IMG/VR virus record: IMGVR_UViG_3300047476_002078
Location: 1 to 64,000 of that record
Direction: 5' to 3' (one strand)
DNA length: 64,000 bases
In this document: positions 1 to 64,000 of the stretch, in pieces
How the letters are laid out: each line of letters begins with the position of its first letter
Numbering within the stretch: the first letter of the stretch is position 1
Made by a program: the position numbers and the translations under genes
The notes under the pieces: model-generated
The model's input: only the letters and a program-made list of their open reading frames with translations
Database searches by the model: none
Told to the model about the DNA's origin: nothing

Positions 1-1
1 A

Positions 2-892
2 ACTGGAGTCCAAGGCGAAACTGGTGTTCAAGGTGAAACAGGAGTCCAAGGCGAAACTGGAGTACAGGGAGCCACAGGCGTTCAAGGTGAAACTGGAGTT
101 CAGGGAACAACTGGAGTCCAAGGAACCACAGGTGTCCAAGGTCAAACAGGTGTTCAAGGTGAAACTGGGGTACAGGGAACAACTGGAGTCCAAGGTCAAA
201 CTGGAGTCCAAGGAACCACAGGTGTTCAAGGTGAAACTGGAGTACAGGGAACAACTGGAGTCCAAGGAACCACAGGTGTTCAAGGAACAACTGGGGTACA
301 AGGAGTCCAAGGTCAAACGGGTGTTCAAGGTGAAACAGGAGTCCAAGGAGCGACAGGAGTCCAAGGAACCACAGGAGTTCAAGGCATCCAAGGAAATACA
401 GGCGTACAGGGTGAAACTGGAGTTGACGGTTACACAGGGGTACAAGGAACAACTGGGGTACTAGGATTTACAGGTGTCCAAGGTGGAACAGGAGTCCAAG
501 GAGCAACAGGTCCAGCTTCATTAGCTAACAATGAAGCTTCTGCCACACTTGATACAACAACAACGAGTAGTTCCGATGTTTTAATGTCAGGAATGACTTT
601 ATCACCTTCGGCAGGTAAATATTTGGTGACTTTTAGTACCGTAATATCTCAAGATACTGTAGGAGCTTCTGTTTTTGTTAGTATTTATAAAGGCGGTTCA
701 CAGGTTTCTGGAAGTGAAAGAGTGATTCAACCTCGTAACTCTACAGGTAACTCAACTTTAAACACTATTCCTGTGGCGGTAAATGCCATAGTAACAGTGA
801 CTAACGGACAGTCTATAGATATTTACTGGAGAACTTCGGGCGGAACAGCAACAGCTAAAGCTAGAATTATTGATATTATAAAAATTGCGTAA
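2..892 (+). CDS. Collagen-like fibre protein (5' truncated) with a C-terminal globular domain
   Basis: Frame +2 is open from base 2 to the TAA at 892. It reads (G-V-Q-G-x-T)n to 517, then continues into the track ORF 584..892, which is in the same frame. Track ORF 24..464 is a shadow frame of the repeat. Confidence 0.9.
5..517 (+). repeat. 18-nt period collagen repeat, 57 Gly-X-Y triplets
   Basis: Gly codons stay in 9-nt register from 5 to 509; units such as ggtgttcaaggtgaaact. Confidence 0.95.
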
Positions 893-905
893 TTGGAGAA
901 AATAA

Positions 906-1967
906 ATGGCTGACATTAAGTATGATTATATTAAAGTAATTAACCCTACCCAACTTTCTGAAGAAATTAGAAAAAGCTCTATTGTAACAGCTTTAAGTTA
1001 TATTTCTACTGAGGGTGAAAACGTACAAATCTATTTTAAAAGTGCTCTCTCTCAATTAGATAAAGACACTTTGGATAGTTTAGTGTCAAATCATTTACCT
1101 GCCTCAGATTATACGGCTCCAATTAATAAGGAAAATATCCCAATCTTCGAGCCTTCTTTGAGAAGAGGTAGAGAAGGAACAGAAACTTTTACAATCGTTT
1201 CACATGATTTTTCTGATAGAACTACTTGGTATCAAAATTCTATTCAAGTTACAAACCAAAGTCTCAGTTTGGTAAGTGGTAACATGTATCAAGCACCTGT
1301 AGGAAAAAGACACTGGATTAATATACATAATCCTAAATTAACGCTAGATCATAATAAAGTTTTAGAAAAAGATGGAAGCTTATCAGCAATATCTCTTCGT
1401 GAAGTTAAAGTTTATTCAAACGGTACTTTACTAAATTCTTCGGAATATTCAGTAGATTTTGAAAATGGTTCAGTAAGTTTTAATTCCCCGCAAGCTGGAA
1501 GTATTTCAGCCGATTTTTGGCATAATGATGGAGTTAGCTCAAATAATTTAGCTGATTTTATTATCAAACCTCAAACAGGCTATACTTTAAGAATTCAACA
1601 CGTAGAAATTCAAGTATCAAAAAATATTGCTTTTAATGACACTATAATTTTTGAAACTTGGGCAGGAGCGAACTTAGAAAATTATGGAAATTTTAGCAGT
1701 TCTGTTTTTGATTTAGGGTTTGGAATATCAAGAGCCTATTACCGTTCAATTAAAGATTTAATAAATTGGTGTAATAACTCATATCCTGTAATTCCTGCGG
1801 CAGGAGAATTACAAAACGATGTGATGTGTTTTCCTTTTATTTTTCTTCTTTCTCCTGAATTAAATTATAAGCAAAAATCTTTGATTAGACTTTGCACTAA
1901 AAATGGAGTGGGAGTTGCAGCGGAGATGGCTACAGCGACTTTTTATATGGAAAAATCTCAGATTTAG
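906..1967 (+). CDS. Putative virion structural protein
   Basis: 353-aa ORF with RBS GGAG, lying between the collagen and tube-like genes; beta-rich, no enzyme motif. Confidence 0.5.
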   Translation: MADIKYDYIKVINPTQLSEEIRKSSIVTALSYISTEGENVQIYFKSALSQLDKDTLDSLVSNHLPASDYTAPINKENIPIFEPSLRRGREGTETFTIVSHDFSDRTTWYQNSIQVTNQSLSLVSGNMYQAPVGKRHWINIHNPKLTLDHNKVLEKDGSLSAISLREVKVYSNGTLLNSSEYSVDFENGSVSFNSPQAGSISADFWHNDGVSSNNLADFIIKPQTGYTLRIQHVEIQVSKNIAFNDTIIFETWAGANLENYGNFSSSVFDLGFGISRAYYRSIKDLINWCNNSYPVIPAAGELQNDVMCFPFIFLLSPELNYKQKSLIRLCTKNGVGVAAEMATATFYMEKSQI

Positions 1968-2102
1968 GCTGTATAAAATAATAGCATAATAAAAATGACA
2001 TAATGAGTTAGTTCTTTAGTGGGAACGTATAAAAATATAGATAATCAATTATTAAATCATTTATACAGACTTTAAGAACTTTTTTTATCGGAGTTTCATA
2101 TT

Positions 2103-2741
2103 ATGGCTATTCCTACAAATTCACGCATTTATCGTTCGGGGACAACTCCTCAGACACGATCAGTCGTAAGCAGTAAAAACAGAATTTTTGCTCCTGCGGC
2201 AGAAGGTAATCAATTACTTCAAATTGGAGCAATGGCAAGTTTTTCACCTAATGAATCACGAAATGTTGAACAGGTTAGAGGGATTGGTTACGGAGACATG
2301 ATTGCTGAACTTGTTCCGGGCGTAACAGAGGCAATGACTATTTCTGTCGTTAGAACTGCTTTATATCTTGCTAATGTTTTCCAAGTGTTTGGATACAAGT
2401 CAGGTACTTCAGGAGTTGTAAGATCATTAAGACATCATAAGTTCCCTTTTGATATAAAACATGAGCTTATTTTATCTTCTCTTACAGAAAATGCTACAGC
2501 TTCAGGCACTAAAGATTTAACAATATCAGGTCAAACTGTAAAAGCTCTCATCACTATTTTTGAGGGTTGTTGGATGACAAGCTGGAGCACCGAGTTTACT
2601 TCTGATGCTGCGATGGTTCAAGAAAACGTAGAAATTATTGTTACTGACGTTGTGGACGCTGACTCTACTTACAATGAATTTATTGATGCTGGTCTTGGAG
2701 GCAATGACGCTTACCAGTCTAACATTTACAAAGCTATTTAA
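2103..2741 (+). CDS. Putative tail tube protein
   Basis: 212 aa; SRNVEQVRGIGYGDMIAELVPG and a C-terminal EGCWMTSWS..AMVQENVEIIVTD pattern resemble large-myophage tube proteins; followed by a terminator and chaperone-like genes. Confidence 0.6.
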   Translation: MAIPTNSRIYRSGTTPQTRSVVSSKNRIFAPAAEGNQLLQIGAMASFSPNESRNVEQVRGIGYGDMIAELVPGVTEAMTISVVRTALYLANVFQVFGYKSGTSGVVRSLRHHKFPFDIKHELILSSLTENATASGTKDLTISGQTVKALITIFEGCWMTSWSTEFTSDAAMVQENVEIIVTDVVDADSTYNEFIDAGLGGNDAYQSNIYKAI

Positions 2742-2747
2742 TTTTTT

Positions 2748-2778
2748 AAGGGAGTAAAAGTTAATTTTTTACTCCCTT
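2748..2778 (+). terminator. Rho-independent hairpin
   Basis: aagggagtaaaa / ttttactccctt 12-bp stem right after the tube-like gene. Confidence 0.75.
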
Positions 2779-2795
2779 TAACTATAATATAAAAT

Positions 2796-3284
2796 ATGGA
2801 TATAAAAAAACTTTCAAAAAAATTCGCTGAATTACACGCATCAACAATTCAAACTAAAGAAGTAGAAGTTCATGGTATGAAGGTAAAACTTCGACCATTG
2901 CAAAGCATAGAAGAAATTCAACTTCACAAATTAGTTTCAGATTTATCTGGTATAGAATATCTTTTAAGATTAAAACAAGAAACTTTAGGTTTTTCCATTT
3001 CTAGTATTGATGATGAAGAATTAGAAGAAGAAATAACAGATGATAGTGGTTCTTCTATGCCTAAATCTTTATATTTGAAGAAGAATTTTTTGTCTAAGTT
3101 ACCACAACAAGCAACTGATATTCTTTTCAACGCTTATCTTGTCTTAGGCATTGAGATGGAAGAAAAATCCAAATCTCAGATTAAATTTGATAACGCTGAT
3201 TTAATAAATAAATATCTTGAAGAAGAAAATGTTAAAAAAGTTAGCGAAACTGTAGATAAAATTATCGAAAAACAAGAAAACTAA
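2796..3284 (+). CDS. Putative tail assembly chaperone
   Basis: Acidic 162-aa ORF directly after the tube-like gene; KVKLRPL..EE pattern. Confidence 0.45.
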   Translation: MDIKKLSKKFAELHASTIQTKEVEVHGMKVKLRPLQSIEEIQLHKLVSDLSGIEYLLRLKQETLGFSISSIDDEELEEEITDDSGSSMPKSLYLKKNFLSKLPQQATDILFNAYLVLGIEMEEKSKSQIKFDNADLINKYLEEENVKKVSETVDKIIEKQEN

Positions 3285-3308
3285 TTGATCTAATGGGGTT
3301 TAATTTAG

Positions 3309-4427
3309 ATGGAAGATGACTCATACTTTCTTGAGTCGCAAAACGACTTCATTGAAATTCAAACTCCTGATTTTGAAGACAATTATTTTCAAGTAAAGAA
3401 TTTAATTTTTGACGGGTTTGTTCCTGTAAGAATAAATTTTGGAAATTATAATTTTGTAGTAAAAGCTTTAAACCCTTCCGATTTTAAATACATTGATTTA
3501 ATAACAAATTCATCGTCTTCCAAAGTCCCTTTGTATTTTTTATATTCTCTTGTATTTTTTGACGGTCAAGAAATAGTCCCATTCAGAAAAGAACTTCACG
3601 AAGACGTTTTTAATTTATTTAATTCTTTTTCAAATAAAACCATAGATAGAATAATGCAATTATTGGGGTATCTTCAAGGATACTATACTAAATGCTATGA
3701 AAATTTAGAGGGTTATTTGTATGAAAAAGAATCCAGATACAAATGGGAAGTTTATAAACACAAAGCTTTAAACAGTTTAATTAAAGGTTTTTCAGATTAC
3801 AATACTGCTCAAGAAGTTTGGGTTAGTTTTAATCAAAGAGAAGACGAAAGAGAAAAAAGTGAAAATGATTTCATCCATTCTAAGTTCATAGCTTCAGCTT
3901 TTATTGGAAGCAAAGAGATCAAGCGTATAGAACAATTAGAAAAGAATCGTTGGAATGAAGAATTAAAAAGACGACAAAACGTAAGATTAAAAAATAAAGA
4001 AGATAAAATTATTCTCTCTGCTCCAATTTTAACTTCAGATGATCTCGTTAAAGAACTAGAAAAGCAAATCAAAGGTGAAATGGATGTGCATGATAGAATA
4101 ATAAAACAACATGAAGAACAGATGGAAAAATTCGCTGAACAGAGACGTTTACAAATGGAAGCTATGAAATCTCAAATGTCTTTTGGAGAAGAAGACAAAA
4201 ATATTTTTGGCGGAAGCAAAGCTGTTTCTAAAAAAGAAATGGAAGATAGTTTAAATAAATCACCAAACGATATACCTAAATATTCAGAGCAGACTGATAG
4301 ATATTTGAACAAAATTTCTCAAACAAAAATACAAGGTTCAGAATTAACTCAAGAAAGATCAATAAGTATTTTTGACCCTGAAGTACAAGAAGAACTAGAA
4401 AAATTAGAAAGGGTGATAAAAAAATGA
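3309..4427 (+). CDS. Hypothetical protein, possibly tail-assembly associated
   Basis: 372-aa ORF with a charged coiled-coil C-terminus; position in the tail module. Confidence 0.45.
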   Translation: MEDDSYFLESQNDFIEIQTPDFEDNYFQVKNLIFDGFVPVRINFGNYNFVVKALNPSDFKYIDLITNSSSSKVPLYFLYSLVFFDGQEIVPFRKELHEDVFNLFNSFSNKTIDRIMQLLGYLQGYYTKCYENLEGYLYEKESRYKWEVYKHKALNSLIKGFSDYNTAQEVWVSFNQREDEREKSENDFIHSKFIASAFIGSKEIKRIEQLEKNRWNEELKRRQNVRLKNKEDKIILSAPILTSDDLVKELEKQIKGEMDVHDRIIKQHEEQMEKFAEQRRLQMEAMKSQMSFGEEDKNIFGGSKAVSKKEMEDSLNKSPNDIPKYSEQTDRYLNKISQTKIQGSELTQERSISIFDPEVQEELEKLERVIKK

Positions 4428-4585
4428 TTGTATGTCTTAATTGCGGAATAGAGTTATCAGAGGAAAAAGATATATATTTCTCTGAATATGAGATTTATGC
4501 TAAAGCCTACATTTGCGAATGTGGTGGAGAATTTATGACATCCGATCAATTGGATGACATGTTAAATAAGATTAAGAAAGAATAG
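4424..4585 (+). CDS. Small zinc-finger protein (YgiT-type-like), not in the track
   Basis: ATGA overlap with the previous stop; MIVCLNCGIE...AYICECGGEFMTSDQLDDML, 53 aa. Confidence 0.65.
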   Translation: MIVCLNCGIELSEEKDIYFSEYEIYAKAYICECGGEFMTSDQLDDMLNKIKKE

Positions 4586-7500
4586 TGTTATTTATACCTA
4601 TTTGTTCGTTAGAAGAATTCTGAGAATCAACGGCTCTTTTTATAGAAGATACTGTACCTGTACCTCTACTTGCTCTGTAAGTTAGCCAAGAATATCTTTT
4701 ATTGAATAAATTTTCTTGCGTTGACGTAAGAGTATTGGAAATTTCAGATAACCTATCATTCAAATTAGATAAAAATGTATTTATTTCATTCAAACGACTA
4801 GGGTTAGTAACATCACGTCTATTTGTAATGTTTGAATTTTGATTTATATCCATCGTTAAATCAATTTGATTTTTAGATTTTGATTGATTCGTATCTGAAA
4901 TGAAAGAATTAACTTTATCTCTCCATTCTTTAGCTTCGTTAAAAGATATATCATAAGGAGGTCTAAATTCTTCCATTATAACAGATAGAAAATCATTTAC
5001 TTGATTTAAAAGAACTAAATACAGATTTTGGTTATTTATTTCCCCTTGAACAAGATTCAGCCAATCTTGATACTCTTCCGAAGTGAGTCTTGTAGTTTCA
5101 GGTTCTTGACCCGGAAGAGGAAAAGAAAAAGTAGGAAGAGATAAAATAACATTGAGTAATGAGGTTTCAGAATTTATGTTAGATTTTTCATTATTTACAT
5201 AAGTAACAATAGTATTGTTAGTAGTTCCTCCTGTAGTAGTTCCATTATCATTTTGATTGATTCCATCTAAAGCTGGAACTCTGAAAGGAAGTGATGAGCT
5301 ATAACCTTGTGGAAATAATCTCGATGAAGAATTAACTATATTTTGAATATCTGATTCGGTTACTACACCGTTATTTGCTCCAACAATCCATCCGTTGTAC
5401 TTCAATCTTTCGTTAGTGAAAGCATTAATTCTGTTATTAAAAAAATCAAAATATTTTTTGGCAATTCCGTCCTCTATTCTAGCTTTGTATTCTACCCACT
5501 TAGGAGTTTCATTTCCTGAATCTGAATTAGCTTCTTCTCCTCCTGCCGTTGCAGAGTAACCACTGGACGAAGGATTAGATAAACTATCATTTTCAGAGCG
5601 GATTTTATCCAATATTTTTTCTGCAATATCATTTTCATAAACAACGTCATAGAAAAATTGATCTGGAGAAATAAATTCGTAAGAAGCTTTGACAATGCTC
5701 CCTTCGTTTAAGTTTGAAAAAAACTTATATGTAGCAACTATTGTGGAATTTTCAGGTATATTTGAAAATATTGTGTAGCTTGCTTGAATACTAGAGCTTG
5801 AATTTAATTTTTTAAGATCAGATAAAGTTATAGTACCGTTTTCATTAATCGTGTAATCAATGCCTTCTTGTAAAATAACATTGTTATCTTTCACTGTTAT
5901 TGGAAGATCAATTATTGGTGTCGATAAGAAAGATAGCTCTGTTTGACCTTCTAAAAATACAGGTCTTCTAGTAAATTGGATAACATCTATAGGATATATC
6001 GGAGCTACTGTTCTACTTAATAATTGAATTATTGTTTTTCCGTCTTCAAATCTTGAAGATAAAACGGAGTATAAGTTATTGTTGATTTTAATGACTGTGT
6101 TAGGTTTGTAATTATTTGTAACATCTACCCCGTTAAACTCGATAGTGCTACTACCTGCAACACATTTTTCTGGGCTGTTAGTTTCAGTAATGAAGGTAAC
6201 AGGTTTTTTTGTCGTTCTTAAAATAGGGTTTTCATAAGCAGTATAAAATAAACCCTGCACAGTAATTATGGTGTCAGTTAGACCGGAATCTGTTTGATTG
6301 TTTGTAAATCCTAACATTAAGTTAGCAGTTCCTTCTTTAATTTTTAATCTGCTCCCTATTCCTGAACTTTGTGACTCTAGTTTAACAACTGTTTGGTTAT
6401 TAATAGTCACTGAAGAGGCTATGCTTACTATTAAGTTTATATCTTCTGCAATATCTTGAGCAGTTCTATCTCCAGATGTGAGTATGATAGTTTTTTCGAC
6501 ATCATCAACTTCAATAATAAATTTGTCGTTGATGCCAGAAGTTATTCTGAAAGGTTCAGGATTTGAAAAAAGAGTGGCTTTGTTTGACGTACTAGAAGAT
6601 TCTACTAAATAAAAATCATTATTTATTTGTATTAAAGTATCAGGCAGGTAATTGTTCGCAACATTAGCTTCTCTGATATAAAAAGTGTTACCGTTTTGAG
6701 GAACTTTAAATGAATTAATTTCAATAGGAGCGTTCACCAAATCAAATGCAAATTCTCCTCCATTAGCACCAAAACCTACAGAGTTTAAACCTGTGGTAAG
6801 ACCTAAATTTATGTTACCGTTTGCTTGAAGAATTTGAATACTGCTTGAACTTCCTGCAATTCTACTTGAAATGATAAATCTATTACCTGCGGTATTCTTT
6901 GTCGCAAAACTATTAGAGGCTTGTGAATTATAAGCTTCTATTATCTCATCTAAACTTACGTTTAGACCGATAGGTAGAGTAATAGATTCTATTACAGATT
7001 CAACTTGAATTATAATGTTATCATTTTCTCCTGCCGTTATGGTGTATGGGGCAGGCAAAGTATTAGTAACCGTAGCAGGAGTTCCTGCTAAAATTTCATC
7101 ATTTATTTGTCCAAAATCCGCCGATCTATAGCTTGCAGTTAAAACGTCTTCTGGAAACAAAGGGGTGTTTAAATTTAAAAATCCTGCTTCTAAAGCAATA
7201 ACATATTCACTTGAATCAACTATAGTTCCATTTTTTTTGATTATAAGATCATTTGAAATCAAAGCCCCTTCAGTTGATAAAACATATTCTGCAATCAAAT
7301 CATCCGTAAAACTTTGAGTGAAATATATCCGACCTGAACTCATCGCTCTACTTTGGTATTCTGTAGTATCTTGGGCTATGAAATCTACATTTGGAGTGAG
7401 CAGATTACCGTTTAATGTAATGGAGATTAAATCTTTAATAACTCCACCAACTCCCGTATTATTGAGATCGAACTGCGAAGTTGAAGAATCGAACGTATAA

Positions 7501-8312
7501 ACTTCATTTGTTATTGTGCGAAGAAAATTGATGCGGTTATCTTGAAGTGATATTGTGTAACCTATATTTTCTTCTGAAATTTCTTCGTTTATGCTGATTT
7601 GTAGCGTTCCCGAAATTATCAATTTTAAAACAGGCATGTTTACAAACTGAATACCACTTGATGCGTTTTTAACCAAAATTTCATCAACAACAACTTTTAT
7701 TCGGGCTAGATCAAATTCTGGATTTGTTGTGTTATTAACAAAAATAATGTTCGCCCCGTTATCTATCGGAGTTATTCCTGACGAAGGAACTAAAACTCCA
7801 GTAGCATCATAATTCTGACTTTGGTTAATCCATTTAAAATCTATGGATGAAAAAACAAAATTATTTTTTACCCACTTAACTGAACTGCTTCCAAGTTTTG
7901 CGGTAGTCTCTGATTCAATTAAATATTCTGCGGTTTTTGCATAAAATACCTGAACAGTATTTTTAACATTCACTCCAATTTTTCCTTCGATTATTGCTCG
8001 ATCAGAAGGATTGCCTTGTAAAATCGCTTCATAATTAGAGTTTTGGTTTATAGCGTCAACTAAGTCTTGAAGTTGTTTTCCGACTAAAGGTATAACGAGA
8101 TTGTCTGAGTGTGTTAAGTCTTCGTTTACTAGAGTCACTAATTCTTTAGCGTTAAGAAAAAGAAAAGCTGTGTCACCAGAACCGTTGTATTTTACGGTAA
8201 AAGCGTTACTTAGCGTGTACGTTCCTGAAGTTGAAGGAGGCAATGTTTTTTTATGATTTACTGCCGAAACTCGTGGCTGTCTAATTATGAAACTTGTTAA
8301 ATTAATAGGCAT
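4572..8312 (-). CDS. Large virion structural protein (baseplate/tail-associated candidate)
   Basis: 1246 aa, Ser/Thr/Asn-rich beta modules, with two copies of an ITxGxNDx(I)II..G.AN..LG module. Confidence 0.6.
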   Translation of the reverse strand: MPINLTSFIIRQPRVSAVNHKKTLPPSTSGTYTLSNAFTVKYNGSGDTAFLFLNAKELVTLVNEDLTHSDNLVIPLVGKQLQDLVDAINQNSNYEAILQGNPSDRAIIEGKIGVNVKNTVQVFYAKTAEYLIESETTAKLGSSSVKWVKNNFVFSSIDFKWINQSQNYDATGVLVPSSGITPIDNGANIIFVNNTTNPEFDLARIKVVVDEILVKNASSGIQFVNMPVLKLIISGTLQISINEEISEENIGYTISLQDNRINFLRTITNEVYTFDSSTSQFDLNNTGVGGVIKDLISITLNGNLLTPNVDFIAQDTTEYQSRAMSSGRIYFTQSFTDDLIAEYVLSTEGALISNDLIIKKNGTIVDSSEYVIALEAGFLNLNTPLFPEDVLTASYRSADFGQINDEILAGTPATVTNTLPAPYTITAGENDNIIIQVESVIESITLPIGLNVSLDEIIEAYNSQASNSFATKNTAGNRFIISSRIAGSSSSIQILQANGNINLGLTTGLNSVGFGANGGEFAFDLVNAPIEINSFKVPQNGNTFYIREANVANNYLPDTLIQINNDFYLVESSSTSNKATLFSNPEPFRITSGINDKFIIEVDDVEKTIILTSGDRTAQDIAEDINLIVSIASSVTINNQTVVKLESQSSGIGSRLKIKEGTANLMLGFTNNQTDSGLTDTIITVQGLFYTAYENPILRTTKKPVTFITETNSPEKCVAGSSTIEFNGVDVTNNYKPNTVIKINNNLYSVLSSRFEDGKTIIQLLSRTVAPIYPIDVIQFTRRPVFLEGQTELSFLSTPIIDLPITVKDNNVILQEGIDYTINENGTITLSDLKKLNSSSSIQASYTIFSNIPENSTIVATYKFFSNLNEGSIVKASYEFISPDQFFYDVVYENDIAEKILDKIRSENDSLSNPSSSGYSATAGGEEANSDSGNETPKWVEYKARIEDGIAKKYFDFFNNRINAFTNERLKYNGWIVGANNGVVTESDIQNIVNSSSRLFPQGYSSSLPFRVPALDGINQNDNGTTTGGTTNNTIVTYVNNEKSNINSETSLLNVILSLPTFSFPLPGQEPETTRLTSEEYQDWLNLVQGEINNQNLYLVLLNQVNDFLSVIMEEFRPPYDISFNEAKEWRDKVNSFISDTNQSKSKNQIDLTMDINQNSNITNRRDVTNPSRLNEINTFLSNLNDRLSEISNTLTSTQENLFNKRYSWLTYRASRGTGTVSSIKRAVDSQNSSNEQIGINNTILS

Positions 8313-8902
8313 TATAATATCTTCCCAACTCCTACCCCAGAACCCCCAACAATATTGGGAGCACCTAAAATAGGTGTAACTACTGTGCCTGAAGATAATA
8401 CATGAGGCACGATTGAGTTTGCAATTGCTTTAGCTAATTTTGGGGAGTATTGACCTAACATGCCATTCGCTCCAAGCATACCTACAAGCAAAGCTTCCAT
8501 GGCTGTAGGCGTTAATCCTGAAACTGAACCTTGACCTACTCCCACGCCTACACCGGAGTGTACGGTTTGTGTTTGATTTCCAGCTAAAAACCACAAAGCA
8601 AAAGCTTCTGAAATAGCTCCTGCTAATTTTGGTGAATATTGACCAAGCATCCCTTGTGAAGCAAATTGACCTATCATTAACCCTTTTAACGCAGCGGAAT
8701 TAATTCCAAGAACTTTTGAAGTTCCGACTCCTCCTCCGAGAGTTCCTGAGTCTATTGTTTGAATTGTAGCGGTGGATAAAATATTTATTGTAACTGCATC
8801 GGATATTGCAGTAGCAAGTGCAGGAGAGGATTTTCCTAAAATCCCTTGTGCCGCAAATTGCCCTATTAGTAAACCTTTAAAAGCTGACGCTACTAATGTC
8901 AT
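8312..8902 (-). CDS. Gly/Ala-rich protein with three internal repeats
   Basis: TAATG overlap with the 1246-aa gene; three G.LG..SP.LA.AI repeats. Confidence 0.7.
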   Translation of the reverse strand: MTLVASAFKGLLIGQFAAQGILGKSSPALATAISDAVTINILSTATIQTIDSGTLGGGVGTSKVLGINSAALKGLMIGQFASQGMLGQYSPKLAGAISEAFALWFLAGNQTQTVHSGVGVGVGQGSVSGLTPTAMEALLVGMLGANGMLGQYSPKLAKAIANSIVPHVLSSGTVVTPILGAPNIVGGSGVGVGKIL

Positions 8903-8933
8903 ATTTAATTATAGTTTAATTTTAATCAAAATT

Positions 8934-9164
8934 ATGAACCTTGTGTTTATTTATAGACCAGATATTCCTAAAGAATTTGCTCTAGGCGTAATGTATGTTT
9001 TAAAAGGTTTCAACACTACACAGAACATGCAATTATTACGAGATTACATGGACGCAGAATCCGATATTTTAGTTTTTAAGTGGATAGAATCAATAATTCA
9101 AGACAATGACGTAGATCAAAAATATAGTTTAGGTTGGTGGAAAGCAAACCTTGTCGGTAACTAA
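8934..9164 (+). CDS. Hypothetical protein
   Basis: In-frame ATG at 8934 avoids overlap with the opposite-strand gene; 76 aa. Confidence 0.55.
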   Translation: MNLVFIYRPDIPKEFALGVMYVLKGFNTTQNMQLLRDYMDAESDILVFKWIESIIQDNDVDQKYSLGWWKANLVGN

Positions 9165-9185
9165 AACATTTTGTAAAATTTTTAA

Positions 9186-9773
9186 ATGAAGAACTTTTAT
9201 GAAATGCAAACAGTTAAATTCAAACTCAAGCCAATACAAAATTTTGAACCTGTTGGAAGTTGCGGGGTGTACGCTTTATCGTACATTACAGGATTAAAGT
9301 TATCTTACATTGATAAATTCACTCCTAAAAAAGGTTGGTGGTCGGATAAAGATATTTTGAAATTTTTAAAAAATTTGGGATATAAATATTTAAAAATATG
9401 TGATTCTACAATCCATCGTCAAAAACTTACTGGAAAGAACTACTATGAAAAAAATATTAACCATTTGAATGTAGTTTTAATATCCCAACATACTACCAAA
9501 GAAGAAGGAAGCTGGGCGGTAGTTTATGATAATAGATACTATCATGGAACAGAAGTTGAATTTTTCAGTGGGTATGAGCTATTAGTAAATCCGTTATGGA
9601 CAGGCTACGTTATTTTTCACCCTAAATGGAAAAGTTCAGCCAAACAAATAAGAGAAAAAATAGATCAAAATTTTTTAGCAATACATAAAATTTGCGGTAA
9701 AAAAAATATTAATGATTATTATCATCCCTCATTATCTATTTGGCATCACTCAGTTTCTAAAAAGTTTAAGTAA
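9186..9773 (+). CDS. Hypothetical protein, possible papain-like cysteine peptidase
   Basis: GSCGVYALS motif plus a later His and W-x-V-V-Y-D segment; weak. Confidence 0.35.
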   Translation: MKNFYEMQTVKFKLKPIQNFEPVGSCGVYALSYITGLKLSYIDKFTPKKGWWSDKDILKFLKNLGYKYLKICDSTIHRQKLTGKNYYEKNINHLNVVLISQHTTKEEGSWAVVYDNRYYHGTEVEFFSGYELLVNPLWTGYVIFHPKWKSSAKQIREKIDQNFLAIHKICGKKNINDYYHPSLSIWHHSVSKKFK

Positions 9774-10415
9774 TTTTTCCCAAGCGTTTGGCTTTAATTC
9801 TAGTTTCGGCTCTGGGATTATTTCAATTTCTAATTCCTTATCTTTTTTTGTAACTGCTTTTTGTTTAACAACTTCTTCATTTTCTTTCGGTTTTTCAGAT
9901 TCAACAACTACTAAAGGATTTTTCCACGGTTTAAGATAACCAAGAAGAACAAAAGAACCAGAATTTCCTATAAGTCTTTTTCTTCTATAAACTCCATCAC
10001 CTTCACGATTAATACCTATACCGTCGCTAGTATTTCCTTCTATCGTAATCATGGTCTTGTTATCTATGATTTTTTCAACGATGCCTGTGTGCCCTGAAGC
10101 TGTAGGTTTTCCGTTTTTGTAATAGTTCCAAATAACAATAGCTCCGACTTCTGGTTTACTTAGACGGGCTTCTTTTGGTGATTTATTCCAACATGTTAAT
10201 ACGTGCTCTGTTTTGAATATCCAAGAACTAATGCCTCCAAATTCATCTGTTTTTTTTATACAGTATTGGACAAAAGACATGCACCAAGGTTCCCCTTGAG
10301 CTTTCCCATCTACAGCTTTTTGAAATTCTTCAACCATTTTCCCCTTGTTTTTACCCGACTCTTTGACTCCAACAAGTTTAGAAGCTATTCCGCATAGTTT
10401 TTGAATCTTATTCAT
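9750..10415 (-). CDS. CHAP-domain peptidoglycan hydrolase (endolysin candidate)
   Basis: EPWCMSFVQ, GHTGIV and TIEGNT motifs. Confidence 0.85.
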   Translation of the reverse strand: MNKIQKLCGIASKLVGVKESGKNKGKMVEEFQKAVDGKAQGEPWCMSFVQYCIKKTDEFGGISSWIFKTEHVLTCWNKSPKEARLSKPEVGAIVIWNYYKNGKPTASGHTGIVEKIIDNKTMITIEGNTSDGIGINREGDGVYRRKRLIGNSGSFVLLGYLKPWKNPLVVVESEKPKENEEVVKQKAVTKKDKELEIEIIPEPKLELKPNAWEKLLKLFRN

Positions 10416-10452
10416 AGGTAATTCCTCCTAAGAATAATATAAATTAAAAGAA

Positions 10453-10749
10453 TTATTGGTTTTGTTTGTAAGATTTCAATAAATCTGGGCGAAATACGTT
10501 TGATTCATATCCGCAGTCACACATCTTAATTAACATTTTTGGTTGATGGAAATTGAAATTAACTATAGGGGCTAATTTTTTGCAACAGGGGCATTTTTCA
10601 TAGCCTAACTCTTGGATATGGTAAATTGAAGAGTCTTTTTTGCCTTTCTTCATTTCTATTGAAATATGATCGAATGACATATCACAAATCAATCTGTCAT
10701 ATATTTCAATTGCTTTTTTTTGCCAAGTTTTTGTCTTTAATTCATTCAT
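10453..10749 (-). CDS. Hypothetical protein with Cys motifs
   Basis: CPCC...CDCG; 98 aa. Confidence 0.5.
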   Translation of the reverse strand: MNELKTKTWQKKAIEIYDRLICDMSFDHISIEMKKGKKDSSIYHIQELGYEKCPCCKKLAPIVNFNFHQPKMLIKMCDCGYESNVFRPDLLKSYKQNQ

Positions 10750-10819
10750 TCTTACCTATTATAGTAGTAATTATTTTTTAATTTATCAGTGATTTATATT
10801 TCTAATAAAAGACAGGGTT

Positions 10820-11746
10820 ATGAATTTAAGAAAAATAGCAGGAAGAGTAGCTTTAAAATATGCGGCATCTGGACCATCCTTTGATTACAAATTTAATGAA
10901 GAGGATTCAGAAAAATTAGTGAGAAATCCTAACCCTCACGGTGTTAAGAAAATGGTGACACAGGAATACGCTGATAGATTTTTGGGGAAACAGCCAAAAA
11001 AATCTCCTGTTGAAAATAAACCTGCTCCTTCAACAATTTCTAAAGCTAAAGAAAATAAGGAAAGAGTAGAAAATCAGAAAAAAACTAATCAAAAGCACTC
11101 GAATGGGATGAATAAACCTGAATACAATAAAAAGGGTGCTGAAGTAACAAAAGATGAATGTGTTTCTTTTATTAAAGAGTTTCACCCTGCTTTTGAAGAA
11201 GCCGCTTCATGGGGAGAAGGGTTTAAAAAATCAGGAGCGATGAGTTTTTCAGGAAGATTAAAAGACGAAAATTCTCTACATGATAAAATGAAAGGAAGAT
11301 TCAAAGAAAGAACTTTGAATTCGGCAGGGGATATTGTAGGAAGTAGAGCTATTTGCAAAAATATGAACGATGTTAAAAAAATCATTTCTCATGTTTATGA
11401 CACTTATGATGTTTTAGAACACGATGATAGTGTAGAAGAAAAAGTAAGACCTGAAGGGTACAGAGCACATCATTTTACAATCAAATCAAGTGATGGTAAA
11501 TTAATTGAACTTCAAGTTAAAACGCAAAATCAACAATTATGGTCAGGGTACACACATGACACAATTTATAAAGCTGAAGACCCTGAAATAATACAAGCCA
11601 AGCCAGATATAGATAAATATACTAAAGCAGTTAGTGACTATATTTATGCTGTGGATACTGGCAAAGACCCCGGTTCTTTTCCAGAAACTCCAGAAATATT
11701 AAAAAAGAAAAATTTAGCTTTCCCTGCTAATGACATAGTGAGATAA
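10820..11746 (+). CDS. Small alarmone synthetase (RelA/SpoT synthetase domain) with N-terminal extension
   Basis: GRLKDENSLHDK, DIVGSR, EHDD, GYRAHH and ELQVKT..QQLW..YTHDTIYK motifs; no hydrolase, TGS or ACT domain. Confidence 0.88.
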   Translation: MNLRKIAGRVALKYAASGPSFDYKFNEEDSEKLVRNPNPHGVKKMVTQEYADRFLGKQPKKSPVENKPAPSTISKAKENKERVENQKKTNQKHSNGMNKPEYNKKGAEVTKDECVSFIKEFHPAFEEAASWGEGFKKSGAMSFSGRLKDENSLHDKMKGRFKERTLNSAGDIVGSRAICKNMNDVKKIISHVYDTYDVLEHDDSVEEKVRPEGYRAHHFTIKSSDGKLIELQVKTQNQQLWSGYTHDTIYKAEDPEIIQAKPDIDKYTKAVSDYIYAVDTGKDPGSFPETPEILKKKNLAFPANDIVR

Positions 11747-11750
11747 GAAA

Positions 11751-11963
11751 ATGAAATACTATCTAGTTATAAGAGATAAAAAAAATAAAAACTTAGACGT
11801 AAAAGAATATCCTACCATGAAAAAAGCTTCCGCAGTAAAAGAAGCTATGCTTAAAAGCGGTCATGAAGGGCAATTAGTAATAGGTTACGGAAGCTCAATG
11901 AATGATTTTTTAACATCATTTACAGAGTATCGACCAAAAAATTGGAAAGATTTAATTAAGTAA
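11751..11963 (+). CDS. Hypothetical protein, 4 bp downstream of the synthetase
   Basis: 70-aa ORF, tight operon spacing. Confidence 0.6.
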   Translation: MKYYLVIRDKKNKNLDVKEYPTMKKASAVKEAMLKSGHEGQLVIGYGSSMNDFLTSFTEYRPKNWKDLIK

Positions 11964-12573
11964 TTTTTTTGGCAGGTATTCCAACATAAATACCACTTTC
12001 TGTTAAATTTTTGACAACTGCGGATTGAGCACCAGTAATTACATTTTCTGATATACAAATTTTTTCTCGAACCGCTGTTCCTGTTCCCAAAGAGGAATAT
12101 TTTCCGATAACTGTGTTACCTGAAATGTGACAGCCCGGATTTGCTGTTACATAATCATCAATTACTGCGTCGTGCCCAACAGTACAGTTAAGATTCAAAA
12201 CAACGTAATCCCCGATTTTAACATTAGTAGTGATTATACACCCTGCGGTTATAATCCCTCCTACACCTATATCAGCATCTTGAACTAAAGCTTTTGGGTG
12301 AACAAATGTTTTCATTGGCTTTAATCCGCTTTTCAATGCTTTTTCTACCATTATTTTTTTAACTTCGGGATTACCTACACCGATTATAAATTCAGCATTT
12401 TGAAATGAATCAAAGTTCCAATTTTTAACAACCTTGTAACTTTTATTTTTTATAATTATTTCTTCAATATTTGTGAAATCATCCACAAAAATAAAATCAG
12501 CATTAAAAGAATCTAAGTGAAAAAAGACTTCCCTTGCAAATCCCCCTGCTCCAAGAATAACTATGTTTTTCAT
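11956..12573 (-). CDS. NeuD/PglD-family sugar acetyltransferase
   Basis: ILGAGGFAREV N-terminus, hexapeptide repeats, VGHD, C-terminal GIPAK. Confidence 0.9.
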   Translation of the reverse strand: MKNIVILGAGGFAREVFFHLDSFNADFIFVDDFTNIEEIIIKNKSYKVVKNWNFDSFQNAEFIIGVGNPEVKKIMVEKALKSGLKPMKTFVHPKALVQDADIGVGGIITAGCIITTNVKIGDYVVLNLNCTVGHDAVIDDYVTANPGCHISGNTVIGKYSSLGTGTAVREKICISENVITGAQSAVVKNLTESGIYVGIPAKKIT

Positions 12574-14654
12574 GAAAGAGCCTCAATAATTCCATTGAAA
12601 ACTTCATCCATTTCTTCATTTGTAATAGTTTCGTAAAACGGTATGCACAATATTCTGTCTGACATGTTTTCAGTTTTTGACAAGTCGTTAAATGCCAAAT
12701 TATCTTTGAAAAAAGGCTGTGCGTGAATAGGTATGTAGTATATTCTGGTGTTAATACCTTTTTTGTTCAAAGATTCAATAACTAAATTTCTTTCTTCTTT
12801 ATTTGATAAAATAATAGGGTAAACCTGATAACCTGAATTAATATTTTTAATTGTTTTTATTGAACTTGTAGAAAATTTTTGTTGATAGTAATCGTGTTTT
12901 TGCTTTTTAATATTTATTTTATTTTCAATAGTATCCATAACAGATAGACCTATAGCAGCATGAAATTCAGAGCATTTTGCATTTGTACCCGATAAGGTTG
13001 AAACATTATTGGTAAAACCAAAATTTATAATTTTTCTGCATTTCTCAATAAAATTTGAATTTTTACTGGTCACTAAGCACCCTTCACCAATACCAAAAGT
13101 TTTGGTTATATGCAGACTGAAAATTTCGCAATCTCCTGCCGACCCTAATTTTGTTTCGTCACTGTACGATGCTCCAAGTGCAGCCGCCGAATCAAAAATT
13201 AAAATTAATCCATGTTTATTAGCAAAGTCTTCGTACTTTTTATAATCACATGTGTAGCCGAGAGCCTGAACGACAATCATGGCTTTTGTATTGGCAGTTA
13301 ATTTTTTTTCTGCGTTTTTAATACATAAATGAATACCTTCTTCTTCAATATCAACTAAGACAGGATTACATTCAGCGTTTAATACAGAATGTGCTGTAGC
13401 AGAAAACGTAAAAGATGGAATTAAAATATCACAGTTCTTTAAATCATGTGCTTTTATAGCAACAGTTAATCCTATTGTTGCGTTATTCATTAAAACTGGG
13501 ACATTATCAAGATTGAGATAGGACTTGAACCTTTCCTCTAACATTTTTACACAGGGTCCGTTGTTAGAGAATGTATTTGATTCATAGGAATCTACTAAAT
13601 ATTTAGCCCAATCTTTGATTTGTGGTGGGTTAGGTTTTAAAACAGGTATCTTTAAAAAAAGATCAGAGTCATCAAAAAATTTACTGGCGTAATTTGGCAA
13701 ATTTTTAATGTCGAATCTTTCGTATCTTTCAGAGATTTCTAAATTCACTTTAGAATTTATCTGAATTTCACTTAAAGCAGAGCTAGATATTATTGAATTT
13801 GGGACATTTACTGTAAAATGGTCTTGTTCTATTTTGTAAACATTCAAACTTAACCCATTAACTGAAATAGAATCTTCTATCTTTAAATCAGCTAGTATCT
13901 CTGGGCAAGAAATTATAAATTCTTTTGATTCCTCTAAGTTGTTAATTGAAGATACAGTCCCTATATTTTTGATTTGACCAGCAAACATATTTCCCTTCCT
14001 ATTTTGTATATCAACCCCAAATATAGGGTATTTATCTAAATCTTTGAAATGCCATCCGATTATTTCACCATTAGATAAAGAATTTGATCTTAAATTATCT
14101 ACGTTATTGACCGTAAAATGAAAAAGAGGGTCAAAATTCTTTTTTAGACACATTAAATTTTTACTATCTTGAATATTATTTTGAATTTTCAAATTTAAAA
14201 AATATCTAAAATTTTGGAGCTTGAAAACAATAGGCTCCTGATTATCTGTAAATAAAGCATGAGCTTCTCTTGTCCAACTCATTAATGTTTGATTATTAAA
14301 AACGATATTATCTTCGGAGAGTATGACAATATCTTCCGGTTGTGCAGAAGATAGAGCTTCTGACAGTTTTGAATAGTGGTGCGTTAAATTTTCAACAAGT
14401 GAATTTTCTGAAGGTAAGTCTATGACGCTGTACAAAATTTTATCTTTATACTTATCAAAAATGTCTTTATTTTCTTCAAACAGTAGAGCTTTCGGCTTTC
14501 CGTTATAATCTTGGTTACATTCTACGAAAACAAAATAATCAACGATGGAAAGTTCATAAACTAATGTTTCTAAAACTGTTAGGGTATGTTTACCGTAATT
14601 TACAATAGGTACACATAAAAAAACTTTTTTTCCAAATTTATTGCTTAATTCCAT
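12570..14654 (-). CDS. Fusion: GT17-like domain + riboflavin-synthase-alpha-like barrel + DegT/DnrJ sugar aminotransferase
   Basis: N: DYFVFVECN..NGKPK, GWHF; aa 223-306: MFAGQIKNIGTV..DSISVNG..VNLE; C: PSFTFSATA, FDSAAALG, SLHITKTFGIGEGC. Confidence 0.85.
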   Translation of the reverse strand: MELSNKFGKKVFLCVPIVNYGKHTLTVLETLVYELSIVDYFVFVECNQDYNGKPKALLFEENKDIFDKYKDKILYSVIDLPSENSLVENLTHHYSKLSEALSSAQPEDIVILSEDNIVFNNQTLMSWTREAHALFTDNQEPIVFKLQNFRYFLNLKIQNNIQDSKNLMCLKKNFDPLFHFTVNNVDNLRSNSLSNGEIIGWHFKDLDKYPIFGVDIQNRKGNMFAGQIKNIGTVSSINNLEESKEFIISCPEILADLKIEDSISVNGLSLNVYKIEQDHFTVNVPNSIISSSALSEIQINSKVNLEISERYERFDIKNLPNYASKFFDDSDLFLKIPVLKPNPPQIKDWAKYLVDSYESNTFSNNGPCVKMLEERFKSYLNLDNVPVLMNNATIGLTVAIKAHDLKNCDILIPSFTFSATAHSVLNAECNPVLVDIEEEGIHLCIKNAEKKLTANTKAMIVVQALGYTCDYKKYEDFANKHGLILIFDSAAALGASYSDETKLGSAGDCEIFSLHITKTFGIGEGCLVTSKNSNFIEKCRKIINFGFTNNVSTLSGTNAKCSEFHAAIGLSVMDTIENKINIKKQKHDYYQQKFSTSSIKTIKNINSGYQVYPIILSNKEERNLVIESLNKKGINTRIYYIPIHAQPFFKDNLAFNDLSKTENMSDRILCIPFYETITNEEMDEVFNGIIEALS

Positions 14655-14742
14655 TAATTTACCTCTAACATATTTATAGCTAAAAAATTATAAAAATTTT
14701 ATGGCTTTATCCATATATATTTATTAGGATATTTTTACGGAG

Positions 14743-15084
14743 GTGTCTATGAGTTTTATGAACAGGATACGTAAAGAGGCTCTTAGTGATGAGGAGCTTA
14801 TCAAAATTCGAGAAAGCGAGCTTCTTTTTAACGAAAATCGTTACGGTAATAACGTACCAAAAGAAGAAATAGAAGAAGATAATAGATGCCGTGAGGTTCT
14901 ATCTGGTATTAAAGCACAAGCTGAATCTTTGTTGAGTGATACAGATACTTTAGAAATAAACATTAAAAAAATAGAAGATAATCTACAAAATGTTACGGTT
15001 TCAGGAACTTCTAATCAAGATTATGACGAAATTATTCTTTCAGTCGATGAAGGTAAAGTTATTTTTAAAATAACACCAAATTAA
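14743..15084 (+). CDS. Hypothetical acidic protein with RIRKEA leader
   Basis: RBS GGAGGT; start is probably the ATG at 14749. Confidence 0.6.
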   Translation: MSMSFMNRIRKEALSDEELIKIRESELLFNENRYGNNVPKEEIEEDNRCREVLSGIKAQAESLLSDTDTLEINIKKIEDNLQNVTVSGTSNQDYDEIILSVDEGKVIFKITPN

Positions 15085-15413
15085 ATTGAAAAAGATTCAC
15101 CGCAACCACAGGTATTTTTGGCATTATGGTTTTCAAATACAAAACCTTTTCCATTAAGACCGTCTTTAAAGTCAAGTGTGACTCCTTTCAGATAGATAGC
15201 GGATTTAGGGTCTATTAAGATGGAGATGTTATCCAAACTTAATATGTTGTCTTTTTCTTTAAACTGAGAAAATTCTATTTTATAAGATAACCCAGAACAT
15301 CCTCCTCCTGTTACAGAGATGCGTAAACCCTTTTCGTTGTTCGCATTTTCGGTACTCCAGATGTCTTTTATTTGTTGGATTGCCTTTTCGGTTACTTCAA
15401 TTATGTTGTTCAT
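15081..15413 (-). CDS. iscA: A-type Fe-S carrier protein (IscA/HesB)
   Basis: GGGCSGLSY and TCGCGESF motifs. Confidence 0.93.
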   Translation of the reverse strand: MNNIIEVTEKAIQQIKDIWSTENANNEKGLRISVTGGGCSGLSYKIEFSQFKEKDNILSLDNISILIDPKSAIYLKGVTLDFKDGLNGKGFVFENHNAKNTCGCGESFSI

Positions 15414-16096
15414 AAAACCTCTTTATCAATTATCGCCGTAATTTGCTCTTTTGATAGAGTTCCATCTATTTCAAAAACTTTAGGAAAATTTGTAGATAAT
15501 TCAATTTCTCCTAAAAAGGGACAGTTTAATTTATTTATAGCAAATTTTTGTCCGTTTATGCTATTCAAAGAGTTTAAATCCTTAGAAATTCTTAAAAAAT
15601 TTTCTCTTACTTTTTCCGTAAAACTGTCACCTTTAGATTCTTCTCTCGTGGAAGAAGTATCACCTCTTTCAAACCTTCGTTTTGTAGCTTCTTCGATAGG
15701 TATATCTAAGAAAAAAATATGAGAGGGGAAAACCTGAATAGCAAATTTTAACAGGTTCCAAATGTCTTGAACTTTGTTTCCACAAGCTACACCATAAGCT
15801 AAACCGCTCATAAATGATCTGTCTGAAACAACAAAATAACCGTCTTCTAAAAGCTGTTTTACCTTGGCGGTATGTTCGGCTCGATCAGCTTGCATTAGCA
15901 GTTCCAATGATGCTGGAGATATTTTTTCATGGCTTAAAACAAAATCTCGAACTTTTAAATTTATCAAAGGGCTTCCGGGTTCTCTAGTCCAAATTGCTTT
16001 GTGCCCTGAATTGATTAATCTTTTTACTAAATTTTCACTGTGACTTGATTTACCACACCCGTCGATTCCTTCAAACACGATATATTTGTTTTCCAT
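15410..16096 (-). CDS. tmk: Thymidylate kinase
   Basis: FEGIDGCGKS, TREPG, QADRAEH and SDRSFMS..AY motifs. Confidence 0.93.
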   Translation of the reverse strand: MENKYIVFEGIDGCGKSSHSENLVKRLINSGHKAIWTREPGSPLINLKVRDFVLSHEKISPASLELLMQADRAEHTAKVKQLLEDGYFVVSDRSFMSGLAYGVACGNKVQDIWNLLKFAIQVFPSHIFFLDIPIEEATKRRFERGDTSSTREESKGDSFTEKVRENFLRISKDLNSLNSINGQKFAINKLNCPFLGEIELSTNFPKVFEIDGTLSKEQITAIIDKEVL

Positions 16097-16167
16097 AAAT
16101 CCCCTTTTACGGAAAAAGTTTAAAATAATGTGTTGGAATTTTCAAACGAATAGTATAATTTGATTTT

Positions 16168-16809
16168 ATGATTAGTATTATTACAAGCGTAAATGACCAA
16201 GAGCAATATGAACAATTTATGATGCCTAGTATGAACAGGCTTCAGAAATTTCTTATGGATTCTAATCTTCCTACTCTGGATATAGTAAAAGTTTCTGGTT
16301 CAGAGTCTATCGGCAAGAATTACAATGAAGGCATAAGAAAAGCCATCTACAAGGTAAAAGTTTTTATTCACCAAGATGTAGATATGCTAGAAATAGATTG
16401 GGCTTTTAAACTTCTAAAAATTTTTGCTGATTACCCAGATGTGGGATTAGTAGGATTGGTAGGAACCGTAAATTTTCCGAATAGAGGGTTTTGGTGGACT
16501 TCTGGAAGAGAATTTATTCGTGGAGAGCTTTGGTCAGGAAAAGAAAAAGCTGATTGGACTTTTTTGCCTGTGATTGCCCCGACAACAGTAGAATGTATTG
16601 ATGGCTTTTTCATGGCAACAAATAGAGACATTCTATGGGATGAGGACATTAAAGGTTTTCATTGTTATGATATGGACTACTCTCGTACAATTACTAAAAA
16701 CGGTTTAAAAATAATGGTCATGCCTCATAAATCTTGGCATATTGGAGAAATTCGAGAGGCAAAACACGAGCATTTATTTGAAACTTACTATAAAAAATGG
16801 AATTTATGA
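16168..16809 (+). CDS. GT-A glycosyltransferase-like protein
   Basis: YNEGI..A, FIHQD, IDGFFMA and FHCYDMD motifs. Confidence 0.8.
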   Translation: MISIITSVNDQEQYEQFMMPSMNRLQKFLMDSNLPTLDIVKVSGSESIGKNYNEGIRKAIYKVKVFIHQDVDMLEIDWAFKLLKIFADYPDVGLVGLVGTVNFPNRGFWWTSGREFIRGELWSGKEKADWTFLPVIAPTTVECIDGFFMATNRDILWDEDIKGFHCYDMDYSRTITKNGLKIMVMPHKSWHIGEIREAKHEHLFETYYKKWNL

Positions 16810-17717
16810 AAATAGCAGTTTTTTGGGGTGGAAGACATACTTTGCCCGGTGCTTGCGATGAAAATACTTGGTACAGTTTTTACAATTCTGGTTGGAAGTA
16901 CGGATTTGAAAGTTTAGGGCACTCTGTACATTATTTTTCATGGGATGACCATGAAGATAGATCAGGATATGATCTTTACATTTACGCTCCGGGGTTTTTA
17001 ACAAATTTAACTTATCATCCAAAAATTTATCATCCGAACGTATTTTTTACTGAAGAGGCTAGTTGTGCAGTTTCTTGGGCGGCTTCTCACAGTTACTACT
17101 ACGATGCGGTCACATTTCTTGATTACATAAATTGGAAAGCTGTAAAACATATAGGCGTTAATAACGCATATTGGGTGCCCGGTGCAGTTGACCCGACAGT
17201 GTTTAAAAATTTGAATCAGGAAAGAATATATAATACAGCGTTTTTAGGTTCTTATGATGATAATGTTAAAATCATTAATGGTAAGACACGATTAGATTTT
17301 ATACGAGCTATTGACGCTCATAATAAACCTTCAATGGTAGCCAGAGGTTATTACGCATTTGAAGCTAATAAGATTTGGAATGTTACTAAAATAGGTGTCG
17401 ATGTACCGATAGTTGAGTTCTGTTCTTTTAGACTTTTTCAAATAATTGCGTCAGGGGCTTTCTGTATTACTCGAAAAACTAGATTGGATAGTGGAATATC
17501 ACAACTTCTTGAACCTGATATGTATGACACTTATAACGACATAGATGATCTTGTTTTTAATGTAGCTCCGTATTGGATAGTTAAAGACCAAAAACGGGAG
17601 AAACTATGTAAGACTGCTCAAGAGTTTGTTCTCCAAAATCATACTTTTAAAAATCGTGCAGAGCAAATATTAAAAATAGCTGGTCTTATGGAAGGAAAAA
17701 TTCCGTATCAAGGATAA
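16806..17717 (+). CDS. GT-B glycosyltransferase (CgeB-like C-terminal domain)
   Basis: AVDPTVF, AFLGS, RLFQIIASGAF and HTFKNRAEQIL motifs; ATGA overlap gives a start at 16806. Confidence 0.78.
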   Translation: MKIAVFWGGRHTLPGACDENTWYSFYNSGWKYGFESLGHSVHYFSWDDHEDRSGYDLYIYAPGFLTNLTYHPKIYHPNVFFTEEASCAVSWAASHSYYYDAVTFLDYINWKAVKHIGVNNAYWVPGAVDPTVFKNLNQERIYNTAFLGSYDDNVKIINGKTRLDFIRAIDAHNKPSMVARGYYAFEANKIWNVTKIGVDVPIVEFCSFRLFQIIASGAFCITRKTRLDSGISQLLEPDMYDTYNDIDDLVFNVAPYWIVKDQKREKLCKTAQEFVLQNHTFKNRAEQILKIAGLMEGKIPYQG

Positions 17718-17722
17718 CTATA

Positions 17723-17953
17723 ATGGCATCTCCTTATGAAAAAGAGGTAATTGATATTCTTTTAAAAACAAAAGGAAAAGCTGTGTGCTTTTTGGTTTTG
17801 GATGGCTCAAAAGGAACTAGCTTTGAAGTAAGGTCTGTTGATGAAAAATACATGCGGAGTCTGCCAAAAATTTTAATAGAAATAGCCAGTAAAATTGAAG
17901 GCGAATTGAACGAAAAAGATTTAAAGAAGAAAATGGAAAATTTAGATGTTTGA
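17723..17953 (+). CDS. Hypothetical protein
   Basis: 76-aa ORF inside the operon. Confidence 0.6.
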   Translation: MASPYEKEVIDILLKTKGKAVCFLVLDGSKGTSFEVRSVDEKYMRSLPKILIEIASKIEGELNEKDLKKKMENLDV

Positions 17954-18575
17954 TCTTAATTATCAAAACCCTTATAATCCTTACGTAACTAAGACTCAAG
18001 AATTTGGAAATTTTAAATTTGAGAGTTTATCCATAGAAGGTTTAGTTATTATTACTCCTAAAATCTATGGAGACAGTAGAGGCTACTTCCTTGAAACTTA
18101 TAATGAATACGCATTTTTAAACGCTGGGATACCTACACAGTTTAAACAAGATAATCAAAGTTATTCAAGTAAAGGTGTACTTAGAGGGATGCACATACAA
18201 AACCCTACCTTTCAAGGAAAGCTTGTAAGATGTAATAGCGGATTAGTTTATGATGTTGCAATTGATTTAAGAAAAGGTAGTAAAACTTTTGGTCATTTTG
18301 CTGGAATTTTATTAGACCCGAAAATTAAAAATATGTTCTATGTTCCTGAAGGATTTGCACACGGGTTTTTAGCTTTAGAAGATTCTGAGTTTGTTTATAA
18401 ATGCTCTGAAACTTGGAAACCTAACGAAGACCTCACGGTTTCTTATGATTGTTTTGGTGCTCCTTGGTTAGATATTGCGAATAAATACGATATTTCAGAA
18501 TTTTTAACTTCTGTTAAAGACCGCCAAAATGCTATTAGTGTTGAACAATATCGAGTAATGTACTGCTTGGAGTAA
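17946..18575 (+). CDS. rfbC: dTDP-4-dehydrorhamnose 3,5-epimerase
   Basis: DSRGYFLETY, QDNQSYS..GVLRGMH, DVAIDLR and YVPEGFAHGF motifs. Confidence 0.92.
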   Translation: MFDLNYQNPYNPYVTKTQEFGNFKFESLSIEGLVIITPKIYGDSRGYFLETYNEYAFLNAGIPTQFKQDNQSYSSKGVLRGMHIQNPTFQGKLVRCNSGLVYDVAIDLRKGSKTFGHFAGILLDPKIKNMFYVPEGFAHGFLALEDSEFVYKCSETWKPNEDLTVSYDCFGAPWLDIANKYDISEFLTSVKDRQNAISVEQYRVMYCLE

Positions 18576-18580
18576 AGTGT

Positions 18581-18982
18581 GTGAATAAACTTCATAAGCT
18601 CACAATCAAAAAATTGATAAAATTGTGTTCACCTAGTTTAAGAAGTTTAAAATGGGAATTTACGACAATGACCCATGAACAAAAAATTATTTCAGTTTTA
18701 GAAGTTATATGTTTTGAAATTTTTAAGAGAAACAAAGATAAGATTTCAAGTTTAAAATTTTCAGATTATATTAAAAACGAACCTTACCTTGACCATTATT
18801 TGTTAAAACTTTGCAAAGAACTGGACAATAAAAAAACTGACAAAATAAAAAAGCCCAAACAAAAAACTAAAAAATTCGGTATTTTTGACGTAACTAAACT
18901 TCAAAAGAAAAAAGACGCAAATTTAGATATTAAACCAAAAATATTGTCAAAAAAAGAAGCCTTCACAGATTTTGATGAATAG
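18581..18982 (+). CDS. Hypothetical basic protein
   Basis: 133-aa ORF, GTG start. Confidence 0.5.
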   Translation: MNKLHKLTIKKLIKLCSPSLRSLKWEFTTMTHEQKIISVLEVICFEIFKRNKDKISSLKFSDYIKNEPYLDHYLLKLCKELDNKKTDKIKKPKQKTKKFGIFDVTKLQKKKDANLDIKPKILSKKEAFTDFDE

Positions 18983-18984
18983 TA

Positions 18985-19024
18985 TCAATTACTTGCGATC
19001 ATTAGTGGATTCGGTATAGCCTTT
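18985..19024 (+). promoter_or_regulatory. Bipartite conserved element, copy 1 (TCAATTACTT-N10-GTGGAWTCGGTATAGCCTTT)
   Basis: Matches 48358..48397 (minus strand) at 10/10 and 19/20 in exact register; ends 11 nt before the helicase ATG. Confidence 0.8.
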
Positions 19025-19035
19025 GAGAGGTTAGA

Positions 19036-21279
19036 ATGAAATCCAACAAAATTGAAAATAAAATTATTGAGACAACTGCTTGGTACGCCAAAACTTTTAA
19101 AGAAAGTCACGGCACTTCCTACGCTTTTAGAAATTTTAAAGTTCTAAAATTTTTAGGGGAAACCTCAAAAGCTTATCATGTTGATGTAGAGTTTTTTTCA
19201 GGTATCTCTTGCACTTGCGGAGTCTGCGGAAGGATTCTATCGAACGCAGTTTCTAAAGCGACTGGAATTGGTCCCGTTTGTGCTGAAAAAATAGGTCTTC
19301 CAAGACCAACACTAGAGTCGGCAAAAGAAACCGTTAAATTAATGGAATCTTTATCACAACAACAAGGTCAATTTACAAGTATTTGGATTCCAAAATCACA
19401 AATTAAAAGAATCGTAGGTGAAGACGGACAAATAATCGAAGGAGACTCTCCTGAATCTGAAAATGATTCAGAAAAAGTAGAAGTTAAATTAGAACATGAG
19501 ATAAAAGTTTCAGGTCAAGAAGTTACTTTCAAATTTAAAGGCGGAGATTTCCAAAATATTTTGAATAAGATGCGTTCAATGAACGGTAAGTGGGATGCTT
19601 CTTCTAAGTCATGGGTAGTATCTCTACAAAATGTAAAAAAAGAATCAAACTCCCTTAAACTTTTAGGATTTAATTTTGATTTAAGCGTGGAAGATGCAGA
19701 AGTCGAAAAGCCTTTGATGCAAATATCCATTGAAGATGATACTGCAATTATCAATTCACCTTATAACTCTCAATTGGTTAATTTTTTCAGAAATAACTCA
19801 GGGTTTATTTATAACGCTTCAAATCACTCAAGAAAGATTAACATTATTTCAGGAGCAGAGACTCTAAAAAAACTTATAGAATTTGCAAAGAATATAGGAT
19901 TTGAAGTTGATGAATCTATAAGCTCTCACCTTGAGGATTTAAAACAAAAGAAAATCGAACTTGAAGCAACAAAAAAAGATTTCACGATTGATCTAAATCT
20001 TGGAATGAAGGTTAAACCATACCCATATCAAATGGCAGGAATTAAGTTCATTGATCTTGCTAACGGCAGAGCAATTGTTGGAGATGAGATGGGTCTTGGA
20101 AAAACTATGCAGGCTTTAGGATGGGTAGCTTGGAGAAAAAAGAAAGCTCTTGTTATTTGTCCTAATTCTTATAAACTCGGTTGGGCTAGAGAGATAACTA
20201 AGTTCACAAATTGCACTAGCCAAGTTTTAGGAAGTAAAAATGTTGAATTTGAGCAATCTGATTTTACGATTATCAACTATGAAAATATTAAAAAACATGA
20301 TTTTTCAAAATTAAATTACGATACAGTTATTATTGATGAATCTCATAAAATTAAAAATTCTAAAACACAAAGATTCGAGTCTTGTGATAAAATTGTATCC
20401 AAATCAAAACATGTAATTTTGCTGACAGGTACAGCGATTGTTAATAGACCTGTTGAATTTTACACACAGCTTAAAATGGTTTCACCTTCATTAGTCGGTT
20501 CTTATGGTTCTTATACTGCTAAATTTTGTGGAGGTCACAATAACGGTTACGGTTGGGATACTAATGGGGCTACGAACTTGGATGAGTTAAGCAAACTTAT
20601 TTCTCCTATCTACCTTCGCAGGATTAAATCAGAAGTTCTTACTGAGTTACCTTCAAAAATTCATCAAGATATAATGATTGAAGGGGTTAAAGTAAAATTA
20701 AATAGACATTCAAAAAACGCTCTTGATGAAATTAATAATCTGAAAATTGAGTTAGCTAAGGAAAAAGTTAGTCATACAATCGAGTTCGTCGAAAACATGG
20801 TTGAGAATGGGGACAAGGTAATTGTTTTCAGTGACTATATTGAGACTGCTAAAAGTATAGCAGATGCTCTTGGAGAAAAAGCTGTATGCTATTTAAGTGA
20901 ACTTTCAACAGAAGAAAGATTCGAGATTGAAAAGAAATTTCAAGAAGATGAAAATGTAAGAGTTTTTGTCGCCACTATGAAAGTCGCAGGGGTAGCACTT
21001 ACTTTAACGGCAGCTAACAAAGTATGTTTTAATGATCTTCCGTGGACTCCGGGCGATTTAAGACAGTGTGAAGATAGAGCACATAGAATCGGTCAAAAAA
21101 ATTCAGTAAATGTTTACAAGATGGTAGCTGAAGGAACGCTGGACGAGTACATTAATGATCTTCTAAACGACAAAATACGTATTCTTGATGCGGTACTTGA
21201 TGGAAAAGAAATTTCGTCTTCTGATAGAGCTATCTTAGATTTATCAATAGAATCAAAGCTTTGTAATATGGTGCGTTAA
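19036..21279 (+). CDS. SNF2-family helicase with N-terminal zinc finger and HARP-like region
   Basis: CGVCGRIL..S.ATGIGPVC; GDEMGLGKT, IIDESH, LLTGT and QCEDRAHRIGQ motifs. Confidence 0.9.
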   Translation: MKSNKIENKIIETTAWYAKTFKESHGTSYAFRNFKVLKFLGETSKAYHVDVEFFSGISCTCGVCGRILSNAVSKATGIGPVCAEKIGLPRPTLESAKETVKLMESLSQQQGQFTSIWIPKSQIKRIVGEDGQIIEGDSPESENDSEKVEVKLEHEIKVSGQEVTFKFKGGDFQNILNKMRSMNGKWDASSKSWVVSLQNVKKESNSLKLLGFNFDLSVEDAEVEKPLMQISIEDDTAIINSPYNSQLVNFFRNNSGFIYNASNHSRKINIISGAETLKKLIEFAKNIGFEVDESISSHLEDLKQKKIELEATKKDFTIDLNLGMKVKPYPYQMAGIKFIDLANGRAIVGDEMGLGKTMQALGWVAWRKKKALVICPNSYKLGWAREITKFTNCTSQVLGSKNVEFEQSDFTIINYENIKKHDFSKLNYDTVIIDESHKIKNSKTQRFESCDKIVSKSKHVILLTGTAIVNRPVEFYTQLKMVSPSLVGSYGSYTAKFCGGHNNGYGWDTNGATNLDELSKLISPIYLRRIKSEVLTELPSKIHQDIMIEGVKVKLNRHSKNALDEINNLKIELAKEKVSHTIEFVENMVENGDKVIVFSDYIETAKSIADALGEKAVCYLSELSTEERFEIEKKFQEDENVRVFVATMKVAGVALTLTAANKVCFNDLPWTPGDLRQCEDRAHRIGQKNSVNVYKMVAEGTLDEYINDLLNDKIRILDAVLDGKEISSSDRAILDLSIESKLCNMVR

Positions 21280-21384
21280 TACTCTAATAAATACATATTA
21301 GTGATCGGTCCATGGGAAGCAAGGAAGCTATTATTTGTATATGAACATATTTGAATTCACCCTTTAACTCTTAGGAGAATTCGT

Positions 21385-21642
21385 ATGGAAGTCATCTTAG
21401 TCGCAATTAAACCTTTAATTGAAACATTTGCAGGGAATAACGGTGTTGTTCTTCAGGTAGTATCAATCATCGGAGCTTTAAGAATTTTATTAAAGCCTGC
21501 CATGACTCTTGCTCAAGCTGTAGTTGATGTTACTCCGTCTCAAACGGATAACGAAAAACTAAACAAGTTTTTAGAAAGCAAGACTTATGCAACAATCGTT
21601 TATGTTTTAGATTGGTTCGGTTCAATTAAATTACGTAAGTAA
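21385..21642 (+). CDS. Small membrane protein (holin-like)
   Basis: 85 aa with hydrophobic segments and a basic C-terminus; RBS AGGAG. Confidence 0.45.
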   Translation: MEVILVAIKPLIETFAGNNGVVLQVVSIIGALRILLKPAMTLAQAVVDVTPSQTDNEKLNKFLESKTYATIVYVLDWFGSIKLRK

Positions 21643-21663
21643 TTGTAAATTCAAAAGGATTTG

Positions 21664-21696
21664 AAAAAGGGGAGTATTTTTTACTCCCCTTTTTTT
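21664..21696 (+). terminator. Rho-independent terminator
   Basis: aaaaaggggagta / tactccccttttt stem followed by a T-run. Confidence 0.85.
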
Positions 21697-21752
21697 ATAC
21701 ATAATCCCTTAATTTTCTACAATATAGGTAAGTTCAATTAAGGAGATTTGAG

Positions 21753-22772
21753 ATGGATTACAAATTTGTAAAAGTGGAAATTGATAAAATGTATAAGCAA
21801 CTCCACAAATACGCTTCATTACCTGCGGAAAATTACCCTCCTGCTAATATAGCAAGTTGGATTAAACAGTGTAAAAAGGCTGGTCGGGATGATTTAGCAG
21901 ATAAAATTATGCAAGGTTGGAATAATTGTGTAGCTAAATATCCTCAAACTAGACTTAGATGGGATACAGCAACAGTTTTAGGGACTAACTCTGTTAAAAA
22001 GAATGTTTTTGGTGGAAAAGATGTAAATTTTGATGAGTGGTTCGCATCTCAAGGAGCACCTCAACAACAAGTACAAGAAGCTAAAAAAATTAAAGAGCCT
22101 AAAATAACTCTTCCTCCTATAGCTACCCCTTCTCCTGAAGAAACCCCTGAACAGTGGCAATCTGAAGCAGCTAAAACTAAAACTATGCTTGACCAAGGTG
22201 AGTCAGCTTTTAAAAATGTTGATGAGTTCATCACTTATTTAAAAAATACGGCGAGCGATCTGCAAAGAAAAATTAGTGATTACGGTCCGGGCGGTTCTAA
22301 AGAAAAAACTAAATCGGGAGCACCTCATAAATTTACAGAAAGGGTTCCAAAGTGGAAATCTGAGTTGGAAACATATTCTGCAAAAATAGAAGAAGTGGAG
22401 AAAAAAACAAAGCAAGCCAAAGAAAAATTTGATGACGCTAAAAAATCTTATGAAAAATCTCCAGCACTTACCGTTAAATATGAACAAAAAGCTCAAGATG
22501 CTTTAGAAGATGTTCTTAACTTTATTTTAAATGTTGAAGATTTTAATAAGCAAAAAGATATGCTGTTAAAGTTCCAAGACACATTAAAAAAGATGGACAG
22601 CAAAAAAGTAGCTTCCTTCGACAAAGAGGCAGCTTTTTGGGATGCCCTTTTTAAAGCTATGACCAACATGTTTGACTATATTTCAAAAGCTTGGAAAAAA
22701 TTAATTGACTGGATAAACGGTCTTTTCAAAGCTATTGATAAATTTGATGAACTTGCAAAAATAGATTTCTAA
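21753..22772 (+). CDS. Hypothetical coiled-coil protein with K-x-A motifs (head-internal candidate)
   Basis: RBS AAGGAG; HKYA at aa 18-21 and DKEAA near the C-terminus. Confidence 0.6.
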   Translation: MDYKFVKVEIDKMYKQLHKYASLPAENYPPANIASWIKQCKKAGRDDLADKIMQGWNNCVAKYPQTRLRWDTATVLGTNSVKKNVFGGKDVNFDEWFASQGAPQQQVQEAKKIKEPKITLPPIATPSPEETPEQWQSEAAKTKTMLDQGESAFKNVDEFITYLKNTASDLQRKISDYGPGGSKEKTKSGAPHKFTERVPKWKSELETYSAKIEEVEKKTKQAKEKFDDAKKSYEKSPALTVKYEQKAQDALEDVLNFILNVEDFNKQKDMLLKFQDTLKKMDSKKVASFDKEAAFWDALFKAMTNMFDYISKAWKKLIDWINGLFKAIDKFDELAKIDF

Positions 22773-22777
22773 ATTAT

Positions 22778-22809
22778 AAGGCGGCAGGTCGTAAAAATCT
22801 GCCGCTTTT
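22778..22809 (+). terminator. Rho-independent terminator
   Basis: gcggcag / ctgccgc stem followed by tttt. Confidence 0.75.
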
Positions 22810-22879
22810 ACCGTAAATTTTACCGTAAAATGAAATTTTATCTATAATCAAAACAACTAACCAAGGACGGAGGTTGTTT

Positions 22880-23635
22880 TTGAGAATAAAATATTTGCTA
22901 TCTAAGTATGATAAAGCTGTTCAAGTTGATAAATCTTTACCAATTCAAAAGCAAACTTTAATAGTATCCCAGCAATTAAAAAGTGTCCGAGACGATTTGT
23001 GCAAAAAGTCTAAAACCTTGAATGATGTCCTCGAAGCACAATACGCTTACATAATATCTTCTTTAAATCATAGAAATAGAATTTGGAAATATGACTACAT
23101 GTCCTTCCCTAGAAGAGTGGGAGAATTATGGGAGTCTTTCTGTAAAGCCGCCTTTTATAATGCACATGATGTAAGACATGTTAATGCCCCTGAATTTAAT
23201 GACATTAAAAAAGAAATAAAAAAATCTATCCCTAAAGAGATATGGCAGATTGTAGGAGAAGTTAATTTAAAAACAGACAGTCTTTTTTATACTGATCGTA
23301 AATTACATGTAATTGACCTTAAATCTAGTTTTAACAGTCATGAAAAAGGTAACATGCAAAGATTAAGGACAGTCGGGGCAGTTTACAAATTATGGAAGCC
23401 TCGCACAAAACTTTTGGTTTTAGTAAGAGAGACAGATAACAGCAATTATTTGGAGCATTTAGAAGAATTTTGGGAAGTAAAATGTGGTAAAGACGCTTAC
23501 AAAACGATTGAAAACTTTACTGGAGTGAATTTACGGAAATGGATTGATCGTAACGTAAATTTTGAAAAACATCTGGATAAAAACTTTTTTATTGACTTAA
23601 AGAAAAATGACCTAGAAAGTTATCTTAACTGGTAA
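22880..23635 (+). CDS. PD-(D/E)xK restriction-endonuclease-like protein
   Basis: GELWE..C, then TDSLF...IDLKSSF (D...D-x-K); GGAGG spacing favours the TTG at 22880. Confidence 0.6.
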   Translation: MRIKYLLSKYDKAVQVDKSLPIQKQTLIVSQQLKSVRDDLCKKSKTLNDVLEAQYAYIISSLNHRNRIWKYDYMSFPRRVGELWESFCKAAFYNAHDVRHVNAPEFNDIKKEIKKSIPKEIWQIVGEVNLKTDSLFYTDRKLHVIDLKSSFNSHEKGNMQRLRTVGAVYKLWKPRTKLLVLVRETDNSNYLEHLEEFWEVKCGKDAYKTIENFTGVNLRKWIDRNVNFEKHLDKNFFIDLKKNDLESYLNW

Positions 23636-23675
23636 AATATAAAATTTTACCGTAAATTTCAAAGGAGTGATTATC

Positions 23676-23972
23676 ATGGCAAAAGAAACCAAAAAGACGG
23701 CAAAAAAACCTAAAACTATGGCAAGCCGTCGAGGAACAGTAACTAAGACAGCTTCAGTTTTTGGGGCTATTGTAAAAACTATTCTTAATACCAAAAAGAA
23801 GACTTTTACATCAACTGAGATTGCTAAAGCCTCTAAAGCCAGCCCACGTCACAGCCGAAGAACTCTAGCTTCTTTAGCTTCTAAAAGCGTTCTAAGAGTG
23901 AAAAAAGGCGAAGCACCATTTGAATACAGTGTTGCCTCTCGTGAAACTCTCAAAAAAATCGTTACTGCTTAA
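23676..23972 (+). CDS. Highly basic winged-helix DNA-binding protein
   Basis: K/R-rich; FTSTEIAKASKASPRHSRRTLASL..VLRVKKG..FEYSV; AGGAG before the ATG at 23676. Confidence 0.65.
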   Translation: MAKETKKTAKKPKTMASRRGTVTKTASVFGAIVKTILNTKKKTFTSTEIAKASKASPRHSRRTLASLASKSVLRVKKGEAPFEYSVASRETLKKIVTA

Positions 23973-24079
23973 ATTAGTCGGGTGTCACATACCTAATCCT
24001 TTGAAATTGTGAGGGTGGCGAGCTATCGCCTCAATTCCTTGATATTTCATAAATTAAATCTCCTTTTGGAGATACAAAA

Positions 24080-26572
24080 ATGATAAGACAACGCCCAAAC
24101 ATTTTAGGAAATGATACAATTACTTCAGATTCTTTTGGAAGCTCTACTGCTATGTCAGGAGACGGTTCCTTGTTAGTTTCTGGAGCTTCAGAGCACAACC
24201 AGACAGGAGCCGTTTACGTCTTTTCTCTGGGAGGAGATTCTCTTTATTCACAGATTCAAAAAATAGTCTCAGATGACATAGCCACTGGAGATAATTTTGG
24301 GATTTCTGTAGATATAAGTAAAGATGGTAGCGTAATTGTAGTAGGGGCATCCGGAACAACCATAGCAGGGAAATCAAATTTCGGGTGTGCTTATGTTTTC
24401 AGAAAATCTGGTAATTCTTGGATTCAAGAAGCAAAACTTTTCACATCTTTATTATCGACGACAACTTCTCAACCTTTTTTTGGTTCAAATGTTGCAATAA
24501 GTGGAGACGGCAATACTATTGTTGTTTCTAACAAGTCAGAAACAAAAGATGTACAGTACGCTCTTTGCTTTTATTACGACGGGGTTTCTTGGACTGAGAA
24601 ATTTTTGCCATATTCAGAACCGGCGGAAGTTTACAACACTGAGTATAATTGGAAGGTGTCTGTAGATTTTAACGGCGAATTTATAGTATCTTCAAAAGCT
24701 CTTGCACAAAACGGAACAGAAGATAATGTAGGCTCTGTATTTGTTTATAAAAAAAATGAAGGGTCTTATCAAAATTTTCAAACATTAAATATAAGTAGAG
24801 AAACATTTCCGAATATATTCTCTATGGGGACTAGCCTATATTTTACTGAAAATGGGTTGAGTGTTTTAGCAAGTGCCCCAAAATCTAACTTAGATGAATT
24901 TTCTGAATTAGGTGCAATTTGCGTATTTAACAGGCATAGAAGAGATTTAACATTTTCGAGTTCACCTGAAGTATTTTATCCAAGAAATACTGACCAAGTA
25001 GATAATTTACGCTTTGGTTTAAAAATATCATGTAGTGAAAACGCTGAAAATTTAATTATATCTTGTAACGGAAGTGCTTATCTTTATAACAGATCACCGA
25101 AATTAAGTTCTTGGGAGTTCATGAATTTAATTTTAGCAAGTGATTATGGAATATCAGAAGTAGATTTTGCAAGTGATGTTGTGTGTTCTAAAGATTTCAT
25201 GTTTTTTTCTATAGCCTCTAAAAATCATTTGAGTAAAGGTGTAGTAACTCCTTTTAAAGTTCAATATAGAATATTTTTAAATGATTTTACAAGATTAGGG
25301 TCTTTAACCAAAATTTTTGATACCTCTATTGTACAAAATGAATTTTCAAATCCTACAGGTTTTATTGAACTTAGACAGCCGAGCCAATCCGCCGTATTTC
25401 AAAAATTAACAATAAACTCTTTATCTTCTTTTAATAAGTTAAAACTTAAATTGAACAAGATCGGAACTCCCACAGGGTTAATAGCTGTCAGAATAATTAG
25501 AGAGTCTGGTGTTTTACCATCTACAAGTGAAAATAATGTTTATGTTTCTTGGTTTGTAGATAGTGAAGAACTAACAGAAGGTGAAAACGAAGTTGTTTTA
25601 GATTTTCCTGTGAGACTTTCAAGCGGTAATTTTTATATTCAAATAGAACCATACAGTTATGATTCTTGGTCTGAAGGATTGAATGAAGTAGCTGTAGCTG
25701 TTGTTATTAATTCATCCTCACCTGATATTTTATTATACGACAGCGGTCTTCAGAATTACTCGGCTGTTACAAGCACATCATTGGTTTATTCTTTAGAGCT
25801 TTCGTCCTCTGTGTACAGAGGTCAGTTTAATTTTTTAAACTTTCCAGTTTTAGATACGTCAAATCCTCATATTGTATTAACAAAACAAGAGCCTTTCAAT
25901 TATTTTGGTGGGGAATTATTGGCTTTTGATATTGATGGAAACATTAAATCTTTTACTTTAGCTCAACCTGCAATAGCTGGAGCGGCTACTGCATCTGAAC
26001 TTGCTTCTTCTTTAAATATAGATTTAGCTTCTATTGGAGGTCAGGCAGAGGTAGTAAACGGAAGAGTAAAAATATCTTCAACGACTGAAAACGGTTACGC
26101 TAAATTTTTTCATACGTTTAATACTGTTTCACAAATTGGAACAGGTAGTTCAATGGATATTTTTAAATTTCAAAAAGGTTACTTTTGTAAGAATTGGAAA
26201 CCTGACATTTTAAGTAGAGCTAGAGTAAGTGTTCCTTTCAATAAGCAAGTGGTATCAGCTTGGAAATTTGCAGATATACCAGAATTTTATGCTAATTCTA
26301 CCATCTCAAATTATTTGGATGATGAAACCCTTTCTGTAGGAGAAGCCCAAAGTATAAAAGTTGAAGTTTACGATTCAAATGAATGGTCTTGGACTAAACA
26401 GCAAATAGTAGAGTTTGGTGTAACAAATTTTATTGAAAAACCGTTTACTCAGATTGTTAGTAATACTCAAAATGTCTCAATACCTTCAAGCGAAACATCT
26501 CACTTAAACGTAGTTTTATTTGAAGACACTATTGACGGAGTTGTTCATTACGGAGCTTTCTGGTATTTATAA
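24080..26572 (+). CDS. Virion protein with FG-GAP-type beta-propeller (receptor-binding/baseplate candidate)
   Basis: Repeated FG.SVxISxDG..IVVGA...G.(A/V)YVF units in the N-terminal ~400 aa. Confidence 0.75.
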   Translation: MIRQRPNILGNDTITSDSFGSSTAMSGDGSLLVSGASEHNQTGAVYVFSLGGDSLYSQIQKIVSDDIATGDNFGISVDISKDGSVIVVGASGTTIAGKSNFGCAYVFRKSGNSWIQEAKLFTSLLSTTTSQPFFGSNVAISGDGNTIVVSNKSETKDVQYALCFYYDGVSWTEKFLPYSEPAEVYNTEYNWKVSVDFNGEFIVSSKALAQNGTEDNVGSVFVYKKNEGSYQNFQTLNISRETFPNIFSMGTSLYFTENGLSVLASAPKSNLDEFSELGAICVFNRHRRDLTFSSSPEVFYPRNTDQVDNLRFGLKISCSENAENLIISCNGSAYLYNRSPKLSSWEFMNLILASDYGISEVDFASDVVCSKDFMFFSIASKNHLSKGVVTPFKVQYRIFLNDFTRLGSLTKIFDTSIVQNEFSNPTGFIELRQPSQSAVFQKLTINSLSSFNKLKLKLNKIGTPTGLIAVRIIRESGVLPSTSENNVYVSWFVDSEELTEGENEVVLDFPVRLSSGNFYIQIEPYSYDSWSEGLNEVAVAVVINSSSPDILLYDSGLQNYSAVTSTSLVYSLELSSSVYRGQFNFLNFPVLDTSNPHIVLTKQEPFNYFGGELLAFDIDGNIKSFTLAQPAIAGAATASELASSLNIDLASIGGQAEVVNGRVKISSTTENGYAKFFHTFNTVSQIGTGSSMDIFKFQKGYFCKNWKPDILSRARVSVPFNKQVVSAWKFADIPEFYANSTISNYLDDETLSVGEAQSIKVEVYDSNEWSWTKQQIVEFGVTNFIEKPFTQIVSNTQNVSIPSSETSHLNVVLFEDTIDGVVHYGAFWYL

Positions 26573-26593
26573 AGAAAAACTTTTGGATATACA

Positions 26594-27376
26594 ATGAAGC
26601 AGTATCACGATCTATTAAACTTTATCTTAAAAAATGGAAAAGTAAGAGAAGATAGAACAGGAACAGGTACTATAAGTGTTTTTGGATACCAAAATCGTTA
26701 TGATTTGGAAGAAGGTTTTCCTTTAGTCACTACAAAAAAAATTCACCTGAAATCAGTTATCCATGAACTACTTTGGTTCATTAACGGTAACACTAACATT
26801 AAATATCTTAAAGATAACGGCGTTTCGATCTGGGATGAGTGGGCAGATGAGAACGGGAATCTGGGTCCTGTTTATGGTCATCAATGGAGAAATTTTGGAG
26901 GTGTCGTAGATCAGCTTCAAAATGCTATTGATACAATCAAAAACAACCCAAAATCACGTCGAATTATCGTTTCTGCATGGAACCCTGTGGATATACCTCA
27001 GATGGCTTTACCGCCATGCCACGCCTTATTTCAGTTTTATGTTGAAGGTAATGAGTTATCTTGTCAATTATATCAAAGAAGTGCAGATGCTTTTTTAGGA
27101 GTTCCTTTTAATATTGCCTGTTATTCAATGTTGACTATGATGGTAGCTCAAGTAACTAATTTAAAGGCTAAAGAGTTTGTCCATACTTTTGGCGATTTAC
27201 ATATCTATAGTAATCATCTCGATCAAGTAAATTTACAGCTTTCTCGACAACCTAAAAAATTACCTTCACTTGAAATAAACCCAGATGTTAAATCTATTTT
27301 TGATTTTAAATACGAGGATTTTAAACTTATTGGTTATGAACCTGAACCTGCTATAAAAGCACCAGTAGCTATTTAA
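26594..27376 (+). CDS. thyA: Thymidylate synthase
   Basis: [39 protein letters not shown] and HIYSNH motifs; uninterrupted. Confidence 0.97.
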
Positions 27377-27378
27377 TT

Positions 27379-27615
27379 TTATTTATTTTCAAATTCATCC
27401 CATAAAGATTGGCAAAAAGCCCAAGTTGCGTCTTCACTTGGAAAATATTTTCTAACCTTCTTATGACATTTAGTTCTCTTGTGCTCTACGTCTCCGACTA
27501 AAGTATCCCAAAATTGTTTTCTACTCCCTTCAGTCCAGCCTTTAGGCATATTTTTCCATTCTGTAGAAATTTTGTTTTCTAATTCTGAAATTTTTTCCAT
27601 TAAACTTTTTTTCAT
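27379..27615 (-). CDS. Small protein with EKISELENKIS leader (head-internal candidate)
   Basis: 78 aa; GWT..SRKQFW..H..TKC..AFC. Confidence 0.6.
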   Translation of the reverse strand: MKKSLMEKISELENKISTEWKNMPKGWTEGSRKQFWDTLVGDVEHKRTKCHKKVRKYFPSEDATWAFCQSLWDEFENK

Positions 27616-27689
27616 ATAATCCCTCTTGGAGATTTAAAATAATTACAAGAAAATTCACCGTTAATCTTTACATCAATTATATTTAAGGA

Positions 27690-27893
27690 ATGAAAAATAA
27701 AAGTGAAAAAAAAGAAGATATGTGTATAAAGTGCGTTCACGCCTTACCAAATTTTAATTTACTTTGGTGTAATAAATATAAAAAAAGCGTACACGCTCAT
27801 GATAAATGCCTTCATTTTGATTTAAGAGAAAAAATTTGTTCTGAATGTAATTGCAAGTTATTAGACTGCTTGTGTCAATACGATGAGTTTTAA
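27690..27893 (+). CDS. Cys-rich hypothetical protein
   Basis: 67 aa, several CxxC-type pairs. Confidence 0.5.
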   Translation: MKNKSEKKEDMCIKCVHALPNFNLLWCNKYKKSVHAHDKCLHFDLREKICSECNCKLLDCLCQYDEF

Positions 27894-27902
27894 AGGTAAA
27901 GA

Positions 27903-28115
27903 ATGGAAATTTTAAAAAAATACGTTATTTTATACATGTATCAAAAAGATCGTAACTTTTATTTAGTAGATTACGATCATGATTCTATAGAGTGGTCTGG
28001 AGATAAAAAAAATAGTTTAATTTTTCCGAATGAGGAAGAAGCATTGAAAGCCATCGAGCAATTTCCTTGGTTTGTTCATAAAGACTTATGTGTAGTTAAA
28101 GAATCAGTTTTCTAG
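27903..28115 (+). CDS. Hypothetical protein
   Basis: 70-aa ORF, RBS AAGG. Confidence 0.55.
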   Translation: MEILKKYVILYMYQKDRNFYLVDYDHDSIEWSGDKKNSLIFPNEEEALKAIEQFPWFVHKDLCVVKESVF

Positions 28116-28634
28116 CATTTTGGATTTACGTCTTTTTTTAACCACTAACTCCAAGGAGTCAGCAAAAATTTTTCCTGACCTTACCTCATCTTTTATTTTT
28201 TTGATTTCTTGCAGAAGATTATCATTTGTAGTTTCTTCAAATCTGCCTTCCATTTCTTCAATCTTCTTTTTTAGAAAATCTATAGTTTTTTGATTTTCTA
28301 ACATTATGCTGACAATCTCATTAATTTTTTTCAAAAGTTCGGTTTCAAAAATTAAATCAGAGCTTTCTTCCGTCATTTTTTCTTTAAAATTCAAAGGAGG
28401 GTCAATGACTTTATCATCGAAAATTTTGAACAAATTTGACGGGATTGTTACGTATTTAACAAATTTATTTTCTGAAACTATTTGAGTTTTTACCAAATAG
28501 CCTTCATTTACGTCTAAAATAAGATCGTTAGTCAGCTTAAATGGGTTACGGAATAAAACAATTTCAGGGTATGATTTATAAAAATCATCTGTTATTGTAA
28601 GAATATCGCCAACTTTAAACGGTGCATTATACAT
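28104..28634 (-). CDS. Hypothetical protein (FKVGD SH3-like N-terminus, coiled coil)
   Basis: 176 aa, RBS AAGGA. Confidence 0.6.
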   Translation of the reverse strand: MYNAPFKVGDILTITDDFYKSYPEIVLFRNPFKLTNDLILDVNEGYLVKTQIVSENKFVKYVTIPSNLFKIFDDKVIDPPLNFKEKMTEESSDLIFETELLKKINEIVSIMLENQKTIDFLKKKIEEMEGRFEETTNDNLLQEIKKIKDEVRSGKIFADSLELVVKKRRKSKMLEN

Positions 28635-28657
28635 GTTTATCCTTCAAGGAAGAAATT

Positions 28658-28933
28658 ATGCGTTTGTTTGTATTTCAATTAAACAATTTCTCTCACGATT
28701 TCAAGAATTTTGTTGTGAAACAAGATAAAAAAAGTGAAGATTTCATGGCTGTTCATTCAGCATTGCTTAGAATAATGCCTAGCAAAAAATTTGAATGTAG
28801 CGTGAGTTACAATTGGCAGTCAGGGTTCCCTTTGTTTATTTTTGAAGATGAGACGGATGTATATGTTGTTTCAGACACACAGCTAAAAATGTTCGGTATA
28901 AAAAGTAGTTTTGAAATAAATGTAGAGGTTTAA
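28658..28933 (+). CDS. Hypothetical protein
   Basis: In-frame ATG at 28658 with AAGGAAG upstream. Confidence 0.6.
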   Translation: MRLFVFQLNNFSHDFKNFVVKQDKKSEDFMAVHSALLRIMPSKKFECSVSYNWQSGFPLFIFEDETDVYVVSDTQLKMFGIKSSFEINVEV

Positions 28934-28934
28934 A

Positions 28935-29159
28935 ATGCAAAAAGATGATGATTTTAGAAGAATTACTTCTATGCCTTTAGCTAAAGCGTTAAAAAATCCT
29001 CATACCGCTTCGGACTGGCTGGCAGAAAAAATGAATCTTGAACCACATCAAGTACATATTTCAAAAACAAGTGAAGATGAAATGGATACATATCTTGAAG
29101 GTTCATTATTGCTTCAAGGGGTTTCCTCTTTTAATTTTAAGGTCAAAATAAAAAAATGA
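28935..29159 (+). CDS. Hypothetical protein
   Basis: 74 aa, ATGA-coupled to the next gene. Confidence 0.55.
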   Translation: MQKDDDFRRITSMPLAKALKNPHTASDWLAEKMNLEPHQVHISKTSEDEMDTYLEGSLLLQGVSSFNFKVKIKK

Positions 29160-30295
29160 TAGCAGTTGTTCTTTCTGAGAAAAACGAATGTCAAAAAAGA
29201 TTAGCTTTCGTAAAATCTAAATTATACCAAAACGGTTTAAATTGTATCGTTATTCAAGATATTTGGGAAATGGAAAAATTAATCCCTTTTCTTTACTCAA
29301 TTGGGGACTTCCCTTTTTTGTTTTTTAAAAGTCCTTGGGAATGGATAGAAAAACCAAAAGAGATATTAGAGTTTCATGCCTCTAACACAGGATTCGACAG
29401 TGTAGTTGTTAGTGGGGATATTGTTACTTATATTCCATCAAGAGTGACTGTATTTCGAGATACTCTTATTAATTTTAAACAATTATATAACCAAGAGTTT
29501 TATAATTTTTATGCAAAAAATTCTCAAAAAGTAATTGATAAGCCAAACTATGCCCCTCACATATTTTTGACTACACATAATAGACATACCTATTTAGAAT
29601 TAACCCTAAACTCGCTTTTATTTAATGTGAGTGAGTCAACTCCAATAACTTTATTACTGAATGAACCTACAGAAGAAGTTTACAAAACAGCGTTAAAATT
29701 TTCTCAAAAAAGACAAATTGAAATTTTACATATAGAAAAAAACTCATTCTATTCTTCAATAAATTTAGCTGTTCAGTGGTATAACCCAGACATATTTATG
29801 GTATTTGAGGATGACTTTATCCTGCCTCCAACGGCAAAAGAATATTATCCAAATTGGGAGTATCATTTTGCCAGAAGGTTACAAGAATTTGACTTAGTTG
29901 GTTGGAGTCCTATTTTAGATAATGGTCCGACAATTCATAGATTACCTAGAATAGAATCAAAGCCTTTTGGTCAGTGGTATTACGGAAATAAATCTGAAAA
30001 ACCTTTACTATTAGGCAACGCTTTAATGATTAGAAAAAATTTTTGGTTAGAATCTTTAAAATTTATGGCTGAATCAGGGGATGAGAATAAATGGTACACT
30101 CCGCTAGATCACACGTTACATAAAAATGCTAAGAAATATTGTATGCCTAGTTTAAGAGGTTATCATATCGGATGGAATCAAACTTTGGATTATAATTTTA
30201 AAGCTCCTACAAATTTTGACCCTCCTTTAAAAAACACAGTTACTAGCATAAATACGGGTGAAAAAAGAGAGTTCAACTTACAGGATATTCTATGA
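29156..30295 (+). CDS. GT2-like glycosyltransferase with N-terminal extension
   Basis: LTTHNRHTYLELTLNSL, VFEDDF and HIGW motifs. Confidence 0.7.
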   Translation: MIAVVLSEKNECQKRLAFVKSKLYQNGLNCIVIQDIWEMEKLIPFLYSIGDFPFLFFKSPWEWIEKPKEILEFHASNTGFDSVVVSGDIVTYIPSRVTVFRDTLINFKQLYNQEFYNFYAKNSQKVIDKPNYAPHIFLTTHNRHTYLELTLNSLLFNVSESTPITLLLNEPTEEVYKTALKFSQKRQIEILHIEKNSFYSSINLAVQWYNPDIFMVFEDDFILPPTAKEYYPNWEYHFARRLQEFDLVGWSPILDNGPTIHRLPRIESKPFGQWYYGNKSEKPLLLGNALMIRKNFWLESLKFMAESGDENKWYTPLDHTLHKNAKKYCMPSLRGYHIGWNQTLDYNFKAPTNFDPPLKNTVTSINTGEKREFNLQDIL

Positions 30296-31086
30296 AAATA
30301 TTCATAGGTTTTGATAACAATGAGGCGGAAGCTGCCAAAGTGTGTGAATATTCTTTACGTAAAAACTCAAGTTCAGAATTAGATATAGTTTTTTTAAACA
30401 TTCATAATTTGAATTTTAATCGACCTTTAGACCCGTTGCAATCAAGCGAGTTCACATATACTAGATTTTTAGTTCCTTACTTGTGCGGATATGAAGGTAG
30501 AGCTTTGTTTATGGATTCGGACATGATTGTTCTTTCAGACATAAATGAGTTATTTGGTTTGTATGACCCGAATTATTCAATTCAAGTAGTAAAACATGAT
30601 TATGTTCCCACCCAACAAATAAAAAAAGGCAACAAAATACAGTCAGCTTACCATAGAAAAAATTGGTCTTCCTTAATGATGATGAATTGTGGAGATTTAA
30701 AAATATGGTCTAAAGATTATGTTGAAAAATCTACAGGTTCAGATTTACATCAATTTTTAGGTATCCGTGATGATAAAATTGGAGCTATACCAAAAAATTG
30801 GAATAGCCTTGATATTTTTGAGTCTGACACAAAAATACTTCATTTTACGTCTGGAGGTCCTTGGATTAAAGGTTGTGAAAATCATCCTGAATCGTATTTG
30901 TGGCTTCAATACTGGAAAGATATGTACAAAGATGGAATTAGAAGTGTTTTATCCGCTTACGATTGGAATAATATTGATAGTAATGTTTTCTTTAAATGGT
31001 GTGAAAATAAAAGGAAACAAGATATTTCCCCAGACAAAATATCATTCGTAGAGTTTGTCAGAGAGACGTTAAGTAAATTGTTATGA
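30292..31086 (+). CDS. GT8-like glycosyltransferase
   Basis: KIFIGFD, EFTYTRFLVP, FMDSDM, NWSSLM and HFTSGGPW motifs. Confidence 0.85.
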   Translation: MKIFIGFDNNEAEAAKVCEYSLRKNSSSELDIVFLNIHNLNFNRPLDPLQSSEFTYTRFLVPYLCGYEGRALFMDSDMIVLSDINELFGLYDPNYSIQVVKHDYVPTQQIKKGNKIQSAYHRKNWSSLMMMNCGDLKIWSKDYVEKSTGSDLHQFLGIRDDKIGAIPKNWNSLDIFESDTKILHFTSGGPWIKGCENHPESYLWLQYWKDMYKDGIRSVLSAYDWNNIDSNVFFKWCENKRKQDISPDKISFVEFVRETLSKLL

Positions 31087-31832
31087 ATCATATTTTTAAT
31101 AAATGCTACCTTCAAATATCCTCAGATTTTAATTTAGAATACATTAAAAAACAGGATTGTGTTTTATTTTCAGATAAGTACAAGTTCATAGATTATTTTA
31201 ATACTGCTATAGGATGTTCAAATTCATTGGTAGCTTGGAAAGGAAATAGCTTATTAGATTTAGTTAAAAAAGGCACAAGCGTTGCCACTTTTGTAAAAGC
31301 TTTAAGTGAATACGAGTCAGATAAAGACCTTCTCGTTTTTGGTGACATTGAAGACATAGCATTAATAATTTTGCAGACTATTAAATCTCTTACAAACTTA
31401 GATTTAAAGCAATTTTGGAGAGTTTGTGAAAAACAATATTTTCCTGTTACTATATCTGAAGATAGGCTAGAATTTTTAATTTCTTTGATAGAGCCTGTTG
31501 AAATTAAAGTAAAACGATTGTCTCCTGAATTTATGTACGCCGATTTTTTATTCAGAAATGACTCAACTTCAAAACAAGAGTTTTTAAAATTTTTTAATTT
31601 TTGTAATAATCACCAAATCAAAAAAAATTACAAATTAGGTCAGATATTTTACAGAGAAAATTTGTGGAAAGATGATTCTTATAAAAATTTTATCACAGAA
31701 AACTCACCTCAAGAAGTTATAACTGAAAACATAGAAAGAGAATGGTATTCCAACATAGATGTTATCGAATTAAATAAACATGTTTTAAAGTACATAGAGA
31801 GTATAAATGGTTTTGAAGTGCTTAGGCGATAA
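31083..31832 (+). CDS. Hypothetical protein
   Basis: 249-aa ORF, ATGA-coupled. Confidence 0.6.
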   Translation: MNHIFNKCYLQISSDFNLEYIKKQDCVLFSDKYKFIDYFNTAIGCSNSLVAWKGNSLLDLVKKGTSVATFVKALSEYESDKDLLVFGDIEDIALIILQTIKSLTNLDLKQFWRVCEKQYFPVTISEDRLEFLISLIEPVEIKVKRLSPEFMYADFLFRNDSTSKQEFLKFFNFCNNHQIKKNYKLGQIFYRENLWKDDSYKNFITENSPQEVITENIEREWYSNIDVIELNKHVLKYIESINGFEVLRR

Positions 31833-32034
31833 ATGTAAAGAGTGTCCAAATCACACTGAACTTTTGGATAATCTGGAAAAAATTGATACCTGCATTGATG
31901 GTTGTATAGGGTTGAAACCTTATTTTATAAATTTCGATAAAAAGCCACTTGAAGAAATACAAGCAACTTTTTCGGATGGAAGAGTAACTGACTTTGAATT
32001 TAAACTTATGCCTCCAGTTTTTAGGAGCATTTAA
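31807..32034 (+). CDS. Hypothetical protein with Cys motifs
   Basis: 75 aa; C..KCKEC...CIDGC. Confidence 0.45.
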   Translation: MVLKCLGDKCKECPNHTELLDNLEKIDTCIDGCIGLKPYFINFDKKPLEEIQATFSDGRVTDFEFKLMPPVFRSI

Positions 32035-32037
32035 AAA

Positions 32038-32517
32038 ATGAAAATTTTTGATTGCTTCATGTTTAATAATCAGATTGAAATTTTTAACAAAAGAGTCGAA
32101 AAACATTTTGATTATGTAGAAAGCTTTGTGATAGCTCAAGGAAAATTCAATTACGACGGTTCAGAAAAAGAATTTGTAGATTTATATGGCAAAAAATTAA
32201 CTCATATAATTAATGAAGAGAGAATAAGCTCCAAGACAATTCAACGTAATTTAATTATGAAAGGATTAGAAAAATGTAATTCTGAAGACATAATTATTTT
32301 TTCAAGAATAAATGAGTTTGTTGATTTTGATAGATTATTACCTTTTATTAAAGTTTTAGATTTTTTTCCAATATCTTTAGGATTATCAAACAGAGGTAAT
32401 CAAGCCGGACCTATAGTTACAAAGTACAAATATTTAAAATCTTTTACCCTGTCCCAATTAAGGAACCAAAGAAATTTTTTGTTAAAATTAGAAAACGGCT
32501 CTTTTTATGAGAATTGA
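32038..32517 (+). CDS. Short or degenerate GT17-like glycosyltransferase
   Basis: MKIFDCFMFNN..I..R, FVIAQG..YDG..K and QRN..MKGL motifs; the expected DxD is absent. Confidence 0.6.
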   Translation: MKIFDCFMFNNQIEIFNKRVEKHFDYVESFVIAQGKFNYDGSEKEFVDLYGKKLTHIINEERISSKTIQRNLIMKGLEKCNSEDIIIFSRINEFVDFDRLLPFIKVLDFFPISLGLSNRGNQAGPIVTKYKYLKSFTLSQLRNQRNFLLKLENGSFYEN

Positions 32518-32779
32518 TGGTAATTATTTATTTTTAGACCATATTGGAATTATGGATTCCATAATTTCTAATTTACATTCTTCTTATCATAAAATGATAT
32601 TAAGTTTTCAAGTACAGATTTCTGTTGATTGTTTTTTTATTCCGAACGATTGTTTAGATGAAGTAAAACAAATGCTTTTAAATGTTTCTCAGGAAACAAT
32701 TCCAATTAATTTATCAAAAGACATAAATAACGATATATTTAGACTTAAAAAACAAGAACACTTATTGGTTCGGTGGTAA
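32507..32779 (+). CDS. Hypothetical protein
   Basis: 90-aa ORF overlapping the previous stop. Confidence 0.45.
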   Translation: MRIDGNYLFLDHIGIMDSIISNLHSSYHKMILSFQVQISVDCFFIPNDCLDEVKQMLLNVSQETIPINLSKDINNDIFRLKKQEHLLVRW

Positions 32780-32968
32780 ATTTTCTTTAATGTAAGGATA
32801 AATTAATTCGTAGATGTAATTAGGATAACTAAGTAAACTGGGGTTAATTCCTTCTTTTTTCTTAGATTCTACCCACTTGTAAAATTCATTATTTTGAGGC
32901 TCGTCCCAATTATAGCAGCTATAAATTTTTTTTATTATGTCTTCTAGTAAAATTACTTTTTCATTCAT
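32762..32968 (-). CDS. Small protein homologous to the C-terminal tail of the GT8-like enzyme
   Basis: 14/37 ungapped identities by hand alignment with the 30937..31047 region. Confidence 0.65.
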   Translation of the reverse strand: MNEKVILLEDIIKKIYSCYNWDEPQNNEFYKWVESKKKEGINPSLLSYPNYIYELIYPYIKENLPPNQ

Positions 32969-32979
32969 ATAATATAATT

Positions 32980-33699
32980 GTGATGCAAAATGGGAAAACT
33001 CTTATATTTACTATAGCTTTTAATCGTCTTGAGATGATTAAATTTTCTATTTTAAATGTCGTCACTCATGCTAAAAACGCTCGTTTTGTAATATGGGATA
33101 ATGCTAGTGATCGAAAGCTTTTAGACTTTTGTCGGTACATTGTTAAAAATAACACTGAAAAGTCCCTCGAAATATTATACTTCGCATCAAAAAATATTGG
33201 TTTAAACGCAGCTAAAGAGATAGTTGAAAAATTTTCTGAGGGTTGTGAATTTATCATGAGTGTAGATGAGGATATTCTGTATCTACCTTTTAATTTTCAA
33301 TCTGATCTTCAATACTTACTAAAACAACAAGTTAAACCTTTAGGTTATGTGGCGTGTAATGTAATTCAAGATAAATTAACTAATGGTGCTAAACCTCCAG
33401 AAGATAGCTATCAAGAAATTGATGTAGGCTTACCTATTTTAATCGGACCTACCGGCGGATGGGCTTCCATGACAACCTCTTCAGTATATCAAAAAATAGG
33501 AGGATACTCTCAATCTAGCGAGGGCTTCTATGGTCTTGATGGTCTTTTTAGCAAAAAATGTCATGACAATGGTTTGTACACGGCGTTATCAAAAAATACT
33601 ATTTGTTATCATGCTACAGGTCCAAAATGGAATCATTATTTTAACTACGGTCAAATATATGATAAAAAATTAGAGATGTTTAAGAAATCAAAAACATGA
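32980..33699 (+). CDS. GT2-family glycosyltransferase
   Basis: IAFNR, VIWDNAS, NIGLNA, SVDED, KIGGY..FYGLDG and CYH motifs. Confidence 0.85.
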   Translation: MMQNGKTLIFTIAFNRLEMIKFSILNVVTHAKNARFVIWDNASDRKLLDFCRYIVKNNTEKSLEILYFASKNIGLNAAKEIVEKFSEGCEFIMSVDEDILYLPFNFQSDLQYLLKQQVKPLGYVACNVIQDKLTNGAKPPEDSYQEIDVGLPILIGPTGGWASMTTSSVYQKIGGYSQSSEGFYGLDGLFSKKCHDNGLYTALSKNTICYHATGPKWNHYFNYGQIYDKKLEMFKKSKT

Positions 33700-34490
33700 A
33701 GTTAGCAATTACTACAGATACCCATTATGGGTTTGACGCAAAAACTCATAGAATCCATGAAAAATTTCTTACAAGATTAAAAGAAATCTGTGATTTAGAA
33801 AAAGTGGAAGCTTTAATTCATACTGGCGATTGGATTTCTAATAATCAGCATCAATTACCAAGAACTTGGAATATGTTTAGAAAATTTCTTGGAGATTTAC
33901 CAATTTTGACTGTTTTAGGAAATCACGATTTTTGGCAACAAGAAGTATGGAACAGTAAAAAAAGTAGTTATAAAAGAGATAAAATAACAACCATTCCTGT
34001 TCTCAATGAACAGCATTACGAATGGGCTTTAGAAAATAAAATACATCTTTTACAAGGAAATCCATACATAAGTAATGATATTGTTTTTTATGGATTTAAT
34101 GGTTGGTATCATCATCCTAATCCACCAACTAATGACGCTGTTAATATGTGTAAAATGTATGAAACTGCTCCGACAGGATTGTATTTTTCTTATCAAGCTA
34201 ATAAGGAATTAGAAAAAATACTAATAGATGTTGACCAGCATCCTATCAAAAAGAAAGTCTGTGTTACTCATTTTCCTCCTTACAGTAAAAATCCGAATTA
34301 CGAAATTTATTGTGCCAATACCTCTTATTTAGATTTTATATCAGAAAAATTTGATTTACTTGTTGTAGGTCATTCTCATCAAACAGAAGATTGGATTTCA
34401 AAATCTTGTAGAGTTGTTAATGCAGGAACTAATTTTGATAAATTTAGCGGTGGGTATAATAAACCGAATTTTTTAATCATAGATATTTAA
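33696..34490 (+). CDS. Calcineurin-like metallophosphoesterase
   Basis: TDTH, HTGD, LGNHD, VTHF and GHSH motifs. Confidence 0.88.
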   Translation: MKLAITTDTHYGFDAKTHRIHEKFLTRLKEICDLEKVEALIHTGDWISNNQHQLPRTWNMFRKFLGDLPILTVLGNHDFWQQEVWNSKKSSYKRDKITTIPVLNEQHYEWALENKIHLLQGNPYISNDIVFYGFNGWYHHPNPPTNDAVNMCKMYETAPTGLYFSYQANKELEKILIDVDQHPIKKKVCVTHFPPYSKNPNYEIYCANTSYLDFISEKFDLLVVGHSHQTEDWISKSCRVVNAGTNFDKFSGGYNKPNFLIIDI

Positions 34491-34509
34491 GTTAGTCCTA
34501 AAATGTTAT

Positions 34510-34902
34510 GTGGTTAAAAAATCTAAATATTCAAAATTTTTATACAAAGCAAAACAGAGAAATTTAGAAGTATCTATTTCTTATACTGATTACGTTAAAT
34601 TAAAAAGCGGTACTTGTTTCTATTGTGGAACAGAGCCTTATATTCTAAAGCATTACTGCTATTTTTTAGGGATAAAGACACCATTTCCCACGATTGATAG
34701 AAAAGACAATACTAAAGGTTACACATTAGATAACACTGTCAGTTGTTGTTTCTTATGCAACAAAATAAAAGGTAATATTTTTAATTCAGACGAGATGGTT
34801 GAAATAGCTCAAAAATATTTGGTTCCTAAGATAAATTCGATTAAAGAAGAGGCTTGGGATGATTTCACCGATGATTGCAGGTATGATTATGATTTTGATT
34901 AA
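34510..34902 (+). CDS. HNH-family endonuclease
   Basis: CFYCG, IDRKDNTKGYTLDN and CCFLCNKIK motifs. Confidence 0.8.
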   Translation: MVKKSKYSKFLYKAKQRNLEVSISYTDYVKLKSGTCFYCGTEPYILKHYCYFLGIKTPFPTIDRKDNTKGYTLDNTVSCCFLCNKIKGNIFNSDEMVEIAQKYLVPKINSIKEEAWDDFTDDCRYDYDFD

Positions 34903-35652
34903 TTATACCTTGTTTAAAGTTTTTCCCATGATATTGTCTATATATCCAAACTGACAACTAAGTGTGAATCTTTCTTTTTCACATTTCATTGGATGCACTT
35001 TATGAAGAAGTCTTGGGTTCATATTGTCTAGTGTAATTAAAGTTCCGTGATTTGGTAAAACGTCTGCCAGAATACTAATTATTTCTTTTGGAAGACCTTT
35101 ATCGTCAATAGAACAATCAGATATGCTGAGATAGCCTCCATCGTTTTTAGTAAAATCTGAATCCCCTAAATACAGAATGTTGTTAAACCATGTCGAATCA
35201 GACAGATCATGATGCCATCCCAAGCTCTGATTTAATTTGTATTTGTGTGCTAACATGTAGCGATGGGTAAAATTACCATATATTGAAGTAAACCAATCCA
35301 TAGAATTTTCTACATTGAGCCAAAATTCCGTAAACATTTCAGGATAGTTATTGAAAGGTCTTTCAGATGAGTGCGGTCCATTAACCCCATTGACCCAAAT
35401 ATCTGGATGTTTTACTTCTTTCCAATCAAAACTTAGAGACTTTTTTAAATCTACATTAAAATCTGGTTCAATGACCTGACCGTTAGATGCTAGGTAATTT
35501 TTGGATTCGTAAACATCAAAAACATTTCCAGCATCAACAAAAACTTCGCTTTTTAAACAATTGAGTAGTTTGTCGGAATTTTCTTTTTTTAATTTCCTTA
35601 CAACAAAACCTTTTGAAAAAAAGTGATCTAAGTCAAATTCATCCTCGAACAT
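34903..35652 (-). CDS. 2OG-Fe(II) oxygenase, paralog 1
   Basis: WHHD..ILYL..DGGYL..PNHGTL..LHKV..ERF. Confidence 0.88.
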   Translation of the reverse strand: MFEDEFDLDHFFSKGFVVRKLKKENSDKLLNCLKSEVFVDAGNVFDVYESKNYLASNGQVIEPDFNVDLKKSLSFDWKEVKHPDIWVNGVNGPHSSERPFNNYPEMFTEFWLNVENSMDWFTSIYGNFTHRYMLAHKYKLNQSLGWHHDLSDSTWFNNILYLGDSDFTKNDGGYLSISDCSIDDKGLPKEIISILADVLPNHGTLITLDNMNPRLLHKVHPMKCEKERFTLSCQFGYIDNIMGKTLNKV

Positions 35653-36328
35653 ATTTTTTAGTCTCTTTGTTTATTACATTATTGAAGTATCCTAGCTGAC
35701 ATACAAGGGCATAACGTGTTTTATCAGAAAAAAGCTTTTCAACTTTATGCAAAACGCTTGGGTTATAATTTGATATGGTAACAAGTGTTCCGTGATTTGG
35801 TAGAATTTTTATTTTACTTTCTACAGTGTCTTTTATTGGAATACCTTTCCCTGTTATATTACAGTGTCCTACCTCTAAATAACCTCCATCTTCAAGTTTC
35901 CATGTGTCGTCGGTAAGATATAATATGTTTAATAGAAGTGTCGCATCCGTTACATCGTAGTGCCATCCCATGCCATCATCTTTATTGTATTTATGAGCCA
36001 TGATTGTTCTATGGGTAAAACTTCCATAAAGTTTTGGAAACCATGAAAAGTATTCGGATTCAGATAAATTCTTCCAAAAATCTTGAAATAAATTAGGAGC
36101 GGAATTGAAAGGGCTTTTCTTGTCCCATAGAGGAGCTTTGGGGTGTATAATCCCATCCCAACTTTCTTTTAAAGCAACACTCGAAGGATTATCTAAAGAA
36201 TAGACATCATCTTCTTCAATATAATCATCTTTTTTTATAGCTTGTAATAATTGATCTGCCTCAGATTTATCAATTTTGGTAAATGTAAATCCATCACGAA
36301 AAAAATTATTTAGATTAAATTTTTCCAT
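35639..36328 (-). CDS. 2OG-Fe(II) oxygenase, paralog 2
   Basis: WHYD..ILYL..DGGYL..PNHGTL..LHKV..TRY. Confidence 0.88.
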   Translation of the reverse strand: MEKFNLNNFFRDGFTFTKIDKSEADQLLQAIKKDDYIEEDDVYSLDNPSSVALKESWDGIIHPKAPLWDKKSPFNSAPNLFQDFWKNLSESEYFSWFPKLYGSFTHRTIMAHKYNKDDGMGWHYDVTDATLLLNILYLTDDTWKLEDGGYLEVGHCNITGKGIPIKDTVESKIKILPNHGTLVTISNYNPSVLHKVEKLFSDKTRYALVCQLGYFNNVINKETKKYVRG

Positions 36329-36896
36329 ATAAATGCTCCAAAAATCCCGTCTGGCAAGATAAAGCTATGCGTGTTTTTTCCGATTTTACCGTAGATACCT
36401 CATGTAATATACAAGGATTTAAGTTATTAATTGTAACTAAAGTTCCGTGATTAGGGGAAATCTTTTTTAATACTTTGTAGGAGCCGTTATTTTTCCCATC
36501 GTTATTTATGTTGCATTGAGAAATAATTAACTCTCCTCCATCTTCAGGATAAAAAGTTTCATCTGTTAGATATAAAATACTTAATATAAAAGACCTGTCT
36601 AAAACATCATTATGTGTTTCCATAGCTTCACCTATTTCATAACGATGTGCAATAATATTTTTGAAAGAAAAATTTCCAAATAGTTTAAAAAATGCGTATG
36701 AGTTTAGACGTTTATGCCAATAGTAATCAATATCTTTATTATAAAAGTTAAGGCATGTTTGATTTCTTAAATACCCTTCAGATTTTTCTTCATAAGAATA
36801 GTTTAACTTTTTTGCTTCTTTTAGTAGCAAGTCAGCGTCGGATTTATCTATTTTTTCAACGCAGTAACCAAATTTAAAAAATAAGTTTATATCCAT
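36315..36896 (-). CDS. 2OG-Fe(II) oxygenase, paralog 3
   Basis: THND..ILYL..DGGEL..PNHGTL..LHEV..TRI. Confidence 0.88.
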   Translation of the reverse strand: MDINLFFKFGYCVEKIDKSDADLLLKEAKKLNYSYEEKSEGYLRNQTCLNFYNKDIDYYWHKRLNSYAFFKLFGNFSFKNIIAHRYEIGEAMETHNDVLDRSFILSILYLTDETFYPEDGGELIISQCNINNDGKNNGSYKVLKKISPNHGTLVTINNLNPCILHEVSTVKSEKTRIALSCQTGFLEHLYGKI

Positions 36897-36945
36897 CTAT
36901 ATTAAATTATAACAACAAACGTCGTAGATATGATAGGTTTTAGTA

Positions 36946-37641
36946 ATGTTTTACGGTAAATTTGACGTAAATTCTTTTTTTAAAAATGGTCACACCGTCG
37001 GTAAACTTGATGATAATACTTCAGATTATTTGTTGAATTTGATTGAAAAAGAAAAATTTGCACAAGCTGAACAAAAGAATCTATTTTTAGACAATCCAGA
37101 TCACCCAGATGCTAAATTAGAGTATCCTGAAATATGGACAGAAAACGGAAATATCGTACAAGCTTTTTCTCGCCAAAATTACAACCCTGAATTGATACAG
37201 TTTTGGAAAGAATTTTCAGATAGTAACTTAAAATGGTTTAAAGATTATTTTGGCTCATTTGATGATATGACTATGTTAGCTCATAATTTTAAAATTAATA
37301 ATGAGATAGGTTTTCATACAGATTACATTGAAGCTTCTTATTTAGGGGTCATTGTTTATCTTGGGGATAGAAATTTCACGAAAGATGACGGAGGGTATTT
37401 GGAATTAGCTAAGTGCAAAGTAGATAATGAGGGAACGCCTCTAATCGACACAGTTCAAGTATTAAATCAAATTTTGCCTAATCACGGTACAGTGGTTTTT
37501 ATATCTAATACAAATCCTTGTTTCATGCACAGAGTTGTTCCATTAAAGTCTTGTAAAGTAAGAATTTCGCACGCCTGTAGATTCGGTTTTATTGCAAATA
37601 GAGTTAGTAAGAAAAATTTACCGAATCACGGGTATTTATAA
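36946..37641 (+). CDS. 2OG-Fe(II) oxygenase, paralog 4
   Basis: FHTD..IVYL..DGGYL..PNHGTV..MHRV..VRI. Confidence 0.88.
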   Translation: MFYGKFDVNSFFKNGHTVGKLDDNTSDYLLNLIEKEKFAQAEQKNLFLDNPDHPDAKLEYPEIWTENGNIVQAFSRQNYNPELIQFWKEFSDSNLKWFKDYFGSFDDMTMLAHNFKINNEIGFHTDYIEASYLGVIVYLGDRNFTKDDGGYLELAKCKVDNEGTPLIDTVQVLNQILPNHGTVVFISNTNPCFMHRVVPLKSCKVRISHACRFGFIANRVSKKNLPNHGYL

Positions 37642-37655
37642 ATAAGGGGCTATTT

Positions 37656-38021
37656 ATGAAATTTAATTTTGAATACCACGGAGAAAACTACGATTTCGAT
37701 GTGATTATTGAAAAACAACTCAACAGTTATTCAATAATTTCCACAAATAAAGAAATTTCTATGAAATCTGAAGTAATGTTTCAAGAAAATGGGGATATAA
37801 GAATACTAAAACCTGTAAGTTTTATTTTAAAAGACCCAAAGATACAAATTAGTGACTACGTAATAAAAGTTTTTGTAAAAGCTACAAGGATAGCCTCAGT
37901 TTTAACCAATTTTCCTGAATTAAGCGTGGCAGATGCCAAAAATTTAATAGACCTGTTTGGTGACGAAGTGGCTATAAACTGCTCCGCTTTGAACATGAAA
38001 TTTTGTATGGAAATCCACTAA
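37656..38021 (+). CDS. Hypothetical protein
   Basis: 121 aa, RBS AAGGGG. Confidence 0.6.
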   Translation: MKFNFEYHGENYDFDVIIEKQLNSYSIISTNKEISMKSEVMFQENGDIRILKPVSFILKDPKIQISDYVIKVFVKATRIASVLTNFPELSVADAKNLIDLFGDEVAINCSALNMKFCMEIH

Positions 38022-39196
38022 TATTTACTGATTATATGAAAAAAACAAACATTTTGTTAAGTTATCTAGTTACGGGTCTTCCAGATGAAGGGAAAACATC
38101 TTTTTCCATAGCTTTAGCCAAAATTTCGGGTGATTACTTTGTTAGTGGGTGTCAGCCTATTTTTAACCCTAAAAGCATAGTAATAATGTTGGATAGATCA
38201 TTTTACTTATTTATAGGAGAAAACCCAGCAACTACAAAATATTCAATAACTACAGCTATTCACAAAGATGCCAAGCTGGACAAAGACGAGTTTCTAAAAG
38301 TAGTAATTAAAGAAATTGATGAAATGTTAGAATACAACCCGAATCAGATCATAATAGAAGGCTACGTTTTAAATTTTATTAAAGAAGAAGTAGAAAATTA
38401 TTTAAAAGATAAAACATTATCTGCTCACATTAGAATGAGAAATTATGTAATACATTATTTGGATGAGGTTTATTCAACTAAGAGGTGCGAAAGTCCGAAT
38501 AGTTATACAGATGAAATAGTTGTAGCTTATAGAGATGCTATTCAATTGTTAAAACAAAAATTAGTTGAAGTTCACGGCAAAAACATTTTATCTCAAGTAA
38601 ATTATCAAGCTTTTCCTGACTTAGGAATAAATGTTAAAAATTCAGACAGCATTAAAAAATTTAAGAGCTTAAATCTAAAAAATTTACAAGACAAAAAAGT
38701 TTTGGACGTTGGGTGTAACCATGGGAGATTTTGCATTGAATCAATTAGGCTAGGTGCTTCCGTAGTTCATGGCATAGATAGTAACAAAAATTTTCTACAT
38801 ACTGCTTCAGCTTTAAATAATATTTTTTATCGCTATAACATTTCTTTTTTTGAATGTGATTTTTTAAATTTTAATCAGTCTAATTATGACATTATTATTG
38901 CTTGTTCCGTGTTTCATTATTTTAAAGAAAATCAACCTGAATTTTTTAAGAAAGCTTATGATTTGTTGGTTAAAGATGGTGTCTTAATTCTTGAAGCAGG
39001 AATATCTGATTTGCATCCAGATAAAGAATTTATTGAAAAGTATCAAAGAGGTGTGGACCCTACACCTTGTCACTTTCCAAATCATTTAGCTTTACTTGCC
39101 ATGGCTCAAGGCTTTAAGTGTGAATATCTAGGTAGTTCCGTTAATCAGCATGGGGATAGAATAAACAGGAAAGTTTATCATTTAAGGAAATTATAA
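38003..39196 (+). CDS. Class I SAM methyltransferase with N-terminal P-loop-like domain
   Basis: VTGLPDEGKTS; KVLDVGCNHG..GID and SVFHY motifs; start may be the ATG at 38036. Confidence 0.78.
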   Translation: MYGNPLIFTDYMKKTNILLSYLVTGLPDEGKTSFSIALAKISGDYFVSGCQPIFNPKSIVIMLDRSFYLFIGENPATTKYSITTAIHKDAKLDKDEFLKVVIKEIDEMLEYNPNQIIIEGYVLNFIKEEVENYLKDKTLSAHIRMRNYVIHYLDEVYSTKRCESPNSYTDEIVVAYRDAIQLLKQKLVEVHGKNILSQVNYQAFPDLGINVKNSDSIKKFKSLNLKNLQDKKVLDVGCNHGRFCIESIRLGASVVHGIDSNKNFLHTASALNNIFYRYNISFFECDFLNFNQSNYDIIIACSVFHYFKENQPEFFKKAYDLLVKDGVLILEAGISDLHPDKEFIEKYQRGVDPTPCHFPNHLALLAMAQGFKCEYLGSSVNQHGDRINRKVYHLRKL

Positions 39197-41187
39197 TGTC
39201 TATTAAAATAGCAAAAATTTTAGCAAAAATAGCTTTAACTTATGAAGAGTATAAAAATCTTCATCCTAAAACTAAAAAAACTCCAGATGATCCACTGTTT
39301 TCAAAAGAAAAAGAAAAAAAGAAAATAAAAAAAGATGTTCCTAATAATACAAAAAATAAAAAGGAAGAATCTAAACAAATTAAAAAGACTACCAAAGAAA
39401 TGTCTGACGACGAAATCGTAGAAAAATATAAGCCTACTTTTTCTGGGGGCGAGTTTCAGAGAAAAATGAATTTTGATGAACTTGGAAAGTATGCGGAAAA
39501 AATGTCTTCAGATGATTTAGCTTACCATCTTGTAAATAGCCCGATACCAGAGGATGAAGGGCATCCGTTTTTTCAATCGGCTAATTATAAGATTGGGAGA
39601 TTTAACGGATTTATGTTACAGCTTTTCAATCCCAACGTGAGCAAAGATGAAAGAACTTCGCTCGCCAGTTACATATTAGATAAAGCTGGAGTTTCTTTTG
39701 TTGGGGGAAGAACTTTAAATCAATTTATAACAGCCTTAGCGAAAAAAGGGTTAATTGATAAAAGTCTTTCTGAAGAATCAGAGTATGATAAATTAAGAAC
39801 TGATCTTTATTATGGAAATATATCTGACTCAGAAGAAATAAGAAAATACGCTAAAGAAAGAGATGGGAAAAGTATGAAGTGGGCGTATCAATTAAAAACT
39901 AATCCGTTCACTCCTTCGGATGTTCTAGTCAAAATTTATCAAGAACATGGTTCAGACTCTTCCTATAAAGAAGTTTTAAGACATAAAAATTTTCCAATAG
40001 AAACACTATTAAAAATAAGACCCCCTACATCTTCTGATAATTATTCTTTTTATTTAGATAGAGAAGATGTACCAAGTCAAATTCAACAACAAATAATTGA
40101 AACTTACATCATGAAGGGTAATGGTTTTTCAATACCTAAAAACTTTAATTTTTCAGAAAAACAACTTTCTGAATTATGGAGAAAAAACCTAGCTTCTCAC
40201 AAAAAATCAAACAAAGAAAAAGCTCAAAAAAGCCAAGACGGATTTATTTACCCTACTGATACAGAGTACGGTCTTTCAAAATGGGCAGAGCATCCAAACT
40301 GTCCCAAAGAGATACTTACAGAAATATTAAATTGGGAAAATAAGCAAGATAGAGAAGGTGGAGTACATTTCTCAATATCAAAAGCAAAAGTTTCTGCTTA
40401 TCAAAACTTAGTTAAAAGAAATATTTTAAAAAAAGAAGATATTGTTAATAAAGTAAAAGAGACTTTAAATTTACACGGTGATGAAGAAATTCTTCAAAAA
40501 TTTGGAGAAAGAGCTTACTGTTCTGAAAATCAAAAAAATGTTGTAAAAAGAACTATTACTAAAGTTTCTCCTGAAGAAAAATTAAAAATACAAGAAGAGA
40601 TGAATAAGACCGCAGTTCACGACGATTTTGATTATGATGTTTTAGAAGTATATGAGATAGATAAAGAGCCTCACAAAGACTTTGAAAATACCGAAAAAAG
40701 AATCAATAATGTTTTTAAAAATGTGTATCATGGTACATCATTTTCAAATGCAGGAGGTATTTTGGCTGACGGTATCAATACTGATTCAAAAGCTAGAACA
40801 GGTCAAATGTTTGGGCAGGGTTTTTATTTAGCTTCAGCCTCTTCAAAAGCAGTTCAATATGCGTCTGATAACTTCTCCAAGAATGAAGGGGAGGGCGTAG
40901 TTTTTCTTTTGGACGCAAGTATGGGAAAAACGACTGAGATGAAATACGGAAGACCTGCTAACGATGATATATCTCGTGTTGAATGGAAAGATGAAATCAA
41001 AAAAAAGAAAGAAGAGTACGAGAAAAATACAGGCAAGACCACTAACACTTATTGGCATTTAGAGCACGATTCAGTTATAGCTAAAGCAGGCATGTCTTTA
41101 GATCACGATGAATATGTGGTTAAGGATTCTTCTCAACTGAGAATAAAAAGAATAGTTCACGTTAAAAAGAAACCAAAAGCAGGCTAA
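39196..41187 (+). CDS. PARP-family (ARTD, H-Y-E) ADP-ribosyltransferase with long N-terminal region
   Basis: VYHGT..NAGGILADG..TGQMFGQGFYLA..SKAVQYA..VFLLDA.MG..HDEYVV; helical NP.TP..L repeats upstream. Confidence 0.9.
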   Translation: MSIKIAKILAKIALTYEEYKNLHPKTKKTPDDPLFSKEKEKKKIKKDVPNNTKNKKEESKQIKKTTKEMSDDEIVEKYKPTFSGGEFQRKMNFDELGKYAEKMSSDDLAYHLVNSPIPEDEGHPFFQSANYKIGRFNGFMLQLFNPNVSKDERTSLASYILDKAGVSFVGGRTLNQFITALAKKGLIDKSLSEESEYDKLRTDLYYGNISDSEEIRKYAKERDGKSMKWAYQLKTNPFTPSDVLVKIYQEHGSDSSYKEVLRHKNFPIETLLKIRPPTSSDNYSFYLDREDVPSQIQQQIIETYIMKGNGFSIPKNFNFSEKQLSELWRKNLASHKKSNKEKAQKSQDGFIYPTDTEYGLSKWAEHPNCPKEILTEILNWENKQDREGGVHFSISKAKVSAYQNLVKRNILKKEDIVNKVKETLNLHGDEEILQKFGERAYCSENQKNVVKRTITKVSPEEKLKIQEEMNKTAVHDDFDYDVLEVYEIDKEPHKDFENTEKRINNVFKNVYHGTSFSNAGGILADGINTDSKARTGQMFGQGFYLASASSKAVQYASDNFSKNEGEGVVFLLDASMGKTTEMKYGRPANDDISRVEWKDEIKKKKEEYEKNTGKTTNTYWHLEHDSVIAKAGMSLDHDEYVVKDSSQLRIKRIVHVKKKPKAG

Positions 41188-41197
41188 AGCCTGCTTT
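41176..41197. terminator. Bidirectional hairpin between convergent genes
   Basis: aaagcaggc-taaa-gcctgcttt. Confidence 0.75.
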
Positions 41198-41462
41198 ATT
41201 GAAGAGGTGGATTAAATTCTTTTTCTTTTTCGTTAATGGCTTTGTTAGCTAAAGCTTCATTGTAGAATTCTTTAGTTTGAGCCGTACTTACAAACTTTTT
41301 TTCAGGCTTATAAACAAAAGCAAATCTGTGGTTGAGTTTGACCCTTATTGTTTGACCTTCGAGAGAGTTCTTTTCATGGATTTCCATAGCCATGAGTATT
41401 TCTCTCATTTTATCAGGAGTTACTTCAAATTCATAAAGCGTTTCAATATTATTAAATCCCAT
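41196..41462 (-). CDS. Hypothetical protein
   Basis: 88 aa, RBS GGAGG. Confidence 0.65.
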   Translation of the reverse strand: MGFNNIETLYEFEVTPDKMREILMAMEIHEKNSLEGQTIRVKLNHRFAFVYKPEKKFVSTAQTKEFYNEALANKAINEKEKEFNPPLQ

Positions 41463-41569
41463 CTTTTCCTCCCTAAATTGAACCGTATTTTAATAATCAT
41501 CAAACTTATTTAATGCTTAATCAAGTTAAAAATGATAGATTTTACCGTAAATATATTTTGCGTGTGGTT

Positions 41570-42466
41570 ATGAATTGGATTCGAGGACAAAAATTTCAAA
41601 ATAAGATAATTCATTTGGCGATAAATTCATATCGTTTAGGGGATAATATTGCTAGTTTCCCAACCCTTAGATATTTAGTAAGTAATGGAAAAAATTATGG
41701 AATAAATTATAAAGTTCATGTAATAAATCAACATTTAAACGACTTATATCGTTTAGCCTTGCCTGAATTAGTATTTGATAATTTTACAGGCAGCAATTTT
41801 CCACATTTAACTCATTTTGCCTTTAGTAATGTACCTACATTTGCCTCGAATTTAGTCGATTACATATCCTTTAATTTGGCTCAAACTAGCCTTTCAAAAG
41901 AAAATAAAAAGTATCCTTTGCTAAACCCTCCAGCGTTTAATTTTGATTTTGATGTGTCGAAATCAATAATTATTTCAGTAGGTCACACTTGGGAAAACAA
42001 AAAATTTACAACTAAATTTATTGAAGATATTTCCGATTGGGTGAATTCAAAAGGGTATTTGCCAGTTCTAGTAGGTACTACTAATAAAAATTTTGACATA
42101 ATGCAATACGCATCATCCTGTGAAAAATCTATCAATTTAGTAGATAAGACAAACTTGATAGAATTGTTATATTTAATTTCTAACTCTAAAGCTGTGATAA
42201 CTCAGGATAACGGAATACTTCACCTTTCAGCACTAACAAAAACCCCAATAGTAGTCGGATTTACAGCAACGATGCCTGAACATGCCCTCCCAATTAGAGA
42301 GGACATATTTCCAATTGAAACAGGTGTAGATTGTAAATTTTGTGCGGTAAAAGGCATCCATACTTTTAAAAGTTTTAACATTTGCCCTTATGGAGATTAT
42401 CTATGTATAGAGGATTTAAAAGCAGAAAAATTTATTAAAGTTTTAAGTGAAAAAGTTTTTAAATGA
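41570..42466 (+). CDS. GT9 (heptosyltransferase-like) glycosyltransferase
   Basis: RLGDNIA..P.LR, W..KKF and ITQDNGILHLSA motifs; the in-frame ATG at 41570 is preferred over 41513. Confidence 0.8.
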   Translation: MNWIRGQKFQNKIIHLAINSYRLGDNIASFPTLRYLVSNGKNYGINYKVHVINQHLNDLYRLALPELVFDNFTGSNFPHLTHFAFSNVPTFASNLVDYISFNLAQTSLSKENKKYPLLNPPAFNFDFDVSKSIIISVGHTWENKKFTTKFIEDISDWVNSKGYLPVLVGTTNKNFDIMQYASSCEKSINLVDKTNLIELLYLISNSKAVITQDNGILHLSALTKTPIVVGFTATMPEHALPIREDIFPIETGVDCKFCAVKGIHTFKSFNICPYGDYLCIEDLKAEKFIKVLSEKVFK

Positions 42467-42490
42467 GAGGCATGACTGCCTCTCATTTTT
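42462..42490. terminator. Bidirectional terminator
   Basis: aatgagaggca-tgac-tgcctctcatt followed by a T-run. Confidence 0.8.
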
Positions 42491-42499
42491 TGGTGATTA

Positions 42500-42811
42500 T
42501 TACATTATCTTTTTTAATTCTTCTTCATAAGTGTTTTTAGGATGAACCCCAACCAATTGCTTTTCAACTTTTCCATCTTTTAAAATAACCACGGTTGGGA
42601 TACCTCTAACTCCAAACTGAGCAGCGATATTGCTATTTTCATCAACATTCACTTTAGTAATTGAAGCTTTACCTTGAAATTCTGAAGCAAGTTCATCAAT
42701 CACAGGGGATAGTGCTTTACAAGGACCGCACCATTCAGCAAAAAAATCCACAAGAACTACTCCACTTTCTGTAGCTTGGTTAAAATTTAATTCATTGAGG
42801 TATAAAGTCAT
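42500..42811 (-). CDS. trxA: Thioredoxin
   Basis: LVDFFAEWCGPC and FGVRGIPT motifs. Confidence 0.95.
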   Translation of the reverse strand: MTLYLNELNFNQATESGVVLVDFFAEWCGPCKALSPVIDELASEFQGKASITKVNVDENSNIAAQFGVRGIPTVVILKDGKVEKQLVGVHPKNTYEEELKKIM

Positions 42812-42878
42812 TCTGAAACTCCTTTTTCATTTTTTATCAATTTAACACTATATTATTATAATCAAAAAGGTTTTAAAT

Positions 42879-43091
42879 ATGTCAGATTTTATTACAGACA
42901 TTCAAAGTATTCAGTATTTGGTTAGTTCTTCAAAAACAGTAGAAGAGGCTAAAAGTTTGTACCATGTTATGCAAGGCATAAATTTGGATAGAACTGTGGC
43001 AGAAAAAGTTTTTGAAGAAATGTTAAGGGCTAAATTTTCTAATAAGAACATTAAAGCTGAAATTTCTAAAATGGAAGCTAAGTTAAGATGA
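42879..43091 (+). CDS. Hypothetical protein
   Basis: 70 aa, RBS AAGG. Confidence 0.55.
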   Translation: MSDFITDIQSIQYLVSSSKTVEEAKSLYHVMQGINLDRTVAEKVFEEMLRAKFSNKNIKAEISKMEAKLR

Positions 43092-43408
43092 AAAGATCAA
43101 AGGTCTGGATTTCATATTGCCCTGATTTAAAAAATATTAACTCAGAGCCTCTGACTGTAAAATTTGAATTTGATTATGATTATGATTGTTATTTCGTAAG
43201 CATATATAAAGAAAGGCTTCTTTTAAAAGAAACTCCAGTTAATAAACAAAGTGATTATTTAGAATTTGAAGAATTAAAAAAAAGCATTAAGGTTGCAGAT
43301 AACCTCATCCAAGAATTACATTACAAAGAAACACTACTTAAAAAATTATTTCGCAAACTGAAAAATAAGTTAAATGATTGGATATACAATCAATGTGGCA
43401 TGAATTAA
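43088..43408 (+). CDS. Hypothetical protein
   Basis: 106 aa, ATGA overlap. Confidence 0.55.
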   Translation: MKRSKVWISYCPDLKNINSEPLTVKFEFDYDYDCYFVSIYKERLLLKETPVNKQSDYLEFEELKKSIKVADNLIQELHYKETLLKKLFRKLKNKLNDWIYNQCGMN

Positions 43409-43418
43409 TTACGGTAAT

Positions 43419-43447
43419 TTGACTTTAAAAACAGCATAAGATATTTT
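43419..43447 (+). promoter_or_regulatory. Sigma70-like promoter
   Basis: TTGACT-17-TATTTT, ending 6 nt before the exonuclease ATG (near-leaderless if real). Confidence 0.5.
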
Positions 43448-43453
43448 AACCAA

Positions 43454-44098
43454 ATGAAAATATCTACAGAATTAATTGTTTTTGATCTCGAATCAACATC
43501 AAATCAAGAAACAAAATACGAAAAGCCTAAAGTTCAAACGAATAATTTCATTATTGAAATAGGTGCTGTTTTACTAAACAAAAATTTAGAAATTGTAGAT
43601 GAGTTTCAGCATTTTGTTAAACCTGAAGAAAATATAACTCCTTTCATAGAAGAATTAACTGGAATTTCAAACGATATAGTTCATAAAGAGCCTACGTGGG
43701 AACAAGTAGCTTCTAAATTTGAACAGTGGGCTTTAAGTCACACTAAAAATTTTAAAAGTGTTAGGTTGTGTGCTTGGGGAAACTATTTTGATATACCTCT
43801 TTTAAGAAAATGCTATTCTCATTACGGTATGTATTACCCTTGGTCAGGAACAGCACTAGATTGTAAAACAATTGCATTTTTATGGTGTGCTTTAAGTGGT
43901 AGAAGAACAGATAAGTTAAGTGTAGAACATTTAGCATCTTTAATGAATATTAGCCCTGAAGGGGATTACCATCGAGCTATAGTGGATGCTCAAGTACAGG
44001 CTAAAATTATCCAAAAGGCTTTAAAAGACCTGTCTTCTGGTTATTTTTTACCTAACACAGAAAACAAGCCCTATGATTTACTTAAAATTTGCAAGTGA
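43454..44098 (+). CDS. DEDDh 3'-5' exonuclease
   Basis: VFDLEST, IIEIGAV, AWGNYFD, ALDCK and HRAIVDA motifs. Confidence 0.9.
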   Translation: MKISTELIVFDLESTSNQETKYEKPKVQTNNFIIEIGAVLLNKNLEIVDEFQHFVKPEENITPFIEELTGISNDIVHKEPTWEQVASKFEQWALSHTKNFKSVRLCAWGNYFDIPLLRKCYSHYGMYYPWSGTALDCKTIAFLWCALSGRRTDKLSVEHLASLMNISPEGDYHRAIVDAQVQAKIIQKALKDLSSGYFLPNTENKPYDLLKICK

Positions 44099-44099
44099 T

Positions 44100-44705
44100 T
44101 TATATTTCACCGTGTAATTCGGTAACTTCCGTTGTGTATGTTTTAAGCCATTTTTTATAAGATTTTTTAATAATTTTAAGTTCCAATTTTGGAGCAATAA
44201 TTTCATCCCAACATTCTTCGTAAACATCATTTAAAAGATAGCACAATGAAAAAGGTCTTTTTGATGTGCTATAAAAATCGTGAGAAAATCCTAATTTGTG
44301 ACCATATTCATGGATAAAATTAGAGCCTGTCATTTTTCTGTGATGGCTTTCTTTTGATAAATTATTTGAATCAAAATATTTTGTGTTCACGTAAATTGTC
44401 ATGGTATTTGGATAGGTATAGCCGATGACATTTTTCCATGAAAAATAAGATTGAATTGTTATATCAATTACGTTGTCGATTGAAGGATTTAGAGTTTCTT
44501 TTCCAGATAGTATGTGGTTGTATATTTGTTCTCTTGATGCGTCTTTCCAAACAGAAAGTTCTCCGATTGGATTTTTAAGATTAATAATTTTTTCTTTAAA
44601 AAGAGAAGAGTTTATTATCATTTCCATCTCTTTCTGTACGGCATTAACTTTTTCCTGTCTTTCCTGTGTGAAATCTATTGTGGTTATATTAATTTTTGTA
44701 TTCAT
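44100..44705 (-). CDS. Zinc metallopeptidase-like protein (metzincin-type motif)
   Basis: HEYGHKLGFSH = HExxHxxGxxH. Confidence 0.7.
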   Translation of the reverse strand: MNTKINITTIDFTQERQEKVNAVQKEMEMIINSSLFKEKIINLKNPIGELSVWKDASREQIYNHILSGKETLNPSIDNVIDITIQSYFSWKNVIGYTYPNTMTIYVNTKYFDSNNLSKESHHRKMTGSNFIHEYGHKLGFSHDFYSTSKRPFSLCYLLNDVYEECWDEIIAPKLELKIIKKSYKKWLKTYTTEVTELHGEI

Positions 44706-44766
44706 TTTAACTCCAAGTTTTACTCAGAATAAAAATAAATATGTTATTTTAACTACATGTGTTAAA

Positions 44767-44796
44767 TTGACAGTTTCACCGTAAAATTGATATTCT
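44767..44796 (+). promoter_or_regulatory. Sigma70-like promoter with CCGTAAA in the spacer
   Basis: TTGACA-18-TATTCT with extended TG. Confidence 0.6.
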
Positions 44797-44802
44797 AAAA
44801 AA

Positions 44803-45153
44803 ATGAACTTTGTTGCTGACTTTTATAATATCATTTCAAAATGCCAGTTTTCTTTAGAATCTGAAGAAGAGTTGAAACTGCAAATTTCAAGCGTCTTAGA
44901 ACGACATAATTTTGATTTTAAAAAAGAGTTTAGATTAGATTCAAAAAATAGGTTAGATTTTTACATTCATGATTATGCAGTAGAGGTAAAAATAAAAGGC
45001 TCTGCTATGAGCATCTACAGACAGTGTGTTCGATATTGTCAATTTAAGGAAGTAAAAGGTTTATTTCTCATTACAAATAAGTCTATGGGGTTTCCCACAG
45101 AGATTAATCAAAAACCTTGTTATTTAATAAATTTAGGTAAAAGTTGGCTTTAA
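44803..45153 (+). CDS. Small PD-(D/E)xK nuclease-like protein
   Basis: E..L, KEFRL..RLDF..AVEVK motifs. Confidence 0.65.
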   Translation: MNFVADFYNIISKCQFSLESEEELKLQISSVLERHNFDFKKEFRLDSKNRLDFYIHDYAVEVKIKGSAMSIYRQCVRYCQFKEVKGLFLITNKSMGFPTEINQKPCYLINLGKSWL

Positions 45154-46814
45154 TGTTTAGATATTACGGTTCTATAAAATTTGATTCTAAAAATAATAGA
45201 TGGACAATAGAACAAATTGAACCGCATGTTTCAATTAAACTAAAATCTATTTTCACAAAAATTGCAAAATGGAAAACCGTTCCAATACATTTTGAAAATA
45301 CTCAAGAAAATTGCAGAGAATTAGAATGGTTTATTTCTCGATACCCTTTAGAAATGAGCGAAGAAGATCACAGTTATTTATTATCGCAAAAATTTAATCA
45401 TCTAAAAAAATTAGAAGATTTAGAAAAAATACTTAAACCTGATTATTCTCCAAGAGTTTTTCCACTGAAAGGTGAACTAAGACCTTATCAAGCTACCGCT
45501 GTTGAAATATTTCTACGCAACAAGCGGTTGTTAATAGGAGATGGAGTAGGATTGGGTAAAACTCTGTGCGGTATAGCTTCTGCTTTAGAGCCTTCTACGC
45601 TTCCAATGGCAGTAGTGGTTCAAACTCATTTACCGACGCAATGGAAAGAGCAGTTTGAAAAGTTTACTGATCTTAAAGTTCATCTAATTAAAGGAACAAA
45701 ACCGTATAATTTACCAACCGCAGATATTTATATTTGGAAATATTCATGTTTGTCTGGATGGGTTGATGTTTTTAAAATGGGATTTTTAAAATCTGTTGTA
45801 TTTGATGAGTGCCAAGAATTACGTATATCTGGTTCACAAAAATATGAAGGAGCGAAAGTTTTAACTTCAAATGTGGACTATGTTCTGGGTCTTTCTGCTA
45901 CCCCTATTTATAATTATGGTGATGAAATTTATAACATAATGAATCTAATCAAAGAAGGCTGTTTAGGAAACATTTATGATTTTATGAGAGAGTGGGCAGG
46001 AGGAGGGAATGGTAAACAAATTAAAAATCCAAAAGCTTTGGGAACTTATTTAAGAGAAAATTTTCTCTTTATTAGAAGAACAAGAGAAGACGTTCAAAGA
46101 GAATTACCTCCAGTAAACAAAATCGTACACACTGTAGATTTCGATAAAGAAGCTGTAGATAATATTGAGGAAATAGCGAAGAAATTGGCTATTTCTGTTA
46201 CGACAGGAACTTTTGTAGAAAGAGGAAAAGCCGCTCGTGAATTAGACATAATGGTTCGTCAGGCTACAGGAGTGAGTAAAGCAAAGTATGTGGCAGAATA
46301 TGTAAAGATTTTGTTAGAAAACGGGGAGTCTGTTCTTTTGGCAGGATGGCATAGAGCCGTTTACGATATATGGTTAAAAGAGTTATTTCAGTACAACCCA
46401 GTTATGTACACTGGTTCGGAAGATGTTAAAGAAAAAGATGCTGCTAAAAAGGCTTTTATTGAAGGTAAATCTCAATTAATGATTATATCACTTCGTTCCG
46501 GAATAGGATTAGATGGTCTTCAAGAGAGGTCTTCTCTGGTAGTTTTTGGGGAATTAGATTATTCTCCAGCCGTTCATGAGCAAGTGATAGGACGCTTAGA
46601 CAGGGATGGTCAAAAAAATCAAGTAACTAGCATTTATTTAATTAGCGATAGCGGCTCAGACCCTTTGATGGTTGACTTATTGGGCTTAAAAGCCTCTCAA
46701 GCCAAAGATATTATTGACCCTATGAATAACCAAGTGACTTTCCAAAATAGTGATGATACTCGTATTAAACTTCTAGCAGAGCTTTACCTTAAAAAAGCAG
46801 GAAATAATGGATAA
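45153..46814 (+). CDS. SNF2-family helicase (second copy)
   Basis: LRPYQ, GDGVGLGKT, VFDECQ, LSATP and QVIGRLDRDGQ motifs; TAATG-coupled to the nuclease. Confidence 0.9.
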   Translation: MFRYYGSIKFDSKNNRWTIEQIEPHVSIKLKSIFTKIAKWKTVPIHFENTQENCRELEWFISRYPLEMSEEDHSYLLSQKFNHLKKLEDLEKILKPDYSPRVFPLKGELRPYQATAVEIFLRNKRLLIGDGVGLGKTLCGIASALEPSTLPMAVVVQTHLPTQWKEQFEKFTDLKVHLIKGTKPYNLPTADIYIWKYSCLSGWVDVFKMGFLKSVVFDECQELRISGSQKYEGAKVLTSNVDYVLGLSATPIYNYGDEIYNIMNLIKEGCLGNIYDFMREWAGGGNGKQIKNPKALGTYLRENFLFIRRTREDVQRELPPVNKIVHTVDFDKEAVDNIEEIAKKLAISVTTGTFVERGKAARELDIMVRQATGVSKAKYVAEYVKILLENGESVLLAGWHRAVYDIWLKELFQYNPVMYTGSEDVKEKDAAKKAFIEGKSQLMIISLRSGIGLDGLQERSSLVVFGELDYSPAVHEQVIGRLDRDGQKNQVTSIYLISDSGSDPLMVDLLGLKASQAKDIIDPMNNQVTFQNSDDTRIKLLAELYLKKAGNNG

Positions 46815-47061
46815 AGAAAAATATGATTTTTTAGTCTCGAAAACTATGGGTGAAATAGAAAAAGCCGTAAAAAATGCTTTGGTTGGTGAAAACTTAACTC
46901 CTTCCGAACAGTTTACTGTTACAACTGGAGTTTCCTTTTTTCTTACGGCTGAACACATTTCCGCTCTCTTGATGAGTCAACCTGAACAAAAAGATTTTTT
47001 AGTTCAGAGTTCAATAAATAAAATTATGGAATTAGTTCAAGGATATTTATCCGAAGTTTAA
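46807..47061 (+). CDS. Hypothetical protein
   Basis: 84 aa. Confidence 0.55.
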   Translation: MDKEKYDFLVSKTMGEIEKAVKNALVGENLTPSEQFTVTTGVSFFLTAEHISALLMSQPEQKDFLVQSSINKIMELVQGYLSEV

Positions 47062-47085
47062 TATTTTAATGGAATGGAGTTTTAA

Positions 47086-47376
47086 ATGAAATTTTTAGTT
47101 GTTATTTTGTCATTTTTTTACGCAAACATTTCTGAGGCTTGTCTTCACAGTGATAAGACTGAGTTTAAACGGAAGCTAGAACAGACAAAGGTTGAGATTA
47201 AAATTTTTTGTCACAACTATTTTAATTCAGATATGATTGAGACTTGCGTTAATGAAAATAATGAATGTTTAAAAGAAAACATTAAAAAAGTTAGAAAAGT
47301 AACTTTTTGCAAAAATGATTCTAATATAATCATTAAAGCTTGGGATATGTGTCAATATAGAAAACCTTGGCTATAA
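47086..47376 (+). CDS. Putative exported Cys-rich protein
   Basis: Signal-peptide-like MKFLVVILSFFYANISEA; RBS GGAG. Confidence 0.6.
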   Translation: MKFLVVILSFFYANISEACLHSDKTEFKRKLEQTKVEIKIFCHNYFNSDMIETCVNENNECLKENIKKVRKVTFCKNDSNIIIKAWDMCQYRKPWL

Positions 47377-48336
47377 ATCCACGCATTGAGAAGCATCCTT
47401 ATCTTCTCTTATTCTTATAAATCTGGGGCTTCTAAAAGCCCCTTTTTTTGTTCTTTCTTGTGCTTTTATCTCAATAACTTTTCCAATGTAACTTTCTTTA
47501 TTTTGTGAGAAATCTCTTCTCATACTTTCACTCATTCCCGAACAAGTTCCAAGCTCAATAATTTGACCGTTTTTATACAGTCCAAATTTTATAGCTCCTA
47601 TTAATTTTTCTTTCCAATAAGATGTTTCAGATACTTCTCCGTTTGATTTTTTTGAAAATTGTTGAGGCTTTTCAAAACCTGTTATGATTACATCCCAAGT
47701 CTTCACTTTTTTTACTTTAAACCAACCTGAGCCGTAACTAGCGTTTAAACTTTTCAACATAATTCCTTCGCCTCCTCTATTTGTTACAGCTTCATATAAT
47801 TTTTTTGCCTCTGAAGCAGGAACAGATTGAACCATAACGACAGGCACTTTATTACTGAATAGAATGTTTACAACTTTTTTTAAAAACTCTTTCCTTTTTT
47901 TAAGAGGTATTTGACGTAAATCATTATTTCCAAATTTAGGTATGTCATAAACATGGTACTCAAGCCAACCTTCTTCATTTTGTTTTTGTACTGCTCTTTC
48001 AGGAGTACACCCCATTATTGAAGTAGTTGCATCGGATTTTTCTGTATTAGGGTGAACTAACTCTCCATCAATAATTGTTCCGTAAAGTTCTTTTGGTACT
48101 AACACTCTTGTTAAGTGGGGACAATGTAGAGTTTTATCTACGTATTCTCCAGTAACGTCTGATATTCTTCGGGATAACAATTTAGATTTCCCAAGTTCGT
48201 CAATATAAAGCAAATAACGGCTTCCGTCTTTTTTCACTTCAGCTACGAAGTTTTCATTGATGAAATTAGAATCTGCCCAAAGATTGTCATAGTCTTCGTG
48301 GGGAATGTGTTCAGCTTTAGCAGGATTTACTTTCAT
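47371..48336 (-). CDS. lig: ATP-dependent DNA ligase
   Basis: EVKKDGSR (KxDG), IDGEL, YDI, GEGIMLK, FKVK and FRSPRF..IREDK motifs. Confidence 0.92.
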   Translation of the reverse strand: MKVNPAKAEHIPHEDYDNLWADSNFINENFVAEVKKDGSRYLLYIDELGKSKLLSRRISDVTGEYVDKTLHCPHLTRVLVPKELYGTIIDGELVHPNTEKSDATTSIMGCTPERAVQKQNEEGWLEYHVYDIPKFGNNDLRQIPLKKRKEFLKKVVNILFSNKVPVVMVQSVPASEAKKLYEAVTNRGGEGIMLKSLNASYGSGWFKVKKVKTWDVIITGFEKPQQFSKKSNGEVSETSYWKEKLIGAIKFGLYKNGQIIELGTCSGMSESMRRDFSQNKESYIGKVIEIKAQERTKKGAFRSPRFIRIREDKDASQCVDL

Positions 48337-48357
48337 GTTTATTCTCCTATAATACTT

Positions 48358-48397
48358 AAAGGCTATACCGATTCCACCGTTTAATATAAGTAATTGA
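48358..48397 (-). promoter_or_regulatory. Bipartite conserved element, copy 2
   Basis: Minus strand reads TCAATTACTT-atattaaacg-GTGGAATCGGTATAGCCTTT, upstream of the ligase RBS. Confidence 0.8.
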
Positions 48398-48412
48398 ATT
48401 TAATGAGGATTT

Positions 48413-48751
48413 ATGAGTTTTGAAGGGTATTATCAAATAAAGTGCGAAAATAATCACTATTACACGGAAAATGTTTATACGTTTTCTTTTTCTTCATCAA
48501 GGTGCTCTTACTGTGATGGAAAAATTATAGCTACAAAAATGGTAGATGAAACAAATGGGGAGTCAGAAGGGTATGATCCAAAATTTTCAGAAAATTGTGA
48601 TGTTTTAGTCTCAGTTTGGAAATCTGAATTAGAGTTTTTAACAGAAGAAAAAGAAAAATTTGAAAAAATTGCTAAATGTAAATATATGCACAAGATGAAA
48701 ATAGATGGGGAAGGCTATTGTTCTAAATGTGGCTGGAAACAAAATTTGTAA
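48413..48751 (+). CDS. Hypothetical protein with Cys/His motifs
   Basis: CENNHY, CSYC and CSKC; RBS GAGG. Confidence 0.6.
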   Translation: MSFEGYYQIKCENNHYYTENVYTFSFSSSRCSYCDGKIIATKMVDETNGESEGYDPKFSENCDVLVSVWKSELEFLTEEKEKFEKIAKCKYMHKMKIDGEGYCSKCGWKQNL

Positions 48752-48777
48752 AGAGGAGCCTGCTTTCAGGCTCCTCT
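48752..48777. terminator. Bidirectional hairpin
   Basis: agaggagcctg-cttt-caggctcctct, between convergent genes. Confidence 0.8.
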
Positions 48778-48787
48778 CTTGTTTAGA

Positions 48788-48982
48788 TTACTCTCCGATA
48801 GAAAGCTTATCTTTTGAAACAATTCGCAGAATCATGTTTACTACCGCAAATACGCCTACTACAACGTCAGGTTGAGCAGCAATGTATTCGCTCACGCCCG
48901 GAGCGAAAAGTGCTCCTAATGCCACAATAGCGTTTACCCAAAGCGTTTTAGAAAGCCATGGCTTCTTTACACCGTTTTCCAT
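48788..48982 (-). CDS. Small two-TM membrane protein (holin-like)
   Basis: KPWLSKTLWVN..., N.ILR..S; RBS AAGGAG. Confidence 0.55.
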   Translation of the reverse strand: MENGVKKPWLSKTLWVNAIVALGALFAPGVSEYIAAQPDVVVGVFAVVNMILRIVSKDKLSIGE

Positions 48983-49060
48983 TTTAAATTCTCCTTTTTA
49001 AGTTGAGTTCCTAAATAATTATAGAAACAATACATATAATGGTGACGAGGATATTTTATT

Positions 49061-49717
49061 ATGTCTATAAACATAAATCATTTTTTTAATTACGGTTACT
49101 CAGTGAGTCAAATTCCTGTCGAATTAGCGGATGCTTTGTTAGAAACAGTGAGAAAGCAAAATTATTCTGTTTGTGATGGAACTTACAAATCAAATTTGGA
49201 GGCTCCTTTACTAGCTTCTTGGAATAGTGAGCTTTTACCTAAAACTTCTAACATTGGTGAAACTCCTCCAATTTTAGAGTCTCTTCAAGCGATTTTAAAA
49301 GAAATGGGTTTTTTAAATTGGTTTGAGATTAACTTTGGGGTCTTTAGTCAATTTTCGGTAATGGTCAACAAATTTTCAAAAAATAATGGGATGATTTGGC
49401 ATAATGACCATTTAGATTCAACTTTTTTAAGTGTTTTAATTTATCTTTCTAAAGATATTTTTGAAGAAAATGATGGCGGATATTTGGAGTTAGGTAGGAT
49501 ATACAACACTGATTATGTAATGGATGCTAGACCTCCTTCAGAAGAAGTTAGCTTATTAAGAAGTGTCTTGCCAAATCACGGAACAATAGTGCTTTTAAAC
49601 AATACTCAGATAACATCTGTTCACAGAGTTGAAAAAATGATTTCAGACAAAGAGCGTTATACAATTCTGTGTCATTTTGGTTATTGGCAAAATATTGTTC
49701 ACAAAAAACGGAAATAA
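49061..49717 (+). CDS. 2OG-Fe(II) oxygenase, paralog 5
   Basis: WHND..LIYL..DGGYL..PNHGTI..VHRV..ERY. Confidence 0.88.
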   Translation: MSININHFFNYGYSVSQIPVELADALLETVRKQNYSVCDGTYKSNLEAPLLASWNSELLPKTSNIGETPPILESLQAILKEMGFLNWFEINFGVFSQFSVMVNKFSKNNGMIWHNDHLDSTFLSVLIYLSKDIFEENDGGYLELGRIYNTDYVMDARPPSEEVSLLRSVLPNHGTIVLLNNTQITSVHRVEKMISDKERYTILCHFGYWQNIVHKKRK

Positions 49718-49719
49718 TT

Positions 49720-49748
49720 TTGACTTACCGTAAAATACCTTTTAGCGT
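49720..49748 (+). promoter_or_regulatory. Sigma70-like promoter with CCGTAAA in the spacer
   Basis: TTGACT-17-TAGCGT. Confidence 0.5.
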
Positions 49749-49770
49749 TTTAAAATACATGGAGGTTTCA

Positions 49771-50001
49771 ATGAAATTTTTATCTTTATTCAGTGTTCTT
49801 TTTTCCTTTTCTTTGTTTGCCCAAGAATTAAAATGTGACGTTAGATTAAACTACGTCGGTGTTTATTATAATTATTGTCCTGTTGGAACAGTTTCGGAAG
49901 CTGTAGATGTAAGATTGAGCGGTTCCCCTCAATATCCTTTTGTAAATGTGTTGCTAAGATGTGTAAAACCTGAAGTTGTGTGTAAAAAGGTTAATGAATA
50001 A
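49771..50001 (+). CDS. Putative exported small protein
   Basis: GGAGG then ATG at 49771; signal-peptide-like MKFLSLFSVLFSFSLFA; four Cys. Confidence 0.65.
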   Translation: MKFLSLFSVLFSFSLFAQELKCDVRLNYVGVYYNYCPVGTVSEAVDVRLSGSPQYPFVNVLLRCVKPEVVCKKVNE

Positions 50002-50874
50002 ATGAAAAAGTTAGTAGTTGTAGATGTATCAAATATGTTTTTTAGGGCTTTCTATGGTGTACCAACACTTTCAAATAAGAAAGGGATGCACACCAACGCC
50101 ATTTTTGGGTTTTTGAAAATGGCACTCAACTTGACAAAAATGAGTCCTGATTATTTTGCATTTTGTATGGAAGGTGGAAGCTCTTTTAGAAAAGATATTT
50201 TTTCAGAATACAAAGGCAATAGAAGTGAATTGCCTGAAGAGTTAAAACAACAACTTCCATATATTCCAAAAGTGATTGAGTCTCTAGGATTTAAACAGAT
50301 TCAACAAAAAACTTTTGAGGCTGACGATATAATTGGCACTTTATCTAAAAAAGCTTCAGAAAGCGGAATTAAAACCATAATCATATCAGGTGATAAAGAT
50401 TTTTCTCAGCTTATAGACGAAAATGTAGAGCTTGTTGATACTATGAGAAACATTACCTACGCTTCAAAAGACGTGTTTTTAAAATACGGGGTAGAGCCTA
50501 AAAATTTCATAGATTATTTGGCTATAGTCGGAGACAGTTCAGATAATATTCCGGGCGTTTCTGGCATAGGGGCGAAAGGGGCAAGCTCGCTTCTAAACTT
50601 GTATAATTCCCTTGAAGGGATTTATGAGAATATTGAAAAGATTAAAGGCAAAAATAAAGAAAAATTAATCGCCTCTAAAGACAACGCCTTTTTGAGTAAA
50701 AGACTAGCAACAATAGTAACAGATGTACCTATTGAAATTAATTGGGAAGACTTTAAAAGAAATCCAATCAACAAAGAACTCATAAAAGAATTAATAGAAG
50801 AGTTAGAATTTACTCAACTTGACTACTTATATAAACCGCAGCCTGAATCTTTAAGCGAGTTAGAATACATGTAA
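50002..50874 (+). CDS. 5'-3' exonuclease (PolI N-terminal/FEN-like, stand-alone)
   Basis: VVDVSNMFFRAF, EYKGNR, EADDIIG, SGDKD and GDSSDNIPGV.GIG motifs. Confidence 0.93.
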   Translation: MKKLVVVDVSNMFFRAFYGVPTLSNKKGMHTNAIFGFLKMALNLTKMSPDYFAFCMEGGSSFRKDIFSEYKGNRSELPEELKQQLPYIPKVIESLGFKQIQQKTFEADDIIGTLSKKASESGIKTIIISGDKDFSQLIDENVELVDTMRNITYASKDVFLKYGVEPKNFIDYLAIVGDSSDNIPGVSGIGAKGASSLLNLYNSLEGIYENIEKIKGKNKEKLIASKDNAFLSKRLATIVTDVPIEINWEDFKRNPINKELIKELIEELEFTQLDYLYKPQPESLSELEYM

Positions 50875-50876
50875 AA

Positions 50877-50900
50877 TGAAGGGAGTTAAATCTCCCTTCA
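50877..50900. terminator. Bidirectional hairpin
   Basis: tgaagggag-ttaaat-ctcccttca. Confidence 0.7.
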
Positions 50901-51248
50901 TTGCGTGATTGGAATAATTTTCTTACTTTTTTCAGTTTTTGGAATTTCTATCTTTAATACTCCGTCTTTGTATGATGCTTTAATATCATCTGTATTAAGA
51001 TCATTCGCTAGTTTAAAAGATCGTTTAAATTTCCCATAATTAATTTCATTCAAAATAGTTCTGTCTGCTTCTGTTTTTTCTTTTTCATATTCAACAGTCA
51101 AAATATTATTGTTTGTTTCTATGTTGAATTTTTCAGATGAAACTCCGGGCACTTCGGCAAGAATGGATACTTTATCTTTGTAGTCAGTGATGCAAACATC
51201 AAAAGGTTTCACCATTTCATGACGGAAAAAAGAATCTGAATAAAACAT
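50898..51248 (-). CDS. Small heat-shock protein (Hsp20)
   Basis: AEVPGV, EINYGKFKRSF.L and ASYKDGVLKIEIPK motifs. Confidence 0.92.
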   Translation of the reverse strand: MFYSDSFFRHEMVKPFDVCITDYKDKVSILAEVPGVSSEKFNIETNNNILTVEYEKEKTEADRTILNEINYGKFKRSFKLANDLNTDDIKASYKDGVLKIEIPKTEKSKKIIPITQ

Positions 51249-51336
51249 TTTAACCTCCTAAAATTGTTCTTATTTATAAAATGTTTCCGTAATTTAATTT
51301 GTCAAGTGCCTAAAATAAAAATAAGGAATAACTTAT

Positions 51337-51612
51337 ATGAACAAAGAAGAAATTATATCTCTTGCAATGGAACGATTGGGTTGGACTGAAAGAAAAGTTC
51401 GGTCTTGGTATAAAAAAGAAAATAATTGGCTTAAAGGTAACTCTCCTAAAGAGTTAGTTGAAAGAGGTGAATCAGAAATAGTTGTAGAATTTTTAATGTC
51501 ACGGCAAAAAGATTTAGACGAAGATGATAAAGGCGAAGATGTTGAGCCAAAAGAAGAATATGAAGTAGTGTTCAAAAAAGATAAGAAGAAAAAATTATGG
51601 TTTAAACCATAA
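51337..51612 (+). CDS. Stand-alone Xre/MbcA/ParS-type antitoxin C-terminal domain
   Basis: VRSWY..ENNWLKGNSPKELV..GE..IV..FL; acidic/basic tail. Confidence 0.6.
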   Translation: MNKEEIISLAMERLGWTERKVRSWYKKENNWLKGNSPKELVERGESEIVVEFLMSRQKDLDEDDKGEDVEPKEEYEVVFKKDKKKKLWFKP

Positions 51613-51634
51613 CATCATGCACAATTAAAATTTA

Positions 51635-51673
51635 TTGTTATAGTATTTTCCGTAAAATATAATTTACGGAAAA
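51635..51673 (+). promoter_or_regulatory. Sigma70-like promoter whose -10 is flanked by an 11-bp inverted repeat
   Basis: TTGTTA-17-TATAAT; ttttccgtaaa (51646-51656) / tttacggaaaa (51663-51673). Confidence 0.7.
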
Positions 51674-51682
51674 AGAGGTTAT

Positions 51683-52024
51683 ATGAAAAAAGGAACAGTT
51701 ACAAAAATTTCATTCTTAGATAATCCGCAAGTCCCTGTTGAAAAGGCTTTCGTATTAGAAGGAGAGAAATTTACGGGGTATTTTTCTGAGGAACCTAGAG
51801 TTGGTCAATGCTTTTTACTCACTCAATGTCAGGACGATGTGGCATTTTTTAAAAGCTCTACAGTCAAATCTGTTTTTAAACCAGATACAGAGCAAGATAA
51901 ATTAATTATTCCTTCTCAATTTCAAAATAAAGAAAAACTGAATATTCCAGTTGTTAAAGAAAATGAAACACTTTTTATAACAATGAACTCTTTATACCTT
52001 TTAAGTGATGTGACGGATGCGTAA
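51683..52024 (+). CDS. Hypothetical protein
   Basis: 113 aa, RBS GAGG. Confidence 0.6.
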   Translation: MKKGTVTKISFLDNPQVPVEKAFVLEGEKFTGYFSEEPRVGQCFLLTQCQDDVAFFKSSTVKSVFKPDTEQDKLIIPSQFQNKEKLNIPVVKENETLFITMNSLYLLSDVTDA

Positions 52025-52166
52025 CAAGATTAAAAAACTTCATTTGGTGTCGGTTATTGTATGTTTTTTTGTGCTGGGTAACGCAATTAACAAAAAAGAT
52101 TTTAAGTTAATTGCGTTCACTTCATTTTTTACATTTGTTGGTTTGTACAGATACGTAAGGATTTAA
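52017..52166 (+). CDS. Small membrane protein, not in the track
   Basis: 49 aa with two hydrophobic segments; overlaps the previous stop. Confidence 0.4.
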   Translation: MRNKIKKLHLVSVIVCFFVLGNAINKKDFKLIAFTSFFTFVGLYRYVRI

Positions 52167-52393
52167 AAATCATCTTTTAAAGGATTTTTGTCAGTTCCCA
52201 TTAACCATCCTCTATCTACGCCATATAAATTTACCACGTCAGTAATAAATTGTGCAGAAGCCGATTTAGAACCCTCTTCGATAGCGATATATTCATCTAG
52301 TGGCATAGCGAGTAGAGCACAAACTTGTTCCCGTGTGAATCGGTTGGAAATTCTTTTTGCTCTTATTTTTGCGGCGAAATCTTTCATTTTCAT
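52163..52393 (-). CDS. XRE-family HTH protein
   Basis: KIRAKR..FTREQVCALL..YIAIEEG..YGVDRGWL; AAGGAG before the ATG at 52393. Confidence 0.8.
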   Translation of the reverse strand: MKMKDFAAKIRAKRISNRFTREQVCALLAMPLDEYIAIEEGSKSASAQFITDVVNLYGVDRGWLMGTDKNPLKDDF

Positions 52394-52449
52394 AAATTCT
52401 CCTTTATTTAATTTTATTTTAGAGAAGCATTGATCGAATTGCAAATAAT

Positions 52450-52908
52450 TTGCCTATAATGCTTTACAGTATGGAAGACTTAGATTTATTAAAATTTCTT
52501 TTTCCTATAATTTCTTATTCGATAATCTGTGGCTCTATTTTGGGAATAGAGAGAGAAATAAATAACAAAAAAGCAGGCATTAAAACAAACATATTAATTT
52601 GTTTCGGCTCTGCGTTATTTACAATATGTTCGGTTCTAGTCACAAAAGAAGTGGGGGACCCTTCAAGAGTAATATCTCAAATAGTATCAGGTATAGGTTT
52701 TTTAGGGGCTGGAACGATAATTCGATACAACGACAAAGTATCAGGATTAACAAGTGCTGCAATTATATGGGTAGCTTCTGCTATAGGTATCATGATCGGA
52801 TTAGGTCACGGATTAACAGCGAGTGTCACAACATTTATAATTGTTATAATTCTTATGGTCGTTAGATTTCTTGAAAGAAAATTTATCTATCAAAGAAAAG
52901 ATGATTAG
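52450..52908 (+). CDS. mgtC: MgtC/SapB-family membrane protein (N-terminal domain only)
   Basis: GIERE..K.AGIKT, DPSRVISQIVSGIGFLGAG and GLTSAA.IW motifs; start may be 52459 or 52471. Confidence 0.88.
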   Translation: MPIMLYSMEDLDLLKFLFPIISYSIICGSILGIEREINNKKAGIKTNILICFGSALFTICSVLVTKEVGDPSRVISQIVSGIGFLGAGTIIRYNDKVSGLTSAAIIWVASAIGIMIGLGHGLTASVTTFIIVIILMVVRFLERKFIYQRKDD

Positions 52909-53261
52909 CCTTTAAGAGATTTTTTTAAAAATTCTAAAAGAAGAAGACAGGCTACTGCCACAATACTACCAATAGCTCCCCAAGCTCCAGACTTTAATTT
53001 CAAAAGAGCTATTTCAGTTGAAAACTTAGGAAGTTCAACTGTGCGTATTTGATCTACTTTATCCGCTAGTTCGTTGTGTTGCTTGTTCGACTGATCTGAC
53101 ATGTGTTTTATTTCATTCTGTAGCATTTCAAGCTTTGCTAACAAAACTTCGTGAACTGAAGAATTTTCTCGTAAATCAGCCATAGCTTCTCGTTGGTCAG
53201 CGAGAGCGTACTCAACTTTTTGAAGTCTTTTTTCAAGCTGTTCGATGTTTTGTTCTTCCAT
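52905..53261 (-). CDS. Coiled-coil protein with C-terminal TM helix
   Basis: Heptad pattern followed by GAWGAIGSIVAVACLLLL. Confidence 0.6.
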   Translation of the reverse strand: MEEQNIEQLEKRLQKVEYALADQREAMADLRENSSVHEVLLAKLEMLQNEIKHMSDQSNKQHNELADKVDQIRTVELPKFSTEIALLKLKSGAWGAIGSIVAVACLLLLEFLKKSLKG

Positions 53262-53357
53262 CTTGACCTACCTTAAAAATGATACATATAGTAAAATTAA
53301 TTACTTCTGTAACAAGTCTAATAAAAAACTTAATAGATAGAATAACTTACGTATTTA

Positions 53358-53603
53358 CTATTGTTCCATGTTGAAAATTTTGCATAATAACGCAAGGTGA
53401 ACAATAACTAAAAGCCTGTTTCCTCTTCGCTCTTTTACTCTTAAAGAACCTAGTTCAGGGTAAGTTGCGTAGTCACTACCAGAACTATAATTCGCAGGAG
53501 GTGGGAGAAGTATAGAAACGATCTCATCTTCATCCCAGTGATCTTTGTTACCGTAAAATACGACGTTATCTTTTATATGTGATTTTAACTCTTCAATAGT
53601 CAT
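53358..53603 (-). CDS. Hypothetical protein
   Basis: 81 aa, coupled to the NADAR gene. Confidence 0.55.
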   Translation of the reverse strand: MTIEELKSHIKDNVVFYGNKDHWDEDEIVSILLPPPANYSSGSDYATYPELGSLRVKERRGNRLLVIVHLALLCKIFNMEQ

Positions 53604-54159
53604 TTTGTTCGCACTTTTTTAACTCTTCTCTGATCTCCATTAAAGCTTCACCTAAAAGATTTTGACCGAAACCAACATTACCTAATTTTCCTGTTCCCCA
53701 CACTAGATCATACGGGTTATCAGAATAAATTAAGCGATCTTTTGTAGAAAGAAGGAGATTTTTCATTTCTTCTTCTCTGAATTTTACTCTTAGTGCTTTT
53801 AACATGATACTATATTTTATACTGTCCCAATCTTCTCTAATGTTTATTTTTGAAGCCATCTTTTTTGCATCTTTTGGATTTGGTGCAAATCGGATGGTTT
53901 CTTGTTCAAAAAAATTTTCTGATTTCATTGCTTGAAAATAATGCTCAACTGTTTGCCAATCCCTTCCATCTATTTCTAATGGAGTTAAAGCGTAGTTAGA
54001 CAACATTGAATATTTTTGATTACTAAAAAAGAAAATAGGAATCGTTGGATTATCTGCACTAATATCGTTATCAAAAATTATGTTAGATTTAGCTTCTTTT
54101 AAGTTCCAGTTTGTTATATGGAGGTTACGGTTAGGATTTAATCTAAAAAGTCCACTCAT
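53593..54159 (-). CDS. NADAR/YbiA-family hydrolase
   Basis: LSNY, TVEHYFQAMK, WD..K..IM..AL..KF, D..WG.G and G.NLLG..LM.IR motifs. Confidence 0.9.
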   Translation of the reverse strand: MSGLFRLNPNRNLHITNWNLKEAKSNIIFDNDISADNPTIPIFFFSNQKYSMLSNYALTPLEIDGRDWQTVEHYFQAMKSENFFEQETIRFAPNPKDAKKMASKINIREDWDSIKYSIMLKALRVKFREEEMKNLLLSTKDRLIYSDNPYDLVWGTGKLGNVGFGQNLLGEALMEIREELKKCEQNDY

Positions 54160-54226
54160 AAAAACCCTCTCAAGTGAATTTACCTATTAAATATAAAATA
54201 AAAGTTAGTTATCTTCTTATATTTTT

Positions 54227-54826
54227 CTATTCAATAGACTTATCTGAATCCCAAACGACTTTTACGTTTTCTGCTAAATATAAACCTGTAGGACTTATGT
54301 AAGGTCTTCCTAATCCTGCCAAATCTGTAAGATCAATTTTGAGTCTTTTTTCAAAATCAGAAAGATAAATTAACTCTGAACAATACAAGGCAGAAACACC
54401 TATTTTAAAGGAAGTGTCATACTTAGAGCCTTCAAAAGATTGACATTTTTCTACCATTTTATTTATGTAATCTTCATCAAAATCAACACATTCTAATATA
54501 ACAACTCGGTCGCTTTCTTTGCACATATCAAAGAAAAAAGATTTGGTGTAATCCGAATGGGTCATTTCTGCTATTTCGTAATTGTCTGGATATAAACCTA
54601 TGCAAAATCCTGCATGTGAGAACTCGCCCGGAATTAGAAAAGTTGTGAGCTTATTCTTATCAATGGATAAGATTATATGCCCCTTTTTTAAAAGTTTGTA
54701 ACCTTCGTGATACTTTCGACCTCGTAAAGAAGTGTAATAGGTTGTAAATCTAATGTAAGGAACGAATTTTTTAAGAAGCCATTTATACGGTTTTGTTTCC
54801 ATTAACCAAAAGATAATTTTTTTCAT
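54227..54826 (-). CDS. Permuted papain-like (YiiX/YebB-type NlpC/P60) amidase
   Basis: His motif FSHAG precedes Cys motif LYCSELIY; ISP at the C-terminus. Confidence 0.72.
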   Translation of the reverse strand: MKKIIFWLMETKPYKWLLKKFVPYIRFTTYYTSLRGRKYHEGYKLLKKGHIILSIDKNKLTTFLIPGEFSHAGFCIGLYPDNYEIAEMTHSDYTKSFFFDMCKESDRVVILECVDFDEDYINKMVEKCQSFEGSKYDTSFKIGVSALYCSELIYLSDFEKRLKIDLTDLAGLGRPYISPTGLYLAENVKVVWDSDKSIE

Positions 54827-54876
54827 TATTTATACCCTCTATAAGGTAGAAATAATGAAACTTTATGACGCATAGC

Positions 54877-54906
54877 AAAAGTGAGAGGGTTTAACCTCTC
54901 ACTTTT
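54877..54906. terminator. Terminator hairpin
   Basis: aaaagtgagagg / cctctcactttt 12-bp stem with A- and T-runs. Confidence 0.8.
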
Positions 54907-55046
54907 TCAATTATTTCTTTTACGGCTGAAACAAGATCAGGAATATCCAAAATAAATATCCAGACTCCAAGAATACCGACAGAGTAAAGATAATATGAGG
55001 CAGAAAAACATGATGATAAATCTGATAGTTCTTTTATAAGAGAATA

Positions 55047-55496
55047 TCAGTTCCATTTGTCTCTTCTGTAGTTGCCTCTATCTCCTCGATCACGTCTGTT
55101 ACCTCTGTTTTCGATGTCATATTTCGTGAATCCTGCATCATTTGTGAAAGGGCGTTCCTCACGATTAAAAGACCTTTCTTCACGATTAAAAGACTTTTCT
55201 CTAGGGGCATACGAGGTTCTTTCAGTACGAGGTCTATCCCCTCTAGGTGCTTGAGGTTGAGCTTCTTTTACAACTAGGGTTCTTCCGCTTAGTTCTCCAC
55301 CATTTAATTCCTGAATAGCTTTCTTACCGTCTTCTTCATTTTCCATCTCTACAAAAGCAAAACCTTTAGATTTTCCTGTTTCTCTATCGGTAATCACTCT
55401 TGCATCAACAACTTTTCCAATCTCAGAAAAAGTCATTTTAAGATCATTTGAGGTTACAGTGTAGGGTAGATTAGCTACGTAAATTTTCTTAGACAT
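55047..55496 (-). CDS. Single-RRM RNA-binding protein with Arg/Gly-rich tail
   Basis: RNP2 IYVANL; RNP1 KGFAFVEM; DRETGKS; tandem SFNREER x2. Confidence 0.93.
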   Translation of the reverse strand: MSKKIYVANLPYTVTSNDLKMTFSEIGKVVDARVITDRETGKSKGFAFVEMENEEDGKKAIQELNGGELSGRTLVVKEAQPQAPRGDRPRTERTSYAPREKSFNREERSFNREERPFTNDAGFTKYDIENRGNRRDRGDRGNYRRDKWN

Positions 55497-55505
55497 AAAG
55501 TCTCC

Positions 55506-55919
55506 TTAATAAAGTCTTGACCACTTAGTTTGTTTAGTTTTGAGATAATTATCAATTAAGTCTTCCATTGATTCTTCTGTATAAAAACCGACAGGGTAAA
55601 GTTTTGCTAAATTGTCACAGTTAAGCTCCTCGTTTTCAAAGTTTGAAATAAAATCAATAAGCAAAATTACAGCCGCACCGGGGTTATGGGCAAAACAATT
55701 AACTGCCATTAAACCTTGATTGGTTAATTTTATAGGGAGCTTATTAACTTCTACTCTTAGTTGTACGATTTTTGATAAAAATGGCATCTCCTGAATTTCA
55801 AAATCTTTTCCAAGGATACAAAGCTGTAAAAATAATTCAGCTTGGTCTTTGGAAAGTTCCTTATATTTAGGAACAAACCCAAGCTCCGTTGGTAAAGGCA
55901 GTTCATTTTGGTAAAGCAT
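55506..55919 (-). CDS. Hypothetical protein
   Basis: 137 aa. Confidence 0.6.
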   Translation of the reverse strand: MLYQNELPLPTELGFVPKYKELSKDQAELFLQLCILGKDFEIQEMPFLSKIVQLRVEVNKLPIKLTNQGLMAVNCFAHNPGAAVILLIDFISNFENEELNCDNLAKLYPVGFYTEESMEDLIDNYLKTKQTKWSRLY

Positions 55920-56103
55920 TTTTATTTTCCTGATTCCATTTATTTTTAGGACAAGACATATTTTGTAAACGTGCTTTGATTGTCATTACACAGCCACAAA
56001 TACCGCATCGGTTTAGAAATTTTTTGAAGTGTTCGCACTCAGTACATATCGCTAATCTTTGCTCATACTCTTTTTTTAAAACAAAAATCTCTTTAATTTT
56101 CAT
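55903..56103 (-). CDS. Small Cys-rich protein (RL.IC..C..CG.CGC..K..CP.KW type)
   Basis: Conserved Cys spacing. Confidence 0.7.
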   Translation of the reverse strand: MKIKEIFVLKKEYEQRLAICTECEHFKKFLNRCGICGCVMTIKARLQNMSCPKNKWNQENKNALPK

Positions 56104-56333
56104 AGATTTGGTTATTGAGGAAATAATTCTCTGATTTTCATTTATGAAGGGAGTTTACAATAATGTTAATCTGTTTTGTCACAGTTCTTTTGGCTCTTTT
56201 AATTAGACAAGCGTCAGCCCATTCTAAAGGTAATTTCATAAAATGCAACAAAATTATCTCAAAGGTATAAAATTGATATTTTCAAACTATAACTCTTCAG
56301 AATTAATAACTTTTTTAAATCCCTTGAAATAAG

Positions 56334-56516
56334 ATGGACGTTAAAAAGTTTAAAAATGGGGATAAGGTTCAAGTAGTCGCAAGCTCTTGTGGTTACAAAG
56401 GCAAAGGTGAAGTTATTGGACCTGCCTATCTAAAGGCTTATCTGGTAAAAATTGAAGCTGAAGGTTTTAATTCAATCATTCTTGTTAAAGAAGATGAGAT
56501 GAGAAAATTAAAATAA
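56334..56516 (+). CDS. Small KOW/SH3-like protein
   Basis: FKNGDKVQVV..YKG.GEVIG. Confidence 0.6.
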   Translation: MDVKKFKNGDKVQVVASSCGYKGKGEVIGPAYLKAYLVKIEAEGFNSIILVKEDEMRKLK

Positions 56517-56521
56517 AAAAA

Positions 56522-56597
56522 TGGAGCGGGCGAAGGGGTTTGAACCCTCGACATCCAGATTGGAAATCTGGCACTCTACCAACTGAGCTACGCCCGC
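56522..56597 (-). tRNA. trnG: tRNA-Gly(TCC)
   Basis: 76-nt cloverleaf GCGGGCG..., anticodon arm CCAGA-TTTCCAA-TCTGG, T-loop TTCAAAC, encoded CCA. Confidence 0.96.
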
Positions 56598-56619
56598 ATG
56601 GTTTTATTATAGAAAAAAT

Positions 56620-56868
56620 TTATTTTGTAGCAACTATTTTTTGAAAAATATGTTCGCAAACATTTTCGCCCCATTCAACGGGCTTACCACATGTTCCACA
56701 ACGACCAACAGCCGCCATTTTATTACCTTCAGCACAATAACTACAATCGCAATCAACAATCCAATATGGTGAACAATTTTCGGTAGTCATCCAATATTCA
56801 TCGCAGTTTTGACAATACCAATCTATTTTTCCCCAATTTTCCATTAAGACTCCTCTTTCATTTACCAT
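56620..56868 (-). CDS. Cys-rich zinc-ribbon-like protein
   Basis: CQNC, CDCSYC and CGTC motifs. Confidence 0.55.
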   Translation of the reverse strand: MVNERGVLMENWGKIDWYCQNCDEYWMTTENCSPYWIVDCDCSYCAEGNKMAAVGRCGTCGKPVEWGENVCEHIFQKIVATK

Positions 56869-56923
56869 TATAGAGGTAAATTATAAACTTTACTTTACGG
56901 TAAAAACTCGATAGCCTTTTTAA

Positions 56924-57046
56924 ATGAAACAAAATTTATGTGTTGTGTTATATTTAATTTTTATTTTTTTAGCGTCAGGATTTATTGCTTTTTATAGTCC
57001 AATAGAATGTGATGAAGTTTGTATGAAAGAATACATGGAAGAATAG
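56924..57046 (+). CDS. Small membrane peptide, not in the track
   Basis: MKQNLCVVLYLILFFLASGFIAFY..., 40 aa. Confidence 0.4.
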   Translation: MKQNLCVVLYLIFIFLASGFIAFYSPIECDEVCMKEYMEE

Positions 57047-57056
57047 GGAGGTTCCT

Positions 57057-57410
57057 GTGATTGATTACGACCAAAAGGGTAAAGAAGTTTGGGAATTAAA
57101 AGTTGTTACTCTTGATAATGGAAAAAGTTTGCCAACTATCGTGAGTTTTAATGACGGAAAAAATTTTATCGGAGTTGATGATTATAAAGGTTTTAATTAC
57201 GTCTTGTTAGAACAAGACAATGATAAGGTTGTTTACAGTTCTTTAATTTTTCCTCATGTAATGAAAATTTTAGCAAAATTACCAGAATTGCCACTAGCTT
57301 ATGAACCTTACGCTGAGTGGTATTATAACGATAGTACGTCGGTGGAAATTACGGCAAAACCTACACCGAAAGACGAAATTAATTCAAAACCTCATAGCGT
57401 TCACGGGTAG
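57057..57410 (+). CDS. Hypothetical protein
   Basis: GGGAGG RBS, GTG start. Confidence 0.6.
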   Translation: MIDYDQKGKEVWELKVVTLDNGKSLPTIVSFNDGKNFIGVDDYKGFNYVLLEQDNDKVVYSSLIFPHVMKILAKLPELPLAYEPYAEWYYNDSTSVEITAKPTPKDEINSKPHSVHG

Positions 57411-57416
57411 GTCATA

Positions 57417-58376
57417 ATGTCAGATATGGAAGAATTTGCATCTAAAGTGGGAACTTCTAAACCAGAATACAGTGAGAGAGGGAGCTTGGTAGCTGAAGAA
57501 CCTGTACGTTGCCGTGAATCAAAAGAGGGTGCTCCTCAAATTGGTAAACTGACTCAATACGCAAATTTCGCAAGAGGTTTTTTACCTACAACTTCAACAG
57601 TTTCAACATTGCCTGCAAGAGCCTACAAACTCGTCGGTTATCAAGAAGGGGTCGTTCTTGAACCTTTGAATATTGTGACTGATAAACTTATGAGATTTCC
57701 TGACAGTAGATCGGATGAAGTCATTGCAGAAGTTAAAAATTTCTGGAAATTAAAGAGCAAATTTAAACAATTTGGTTTTTCTCATAAAAGAGGATTTTTA
57801 ATATGGGGTCCGCCCGGTTCTGGAAAAACTTGTACTATAGCGATAATTATACAAAATATGCTTCAAGATGAAGGAGTAGTAATTATCGCAGAGTCTCCAA
57901 GGTATCTAGCTGATATTCTACCAAATATAAGATCGGTTGAGCCTGAACGACCTATCATTGTTATTTGGGAAGACTTAGATGCTGTAATAGATCGTTATGG
58001 GGAATCTGAAGTTTTGGCTATTTTAGATGGTGAATCTCAAGTGGAAAATATCGTTTTTATAGCAACGACAAATTATCCTGAAAAACTTGATGGTCGAATT
58101 GTAAATAGACCTAGCCGATTCGATAAAATTGTTAAAATAGGTATGCCAAATGAAGAAGCTAGAAAAATGTATTTAATGGACAAAATAGGAACTACACAAA
58201 TAGATGGTATAGATTTAATCAAATCTACTCATGACTTTTCTATTGCTCATTTAAGAGAATTAATCGTGGGTATAAAGTGTTTGGGTAACTCGCCACAAGA
58301 AGTTATATCAAGGCTTTCTTCAATGAAGAAAAAACCAAAATCAAGTGACACTGGACATACTTTAGGATTGCAATAA
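57417..58376 (+). CDS. AAA+ ATPase (FtsH/Cdc48-clade core, no protease domain)
   Basis: GPPGSGKT, IWEDLD, ATTNYPEKLD..IVNRPSRFD motifs. Confidence 0.9.
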   Translation: MSDMEEFASKVGTSKPEYSERGSLVAEEPVRCRESKEGAPQIGKLTQYANFARGFLPTTSTVSTLPARAYKLVGYQEGVVLEPLNIVTDKLMRFPDSRSDEVIAEVKNFWKLKSKFKQFGFSHKRGFLIWGPPGSGKTCTIAIIIQNMLQDEGVVIIAESPRYLADILPNIRSVEPERPIIVIWEDLDAVIDRYGESEVLAILDGESQVENIVFIATTNYPEKLDGRIVNRPSRFDKIVKIGMPNEEARKMYLMDKIGTTQIDGIDLIKSTHDFSIAHLRELIVGIKCLGNSPQEVISRLSSMKKKPKSSDTGHTLGLQ

Positions 58377-58387
58377 TTTTATATGGG

Positions 58388-58855
58388 TCAGAAATCTGAC
58401 CCATATAATTTTTTTTCTAGTTCAGCGATCTTTTTTTCTAAGTGTGACTTTTTCTTTATCTCTTTAGCTTTATCACCAAATGTAGGAGTGTTTACAGGTT
58501 TACCTGTATTAGGTTTCTCCTTCTCTTTTTTCTTTTTATTCTTGGCAAGCTCCGCTCTTTCATCTTTGGATAGATCATGAGCTTTTTGTCTTGGCATACA
58601 TTTAAGAGGGTCTTTACCGTTATTAGTAATGTCTTTCCAGTCTGGGTCTTTGCTTATTCCACAAGGTCCGACTATATCCCCTGCCTCATAAGTCTTTTTT
58701 TCACCGTCATCTTTTGTAACAGTGTTTTTAACAGGAGTAATAGCTATCCAATCGCCGTAAGGAGCTTTGCCTTTAGCTTTTGATTTACCTTGACCGTGAC
58801 CTTTAAACCAAGCATCCAAACCTCCGTGTTCGGAGCCTTTATCTCTATCAGCCAT
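58388..58855 (-). CDS. Basic hypothetical protein (head-internal candidate)
   Basis: GGLDAWF, GPCG and KCMP..KA motifs; C-terminal LEKKIAELEKKL. Confidence 0.65.
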   Translation of the reverse strand: MADRDKGSEHGGLDAWFKGHGQGKSKAKGKAPYGDWIAITPVKNTVTKDDGEKKTYEAGDIVGPCGISKDPDWKDITNNGKDPLKCMPRQKAHDLSKDERAELAKNKKKKEKEKPNTGKPVNTPTFGDKAKEIKKKSHLEKKIAELEKKLYGSDF

Positions 58856-58857
58856 AT

Positions 58858-59667
58858 TTAATCTGCTTTTTTATAGGTAAGAATAGGTTTTCCGCCTTTA
58901 ACAATTGTGAATCCGCCTTCATCATCAAATTTAATTTCACTTGCTTTTGGAAATTCTAACCAAGAGTCGCCATTAGGAGTTTTGAAAGCAACTGCCTTGG
59001 ACTGAATTTTTGAAACTTCTCTTAATCCTAAATCTTTGTTCAATATGTGGTTAAAACAATTCCACTTAGAACCTATAGTTAAAGATTTCTTGAGGTCTGA
59101 TAGACTTGATTTTTTCTTCCACCCTCCACCAAGCTCTTTATAAGTTTTTGAAGCCCATCCATTTCCGTAGGCACTTGGAAAAATTTCAAAACCTTTACCA
59201 TCGTTAGGTCCATTAATTTCTTTTCCGTTATGTTTAATAGATTTAACTTCGCCTTTAGTAAGTTTCTGTACCTTTTCCCACAATGAAGGGTTTGTAGGCT
59301 CATTGTCTCCTGCAAATTTCTCATTAGACTTTTTGCTTAAAACATCTGATACACTGAAACCTTTTTCCCACATCTTGCACGACCAATACTTAGCTTTCCA
59401 TTTTGGTCCGGGGTCAACATCGCATTGATGTCTTGATCTAAAGTTTTTTCTAGCATCGTCGTTATCACGACGGATTTCCATATTAGGGTCGCCAAAATTT
59501 ACTTTAACTACATTACCTTTATCGTTTTTAACATAAACACTAAATTTTTTAGGACCATCTGGAGTTCGGAAAGGCTTATTTAAAGTTACTTTTTTACCTT
59601 GATATTCAGATTCACCTGCTATCTTCATTTCCATTTCAAAAATTTCAAACTCTATATCTTTTTTCAT
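58858..59667 (-). CDS. Modular basic protein (three small domains joined by K-x-A/S linkers)
   Basis: KVTLNKPFR..VKVNFGD..NFRSRHQC..YWSC; PSAYGNGWASKTYKELGG.W; third domain after KKKS. Confidence 0.7.
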   Translation of the reverse strand: MKKDIEFEIFEMEMKIAGESEYQGKKVTLNKPFRTPDGPKKFSVYVKNDKGNVVKVNFGDPNMEIRRDNDDARKNFRSRHQCDVDPGPKWKAKYWSCKMWEKGFSVSDVLSKKSNEKFAGDNEPTNPSLWEKVQKLTKGEVKSIKHNGKEINGPNDGKGFEIFPSAYGNGWASKTYKELGGGWKKKSSLSDLKKSLTIGSKWNCFNHILNKDLGLREVSKIQSKAVAFKTPNGDSWLEFPKASEIKFDDEGGFTIVKGGKPILTYKKAD

Positions 59668-59675
59668 TTTATCTC

Positions 59676-61100
59676 CTAACGGGAATTACCCCAACGTAAA
59701 ACTTTGGCAGCACTAATGAAATCTTGTAATGATGATTTGATTAAATTAGTGTCGTATTTTTTCCCTTTAGGGAACTTTATGTGAAATCTAAAACTTACTG
59801 CCCATGCTTTTGGAATATCATGGTGACTATCAGAAGACATTGTAACAATGTTGTCTTTTACTATAACTCTTGGAGTTCGATAAGTATCGGTTCCATCGTA
59901 ATAGTCTTCTTCTTGGTAGGTTAAGCTACCTGTAACAAATCCACCTGCGTTTTTAATTCCCTTAACAGCACTATCTATTCGAGATTTGAGTGAGCTTTCC
60001 TCAGATTTAGAAAAATAAAGTTTTGTTTTCCAAGAATCATCAATTTCTTCATATCCCTCGACAGTAATCAAATTTTCATTTTCTGATTCTTTTACTTTAA
60101 TATGTTTTCCATCTTCCATTTTACGAAATTCATGCTGATTTTCTTCAGTTTTATTTTTCAGTTTCTTATATCCACCATCAACTAACATTCTTTGTAATTT
60201 TTCTACTTGAAACAAATTGTCTGTTTTTGATTGAAGTGTACTCTTATCTTCAAAAAATAATTCTTTTACATTGTCATGATTGCCTTCTCCTAAGCTGAAT
60301 TGATAGTAAGGAAGACCTTCTGTAAAAGTCATAACAATAGATGCAAAAAGAGGTTTTTGTCCTTTAATGTTAATTACTGCCCCTGATTTAACATCAATGC
60401 TGTAGTTCATTGGATTTTGTCTTGCATAGTTTCTGTACTTAACATCAAAATCTAACCCTGAACCTCTTGTTATGTTTTCTTTTACTAATGATTGAAATTT
60501 TTTTACTAAATCAGATAAATCTTTAGGGGGTGTTTTTGATGAATTAAATTTGTCTTTTTGACTTTCAATATCTTTTTCAGCTTTTGTCTTATATTTTTCA
60601 GCTTCAGATTTTAATTTTGCTAGATCAGAATTATTTTCTTTCCCTTGGTTGAAAGCTCTAATTACATTCTGAATTATAAAAACGGCTTGTCGAAGTTTTA
60701 CTAACTTTTGAGATAAATCTTCGGCTCCTGCTTTTTTTGATGCTCTTATTGAAGATGAATACTCAATTGTAGCCACAAGATCATAAACATCATTTTCCTG
60801 TGGTTTTGAGGGACCAAAAGAAGCGTTAATGTAAAGTAAGAATCCTCCCTTATCTCCATGTGGAATTTCTACGTACCATTTTTTTCCATCTGGCATAGGT
60901 GAATGTTCACTATTAGGTATGTGGTAATAATCAGTTTTTTGTATGTTATAGTCTATTCCATTATCAGAAAGGTCTTTTAAAATACTTTGAACAGGCTTCC
61001 ACGTATCATCTCTAAAAAATCCCTTAGTCTTGGGATATATTATAGACTGTAAGTAAGACTTCGCTTTATGCTTTGATAACTCGTTAAACATGACGTTCAC
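59676..61100 (-). CDS. Modular hypothetical protein with K-x-A motifs
   Basis: 474 aa from the GTG; the ATG at 61091 fits the GAGG spacing; SKHKA and SKKAG motifs. Confidence 0.6.
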   Translation of the reverse strand: MNVMFNELSKHKAKSYLQSIIYPKTKGFFRDDTWKPVQSILKDLSDNGIDYNIQKTDYYHIPNSEHSPMPDGKKWYVEIPHGDKGGFLLYINASFGPSKPQENDVYDLVATIEYSSSIRASKKAGAEDLSQKLVKLRQAVFIIQNVIRAFNQGKENNSDLAKLKSEAEKYKTKAEKDIESQKDKFNSSKTPPKDLSDLVKKFQSLVKENITRGSGLDFDVKYRNYARQNPMNYSIDVKSGAVINIKGQKPLFASIVMTFTEGLPYYQFSLGEGNHDNVKELFFEDKSTLQSKTDNLFQVEKLQRMLVDGGYKKLKNKTEENQHEFRKMEDGKHIKVKESENENLITVEGYEEIDDSWKTKLYFSKSEESSLKSRIDSAVKGIKNAGGFVTGSLTYQEEDYYDGTDTYRTPRVIVKDNIVTMSSDSHHDIPKAWAVSFRFHIKFPKGKKYDTNLIKSSLQDFISAAKVLRWGNSR

Positions 61101-61140
61101 CTCTTGAATATAAAACTATTATATTAAGAAATTAGACATC

Positions 61141-61710
61141 TTAATCCCAATCCCAAGGGTCATAAAAAAATTTATCGGAATTGCTCCCAAGTTTATCAAA
61201 TCTTTCATGTTTTATACATTCACGTTCAAACATTCTATGACGCTTTGCAGATTTTTTTCTACTTATCTGGCGAGCCGTACTACGTGATCTTTTATAGTCT
61301 CTTCTTTTATCCTTTTTCCAAGAGCTTTTATTTTTTGTATCCTTTTTTTTGTGATGCTGTTTACGAACAAACTTTTGTTTTTCCCTGAACTTCTTGACAG
61401 TTGCTTTTTTAAAGTAAGTTTTAAAAAAAATATCTTTACCGTTTTTAATTTTCTGGCAAAATTCAAAAAAACTCATTTTAAGGCACATCGAAAATATACC
61501 TTCATCGTACAGGTTTTGCAGTAGTGGTAATTTTAATTCATGCTTATCTGAGTAGATATATTTGAAAGATTTTAAGCAGAAATATTTTTCAGGTGGATAA
61601 GGTTCACCGCATTTTTCAACGTAAAACAAATAACAAAAACGAAGGTAATTGTTTTGCTTTTCTTCAGTCCAAACAGGTTTCCATGCAGGATTAGGATAAA
61701 TTTTTGACAT
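61141..61710 (-). CDS. Very basic hypothetical protein
   Basis: RBS AAGGAG; K/R-rich C-terminal half. Confidence 0.6.
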   Translation of the reverse strand: MSKIYPNPAWKPVWTEEKQNNYLRFCYLFYVEKCGEPYPPEKYFCLKSFKYIYSDKHELKLPLLQNLYDEGIFSMCLKMSFFEFCQKIKNGKDIFFKTYFKKATVKKFREKQKFVRKQHHKKKDTKNKSSWKKDKRRDYKRSRSTARQISRKKSAKRHRMFERECIKHERFDKLGSNSDKFFYDPWDWD

Positions 61711-61823
61711 AAAGTCTCCTTAGTGAAAGTTCACTAATGAGCGTCAAATAAAAATTTTCCTAGTTTTGTGTGGTTCATTCTCATACAATATTTAAAATAA
61801 TTAACTGATTACATATAATTTTT

Positions 61824-62360
61824 GTGATGCAAGATTGGAAAGTTTTAATTATTGACCAGTTAGATCAACCTATCAAAATGGTTGATTGGACTACGGCTAT
61901 CATAATGCTACTTCAAAACAAAATTGACGTAGTTTATGAATATCAAAATGTTTTAATTAGAAGTGAGAAAATACAAATAAATTTACCATCTGTTATAAGG
62001 TTAAAGCGTTATTTCCGAAGACCTTCTTCCGCAAAATTTTCCAGATATTCAGTGTACTTTAGAGATAAATGGACTTGTCAGTATTGCGGTGAAAAGAAAA
62101 AACAGAAAGAGCTTACTTTTGACCATGTGATACCTCGAAGTTTAGGAGGTAAAACTAATTGGGAGAACATTGTTACAGCTTGTTTTAGATGTAACGGTAA
62201 AAAAGCTGATTTATCACTTCAAGAATCTGGTATGAGTCTTTTAAATAAACCTAAAAAGCCTCATTGGACTCCTTGCATTATATTTAAAATAAAAAAACAT
62301 CATCCTGAAGAGTGGAAGTATTACATTCATTGGTACGATCAGATCGAAGAAAATATTTAG
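61824..62360 (+). CDS. HNH endonuclease (McrA-like)
   Basis: RDKWTCQYCG, TFDHVIPRS.GG.T.WEN and ACFRCN.KK motifs. Confidence 0.92.
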   Translation: MMQDWKVLIIDQLDQPIKMVDWTTAIIMLLQNKIDVVYEYQNVLIRSEKIQINLPSVIRLKRYFRRPSSAKFSRYSVYFRDKWTCQYCGEKKKQKELTFDHVIPRSLGGKTNWENIVTACFRCNGKKADLSLQESGMSLLNKPKKPHWTPCIIFKIKKHHPEEWKYYIHWYDQIEENI

Positions 62361-62382
62361 AAATTGAATCTATAATAAAGCT

Positions 62383-62550
62383 ATGGATTGTAAACATGAT
62401 TACAAAAATGCTTATACCCAAGTTCTTTATGAAGATAATAAAATTATCGAAACTGTAGAATTTTGCCCTAAATGTAAACAAGTTATCAGACATGAAATAA
62501 TCTCAAAAGATCAAAAATCAGATACTTACGACATCAAATGCGAACATTAG
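62383..62550 (+). CDS. Small Cys/His protein, not in the track
   Basis: MDCKHDY...FCPKC..., 55 aa. Confidence 0.5.
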   Translation: MDCKHDYKNAYTQVLYEDNKIIETVEFCPKCKQVIRHEIISKDQKSDTYDIKCEH

Positions 62551-62590
62551 TTAATAGTTTTGGTTATAGGAATCTTTAAAGGAGATACAG

Positions 62591-62701
62591 ATGAAATGGA
62601 TATTCTTATTATCAGTTATCTTGTCTTGTAGCCACGTTGAAGAAAAACCTTGTTCTGAAAACTGTAATCATCACAAACATGTTTATGAGAGGGCTAGATG
62701 A
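62591..62701 (+). CDS. Small lipoprotein, not in the track
   Basis: AGGAG RBS; MKWIFLLSVILS-C lipobox-like; ATGA-coupled to the next gene; 36 aa. Confidence 0.55.
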   Translation: MKWIFLLSVILSCSHVEEKPCSENCNHHKHVYERAR

Positions 62702-62913
62702 AAACAAAATTAATCTTAGCCTTTCTGTTATTTTTTAGTAGTTGCGGAAAACCGATAGTTGATAAATCCGATGAAGTTCAAAGAGAAGTTTATTCTTCAG
62801 AGTATGATTTAAAAAGAGAGGTTCTCAATTACAATTTTACAAGGTATTCTAACAAAGAAATAACATGCTATACCTTCAATGGTTTTGATTTGGATTGTAA
62901 ATGGAAGTTTTAG
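62698..62913 (+). CDS. Small lipoprotein
   Basis: MKTKLILAFLLFFSS-C lipobox-like. Confidence 0.65.
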   Translation: MKTKLILAFLLFFSSCGKPIVDKSDEVQREVYSSEYDLKREVLNYNFTRYSNKEITCYTFNGFDLDCKWKF

Positions 62914-63821
62914 TTACAGGCGGAGCAGGATTTATCGGAAGTCATTTATGTGACCATTTAATCAGTAAAGGTTGCAATGTTACGGTAATTGATGACTTAT
63001 CAACAGGCAGAAATAAAAATTTATCCAAAAAAGTCGATTTTATTCAAGCAGATATTTCAAAGCAAGAGACGTGGAATAGTTTAAACAAAAATTTTAATGC
63101 TTTGTTTCATTTAGCCGCAAAAACTTCGGTAACAGAATCGGTAAAAATACCGTCATTCTATTTTCAGCAAAATGTTATTACGTCACAATACATTTATGAA
63201 TGGAGCATAAAAAACAACGTAAAGAATGTAATTTATGCAAATACCGCTGGAGCCTTGTACGGTGACGCTTTTGATAAAGGTCATAATGAAAGCTCCTTAC
63301 CTAAGCCTAAGTCTCCTTATGGTGCGACTAAATACGCCTGCGAGCTTTTTTTAATGTCTCTCCCAATAAATTTTACTTCCATAAGATTAGCCAACGTATA
63401 TGGGGAGAGACAAATAACCAAAGGTGAAGCAGGAGTAATCCCTATTTTTACGGAAAATATTCACGCTGGTAAAGATTGCATTATTTTCGGTAAAAATAAA
63501 ATGCGTGACTACATTCATGTAACAGATGTTTGTGAATATTTTGTTAGAGCCTTTGAAAAAATGCTCCCATCACAGGGATGGAAAGAGATTTTTAATGTAG
63601 GGACAGGCGTAAAAACTGAAGATGAGAAAGTTTTTAATACTATTTCTAGTGTAATTAAAAAGCCTGCTCAAATGTTATATGCTGATAAGAGAGATGGGGA
63701 AATAGATGTAACTTATTTAGACATCTCTAAAGCAAAAGAGATTTTAGAATATGAACCAAAAATAGAATTTGTTCAAGGTTGCTCGAATACTGTCAGATAT
63801 TATTTAGAAAATGAGTTTTGA
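62901..63821 (+). CDS. NAD-dependent nucleotide-sugar epimerase/dehydratase (GalE/WcaG-like SDR)
   Basis: VTGGAGFIGSH, YGATK, NVYGERQ and RDYIHV.D motifs. Confidence 0.93.
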   Translation: MEVLVTGGAGFIGSHLCDHLISKGCNVTVIDDLSTGRNKNLSKKVDFIQADISKQETWNSLNKNFNALFHLAAKTSVTESVKIPSFYFQQNVITSQYIYEWSIKNNVKNVIYANTAGALYGDAFDKGHNESSLPKPKSPYGATKYACELFLMSLPINFTSIRLANVYGERQITKGEAGVIPIFTENIHAGKDCIIFGKNKMRDYIHVTDVCEYFVRAFEKMLPSQGWKEIFNVGTGVKTEDEKVFNTISSVIKKPAQMLYADKRDGEIDVTYLDISKAKEILEYEPKIEFVQGCSNTVRYYLENEF

Positions 63822-64000
63822 TGAGTGATAAAAATAGCTTTTTAGCAGACATCTATTATTTTCTGTTAAAAATGTTTAATAAGGTGTGCAAAAGAGACAC
63901 TTCTATCAAAAATTTTCCCTCCAAAAAGTTTCATAACTATAAAGCAGACAATCATATTGTTTGTAGTTTTTGTAATTTTCAATTTAGTTATGTTCGAGAT
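63821..64000 (+). CDS. Partial ORF running off the window
   Basis: TGATG overlap, open for 60 codons; an opposite-strand frame is also partly open. Confidence 0.3.
   Translation, partial: MSDKNSFLADIYYFLLKMFNKVCKRDTSIKNFPSKKFHNYKADNHIVCSFCNFQFSYVRD

What the first reader, a model, noticed from the sequence alone, without database searches (positions are those of the whole stretch)
12570..14654. GT17-like / riboflavin-synthase barrel / DegT triple fusion
Seen: aa 223-306 (13988..13737) read MFAGQIKNIGTVSSI..DSISVNGLSLNV..KVNLE, a recognisable N-terminal half of riboflavin synthase alpha. It has the MFTG-like start but lacks the Cys of the usual NGxCLT. It sits between the GT17-like GWHF motif and the aminotransferase, and is preceded by an SD-like AGGAAGGG. 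Inference: a captured flavin/lumazine-binding module acting as a trimerisation or cofactor domain, possibly with an internal start giving a RibE-DegT isoform. I do not recognise this architecture.
Basis: partly seen in the sequence, partly recalled or inferred. Interest (0 to 1): 0.7.

Follow-up and report, generated by a model that had tools for sequence, protein, structure and literature searches.

The report
Phage sugar enzyme with riboflavin-synthase connector
A giant freshwater phage carries a real three-part gene that joins a glycosyltransferase-like domain, half of a riboflavin synthase and a sugar aminotransferase, and the borrowed half most likely serves as a pairing connector rather than making or binding vitamin B2.

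Summary
ORF 12570..14654 (-) encodes 694 aa, and three Pfam families score above their curated cut-offs: Glyco_transf_17, one Lum_binding barrel, and DegT_DnrJ_EryC1 with its PLP lysine. It is not an assembly chimera. The same architecture occurs at 86-89% and 69-70% identity in five other assemblies, with all domains under purifying selection. An exhaustive search of 1.84 billion representatives found no other protein with this N-terminal combination. Related phages carry the aminotransferase unfused. The genome is a 356-kb freshwater jumbo phage that also encodes RmlA-D, a VioB/PglD-like acetyltransferase overlapping the fusion's stop, and two further glycosyltransferases. The barrel derives from the N-terminal half of ribE, and its Met223 aligns with RibE Met1. 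It lacks the second barrel, the trimerisation helix and the conserved Cys/Thr ligand residues. It is predicted to homodimerise (score 0.70, best control 0.01). The trimerisation idea is therefore unlikely, and flavin binding is unproven. The internal-start idea gains support. AGGAAGGG before Met223 is kept in all orthologs through rare codons, uniquely among the gene's conserved Lys and Arg positions. This is a new architecture built from known parts.

The parts
12570..14654 (-). Whole fused gene, 694 aa plus stop (P0001)
   Evidence: Orthologs P0002 (691 aa) and P0003 (694 aa) align end to end, with gaps only within the GT17-like domain (aa 3 and 192-193 of P0001 are absent from P0002) and none at either domain junction.
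14034..14627 (-). Short phage-type GT17-like GT-A domain, aa 10-207
   Evidence: Pfam PF04724 scores 31.2 bits against a cut-off of 26. The standalone homolog P0004 (243 aa, 43% identity) aligns to aa 10-206. The AF2 model has pLDDT 80.9 and pTM 0.82. Its best fold matches are MGAT3 of human, rat and mouse, TM 0.58-0.63. PDB matches show a generic GT-A fold.
14307..14315 (-). E114-D115-N116, at the position of the family's DxD(E) motif (SEDNIVF against consensus SDxDEIP)
   Evidence: Alignment A4. The stretch D108-Q122 is invariant in the three orthologs.
14046..14057 (-). GWHF motif, aa 200-203. G200 and W201 are invariant across 29 family members.
13993..14000 (-). SD-like AGGAAGGG, 4 nt upstream of ATG Met223. 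Candidate internal ribosome-binding site and probable relic of the ancestral ribE RBS.
   Evidence: It is conserved in all three orthologs through rare codons.
13731..13988 (-). Single riboflavin-synthase-type (Lum_binding) beta-barrel, aa 223-308, derived from a RibE N-barrel
   Evidence: It is closer to N-barrels than to C-barrels in 84 of 103 RibE proteins. A homodimer is predicted.
13650..13730 (-). Linker, aa 309-335, between the barrel and the aminotransferase. It ends where unfused homologs have their start Met (L334-K335 here, with no start codon).
   Evidence: pLDDT is low. dN/dS is 0.09.
12573..13649 (-). DegT/DnrJ/EryC1 PLP-dependent nucleotide-sugar aminotransferase domain, aa 336-694
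   Evidence: PF01041 scores 250 bits and covers 7-358 of 360 profile positions. Best PDB matches are 3ju7, DesI 2po3 and perosamine synthase 3bn1. Unfused homologs are 45-62% identical.
13101..13103 (-). K518, the Schiff-base lysine in SLHITK
   Evidence: It aligns to SFHATK of 3ju7. It is invariant in the orthologs.
11956..12573 (-). Downstream NeuD/PglB/VioB-family N-acetyltransferase, 205 aa. Its ATG overlaps the fusion's TGA (ATGA at 12570-12573).
   Evidence: TIGR03570 scores 152.9 bits against a cut-off of 160.8.
16168..17717 (+). Two further glycosyltransferase genes of the cluster: Glyco_tranf_2_5 (16168-16809) and Glyco_trans_1_2 (16797-17717)
   Evidence: They are syntenic in the ortholog contigs and in related phages.
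17946..18575 (+). RmlC, dTDP-4-dehydrorhamnose 3,5-epimerase
   Evidence: TIGR01221 scores 183.2 bits against a cut-off of 155.75. PF00908 scores 184.5 bits.
15410..16096 (-). Thymidylate kinase, a conserved neighbour of the sugar cluster
   Evidence: Synteny is shown.

Best explanation
This is a genuine three-domain protein specific to one lineage of freshwater jumbo phage, and it sits in the phage's own dTDP-sugar glycosylation pathway. Shown: the C-terminal domain is an intact PLP-dependent nucleotide-sugar aminotransferase. The middle domain is one beta-barrel taken from the N-terminal half of a riboflavin synthase gene, start codon included. The N-terminal domain is a short phage-type GT17-like GT-A domain. 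Inferred pathway: phage RmlA and RmlB make dTDP-4-keto-6-deoxyglucose. RmlC and RmlD turn part of it into dTDP-L-rhamnose. The DegT domain aminates C4 of the rest. The translationally coupled VioB/PglD-like enzyme N-acetylates the product. The GT17-like domain and the two neighbouring glycosyltransferases then transfer these sugars to an acceptor, most plausibly virion proteins. Inferred role of the barrel: it no longer acts in flavin chemistry. It pairs with the barrel of a second chain, as the isolated RibE N-domain does. This adds a second dimer contact next to the obligate aminotransferase dimer and holds two GT domains on one particle. Inferred isoform: the conserved SD-like element and ATG at the barrel's ancestral start probably also yield a 472-aa barrel-aminotransferase product.
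For: Domain identities. Reality of the fusion: the same architecture occurs intact in JGI, Logan and ENA assemblies from five other samples, at 86-89% and 69-70% identity, with the same neighbours. Logan contigs from other lake samples are letter-identical over the barrel and linker. dN/dS is 0.06-0.24 in every domain and linker. Derived state: more than 30 unfused DegT homologs at 45-62% identity lie on 60-180 kb contigs with the same Tmk/GT2_5/GT1_2/RmlC cluster. They begin M(K)IPVLKPNPP exactly where the fusion reads LK-IPVLKPNPP. Pathway: RmlA, RmlB and RmlD lie at 229.4-232.0 kb of the genome and RmlC lies in the window. The acetyltransferase start overlaps the fusion's stop as ATGA. Barrel origin: Met223 aligns to RibE Met1, and N-barrel scores exceed C-barrel scores in 84 of 103 proteins. 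Dimer: ipSAE 0.70 against a best control of 0.01. That mark was reached by 20 of 30 solved homodimers and 1 of 23 single chains. The runs agree in at least 72% of contacts and pLDDT is at least 75. Predicted interface residues are invariant at 21 of 25 positions against 26 of 62 elsewhere in the barrel, p = 3.6e-4. The isolated E. coli N-domain is a homodimer, and trimerisation needs the C-terminal helix (PMC10366380). Internal start. Analogous virus and bacterial Rha plus viosamine glycosylation systems: PMC4691112 and PMC3927599.
Against: No experiment exists for any activity. The dimer prediction may be recalled from the solved RibE N-domain dimers. The predicted interface coincides with motifs conserved across the whole family (MFxG, NG, VNLE), and those motifs also line the ligand site, so their conservation does not separate pairing from ligand binding. 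The GT17-like domain deviates from its family in four ways: DxDE is changed to EDN, the W.RE..QR motif is lost, the NE motif is altered, and there is no segment after GWHF. Its catalytic competence is therefore uncertain. The aminotransferase scores below every NCBIfam equivalog cut-off, so the sugar, the nucleotide and the C4 stereochemistry are not fixed. I could not model whether a barrel dimer and a DegT dimer fit in one particle. The codon argument for the internal start is post hoc and rests on three sequences. The acceptor of glycosylation is unknown.
Confidence: 0.55

Rival explanations
1. The barrel still binds riboflavin, 6,7-dimethyl-8-ribityllumazine or a related heterocycle. It would then act as a cofactor, sensor or chromophore domain that links the sugar pathway to flavin status.
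For: The domain scores well above the Lum_binding cut-off. Its fold is almost identical to the riboflavin-bound N-domain 1pkv. Isolated N-barrels of RibE and of lumazine protein do bind ligand (PMC10366380; PMC8272222). S269 matches the ligand residue Ser48 of lumazine protein. Ortholog P0003 has Ser at both Thr positions, which is a conservative change.
Against: The Thr of CLT (29 of 30 RibE barrels) is N/N/S in the three orthologs. The Thr of ETL (27 of 30) is I/L/S. The Cys is S/S/N and G300 is N. These positions are not even conserved among the three orthologs, while the pairing motifs are. No other riboflavin-pathway gene was seen: there is only one PF00677 match in the 356-kb genome. A transamination or a glycosyl transfer has no evident need for a flavin.
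Confidence: 0.2
2. The barrel is a passive spacer left by the fusion event. It is kept only because it folds and holds the two enzymes apart, with no pairing or ligand function. The SD-like sequence is an unselected relic.
For: The barrel is the fastest-evolving domain: 60% identity against 71-72% for the other two in the most distant pair. The flanking linkers have low pLDDT.
Against: dN/dS is 0.17-0.24, not neutral. Conservation is non-random, concentrated on the predicted interface. Rare AGG and AAG codons are retained in all orthologs even though synonymous sites are near saturation.
Confidence: 0.15
3. The barrel trimerises the protein, as in riboflavin synthase.
For: Bacterial riboflavin synthases are homotrimers (PMC10366380).
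Against: Trimer contacts come from the C-terminal helix after the second barrel, and both are absent here. The isolated N-barrel is a dimer. DegT-family enzymes are dimers, which follows from established knowledge of fold-type I aminotransferases. A symmetric dimer is predicted.
Confidence: 0.03
4. The long ORF is an artefact: a chimeric assembly, or a sequencing frameshift that merged three genes.
For: The record is a metagenome assembly. My read-level check was limited to Logan contigs, and only one contig spans both junctions. That contig comes from a run that may be the source sample.
Against: Three diverged versions of the same fused frame exist in five other assemblies, with no stop and no indel at either junction. 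Both linkers are under purifying selection. Pieces from two 2018 lake samples are identical over the barrel, the linker and the DegT start.
Confidence: 0.01

Closest known systems
Riboflavin synthase N-terminal domain (E. coli RibC/RibE residues 1-97; PDB 1PKV, 1HZE) and lumazine protein LumP
   Same: Same beta-barrel fold (TM 0.92, rmsd 1.5 A). It starts at the equivalent of Met1 with MFxG and keeps the NG and VNLE motifs. A single barrel is expected to form a two-fold homodimer that mimics one RibE subunit.
   Different: There is only one barrel, no C-terminal trimerisation helix and no partner barrel elsewhere in the genome. The ligand and catalytic residues Cys and two Thr are replaced. 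The barrel is embedded between two sugar-metabolism domains, and the genome shows no other riboflavin-pathway gene.
VioA / DesI / PseC / WecE-type nucleotide-sugar 4-aminotransferases (DegT/DnrJ/EryC1 family)
   Same: Full-length PLP fold-type I domain with the SxHxxK lysine. It is followed by a VioB/PglD-family N-acetyltransferase and accompanied by RmlA and RmlB, as in viosamine or Fuc4NAc pathways.
   Different: It carries a 335-aa N-terminal extension. Its closest relatives at 45-62% identity are all unfused 352-368 aa proteins. It scores below every equivalog cut-off, so the exact product is unknown.
GT17 (MGAT3/GnT-III) and the short GT17-domain proteins of tailed phages
   Same: Pfam GT17 is above its cut-off. 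The best fold matches are MGAT3 residues 206-423. It shares the family-invariant D39, E45, K55, D108 and GW(H). Standalone phage proteins of 213-261 aa with this domain are common in the ESM Atlas, and P0004 is 43% identical.
   Different: DxDE is replaced by E-D-N. The W.RE..QR motif and the segment after GWHF are absent. The domain is fused to other domains. No phage or bacterial GT17-like protein is, to my knowledge, biochemically characterised.
Other fused sugar-nucleotide enzymes: PglD-type acetyltransferase-DegT fusions, and phage GT17-methyltransferase fusions
   Same: Consecutive or related steps of a sugar pathway are joined in one polypeptide. Examples are P0218 and P0235, with PglD_N + Hexapep + DegT, and GT17 + Methyltransf_24 in 445-aa phage proteins.
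   Different: None of them uses a riboflavin-synthase barrel as the connecting module.
Virus- and bacterium-encoded rhamnose plus viosamine protein glycosylation (Mimivirus R141/L780/L136/L142; Pseudomonas syringae flagellin vioA/vioB/fgt)
   Same: A 4,6-dehydratase product branches to rhamnose and to a 4-amino-4,6-dideoxyhexose that is N-acetylated, and dedicated glycosyltransferases then act (PMC4691112; PMC3927599).
   Different: The pathway here is dTDP-based and encoded by a bacteriophage. The acceptor is unknown. The aminotransferase is fused.

Membership tests
Riboflavin synthase (RibE/RibC, homotrimeric type) | Lum_binding (PF00677) profile match above the curated cut-off | tested here: met
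   45.3 and 49.7 bits against a cut-off of 27.
Riboflavin synthase (RibE/RibC, homotrimeric type) | Two tandem homologous barrels in one chain | tested here: not met
   One matched stretch only, aa 226-307. There is a single PF00677 match in the whole 356-kb genome.
Riboflavin synthase (RibE/RibC, homotrimeric type) | C-terminal helix that forms the trimer | tested here: not met
   The barrel is followed by a 27-aa linker and the DegT domain. The role of the helix is described in PMC10366380.
Riboflavin synthase (RibE/RibC, homotrimeric type) | Conserved ligand and catalytic residues (Cys and Thr of NGxCLT, Thr of ETL) | tested here: not met
   The orthologs read NGLSLN or NGFNSS. The ETL Thr is I/L/S. 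The comparison set is 30 RibE barrels.
Riboflavin synthase (RibE/RibC, homotrimeric type) | Binds lumazine or riboflavin | not testable with these tools
   This needs spectroscopy or ITC.
DegT/DnrJ/EryC1/StrS nucleotide-sugar aminotransferases | Full-length profile match | tested here: met
   250.1 bits, profile positions 7-358 of 360.
DegT/DnrJ/EryC1/StrS nucleotide-sugar aminotransferases | Schiff-base lysine in SxHxxK. Dehydratase members lack it. | tested here: met
   K518 in SLHITK aligns to SFHATK of 3ju7 and is invariant in the orthologs.
DegT/DnrJ/EryC1/StrS nucleotide-sugar aminotransferases | Assignable substrate and product (equivalog level) | tested here: inconclusive
   PseC 185 bits (cut-off 423.5), DesI 174 (650), WecE-type 147 (375). 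All are below their cut-offs. The context of RmlA/RmlB and a VioB-like acetyltransferase suggests a dTDP-4-amino-4,6-dideoxyhexose.
Glycosyltransferase family 17 | PF04724 match above the curated cut-off | tested here: met
   31.2 bits against 26, but only profile positions 88-190 of 348 are matched.
Glycosyltransferase family 17 | GT-A fold closest to the founding member MGAT3 | tested here: met
   The top three AFDB Swiss-Prot hits are MGAT3, TM 0.58-0.63. PDB hits show a generic GT-A fold.
Glycosyltransferase family 17 | Family DxD(E) motif after the beta-4 strand (SDxDEIP in 25 bacterial, viral and eukaryote-like homologs) | tested here: not met
   The phage reads SEDNIVF and the closest standalone homolog P0004 reads SEDSEIL. 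An acidic E-D pair remains, so metal binding is not excluded.
Glycosyltransferase family 17 | Complete catalytic domain, including the conserved segment after GWHF (LGG...K..SFSHxE) | tested here: not met
   The domain ends about 20 aa after GWHF. It covers MGAT3 206-423 of 533. The standalone P0004 is similarly short.
Glycosyltransferase family 17 | Glycosyl transfer activity | not testable with these tools
   This needs an enzyme assay.

The most novel reading that the evidence does not exclude
Half of a riboflavin synthase has been re-used outside flavin metabolism as a self-pairing, and possibly still ligand-sensing, connector in a phage glycosylation enzyme. Its retained ancestral ribosome-binding site and start codon would let one gene produce two isoforms, GT-barrel-aminotransferase and barrel-aminotransferase. 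These could co-assemble through the barrel and the DegT dimer, setting the ratio of glycosyltransferase to aminotransferase activity in one particle.
Probability: 0.2. Interest if true: 0.65.

Novelty: new variant of a known kind. Interest (0 to 1): 0.45.

Why it matters
All three domains belong to well-known families, but this combination was found in only one small phage clade among about 15 billion predicted proteins. Outside riboflavin synthase itself, the Lum_binding barrel is known to me only in the lumazine and fluorescent antenna proteins. Its recruitment as a structural module in a sugar-nucleotide enzyme would be a clean natural case of domain exaptation, and it suggests a compact self-dimerising tag. 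The gene also carries a legible record of how it formed: an upstream stop was lost, the ancestral RBS and ATG were kept, and the DegT start codon was erased. It is therefore a testable case of internal initiation in a phage gene. More broadly, it belongs to a complete phage-encoded RmlABCD plus 4-acetamido-sugar plus three-glycosyltransferase system. That points to autonomous glycosylation by a freshwater jumbo phage, comparable to what giant viruses do.

Tried and rejected
- **Composite alignment for a full-length fold:** alignment A2 (110 rows) was rejected. MAFFT placed the GT17 and RibE fragments onto the DegT region, so the full-length protein was never modelled.
- **First AF2 model, aa 1-345:** it left aa 115-223 at pLDDT about 30. 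A second model of aa 1-222 with a cleaner alignment fixed this.
- **Searches for further relatives:** The search for related loci in viral and metagenome contigs, with the protein and with alignment A6, returned nothing. GenBank phages matched only the DegT part or ordinary ribE. PHROGs has no family for the first two domains.
- **Read mapping:** The second call gave only Logan contigs, with no raw reads and no RNA, so no transcript or start-site evidence was obtained.
- **Single-barrel proteins P0116 and P0117:** I considered them as possible donors. They sit on short contigs, one directly after ribD, and look like broken ribE genes.
- **Promoter and terminator scan:** nothing above chance inside the gene.
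- **Terminase search:** Terminase_6C is not found in the genome, and the large window ORFs have almost no PHROG matches, so the phage lineage was not placed.
- **Literature:** no paper describes a Lum_binding fusion of this kind.
Full report
**1. Observation**

The window holds one uninterrupted ORF at 12570..14654 on the minus strand, 694 aa. Pfam finds three families, each above its curated cut-off.

| Pfam family | Residues | Bits | Cut-off |
|---|---|---|---|
| Glyco_transf_17 | aa 28-124 | 31.2 | 26 |
| Lum_binding (single copy) | aa 226-307 | 45.3 | 27 |
| DegT_DnrJ_EryC1 | aa 349-688 | 250.1 | 19.8 |

- Met223 is at 13986-13988.
- GWHF is aa 200-203.
- The motif reads NGLSLN where RibE has NGxCLT.
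- AGGAAGGG lies at 13993-14000, 4 nt before the ATG.

The middle segment matches lumazine protein and riboflavin synthases in the PDB by sequence, with E down to 2e-11. Its AF2 model (pLDDT 94-98) superposes on the riboflavin-bound N-domain of E. coli riboflavin synthase (1pkv_A) at TM 0.92 and rmsd 1.5 A.

**2. Not an artefact**

The window is the first 64 kb of a 355,874-bp IMG/VR virus record with direct terminal repeats, estimated 100% complete. That makes it a jumbo phage. Runs that hold the sequence are freshwater and lake metagenomes.

The same three-domain protein is found intact elsewhere:
- P0002 (691 aa) is 86-89% identical. It lies on a 39.6-kb JGI contig and on a Logan contig.
- P0003 (694 aa) is 69-70% identical. 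It lies on one JGI and two ENA assemblies.
- Both have the same neighbouring genes as the window.

The three proteins align end to end. The only gaps lie inside the GT17-like domain, and there is none at either junction. Nei-Gojobori dN/dS is 0.06-0.24 for every domain and both linkers. Logan contigs from two 2018 lake samples are letter-identical over the barrel, the linker and the DegT start. A 6.1-kb contig spans both junctions, although that run may be the source sample.

**3. How rare it is and how it arose**

I ran an exhaustive phmmer of aa 1-345 against 1.84 billion cluster representatives. Only one cluster, the orthologs, matches both N-terminal domains. All other hits fall into three groups:
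- standalone GT17-like proteins of about 240-300 aa;
- GT17-like domains inside giant proteins;
- ordinary two-barrel riboflavin synthases at about 30-35% identity.

No GenBank phage has the architecture. Further locus searches found nothing.

The DegT domain has more than 30 unfused relatives at 45-62% identity. They are 352-368 aa long and many lie on 60-180 kb contigs. Where I could inspect the context, these contigs carry the same Tmk / GT2_5 / GT1_2 / RmlC-like cluster. The unfused proteins begin M(K)IPVLKPNPP. The fusion reads ...FLK-IPVLKPNPP, with TTA or TAT where the start codon was.

The barrel begins at a Met that aligns with Met1 of RibE. It scores higher against N-barrels than against C-barrels in 84 of 103 riboflavin synthases.

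The simplest history has three steps. A short phage GT17-like gene, the 5' half of a ribE gene with its RBS and ATG, and the resident aminotransferase gene were joined in frame. This happened once, in this clade.

**4. Context and pathway**

The gene downstream of the fusion overlaps its stop as ATGA. It encodes a NeuD/PglB/VioB-family N-acetyltransferase with a PglD_N domain. Nearby lie thymidylate kinase, two more glycosyltransferases and RmlC, which scores above its equivalog cut-off. At 229.4-232.0 kb the genome encodes an RmlA-like protein, an RmlB-like protein and RmlD, which is above its cut-off.

By inference from these families, the phage makes dTDP-4-keto-6-deoxyglucose and splits it two ways. 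One branch gives dTDP-L-rhamnose. The other gives a dTDP-4-acetamido-4,6-dideoxyhexose.

The DegT domain keeps its Schiff-base lysine, K518 in SLHITK. Its nearest solved relatives are 4-aminotransferases: DesI and perosamine synthase. NCBIfam scores are below every equivalog cut-off, so the exact sugar is open.

The same branching logic, followed by protein glycosylation, is documented in two systems:
- Mimivirus, with R141, L780, L136 and L142 (PMC4691112);
- Pseudomonas syringae flagellin, with vioA, vioB and the fgt genes (PMC3927599).

The acceptor in this phage is unknown. Virion proteins are my guess.

**5. The N-terminal domain**

A model built on 29 homologs (pLDDT 80.9, pTM 0.82) has a GT-A fold. 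Its three best Swiss-Prot matches are MGAT3, the founding GT17 enzyme, at TM 0.58-0.63 over MGAT3 residues 206-423.

The residues invariant across the whole family are present: D39, E45, K55, D108, G200 and W201. The domain nevertheless departs from the family consensus in four ways:
- SDxDEIP reads SEDNIVF.
- The W.RE..QR motif is lost.
- The early NE motif is altered, with a 4-aa insertion.
- The chain leaves the domain about 20 aa after GWHF, without the SFSHxE segment.

The closest standalone homolog, P0004 (243 aa, 43% identity), shares these departures. Short GT17-domain proteins are common in tailed phages in the ESM Atlas, some of them fused to a methyltransferase (a lead only). The domain therefore looks like a complete unit of a short phage subtype rather than a truncated remnant. 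Whether it catalyses transfer or only binds a nucleotide sugar cannot be decided here. The stretch D108-Q122 is invariant in the orthologs, so the site is under selection.

**6. What the barrel does**

It is not a riboflavin synthase, for three reasons:
- It has one barrel only, and no second Lum_binding match exists in the genome.
- It has no C-terminal helix, which is what makes the RibE trimer (PMC10366380).
- Its most conserved ligand residues are replaced, as the table shows.

| RibE consensus residue | Conservation in RibE barrels | P0001 / P0002 / P0003 |
|---|---|---|
| Cys of NGxCLT | 24 of 30 (N-barrels; C-barrels have Ser) | S / S / N |
| Thr of CLT | 29 of 30 | N / N / S |
| Thr of ETL | 27 of 30 | I / L / S |

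The isolated E. coli N-domain is a homodimer that mimics one full subunit (PMC10366380). A two-copy prediction of aa 218-335 passed the tool's mark:
- The score was 0.70 against a best control of 0.01.
- That mark was reached by 20 of 30 solved homodimers and by 1 of 23 single chains.
- The runs agree in at least 72% of contacts, and pLDDT is at least 75.
- The tool warns that the result may be recalled from the solved dimers.

The predicted symmetric interface is aa 222-228, 231-232, 264, 266-269, 291-296, 301-304 and 306. It is invariant at 21 of 25 positions among the orthologs, against 26 of 62 elsewhere in the barrel (p = 3.6e-4).

DegT enzymes are themselves dimers, which is established family knowledge. 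A dimerising connector is therefore the most economical reading. Residual ligand binding remains possible: S269 equals Ser48 of lumazine protein (PMC8272222), and P0003 has Ser at both Thr sites.

**7. Internal start**

AGG AAG GG(A/T) AAT ATG is identical in all three orthologs, even though synonymous sites between the most distant pair are near saturation (pS about 0.7). The supporting numbers are:
- In this genome AGG is 9% of Arg codons and AAG is 17.6% of Lys codons.
- SD-like motifs precede 5.8% of internal ATGs but 40% of first-ATG starts.
- Within the gene, K220 is the only one of 39 invariant Lys that is AAG in all three orthologs.
- R219 is the only one of 8 invariant Arg that is AGG in all three.
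- Met223 is the only internal Met with an SD-like motif upstream.

This is post hoc and rests on three sequences. It does suggest selection at the nucleotide level. A 472-aa barrel-aminotransferase isoform is plausible but unproven. No start codon survives at the old DegT start, so the aminotransferase is always made with the barrel attached.

**8. Verdict**

- Right: the barrel is captured, the architecture is unrecognised, and an internal start is plausible.
- Unlikely: trimerisation.
- Untested and mildly disfavoured: cofactor binding.

This is a new domain architecture built from known families. It is restricted to one freshwater jumbo-phage clade. I rate it of moderate interest.

Noticed in passing
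window 10820-11746 (+): A 308-aa protein with a RelA_SpoT nucleotidyltransferase domain (57.5 bits), which suggests a phage-encoded alarmone-synthetase-like enzyme. It is conserved next to the sugar genes in the ortholog contigs L002 and L003.
   Followed up: no
window 15081-15413 (-): A HesB/IscA-type Fe-S cluster biosynthesis protein (64 bits) lies between the fusion gene and thymidylate kinase. It is conserved in all ortholog contigs.
   Followed up: no
G000:C1:229385-232044 (L008) and window 17946-18575: The phage encodes a full RmlA/RmlB/RmlD set about 215 kb from RmlC and the aminotransferase cluster, so the dTDP-sugar pathway is split between two genome regions.
   Followed up: partly
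window 62901-63821 (+): A second SDR-type sugar epimerase/dehydratase. The best NCBIfam match is GalE at 162.6 bits, below its cut-off. It may feed another nucleotide sugar into the same glycan.
   Followed up: no
window 19036-21279 (+): A 747-aa SNF2-family helicase with an N-terminal DUF6011 domain. It is syntenic in L002.
   Followed up: no
window 4572-8312 (-): A 1246-aa ORF with no Pfam or PHROG match. It is conserved in L002. Several other large ORFs in the window also lack any PHROG family, so this is a poorly charted phage lineage.
   Followed up: no
window 9750-10415 (-): A CHAP-domain protein (46 bits), a probable peptidoglycan hydrolase.
   Followed up: no
window 56522-56597 (-): tRNA-Gly (TCC), the only tRNA found in the window.
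   Followed up: no
proteins P0218 (614 aa) and P0235 (598 aa): Metagenomic proteins that fuse a PglD_N/hexapeptide acetyltransferase to a DegT aminotransferase. In the phage, the same two activities are separate but translationally coupled.
   Followed up: no
ESM Atlas clusters: Tailed-phage proteins of about 445 aa that fuse a GT17 domain to Methyltransf_24 (285 members). There are also many standalone phage GT17-domain proteins of 213-261 aa. This appears to be an uncharacterised phage glycosyltransferase class.
   Followed up: no
L006 6826-7923 (related 121-kb phage contig): In a relative with an unfused aminotransferase, the position upstream of DegT holds an IMPDH/GMP-reductase-like gene on the opposite strand. 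This flank is therefore variable between relatives.
   Followed up: no

What the first reader, a model, noticed from the sequence alone, without database searches (positions are those of the whole stretch)
14734..56900. Recurrent CCGTAA(A/T) motif overlapping promoters in both orientations: candidate operator network
Seen in intergenic or 5' regions: 14734(rc), 16106(rc), 22811 and 22823 (tandem), 23650, 41545, 43409(rc), 44779, 49728, 51287, 51650 and 51663(rc), 56894(rc). It lies in sigma70 spacers (44779, 49728, 51287), just upstream of a -35 (43409), and as a perfect 11-bp inverted pair around a -10 (51646-51673). Rough estimate, assuming ~30% GC: about 6-7 chance hits of the 7-mer in the whole window and under 1 in the small intergenic fraction. 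Several coding-region hits also exist. Inference: binding site for a phage regulator, with the wHTH gene at 23676 or the XRE gene as candidates.
Basis: partly seen in the sequence, partly recalled or inferred. Interest (0 to 1): 0.65.

Follow-up and report, generated by a model that had tools for sequence, protein, structure and literature searches.

The report
Conserved operator-like palindrome in jumbo phage
A short near-palindromic DNA word (TTTAC-C/G-GTAAA) recurs at the promoters of an uncultivated 356-kb freshwater phage and is kept in a related phage, so it is most likely the docking site of one regulator that switches many phage genes together; the regulator itself is not identified.

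Summary
CCGTAAW occurs 37 times in the window against 10.0±3.0 in shuffles. Twelve hits lie in the 6% intergenic DNA against 1.1±1.05 under an order-2 background. The window is the first 64 kb of a complete 355,874-bp phage genome, and the motif continues to about 280 kb. Its full form is tTTTAC-S-GTAAAAt.

Sites concentrate in promoter-bearing intergenic regions. They show no orientation bias and sit at variable positions: beside a -35, in the spacer, flanking a -10, or in the leader. A related contig (77-78% identical) keeps 7 of 8 intergenic copies in place. In six aligned promoter regions, 42 of 42 motif-core columns are identical against 72% of the other columns, and the -35 and -10 hexamers are conserved beside them.

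The best reading is a dispersed operator for a sequence-specific, probably repressing, DNA-binding protein at host-RNAP promoters. The binder is open. The XRE protein is unlikely, because it has its own unique conserved palindrome. The winged-helix protein at 23676 is possible: three of the strongest sites in the genome adjoin its gene pair. Against it, its recognition helix is invariant in distant relatives that lack the motif. Coding copies are about 2.5-fold enriched but not conserved.

This is a new member of a known kind, of moderate interest.

The parts
16106..16116 (.). Site CTTTTACGGAAAAAG (score 14.2). It lies between divergent genes: thymidylate kinase 15410-16096 (minus strand) and glycosyltransferase 16168-16809 (plus strand). 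It is 10 nt upstream of the minus-strand ATG.
22807..22817 (.). First of two tandem perfect sites (score 17.7), 12 bp centre to centre with the next one. It is upstream of the 253-aa nuclease-like gene.
   Evidence: Kept in near-identical strain L029 while flanking bases vary. In L024 (wHTH 63%, 253-aa protein 75% identical) two CCGGAA variants occupy the same promoter.
22819..22829 (.). Second tandem perfect site ATTTTACCGTAAAAT (score 18.6, joint best in the genome). It covers the -35 position, 15 bp upstream of TATAAT 22845-22850.
22874..23635 (+). A 253-aa conserved protein, target of the tandem sites. It is possibly a PD-(D/E)xK restriction-endonuclease-like protein (D135, D148-x-K150). 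Low confidence.
   Evidence: Atlas look-alikes are restriction endonucleases, score 0.91-0.93. Alignment. AF2 pLDDT 69 and no significant fold match. No Pfam or PHROG hit.
23646..23656 (.). Perfect site ATTTTACCGTAAATT (score 18.4), 9 nt upstream of the Shine-Dalgarno sequence of the wHTH gene.
   Evidence: Kept in L029 and in L030 (82% identical protein). Not kept in L024 or L031.
23676..23972 (+). A 98-aa winged-helix protein with a basic N-terminal tail. It is a candidate regulator, unproven.
   Evidence: Weak Rrf2 hit. AF2 pLDDT 79.6 with H-H-H-wing topology. Foldseek best matches are ArsR, MarR, GntR, CAP and AspA winged helices at E about 4e-3. Recognition helix ASPRHSRRTLA is invariant in 5 homologues.
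36950..36960 (.). Perfect site (score 17.2), 54 nt upstream of the 2OG-Fe(II) oxygenase gene 36315-36896 (minus strand).
41541..41551 (.). Perfect site (score 17.7) between 41196-41462 (minus strand) and the plus-strand gene that ends at 42466.
43408..43418 (.). Site TAATTACGGTAATTT (score 13.7). It abuts -35 TTGACT 43419-43424 of the exonuclease gene 43454-44098.
   Evidence: The site and the -35 are conserved in L127.
44775..44785 (.). Site (score 15.3) inside the spacer of TTGACA 44767-44772 / TG-extended TATTCT 44791-44796. This promoter serves gene 44803-45153.
   Evidence: Conserved in L127.
49724..49734 (.). Site GACTTACCGTAAAAT (score 15.0). It abuts TTGACT 49718-49723 and lies 38 nt upstream of the likely start at 49772 of a small secreted protein.
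   Evidence: Identical in L127, which has a second site next to it.
51283..51293 (.). Weaker site ATGTTTCCGTAATTT (score 11.8). It lies between HSP20 50898-51248 (minus strand) and 51337-51612 (plus strand), downstream of the minus-strand TTGACA 51302-51297.
   Evidence: Identical in L127 and L128.
51646..51656 (.). Left arm of the perfect 11-bp inverted pair, in the spacer of TTGTTA-17-TATAAT. This promoter serves gene 51683-52024.
   Evidence: Conserved in L127 and L129.
51663..51673 (.). Right arm of the pair. It overlaps the last base of the -10 and the start-site region. The 17-bp centre spacing is conserved.
56894..56904 (.). Perfect site (score 16.1), 26 nt upstream of the 82-aa gene 56620-56868 (minus strand).
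52163..52393 (-). It is judged a local regulator.
   Evidence: HTH_31 E=1.8e-4 and HTH_3 E=0.006, both below the curated cut-offs. Ortholog in L127.
52441..52453 (.). Palindrome GCAAAT-A-ATTTGC in the XRE/MgtC divergent promoter. It is a different operator, unique in the genome.

Best explanation
The motif tTTTAC-(C/G)-GTAAAAt is a dispersed operator, the binding site of one sequence-specific DNA-binding protein. About 25-40 intergenic copies lie across the first ~280 kb of a 356-kb phage genome.

The copies overlap sigma70-type promoters read by the host RNA polymerase. They sit against the -35, in the spacer, around the -10, or in the first bases of the transcript. The genes served are DNA-metabolism, DNA-modification and auxiliary genes.

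Occupancy would occlude RNA polymerase or block its escape, so that this gene set is switched off together. That would serve either temporal shut-off or a quiescent state.

Shown: the enrichment, the near-palindromic form, the promoter association, the lack of orientation bias, and the conservation in a relative.

Inferred: that a protein binds the sites, that the effect is repression, and that the protein is phage-encoded. The winged-helix protein at 23676-23972 is the first candidate, at roughly one chance in three.
For: Enrichment:
- Window: 37 against 10.0±3.0.
- Intergenic DNA of the window: 12 against 1.1±1.05 under order 2.
- Genome intergenic DNA: 42 against 10.9 under order 3.
- PWM score of at least 14: 62 against 6.6 simulated, 25 of them in the 5.8% intergenic DNA.

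Form:
- The left half TTTA emerges when conditioning only on CCGTAA.
- The centre of TTACNGTAA is C 23, G 22, A 6, T 4.

Place:
- Density is 2.1-2.6 sites per kb in tandem and divergent intergenic regions, against 0.4 (1 site) in convergent ones.
- Orientation relative to the gene is 22 same against 15 opposite.
- 33 sites lie 0-50 nt upstream of a start codon, against 9.4 expected.
- 9 of 35 strong upstream sigma70-like promoters carry a site between -32 and +25 of the -10. That is 12 site-promoter pairs against about 0.7 in shifted controls.

Conservation in L127 (77-78% identical):
- 7 of 8 intergenic hexamers are kept, against a 37% baseline.
- 42 of 42 core columns are identical against 452 of 628 others, with the -35 and -10 conserved alongside and the 17-bp pair spacing kept.

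Other support:
- No phage RNA polymerase was recognised, so these promoters should depend on host RNA polymerase.
- 80 other low-GC phage loci show no such density.
Against: - No binding, transcription or start-site data exist. No RNA run holds this phage.
- Sigma70-like matches are not themselves enriched in this AT-rich DNA: 66 against 67.4 in shuffles. Promoter calls therefore rest on the best cases and on conservation.
- The motif is not fully symmetric. Imperfect sites keep the CCGTAAA half, 21 with centre C against 4 with centre G.
- Coding DNA is also enriched about 2.5-fold: 92 against 38.6±6 in synonymous shuffles, and 45 against 15 under a frame-aware order-3 model. Those copies are not conserved, 3 of 10 against a 26% baseline. 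Part of the excess is therefore unexplained.
- The regulator is unknown. The wHTH recognition helix is invariant in relatives that lack the motif.
Confidence: 0.6

Rival explanations
1. The sites are bound by a host transcription factor. The phage places part of its genes under a host regulon or signal rather than under a regulator of its own.
For: Only a few DNA-binding proteins were recognised in 356 kb, and none is tied to the motif. The best phage candidate is contradicted by comparative data. The site geometry fits equally well.
Against: The host is unknown. No known operator of this sequence was found in the literature search. The three strongest sites cluster at one phage gene pair that includes a wHTH protein, which looks like autoregulation.
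Confidence: 0.15
2. The motif is an activator site or a promoter element for a phage-directed form of RNA polymerase, like the T4 MotA box. It would mark a temporal promoter class rather than repression.
For: The motif ends in TAAAWT, which resembles a -10 hexamer. At 118138 it lies 18 bp after TTGACC. Non-palindromic copies lean towards the coding strand, 10 against 4. The phage encodes a sigma region-4-like protein at 188546-189178.
Against: There is no fixed distance to any hexamer or to the start codon. Overall there is no orientation bias, 22 against 15. At 44779, 49728, 51650, 80785 and 273154 the motif lies 5-12 bp after a conserved -35, too close for its TAAAWT to serve as the -10. Some copies lie 9-13 nt from the ATG. 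A different, strictly oriented 16-mer already looks like the phage-specific promoter class.
Confidence: 0.1
3. The motif belongs to the phage's DNA modification or restriction biology. It would be the target of the nuclease-like 253-aa protein or of the phage C5 methyltransferases. The CpG in the core would act as a methylation-sensitive switch at promoters.
For: Double sites flank the -10 of both C5-methylase genes (76747-77610 on the minus strand, and 80820-81758), and tandem sites lie upstream of the -10 of the nuclease-like gene. The core always contains a CpG, since the centre is S and not W. The relative L024 has TCCGGA/ACCGGA in place of the motif at the nuclease-like gene. The genome shows extreme restriction-site avoidance.
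Against: The nuclease assignment is weak: pLDDT 69 and no significant fold match. Phages normally avoid rather than accumulate cleavable sites. The promoter-specific placement and conservation are explained without this idea. Methylase specificity cannot be read from sequence with these tools.
Confidence: 0.08
4. The excess is not a functional element. It would be a by-product of composition, codon pairs or the removal of other words, with intergenic hits arising by chance in AT-rich DNA.
For: Coding copies are enriched yet not conserved. Some arise from Thr/Ser-Val-Lys codons in a lysine-rich protein. Palindrome avoidance distorts word statistics, as the CCC-GGA codon pair shows.
Against: Intergenic enrichment survives order-2 and order-3 backgrounds. 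Intergenic copies are conserved above baseline along with promoter hexamers. Convergent regions are nearly empty. The 280-345 kb block shows no coding excess, 6 against 3.9, which a genome-wide bias would not spare.
Confidence: 0.04
5. The inverted pairs act as RNA hairpins, either terminators or translational operators, rather than as DNA sites.
For: Several pairs could fold, for example CCGUAAA-N6-UUUACGG at 51650-51669. Some sites touch the Shine-Dalgarno sequence.
Against: Most sites are single compact palindromes. Pair spacings vary from 12 to 29 bp. No T-run follows the pairs. Only 1 of 58 hits lies in a convergent region. The terminator scan lists none of them.
Confidence: 0.03

Closest known systems
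Phage P1 C1 repressor with its many dispersed operators (own knowledge)
   Same: One specific site is repeated at many promoters across a large phage genome, controlling scattered operons of DNA-metabolism and accessory genes. This phage also has a small tyrosine recombinase, as P1 has Cre.
   Different: P1 operators are asymmetric 17-mers. Here the site is a near-palindromic 11-15-mer. No C1-like protein and no ParB were found, and lysogeny is not shown.
Cluster A mycobacteriophage immunity repressors and 'stoperators' (PMC9283540, PMC6550527)
   Same: Dozens of copies of one short site are spread over the genome, mostly in short intergenic gaps.
   Different: Stoperators are asymmetric, are bound by a monomer, and are oriented with transcription to stop elongation. 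Here there is no orientation bias, and the sites sit on core promoters.
IncP-1 plasmid global regulators KorA/KorB (PMC11790492, PMC2665229)
   Same: The KorB operator TTTAGC-S-GCTAAA is also a 13-bp palindrome with a central C/G and T/A-rich arms, repeated about a dozen times at or near promoters of a mobile element.
   Different: KorB is a ParB-family CTPase clamp. No ParB N-terminal domain is encoded here. The sequence differs, and long-range action is not indicated.
T4 MotA box / sigma appropriation at middle promoters (own knowledge)
   Same: A phage-specific word marks a temporal class of host-RNA-polymerase promoters.
   Different: The MotA box has a fixed position (-30) and a fixed orientation, and it replaces the -35. 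Here the position and orientation vary, and a conserved -35 is present.
Restriction-modification controller (C) proteins and C-boxes (own knowledge)
   Same: A small HTH protein is encoded next to a nuclease-like gene, with paired palindromic sites at the promoter. The methylase genes are also targeted.
   Different: C proteins are XRE-type and are encoded upstream of the nuclease, and C-boxes are local. Here the protein is a winged helix encoded downstream, and the sites number in the dozens genome-wide.

Membership tests
Dispersed repressor-operator regulon of a phage (P1 C1 type) | One specific site is present in many copies across the genome, well above chance. | tested here: met
Dispersed repressor-operator regulon of a phage (P1 C1 type) | Sites overlap core promoters or the start-site region of the controlled genes. 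| tested here: met
   Promoters are predicted and conserved, not mapped.
Dispersed repressor-operator regulon of a phage (P1 C1 type) | The cognate repressor is encoded by the phage and binds the site. | not testable with these tools
   Candidates only: wHTH 23676-23972, sigma-r4-like 188546-189178, HU-like 260540-260986, and GapR-like 273173-273469.
Dispersed repressor-operator regulon of a phage (P1 C1 type) | Temperate or plasmid-prophage life cycle that the repressor maintains. | tested here: inconclusive
   A 184-aa tyrosine recombinase lies at 207241-207795. No ParB was found. No CI-type HTH-S24 repressor was seen.
Cluster A 'stoperator' system | Asymmetric site with one orientation relative to transcription. 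| tested here: not met
   Near-palindromic form. Orientation 22 same against 15 opposite.
KorB/ParB-type global regulator | ParB N-terminal (CTPase) domain protein encoded by the element. | tested here: not met
   PF02195 search of the genome gave no match at E of 0.1 or less, and the controls rang.
KorB/ParB-type global regulator | 13-bp palindromic operator with a central S, repeated near promoters. | tested here: met
   This is a resemblance of form only.
MotA-box-like promoter element | Fixed position and orientation relative to the -10 and the gene. | tested here: not met
Intrinsic terminator / RNA hairpin | GC-rich stem followed by a T-run, placed at gene ends. | tested here: not met
Sigma70-type promoters as the controlled elements | TTGACA-like and TATAAT-like hexamers 16-18 bp apart, conserved in relatives. 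| tested here: met
   Promoters at 43419, 44767 and 51635. The hexamers are conserved in L127 and L129. As a class they are not enriched above shuffles.

The most novel reading that the evidence does not exclude
A giant phage with no recognisable RNA polymerase of its own runs a two-tier programme on host polymerase. One tier is a strictly oriented 16-mer promoter class (GTGGAATCGGTATAGC). The other tier is a set of sigma70-type promoters gated by a compact palindrome whose arms (TTTAC) mimic the -35 element and whose centre always holds a CpG. The gate would be read by an unusual protein and tuned by the phage's own C5 methylases. Candidates for that protein are the tandem sigma-region-4 protein at 188546-189178 and the histone-H1-like winged helix at 23676. 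If true, this would be a methylation-sensitive, -35-mimicking global switch.
Probability: 0.1. Interest if true: 0.8.

Novelty: new member of a known kind. Interest (0 to 1): 0.5.

Why it matters
Gene regulation in uncultivated giant phages is almost unknown. Here sequence alone yields a testable regulon. It comprises a defined 13-15-bp site, about 30 target promoters with named genes, and a short list of candidate binders. The named genes include two C5 methylases, a RecD-like helicase, an exonuclease, a DenV-like glycosylase, HSP20, an SPFH protein, a GapR-like protein and a nuclease-like/wHTH gene pair. If a single protein gates these promoters, it offers three things: a handle on the temporal or quiescent programme of this phage lineage, a compact orthogonal operator/repressor pair for synthetic biology, and a marker for tracing the lineage in lake metagenomes.

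Tried and rejected
- **Relatives of the 253-aa and wHTH proteins in IMG/VR:** none found. A megablast and a tblastn against isolate phages gave no match.
- **SNF2-based search:** it returned only distant phages, with identity of 39% or less. None showed the motif density.
- **Paired perfect sites in other viral contigs:** 14 contigs were found. They lie next to small-terminase genes, a CI/Cro switch or ribonucleotide reductase genes. They share no neighbour with this phage, so they say nothing about the binder.
- **Literature search for the sequence:** only primer and vector noise.
- **Genome-collection scan for the 15-mer:** single scattered hits.
- **Pfam searches of the whole genome:** negative for Sigma70_r2, RNA_pol_Rpb2_6, T7-type RNA polymerase (this search had no positive control), ParB_N, RHH_1, AbrB/MazE and HTH_17. 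No DFDGD motif was found. The one DFDID protein is a glycosyltransferase.
- **Homodimer prediction for the wHTH protein:** no verdict, so it is evidence neither for nor against.
- **Fold search of the 253-aa model:** nothing significant.
- **Sequencing runs:** only DNA runs, kept as contigs. Laying four of them showed strain variation but too little listed detail to score the sites.
- **Bulk family scan of all small ORFs:** left out, to avoid a very long typed list of references.

Full report
**What the window is**

The window is bases 1-64000 of a single 355,874-bp virus record. The record has direct terminal repeats, is rated complete, and has 34% GC. It recurs in freshwater and lake metagenomes from several studies. 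No isolate phage is close to it.

No recognisable RNA polymerase was found:
- No Rpb2_6 and no T7-type family hit. The T7-type search had no positive control.
- No DFDGD motif. The one DFDID protein is a glycosyltransferase.

Genes carry strong Shine-Dalgarno sequences, and some carry textbook TTGACA-17-TATAAT promoters. Transcription by the host polymerase is therefore the working assumption.

**Check of the observation**

- Every listed position is real.
- CCGTAAW occurs 37 times against 10.0±3.0 in shuffles.
- The 11-mer with up to 1 mismatch gives 30 matches against 2.8.
- With ORFs of at least 60 aa as genes, 6.2% of the window is intergenic. It holds 12 hits against 1.10±1.05 under an order-2 model trained on that DNA, maximum 4 in 1000.
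- Genome-wide there are 155 CCGTAAA copies, 42 of them in the 5.8% intergenic DNA. That is 42 against 10.9 under order 3.

**Anatomy of the motif**

Conditioning only on CCGTAA, the bases to the left come out as T-T-T-A and those to the right as A-W-T. The site is therefore tTTTAC-S-GTAAAAt. In TTACNGTAA the centre is C 23, G 22, A 6, T 4, so the core always holds a CpG.

A symmetrised matrix gives:
- 62 sites with score of at least 14, against 6.6 in order-3 simulations, 25 of them intergenic.
- 107 sites with score of at least 12, against 23.4, 37 of them intergenic.

The symmetry is not complete. Imperfect sites keep the CCGTAAA half: 21 with centre C against 4 with centre G.

Sites often come in pairs with centre spacings of 12, 12, 16, 16, 17, 20, 22, 24, 26 and 29 bp. 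This looks like independent units rather than one long operator.

**Where the sites lie**

- Density of CCGTAAW is 2.1-2.6 per kb in tandem and divergent intergenic regions, and 0.4 per kb (one site) in convergent ones.
- Orientation relative to the gene is 22 same against 15 opposite.
- Sites with score of at least 12 pile up 0-50 nt before start codons, 33 against 9.4 expected.
- Of 35 strong sigma70-like promoters placed 10-150 nt upstream of genes, 9 carry a site between -32 and +25 of the -10. That is 12 site-promoter pairs, where shifted controls give about 0.7.

In the window:
- 43408-43418 abuts the -35 TTGACT.
- 44775-44785 lies in a TTGACA / TG-TATTCT spacer.
- 49724-49734 abuts TTGACT.
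- 51646-51656 and 51663-51673 flank TATAAT.
- 22819-22829 covers the -35 position before TATAAT.
- 23646-23656 lies just before the ribosome-binding site of the wHTH gene.

A caution applies. Sigma70-like matches as a class are not above chance in this AT-rich DNA, 66 against 67.4.

**Comparative evidence**

A 13.1-kb ENA contig (L127) is syntenic with window 43.2-57.1 kb at 77-78% nucleotide identity.
- It keeps 7 of the 8 intergenic CCGTAA hexamers, where the baseline for intergenic hexamers is 37%. It keeps only 3 of 10 coding ones, against a baseline of 26%.
- In six aligned promoter regions, 42 of 42 motif-core columns are identical against 452 of 628 others. The conserved blocks are the -35, the site and the -10.
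- The 17-bp spacing of the 51651/51668 pair is kept in L127 and L129.
- Near-identical strains (L029) and an 82% relative (L030) keep the sites at 22.8-23.7 kb while neighbouring bases change.
- Eighty other phage loci, many of them of low GC, show no such density.

**Target genes**

- Both C5 cytosine methylases, a RecD-like helicase and the 113-aa gene 51683 each have two sites around the -10. An SPFH protein and the nuclease-like 253-aa gene have tandem sites just upstream of it.
- An RNase T-type exonuclease, a DenV-like glycosylase, thymidylate kinase, a 2OG-Fe(II) oxygenase, HSP20, a DksA/TraR-type protein, a GapR-like protein, the gene ahead of ribonucleotide reductase, and many small unknown genes.
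- The 280-345 kb block of large genes is almost free of sites.

**Mechanism**

The following features fit a sequence-specific protein, most simply a dimer, that occludes host polymerase:
- a compact near-palindrome;
- no orientation bias;
- variable placement on core promoters;
- frequent doubling around the -10;
- conservation together with the promoter hexamers.

This would be a repressor regulon. Whether it serves temporal shut-off or a quiescent state is open. The phage has a 184-aa tyrosine recombinase but no ParB.

**Who binds**

XRE protein (52163-52393, minus strand):
- It has no motif at its own promoter.
- It sits beside its own perfect palindrome GCAAATAATTTGC (52441-52453). This is unique in the genome and fully conserved in three relatives.
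- I take it for a local regulator of the XRE/MgtC pair.

wHTH protein (23676-23972):
- It folds as a winged helix with a lysine-rich tail (pLDDT 79.6). Its best structural matches are ArsR, MarR, GntR, CAP and AspA domains at E about 4e-3.
- Three of the strongest sites in the genome flank its two-gene unit.
- Against it, its recognition helix ASPRHSRRTLA is invariant down to 55% identity. The GC-rich relatives have either a changed word (TTTCCGGAA / TTTACCGGAAAA in L024) or none (L025, L031) at the same promoters.
- The helix invariance would fit equally well a role at the GGTATAGC-type promoters that all these phages share.

Other DNA-binding proteins lie outside the window:
- a protein with one clear sigma-70 region-4 domain (52 bits) and, by eye, a second tandem copy, next to an antiterminator-like gene;
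- an HU-like protein;
- a GapR-like protein with a site in its own promoter spacer.

A host factor cannot be excluded.

**What remains unexplained**

Coding DNA is enriched too:
- 92 against 38.6±6 under synonymous shuffles. ACCGTAA ranks 4th and CCGTAAA 8th of 8192 words.
- 38 against 15.4 deep inside long genes.
- 45 against 15 in the sense orientation under a frame-aware order-3 model.

These copies are not conserved. Some are plain Thr/Ser-Val-Lys codons. The genome's extreme removal of palindromes distorts word statistics. I treat the coding excess as a weak, partly compositional signal, not as operators.

**Rivals and verdict**

- A promoter element or activator box fails on position and orientation.
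- Hairpins and terminators fail on placement.
- Pure composition fails on conservation.
- A tie to the phage's methylases and nuclease-like protein stays open, at low probability.

The finding is real. Its interpretation as an operator network is the best one. The regulator is unassigned. In kind it joins the known dispersed-operator systems (P1 C1, Cluster A stoperators, KorA/KorB), with a new site in a new lineage.

Noticed in passing
window 19005-19020 (+) and 48362-48377 (-); 35 further copies in G000:C1, mostly 121-156 kb: A second, different intergenic motif, GTGGAATCGGTATAGC, occurs in 37 copies with up to 3 mismatches. It is always on the coding strand. It is followed by ynnGARA, then a Shine-Dalgarno sequence, then the ATG about 20-29 nt later. 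Only 2 copies have a CCGTAAA-type site within 120 nt. Related words stand upstream of the SNF2 gene in relatives L024 (GGTGGAACTGGTATAACC) and L025 (GGTATAGC). This looks like a phage-specific promoter class.
   Followed up: partly
whole genome G000:C1 (window included): Restriction-site avoidance is extreme. 41 of the 64 palindromic hexamers are entirely absent from 356 kb (for example AGATCT, CATATG, ATCGAT and ATGCAT, each expected about 121 times). GCGC and GGCC are absent and CGCG occurs twice. Only 155 of 4032 non-palindromic hexamers are absent. This suggests a host rich in restriction systems.
   Followed up: partly
window 52441-52453: The perfect palindrome GCAAAT-A-ATTTGC lies in the spacer of the divergent XRE/MgtC promoter region. 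It is unique in the genome and fully conserved in L127, L128 and L129 while neighbouring bases vary. It is likely the XRE protein's own operator.
   Followed up: yes
window 12570-27376: A cluster suggests DNA hypermodification. It contains a glycosyltransferase / lumazine-binding / DegT-aminotransferase fusion, thymidylate kinase, two glycosyltransferases, a dTDP-sugar isomerase-like protein, a thymidylate-synthase-family protein and an Fe-S biogenesis protein.
   Followed up: no
window 22874-23972 and loci L024, L025: The gene pair of the 253-aa nuclease-like protein and the 98-aa wHTH protein is conserved in order behind an SNF2 helicase. This holds in phages whose GC content ranges from 33% to 52%.
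   Followed up: partly
G000:C1 187868-189178 (outside window): A transcription module consists of a PHROG 'antiterminator' protein (223 aa) followed by a 210-aa protein. The 210-aa protein has a clear sigma-70 region-4 domain at residues 42-89 and a second similar HTH at about 113-155. No region 2 was found anywhere in the genome.
   Followed up: partly
window 39196-41187, 50898-51248, 52472-52908: Auxiliary genes are present: a PARP-type ADP-ribosyltransferase (663 aa), HSP20 and MgtC. A Lon protease lies at G000:C1 260983-263355.
   Followed up: no
genome-wide, e.g. window 2315, 21048, 22286, 48897, 50550, 54627: CCCGGA occurs 62 times. It is read CCC-GGA (Pro-Gly) on the sense strand or TCC-GGG on the antisense strand in every coding copy but one. 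This makes GCCCGGA the most over-represented coding 7-mer, 31 against 2.3. It is probably a side effect of avoiding CCWGG-type sites.
   Followed up: partly
window 50503-50669: Contig depth in three lake metagenomes spikes 10- to 50-fold over this roughly 170-nt stretch inside gene 50002-50874. The stretch is therefore shared with other, abundant organisms or elements.
   Followed up: no

What the first reader, a model, noticed from the sequence alone, without database searches (positions are those of the whole stretch)
18985..48397. 40-nt bipartite element shared in exact register by the helicase and ligase upstream regions, 29 kb apart and on opposite strands
Seen: TCAATTACTT-gcgatcatta-GTGGATTCGGTATAGCCTTT (18985-19024, +) and TCAATTACTT-atattaaacg-GTGGAATCGGTATAGCCTTT (48397-48358, -). 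That is 29 of 30 conserved positions around a 10-nt variable spacer, each just before the RBS of a DNA-metabolism gene. The GC-rich GTGG..CGG-TATAGC block is not a standard sigma70 promoter. Inference: a phage-specific promoter class (own sigma/RNAP or activator) or a conserved 5' leader.
Basis: partly seen in the sequence, partly recalled or inferred. Interest (0 to 1): 0.7.

Follow-up and report, generated by a model that had tools for sequence, protein, structure and literature searches.

The report
Phage-specific promoter motif, 36 genome copies
The two matching sequences before the helicase and ligase genes are two of 36 near-identical, gene-oriented copies of a 25-base signal in a 356-kb uncultured freshwater jumbo phage. 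It is most likely this phage's own promoter class, but no matching polymerase or sigma factor was found.

Summary
In detail: both 40-nt stretches are at the stated coordinates, and chance expects about 0.01 matches.

Only the right half is a general element. The whole genome is a 355,874-bp virus record, 34% GC, and the window is its first 64 kb. The block R-GTGGA(A/T)TCGGTATAGC-M-NN-Y-G-A-R-A occurs 36 times (29 exact 16-mers; reversed-sequence control 0), with no tail of weak sites. In 33 of the 36 copies a Shine-Dalgarno sequence and start codon follow on the same strand, 15-31 nt downstream in 29 of them. The copies lie only in the non-structural part of the genome (19-206 kb) and cluster before tiny orphan genes at 121-155 kb.

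Several contexts favour a promoter over an RNA leader: back-to-back divergent pairs, a copy 12 nt after a terminator, and a copy followed only by a hairpin-plus-terminator unit. Helicase orthologues at 72% and 68% identity keep drifted variants at the same place.

The left half (TCAATTACTT) is not general. Only TACTT recurs, at -15/-14 in 4 of 36 copies.

No phage RNA polymerase, sigma region 2, sigma-54, MotA or AsiA was detected. The only candidate readers are a tandem sigma-region-4 protein and a NusG-like protein. No start site could be measured.

Verdict: a new variant of a known kind, of moderate interest.

The parts
19004..19028 (+). Core motif copy 1 (positions 0-24): A-GTGGATTCGGTATAGC-C-TT-T-G-A-G-A. 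G1 = 19005, G15 = 19019, R23 = 19027.
   Evidence: It is identical in the 91%-identity relative, and drifted variants sit at the same place in the 72% and 68% relatives.
18985..18994 (+). Left block TCAATTACTT, 10 nt upstream of copy 1. Only its TACTT part recurs, in 4 of 36 copies.
   Evidence: ACTT is kept upstream of all five helicase orthologues.
19025..19030 (+). Shine-Dalgarno GAGAGG of the helicase gene. It overlaps the conserved GARA of the motif.
19036..21279 (+). SNF2-family helicase gene (747 aa), driven by copy 1.
   Evidence: Pfam SNF2-rel_dom, Helicase_C and DUF6011.
48354..48378 (-). Core motif copy 2 (positions 0-24): G-GTGGAATCGGTATAGC-C-TT-T-A-A-G-T. G1 = 48377, G15 = 48363.
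   Evidence: In a near-identical strain the only change within positions 0-24 is G to A at position 0, which is R in the consensus.
48388..48397 (-). Left block TCAATTACTT, 10 nt upstream of copy 2. It lies only about 16 nt from the start of the divergent gene 48413-48751.
48344..48348 (-). Shine-Dalgarno AGGAG of the ligase gene.
47371..48336 (-). ATP-dependent DNA ligase gene (321 aa), driven by copy 2.
   Evidence: Pfam DNA_ligase_A_M and DNA_ligase_OB_2.

Best explanation
The two sequences are members of one discrete class of 36 phage-specific promoters in a 356-kb jumbo phage. Each copy is a contiguous block of about 25 bp, R-GTGGA(A/T)TCGGTATAGC-M-NN-Y-G-A-R-A, with no -35 partner. Transcription would start inside or just after the block, between G15 (after TATA) and the purine at position 23. 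In most copies this gives a short leader that holds only the Shine-Dalgarno sequence.

The class drives non-structural genes: the helicase, the ligase, an AAA+ ATPase, an amidoligase, dozens of tiny orphan genes and probably a few small RNAs. It is therefore most likely an early or middle temporal class.

No phage RNA polymerase is detectable, and the phage carries ADP-ribosyltransferase-like, NusG-like and sigma-region-4-like proteins. I therefore infer that the host polymerase is redirected to these sites by a phage-made specificity factor. With a start at position 23, TATAGC falls at -12 to -7 and GTGGAATCGG replaces the -35 element as a long upstream extension.

What is shown: copy number, orientation, position, discreteness and conservation in relatives. 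The left block TCAATTACTT is an extra feature of a four-member subclass at most.
For: - **Copy number.** The core 16-mer occurs 29 times exactly and 36 times with up to 2 mismatches; the reversed pattern occurs 0 times.
- **Discreteness.** The PWM scan gives 36 sites at 16 bits or more. The next best hit, 14.5 bits, lies in a Gly-repeat coding run, and the control gives 0 hits at 10 bits or more.
- **Extent of the block.** Information content is confined to positions 0-24 and is nil upstream.
- **Position.** In 33 of 36 copies a Shine-Dalgarno sequence and start codon follow on the same strand, at 15-31 nt from G15 in 29 of them and at 40-73 nt in four. The other three are followed by no convincing gene.
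- **Divergent pairs.** Back-to-back pairs at 148123-148172 and 206233-206278 have only 18 and 14 nt between the copies. That leaves no room for other promoters.
- **Terminator context.** A bidirectional terminator at 139950-139968 ends 12 nt before copy 139981.
- **Small-RNA-like unit.** Copy 138847(-) is followed only by a 54-nt hairpin-plus-terminator unit with a folding z-score of -3.1.
- **Few host-type promoters.** Sigma-70-like sites are below expectation in the motif-rich 132-152 kb stretch (33 found, 49.5 expected).
- **Conservation in relatives.** Helicase orthologues keep the element in place: identical at 91% identity, GTGGAATCTGTATAAC at 72%, and GTGGAACTGGTATAAC at 68% on a 48% GC contig.
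- **Start-site bracket.** In the relative L195 the orthologous start MSY(R/K)FPK, and a glutamine-amidotransferase start MC.., lie at motif positions 21-23 with no Shine-Dalgarno sequence. This brackets the start at position 23 or earlier. Position 23 is a purine in 35 of 36 copies.
- **No phage polymerase found.** There is no match to PF00940, PF00562 or PF00623. Every DxDxD signature except one is explained by another function or lies in a plain acidic stretch.
- **Transcription-type proteins present.** A tandem sigma-region-4 protein and a NusG/UpxY-like protein, and two PARP-like ADP-ribosyltransferases.
Against: - No transcription start was measured. The only RNA libraries that hold the phage give scattered 151-nt fragments, and two of them span whole copies. 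That means read-through transcripts or DNA carry-over.
- No cognate reader was identified. The sigma-like protein lacks region 2, and nothing links it to this motif.
- Arrays with a strong promoter before every 300-bp gene and few terminators between them (4 of 36 copies have one upstream) are also what oriented regulator sites or RNA processing sites would look like.
- The conserved YGARA at positions 20-24 does not fit the usual pyrimidine(-1)/purine(+1) start rule.
- The Pfam search for a T7-like polymerase had no positive control among the 14 control genomes. Extremely divergent phage polymerases escape Pfam (PMC10770324).
Confidence: 0.62

Rival explanations
1. It is an oriented binding site for a phage regulator (operator or 'stoperator'). 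A monomeric two-domain DNA-binding protein, for instance the tandem sigma-region-4 protein, would bind the asymmetric 16-25 bp site in front of many genes. It would block, or license, host polymerase arriving from promoters elsewhere.
For: The sites are asymmetric, highly conserved, strictly co-oriented with transcription, set in short intergenic spaces and number in the tens per genome. Those are the properties described for mycobacteriophage L5-type stoperators, which a monomeric two-domain repressor binds (PMC9283540). A two-HTH protein of 210 aa exists at 188546-189178. The two conserved sub-blocks, GTGGAAT and GGTATAGC, are about one helical turn apart.
Against: The divergent pairs and the terminator-adjacent copy leave no room for separate promoters. 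Sigma-70-like promoters are below expectation in the array. Stoperators belong to the immunity systems of temperate phages and occur across both genome arms, whereas these sites are absent from the whole structural half. One copy is followed only by a small hairpin-plus-terminator unit.
Confidence: 0.14
2. It acts as RNA, or in the transcription bubble, as a conserved 5' leader element. Options are a processing or stability site that cuts long transcripts into units beginning just before each Shine-Dalgarno sequence, a translation signal like mycobacteriophage start-associated sequences, or an ops-like loading site for the phage NusG paralogue.
For: The copies sit at a nearly fixed short distance before the Shine-Dalgarno sequence and start codon. 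There are dense arrays, one per small gene, with few terminators. Two RNA-library fragments span whole copies. A NusG/UpxY-like gene is present. From my own knowledge, the RfaH ops element GGCGGTAG shares CGGTA with the motif. Start-associated sequences are an oriented 13-mer before many starts (PMC3203893).
Against: The motif has no evident hairpin of its own, though this was judged by eye and not folded. No Rfam family matches in 114-170 kb. In divergent pairs the leader would have to be transcribed from inside the opposing gene. A terminator directly upstream of copy 139981 would stop any transcript that should carry it. Three copies are followed by no gene. Unlike start-associated sequences, the motif is separate from the Shine-Dalgarno sequence, and its distance to the start varies by 16 nt.
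Confidence: 0.12
3. It is a promoter for an unrecognised phage-encoded RNA polymerase. The architecture would be T7-like: a contiguous block from -15 to +10, starting at the G after TATA. The enzyme would be a very divergent single-subunit or two-barrel polymerase hidden among the large unannotated proteins.
For: The block is contiguous, has very high information content and forms a discrete set of sites, as with T7, T3 and SP6 promoters. ..GGTATA|G.. resembles T7-type ..CACTATA|G (my own knowledge). Variants are lineage-specific in relatives. Several proteins of 1000-1250 aa have no family match. Extremely divergent phage polymerases are known to escape profile searches (PMC10770324).
Against: There is no PF00940, Rpb1 or Rpb2 match. 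No T7-type motif A, B or C patterns and no NADFDGD-like motif turned up. The DxDxD scan leaves only a poor candidate, DKDSD in the 1168-aa ORF. Starts without a Shine-Dalgarno sequence at positions 21-23 in the relative fit a start near 21-23 better than one at 15. Proteins that typically act on the host polymerase are present.
Confidence: 0.1
4. It is a host sigma-54 (-24/-12) promoter class. TGG at positions 2-4 and GC at 15-16 have exactly the GG-N10-GC spacing of sigma-54 promoters.
For: Eight of 12 consensus positions match, including both invariant doublets, at the right spacing (read; the consensus is from my own knowledge).
Against: The start would fall near position 28. That is after or inside the Shine-Dalgarno sequence of at least six copies, including the helicase, and after the start codon in the relative L195. 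There is no Sigma54_DBD in the phage, and only a generic AAA hit for the activator domain. No bacterial genome in the collection carries multiple copies.
Confidence: 0.02

Closest known systems
T7/T3/SP6-type promoters of single-subunit phage RNA polymerases
   Same: A contiguous block of about 23 bp with very high information content. A small discrete set of near-identical copies per genome. TATA immediately before a G. Lineage-specific sequence variants among related phages.
   Different: No T7-like polymerase gene was found. Copies occur on both strands, including back-to-back pairs. Starts without a Shine-Dalgarno sequence in a relative suggest initiation about 6-8 nt further downstream than a T7-like reading predicts.
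Phage promoter classes read by a redirected host polymerase without a -35 element (T4 late TATAAATA with gp55/gp33; T4 middle MotA box with AsiA; Thermus phage P23-45 extended -10 promoters)
   Same: There is no -35 element. With a start at position 23, a TA-rich hexamer (TATAGC, TAnnnC across relatives) falls at -12 to -7. The class covers a temporal group of genes. The phage carries proteins that plausibly act on the host polymerase.
   Different: The conserved block is far longer (17 contiguous bases plus YGARA). It ends in C, not T, at -7. No gp55-like or region-2 sigma, MotA or AsiA was found.
Stoperators of cluster A mycobacteriophages (L5 gp71 type)
   Same: Asymmetric sites numbering in the tens, in short intergenic spaces, with orientation tied to the direction of transcription. 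They are read by a monomer with two DNA-binding domains (PMC9283540).
   Different: Stoperators are 13 bp, part of lysogenic immunity, and spread over the whole genome. These sites are 17-25 bp, limited to the non-structural half, and stand where a promoter is needed.
Start-associated sequences (SAS) of cluster K mycobacteriophages
   Same: An oriented, conserved, non-palindromic motif before the starts of many non-structural genes, absent from host genomes (PMC3203893).
   Different: SAS lies 3-7 bp from the start codon and contains the ribosome-binding site. This motif lies upstream of a separate Shine-Dalgarno sequence at a variable distance, and it also occurs without a downstream gene.

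Membership tests
T7-like single-subunit RNAP promoter | A cognate T7-like RNA polymerase gene is present in the same genome. | tested here: not met
   The six-frame PF00940 search found no match (no control genome could ring, so sensitivity is unverified). No motif A/B/C patterns occur in ORFs of 250 aa or more.
T7-like single-subunit RNAP promoter | A contiguous conserved block of about 20-23 bp spanning the start site, in near-identical copies. | tested here: met
   Positions 0-24 are conserved, with 36 discrete copies.
T7-like single-subunit RNAP promoter | Transcription starts at the G following TATA. | not testable with these tools
   No usable 5'-end data. The sequence bracket is positions 15-23.
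Sigma-70 (housekeeping) promoter | A -35 TTGACA-like and a -10 TATAAT-like hexamer 16-18 bp apart, with T at -7. | tested here: not met
   No conservation upstream of position 0. The hexamer is TATAGC, with C at the last position in 34 of 36 copies and in all relatives.
Phage-encoded sigma-dependent promoter class | A phage gene for a sigma factor with the promoter-melting region 2. | tested here: not met
   PF04542 gave none at E <= 0.1. TIGR02937 hits cover region 4 only. In the 210-aa family, 50 of 51 members have region 4 and none has region 2.
Sigma-54 (-24/-12) promoter | GG and GC doublets 10 bp apart. | tested here: met
   G3G4 and G15C16.
Sigma-54 (-24/-12) promoter | A start about 12 nt after GC that is compatible with the downstream gene, plus a sigma-54 or enhancer-binding protein. 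| tested here: not met
   A start near position 28 falls after the Shine-Dalgarno sequence or start codon in several copies. There is no Sigma54_DBD, and only a generic AAA hit.
T4 middle promoters (MotA/AsiA) | MotA and AsiA homologues, a MotA box at -30, and a sigma-70 -10 element. | tested here: not met
   PF09114 and PF09010 gave no match. The conserved block abuts the TA-rich hexamer rather than lying at -30.
Stoperator-type regulator sites | Asymmetric sites in short intergenic spaces, with orientation tied to transcription. | tested here: met
   All 33 copies with a downstream gene are co-oriented with it.
Stoperator-type regulator sites | A cognate repressor binds the site and stops elongation; promoters lie elsewhere. 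| not testable with these tools
   The protein-DNA job was not folded. The context argues that promoters are needed at the sites themselves.
Start-associated sequences (SAS) | The motif occupies the ribosome-binding-site position, 3-7 bp from the start codon. | tested here: not met
   The motif ends 13-29 nt before the start in 29 copies, with a separate GGAGG-type site between them.
Known RNA families (Rfam) | A match to a curated covariance model. | tested here: not met
   No match at E <= 0.1 in 114-170 kb, which holds 26 copies.

The most novel reading that the evidence does not exclude
The motif would be read by a so far undescribed specificity system. One option is the widespread, roughly 200-aa tandem sigma-region-4 protein family, possibly with the adjacent NusG paralogue, steering host RNA polymerase to a long -35-less promoter without any sigma region 2 of its own. 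The other is a polymerase too divergent for all current profiles. Either would be a new way for jumbo phages to reprogram transcription.
Probability: 0.2. Interest if true: 0.7.

Novelty: new variant of a known kind. Interest (0 to 1): 0.42.

Why it matters
Phage-specific promoter classes are how large phages time their gene expression. Past examples gave molecular biology some of its most used tools, and new ways of redirecting RNA polymerase.

Here an uncultured 356-kb freshwater phage has a sharply defined 36-member class and no recognisable cognate polymerase or sigma factor. The motif therefore gives three things:
- a ready-made regulon map (helicase, ligase, AAA+ ATPase, amidoligase, about 25 orphan genes and likely small RNAs);
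- a marker for this phage lineage, since variants track relatives.

If it is only an ordinary middle-promoter class, it is still a useful annotation, but not a surprise.

Tried and rejected
- **RNA evidence.** Two run searches and both read-laying runs found one 'RNA-Seq' run that is probably DNA, and two lake metatranscriptomes with only scattered low-depth fragments. No start-site information came out.
- **Relatives by exact motif in IMG/VR**. These gave only single chance hits, or a Gly-Gly-Thr-Gly-Ile-Thr coding repeat of tail fibres.
- **The 16-mer in 596 Gb of bacterial genomes**. Only single scattered hits, so there is no host regulon or prophage.
- **Megablast and tblastn against cultured phages**. 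No close relative. The nearest tail sheath is Tunturiibacter phage Tunturi_5 at 36%, and its paper says nothing on transcription.
- **More distant relatives.** LR745208 (485 kb) and a contig with a 59%-identity ligase lack the motif.
- **Metagenome scan with the ligase**. Only two near-identical fragments.
- **Polymerase hunt.** Pfam and PHROGs on the largest ORFs, one ESM Atlas query and regex signatures. The attractive DFDID hit is a glycosyltransferase, and DFDFD is ribonucleotide reductase.
- **Rfam** on the motif-rich region: nothing.
- **PeSL-like 'terminator plus promoter' cassettes.** Rejected as a general model, because only 4 of 36 copies have an upstream terminator-like hairpin.
- **ECF-type two-block reading** (GGAAT ... 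YGARA). Rejected because the spacer would be only about 10-12 nt.
- **Protein-DNA complex prediction** of the tandem sigma-4 protein with the motif. The job was not folded and gives no evidence either way.
- **Fold search** of that protein. It returns only sigma region 4 domains.

Full report
**Observation**

Both stretches are present as described. TCAATTACTT, a 10-nt spacer and GTGGA(T/A)TCGGTATAGCCTTT lie at 18985-19024 (+) and 48397-48358 (-). Each is followed by a Shine-Dalgarno sequence and an ATG. The downstream genes are an SNF2-type helicase (19036-21279) and an ATP-dependent DNA ligase (47371-48336, minus strand) by Pfam. Dinucleotide-preserving shuffles expect 0.01 and 0.00 matches.

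**What the genome is**

The window is the first 64 kb of a 355,874-bp virus record at 34% GC. The record has an 87-bp terminal overlap. It is the JGI contig Ga0485304_000001. Near-identical DNA is held by freshwater, lake and wastewater metagenomes.

No cultured phage is close. The nearest tail sheath is that of the 309-kb Tunturiibacter phage Tunturi_5 at 36% identity.

The left 207 kb carries nucleotide and DNA metabolism genes, sugar-modification genes and hundreds of tiny orphan genes. A packaging block (large terminase, portal) lies at 192-201 kb. The tail sheath and baseplate genes found lie at 322-339 kb.

**The right half is a genome-wide element**

GTGGAWTCGGTATAGC occurs 29 times exactly and 36 times with up to 2 mismatches. 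The reversed pattern occurs 0 times.

Aligning the 36 copies shows conservation over positions 0-24: R-GTGGA(A/T)TCGGTATAGC-M-NN-Y-G-A-R-A. Upstream, from -39 to -1, there is none.

A PWM scan is sharply bimodal. It gives 36 sites at 16 bits or more. The next hit, 14.5 bits, is a Gly-repeat coding run. The control sequence gives nothing at 10 bits or more. The window holds only the two reported copies.

All copies lie between 19 and 206 kb, and 26 of them lie at 116-166 kb. That region is slightly GC-richer (0.37-0.40 against 0.32) and consists of 60-130-codon orphan genes. None lies beyond 207 kb, in the half that holds the sheath and baseplate genes.

**Anatomy**

In 33 of the 36 copies a GGAGG-type ribosome-binding site and a start codon follow on the same strand. 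The start lies 15-31 nt from G15 in 29 of them and 40-73 nt in four. The remaining three copies (138847, 139981, 140667) are followed by no convincing gene.

Packing is tight. Four upstream ORFs end on the TAG inside TATAGC, and three end on TA plus G1.

Known functions among the driven genes are the helicase, the ligase, an AAA+ ATPase (148680-149825), an amidoligase (206306-207244) and an LpoB-like protein. The rest have no family match.

**Promoter or RNA/regulator site?**

Four contexts argue for initiation at the element itself:
- Two back-to-back divergent pairs (148123-148172 and 206233-206278) have only 18 and 14 nt between the copies.
- A bidirectional intrinsic terminator at 139950-139968 ends 12 nt before copy 139981.
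- Copy 138847(-) is followed by no ORF, only by a 54-nt unit of a small hairpin plus a terminator (z = -3.1). Copies 139981 and 140667 are followed by paralogous non-coding spacers of about 85 nt and then another copy.
- Sigma-70-like sites are fewer than expected in 132-152 kb (33 against 49.5). Only 15 good intergenic ones exist in the whole genome.

Against this, no start site could be measured. One 'RNA-Seq' run looks like DNA. Two lake metatranscriptomes give only scattered 151-nt fragments, two of which span whole copies.

**Relatives**

Helicase orthologues were found at 91%, 72% and 68% identity. All keep the element at the same place:
- identical at 91% identity;
- GTGGAATCTGTATAAC at 72%;
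- GTGGAACTGGTATAAC at 68%, on a 48% GC contig.

A second contig from the same sample as the 68% relative (L195, 51% GC) shows a looser GTGGAA-N3-GTA-N3-C before many genes, again including a divergent pair and a terminator-then-motif arrangement.

In L195 the orthologue of the 151857 gene (MSY(R/K)FPK) starts at motif position 21 with no ribosome-binding site. An Ntn-type amidotransferase (MC..) starts at position 23.

Together with the requirement that every Shine-Dalgarno sequence be transcribed, this brackets the start between positions 15 and 23. A start at the purine of position 23 (35 of 36 copies) would put TATAGC, which is TAnnnC across relatives, at exactly -12 to -7.

More distant relatives lack the motif. 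So do IMG/VR and 596 Gb of bacterial genomes, apart from single chance hits.

**The left half**

TCAATTACTT is not part of the general element. However, TACTT occurs at -15 or -14 in four copies (19005, 48377, 98569, 165222), where 0.06 would be expected at one fixed offset. ACTT is also kept upstream of all five helicase orthologues. There is therefore a small subclass with an extra upstream feature of unknown role. In the ligase copy it also lies about 16 nt from the start of the divergent gene 48413-48751.

**Who reads it?**

Six-frame profile searches of the genome found none of the following:
- a T7-like polymerase, Rpb1 or Rpb2 domains, or sigma-70 region 2;
- a sigma-54 DNA-binding domain;
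- MotA or AsiA.

Signature scans gave no credible polymerase, although very divergent phage polymerases can escape such searches (PMC10770324).

The only transcription-type genes seen sit together at 186.5-189.2 kb:
- a clamp loader;
- a NusG/UpxY-like protein (187868-188539);
- a 210-aa protein with two sigma-region-4 helix-turn-helix modules and no region 2 (188546-189178).

That 210-aa protein belongs to a family of about 525 clusters of roughly 200-aa proteins. Fifty of 51 sampled members show region 4 and none shows region 2. The model is confident (pLDDT 87.7) and matches only sigma region 4 domains in the PDB.

Two PARP-like ADP-ribosyltransferases (39196-41187 and 86873-89050) recall the T4 enzymes that modify host polymerase; that comparison is from my own knowledge.

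**Comparison with known systems**

The element works most like a phage-specific promoter class.
- It shares the contiguous, discrete, lineage-variable design of T7-type promoters, but fails the cognate-polymerase test.
- It shares the -35-less design and a -12 to -7 TA-rich hexamer with the T4 late and Thermus-phage extended -10 classes. It is much longer than those, ends in C, and has no gp55-, MotA- or AsiA-like partner.
- The GG-N10-GC spacing of sigma-54 promoters is met, but the implied start is incompatible with the downstream genes.
- Stoperators (PMC9283540) and start-associated sequences (PMC3203893) share its number, asymmetry and orientation. They differ in position, context and biology.

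**Verdict**

It is not a 40-nt bipartite signal of replication genes. I rate it a new variant of a known kind.

Noticed in passing
window 22808-22828 (tandem), 23647, 43409, 56895; genome-wide 45 copies: A second over-represented motif, the palindrome TTTAC(C/G)GTAAA. It lies mostly 20-90 nt upstream of starts with no orientation bias, and often directly after a TTGAC(T) or before a TATAAT. It looks like the operator of a dimeric regulator, or a -35-region element of another promoter class. Two copies sit just upstream of the GTGGATTCGG copy at 77690.
   Followed up: partly
genome 138778-138847 (-), i.e. L013:6778-6847: One motif copy is followed by no ORF. Instead there is a 54-nt unit with a small hairpin and a strong intrinsic terminator (z = -3.1). 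This is a candidate phage small RNA.
   Followed up: partly
genome 139981-140099 and 140667-140773 (L013:7981-8099, 8667-8773): Two paralogous non-coding spacers of about 85 nt (..GCGAAAGGGMAACGC..GACTCTACCATGGTAGGGGGAGG..), each bracketed by two motif copies. There is no Rfam match and no strong fold.
   Followed up: partly
genome 186475-189178 (L189:787-2097; L016:475-1893): A cluster of a clamp loader, a NusG/UpxY-like antiterminator (223 aa) and a 210-aa protein with two sigma-70 region-4 modules but no region 2. The last belongs to a family of about 525 metagenomic clusters. The cluster lies about 3 kb upstream of the terminase gene.
   Followed up: yes
window 39196-41187 (+) and genome 86873-89050 (+): Two large proteins with PARP-type ADP-ribosyltransferase domains. 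They are possible modifiers of host proteins, such as RNA polymerase.
   Followed up: no
genome 192265-194982 (+): The large terminase gene carries Hint and LAGLIDADG domains, so it probably holds an intein.
   Followed up: no
window 9750-18575: A module with a CHAP peptidase, a RelA/SpoT-like enzyme, a DegT-type aminotransferase fused to other domains, several glycosyltransferases, a dTDP-sugar isomerase, thymidylate kinase and an Fe-S assembly protein. It may serve sugar or DNA modification. Thymidylate synthase is at 26594-27376.
   Followed up: no
window 56522-56597 (-); genome 70709-70896, 72171-72245, 95300-95376: Five tRNA genes: Gly-tcc (in the window), Leu-taa, Met-cat, Gln-ttg and Arg-tct.
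   Followed up: no
genome 94201, 122405, 133778, 138833: Four upstream ORFs end on the TAG inside the motif's TATAGC. Three others end on TA plus the motif's first G. So the signal overlaps coding ends.
   Followed up: partly
genome 347836-355874: The last 6 kb reach 52% GC, against 33% elsewhere. They encode Gly-X-Y (collagen-like) repeat proteins.
   Followed up: no
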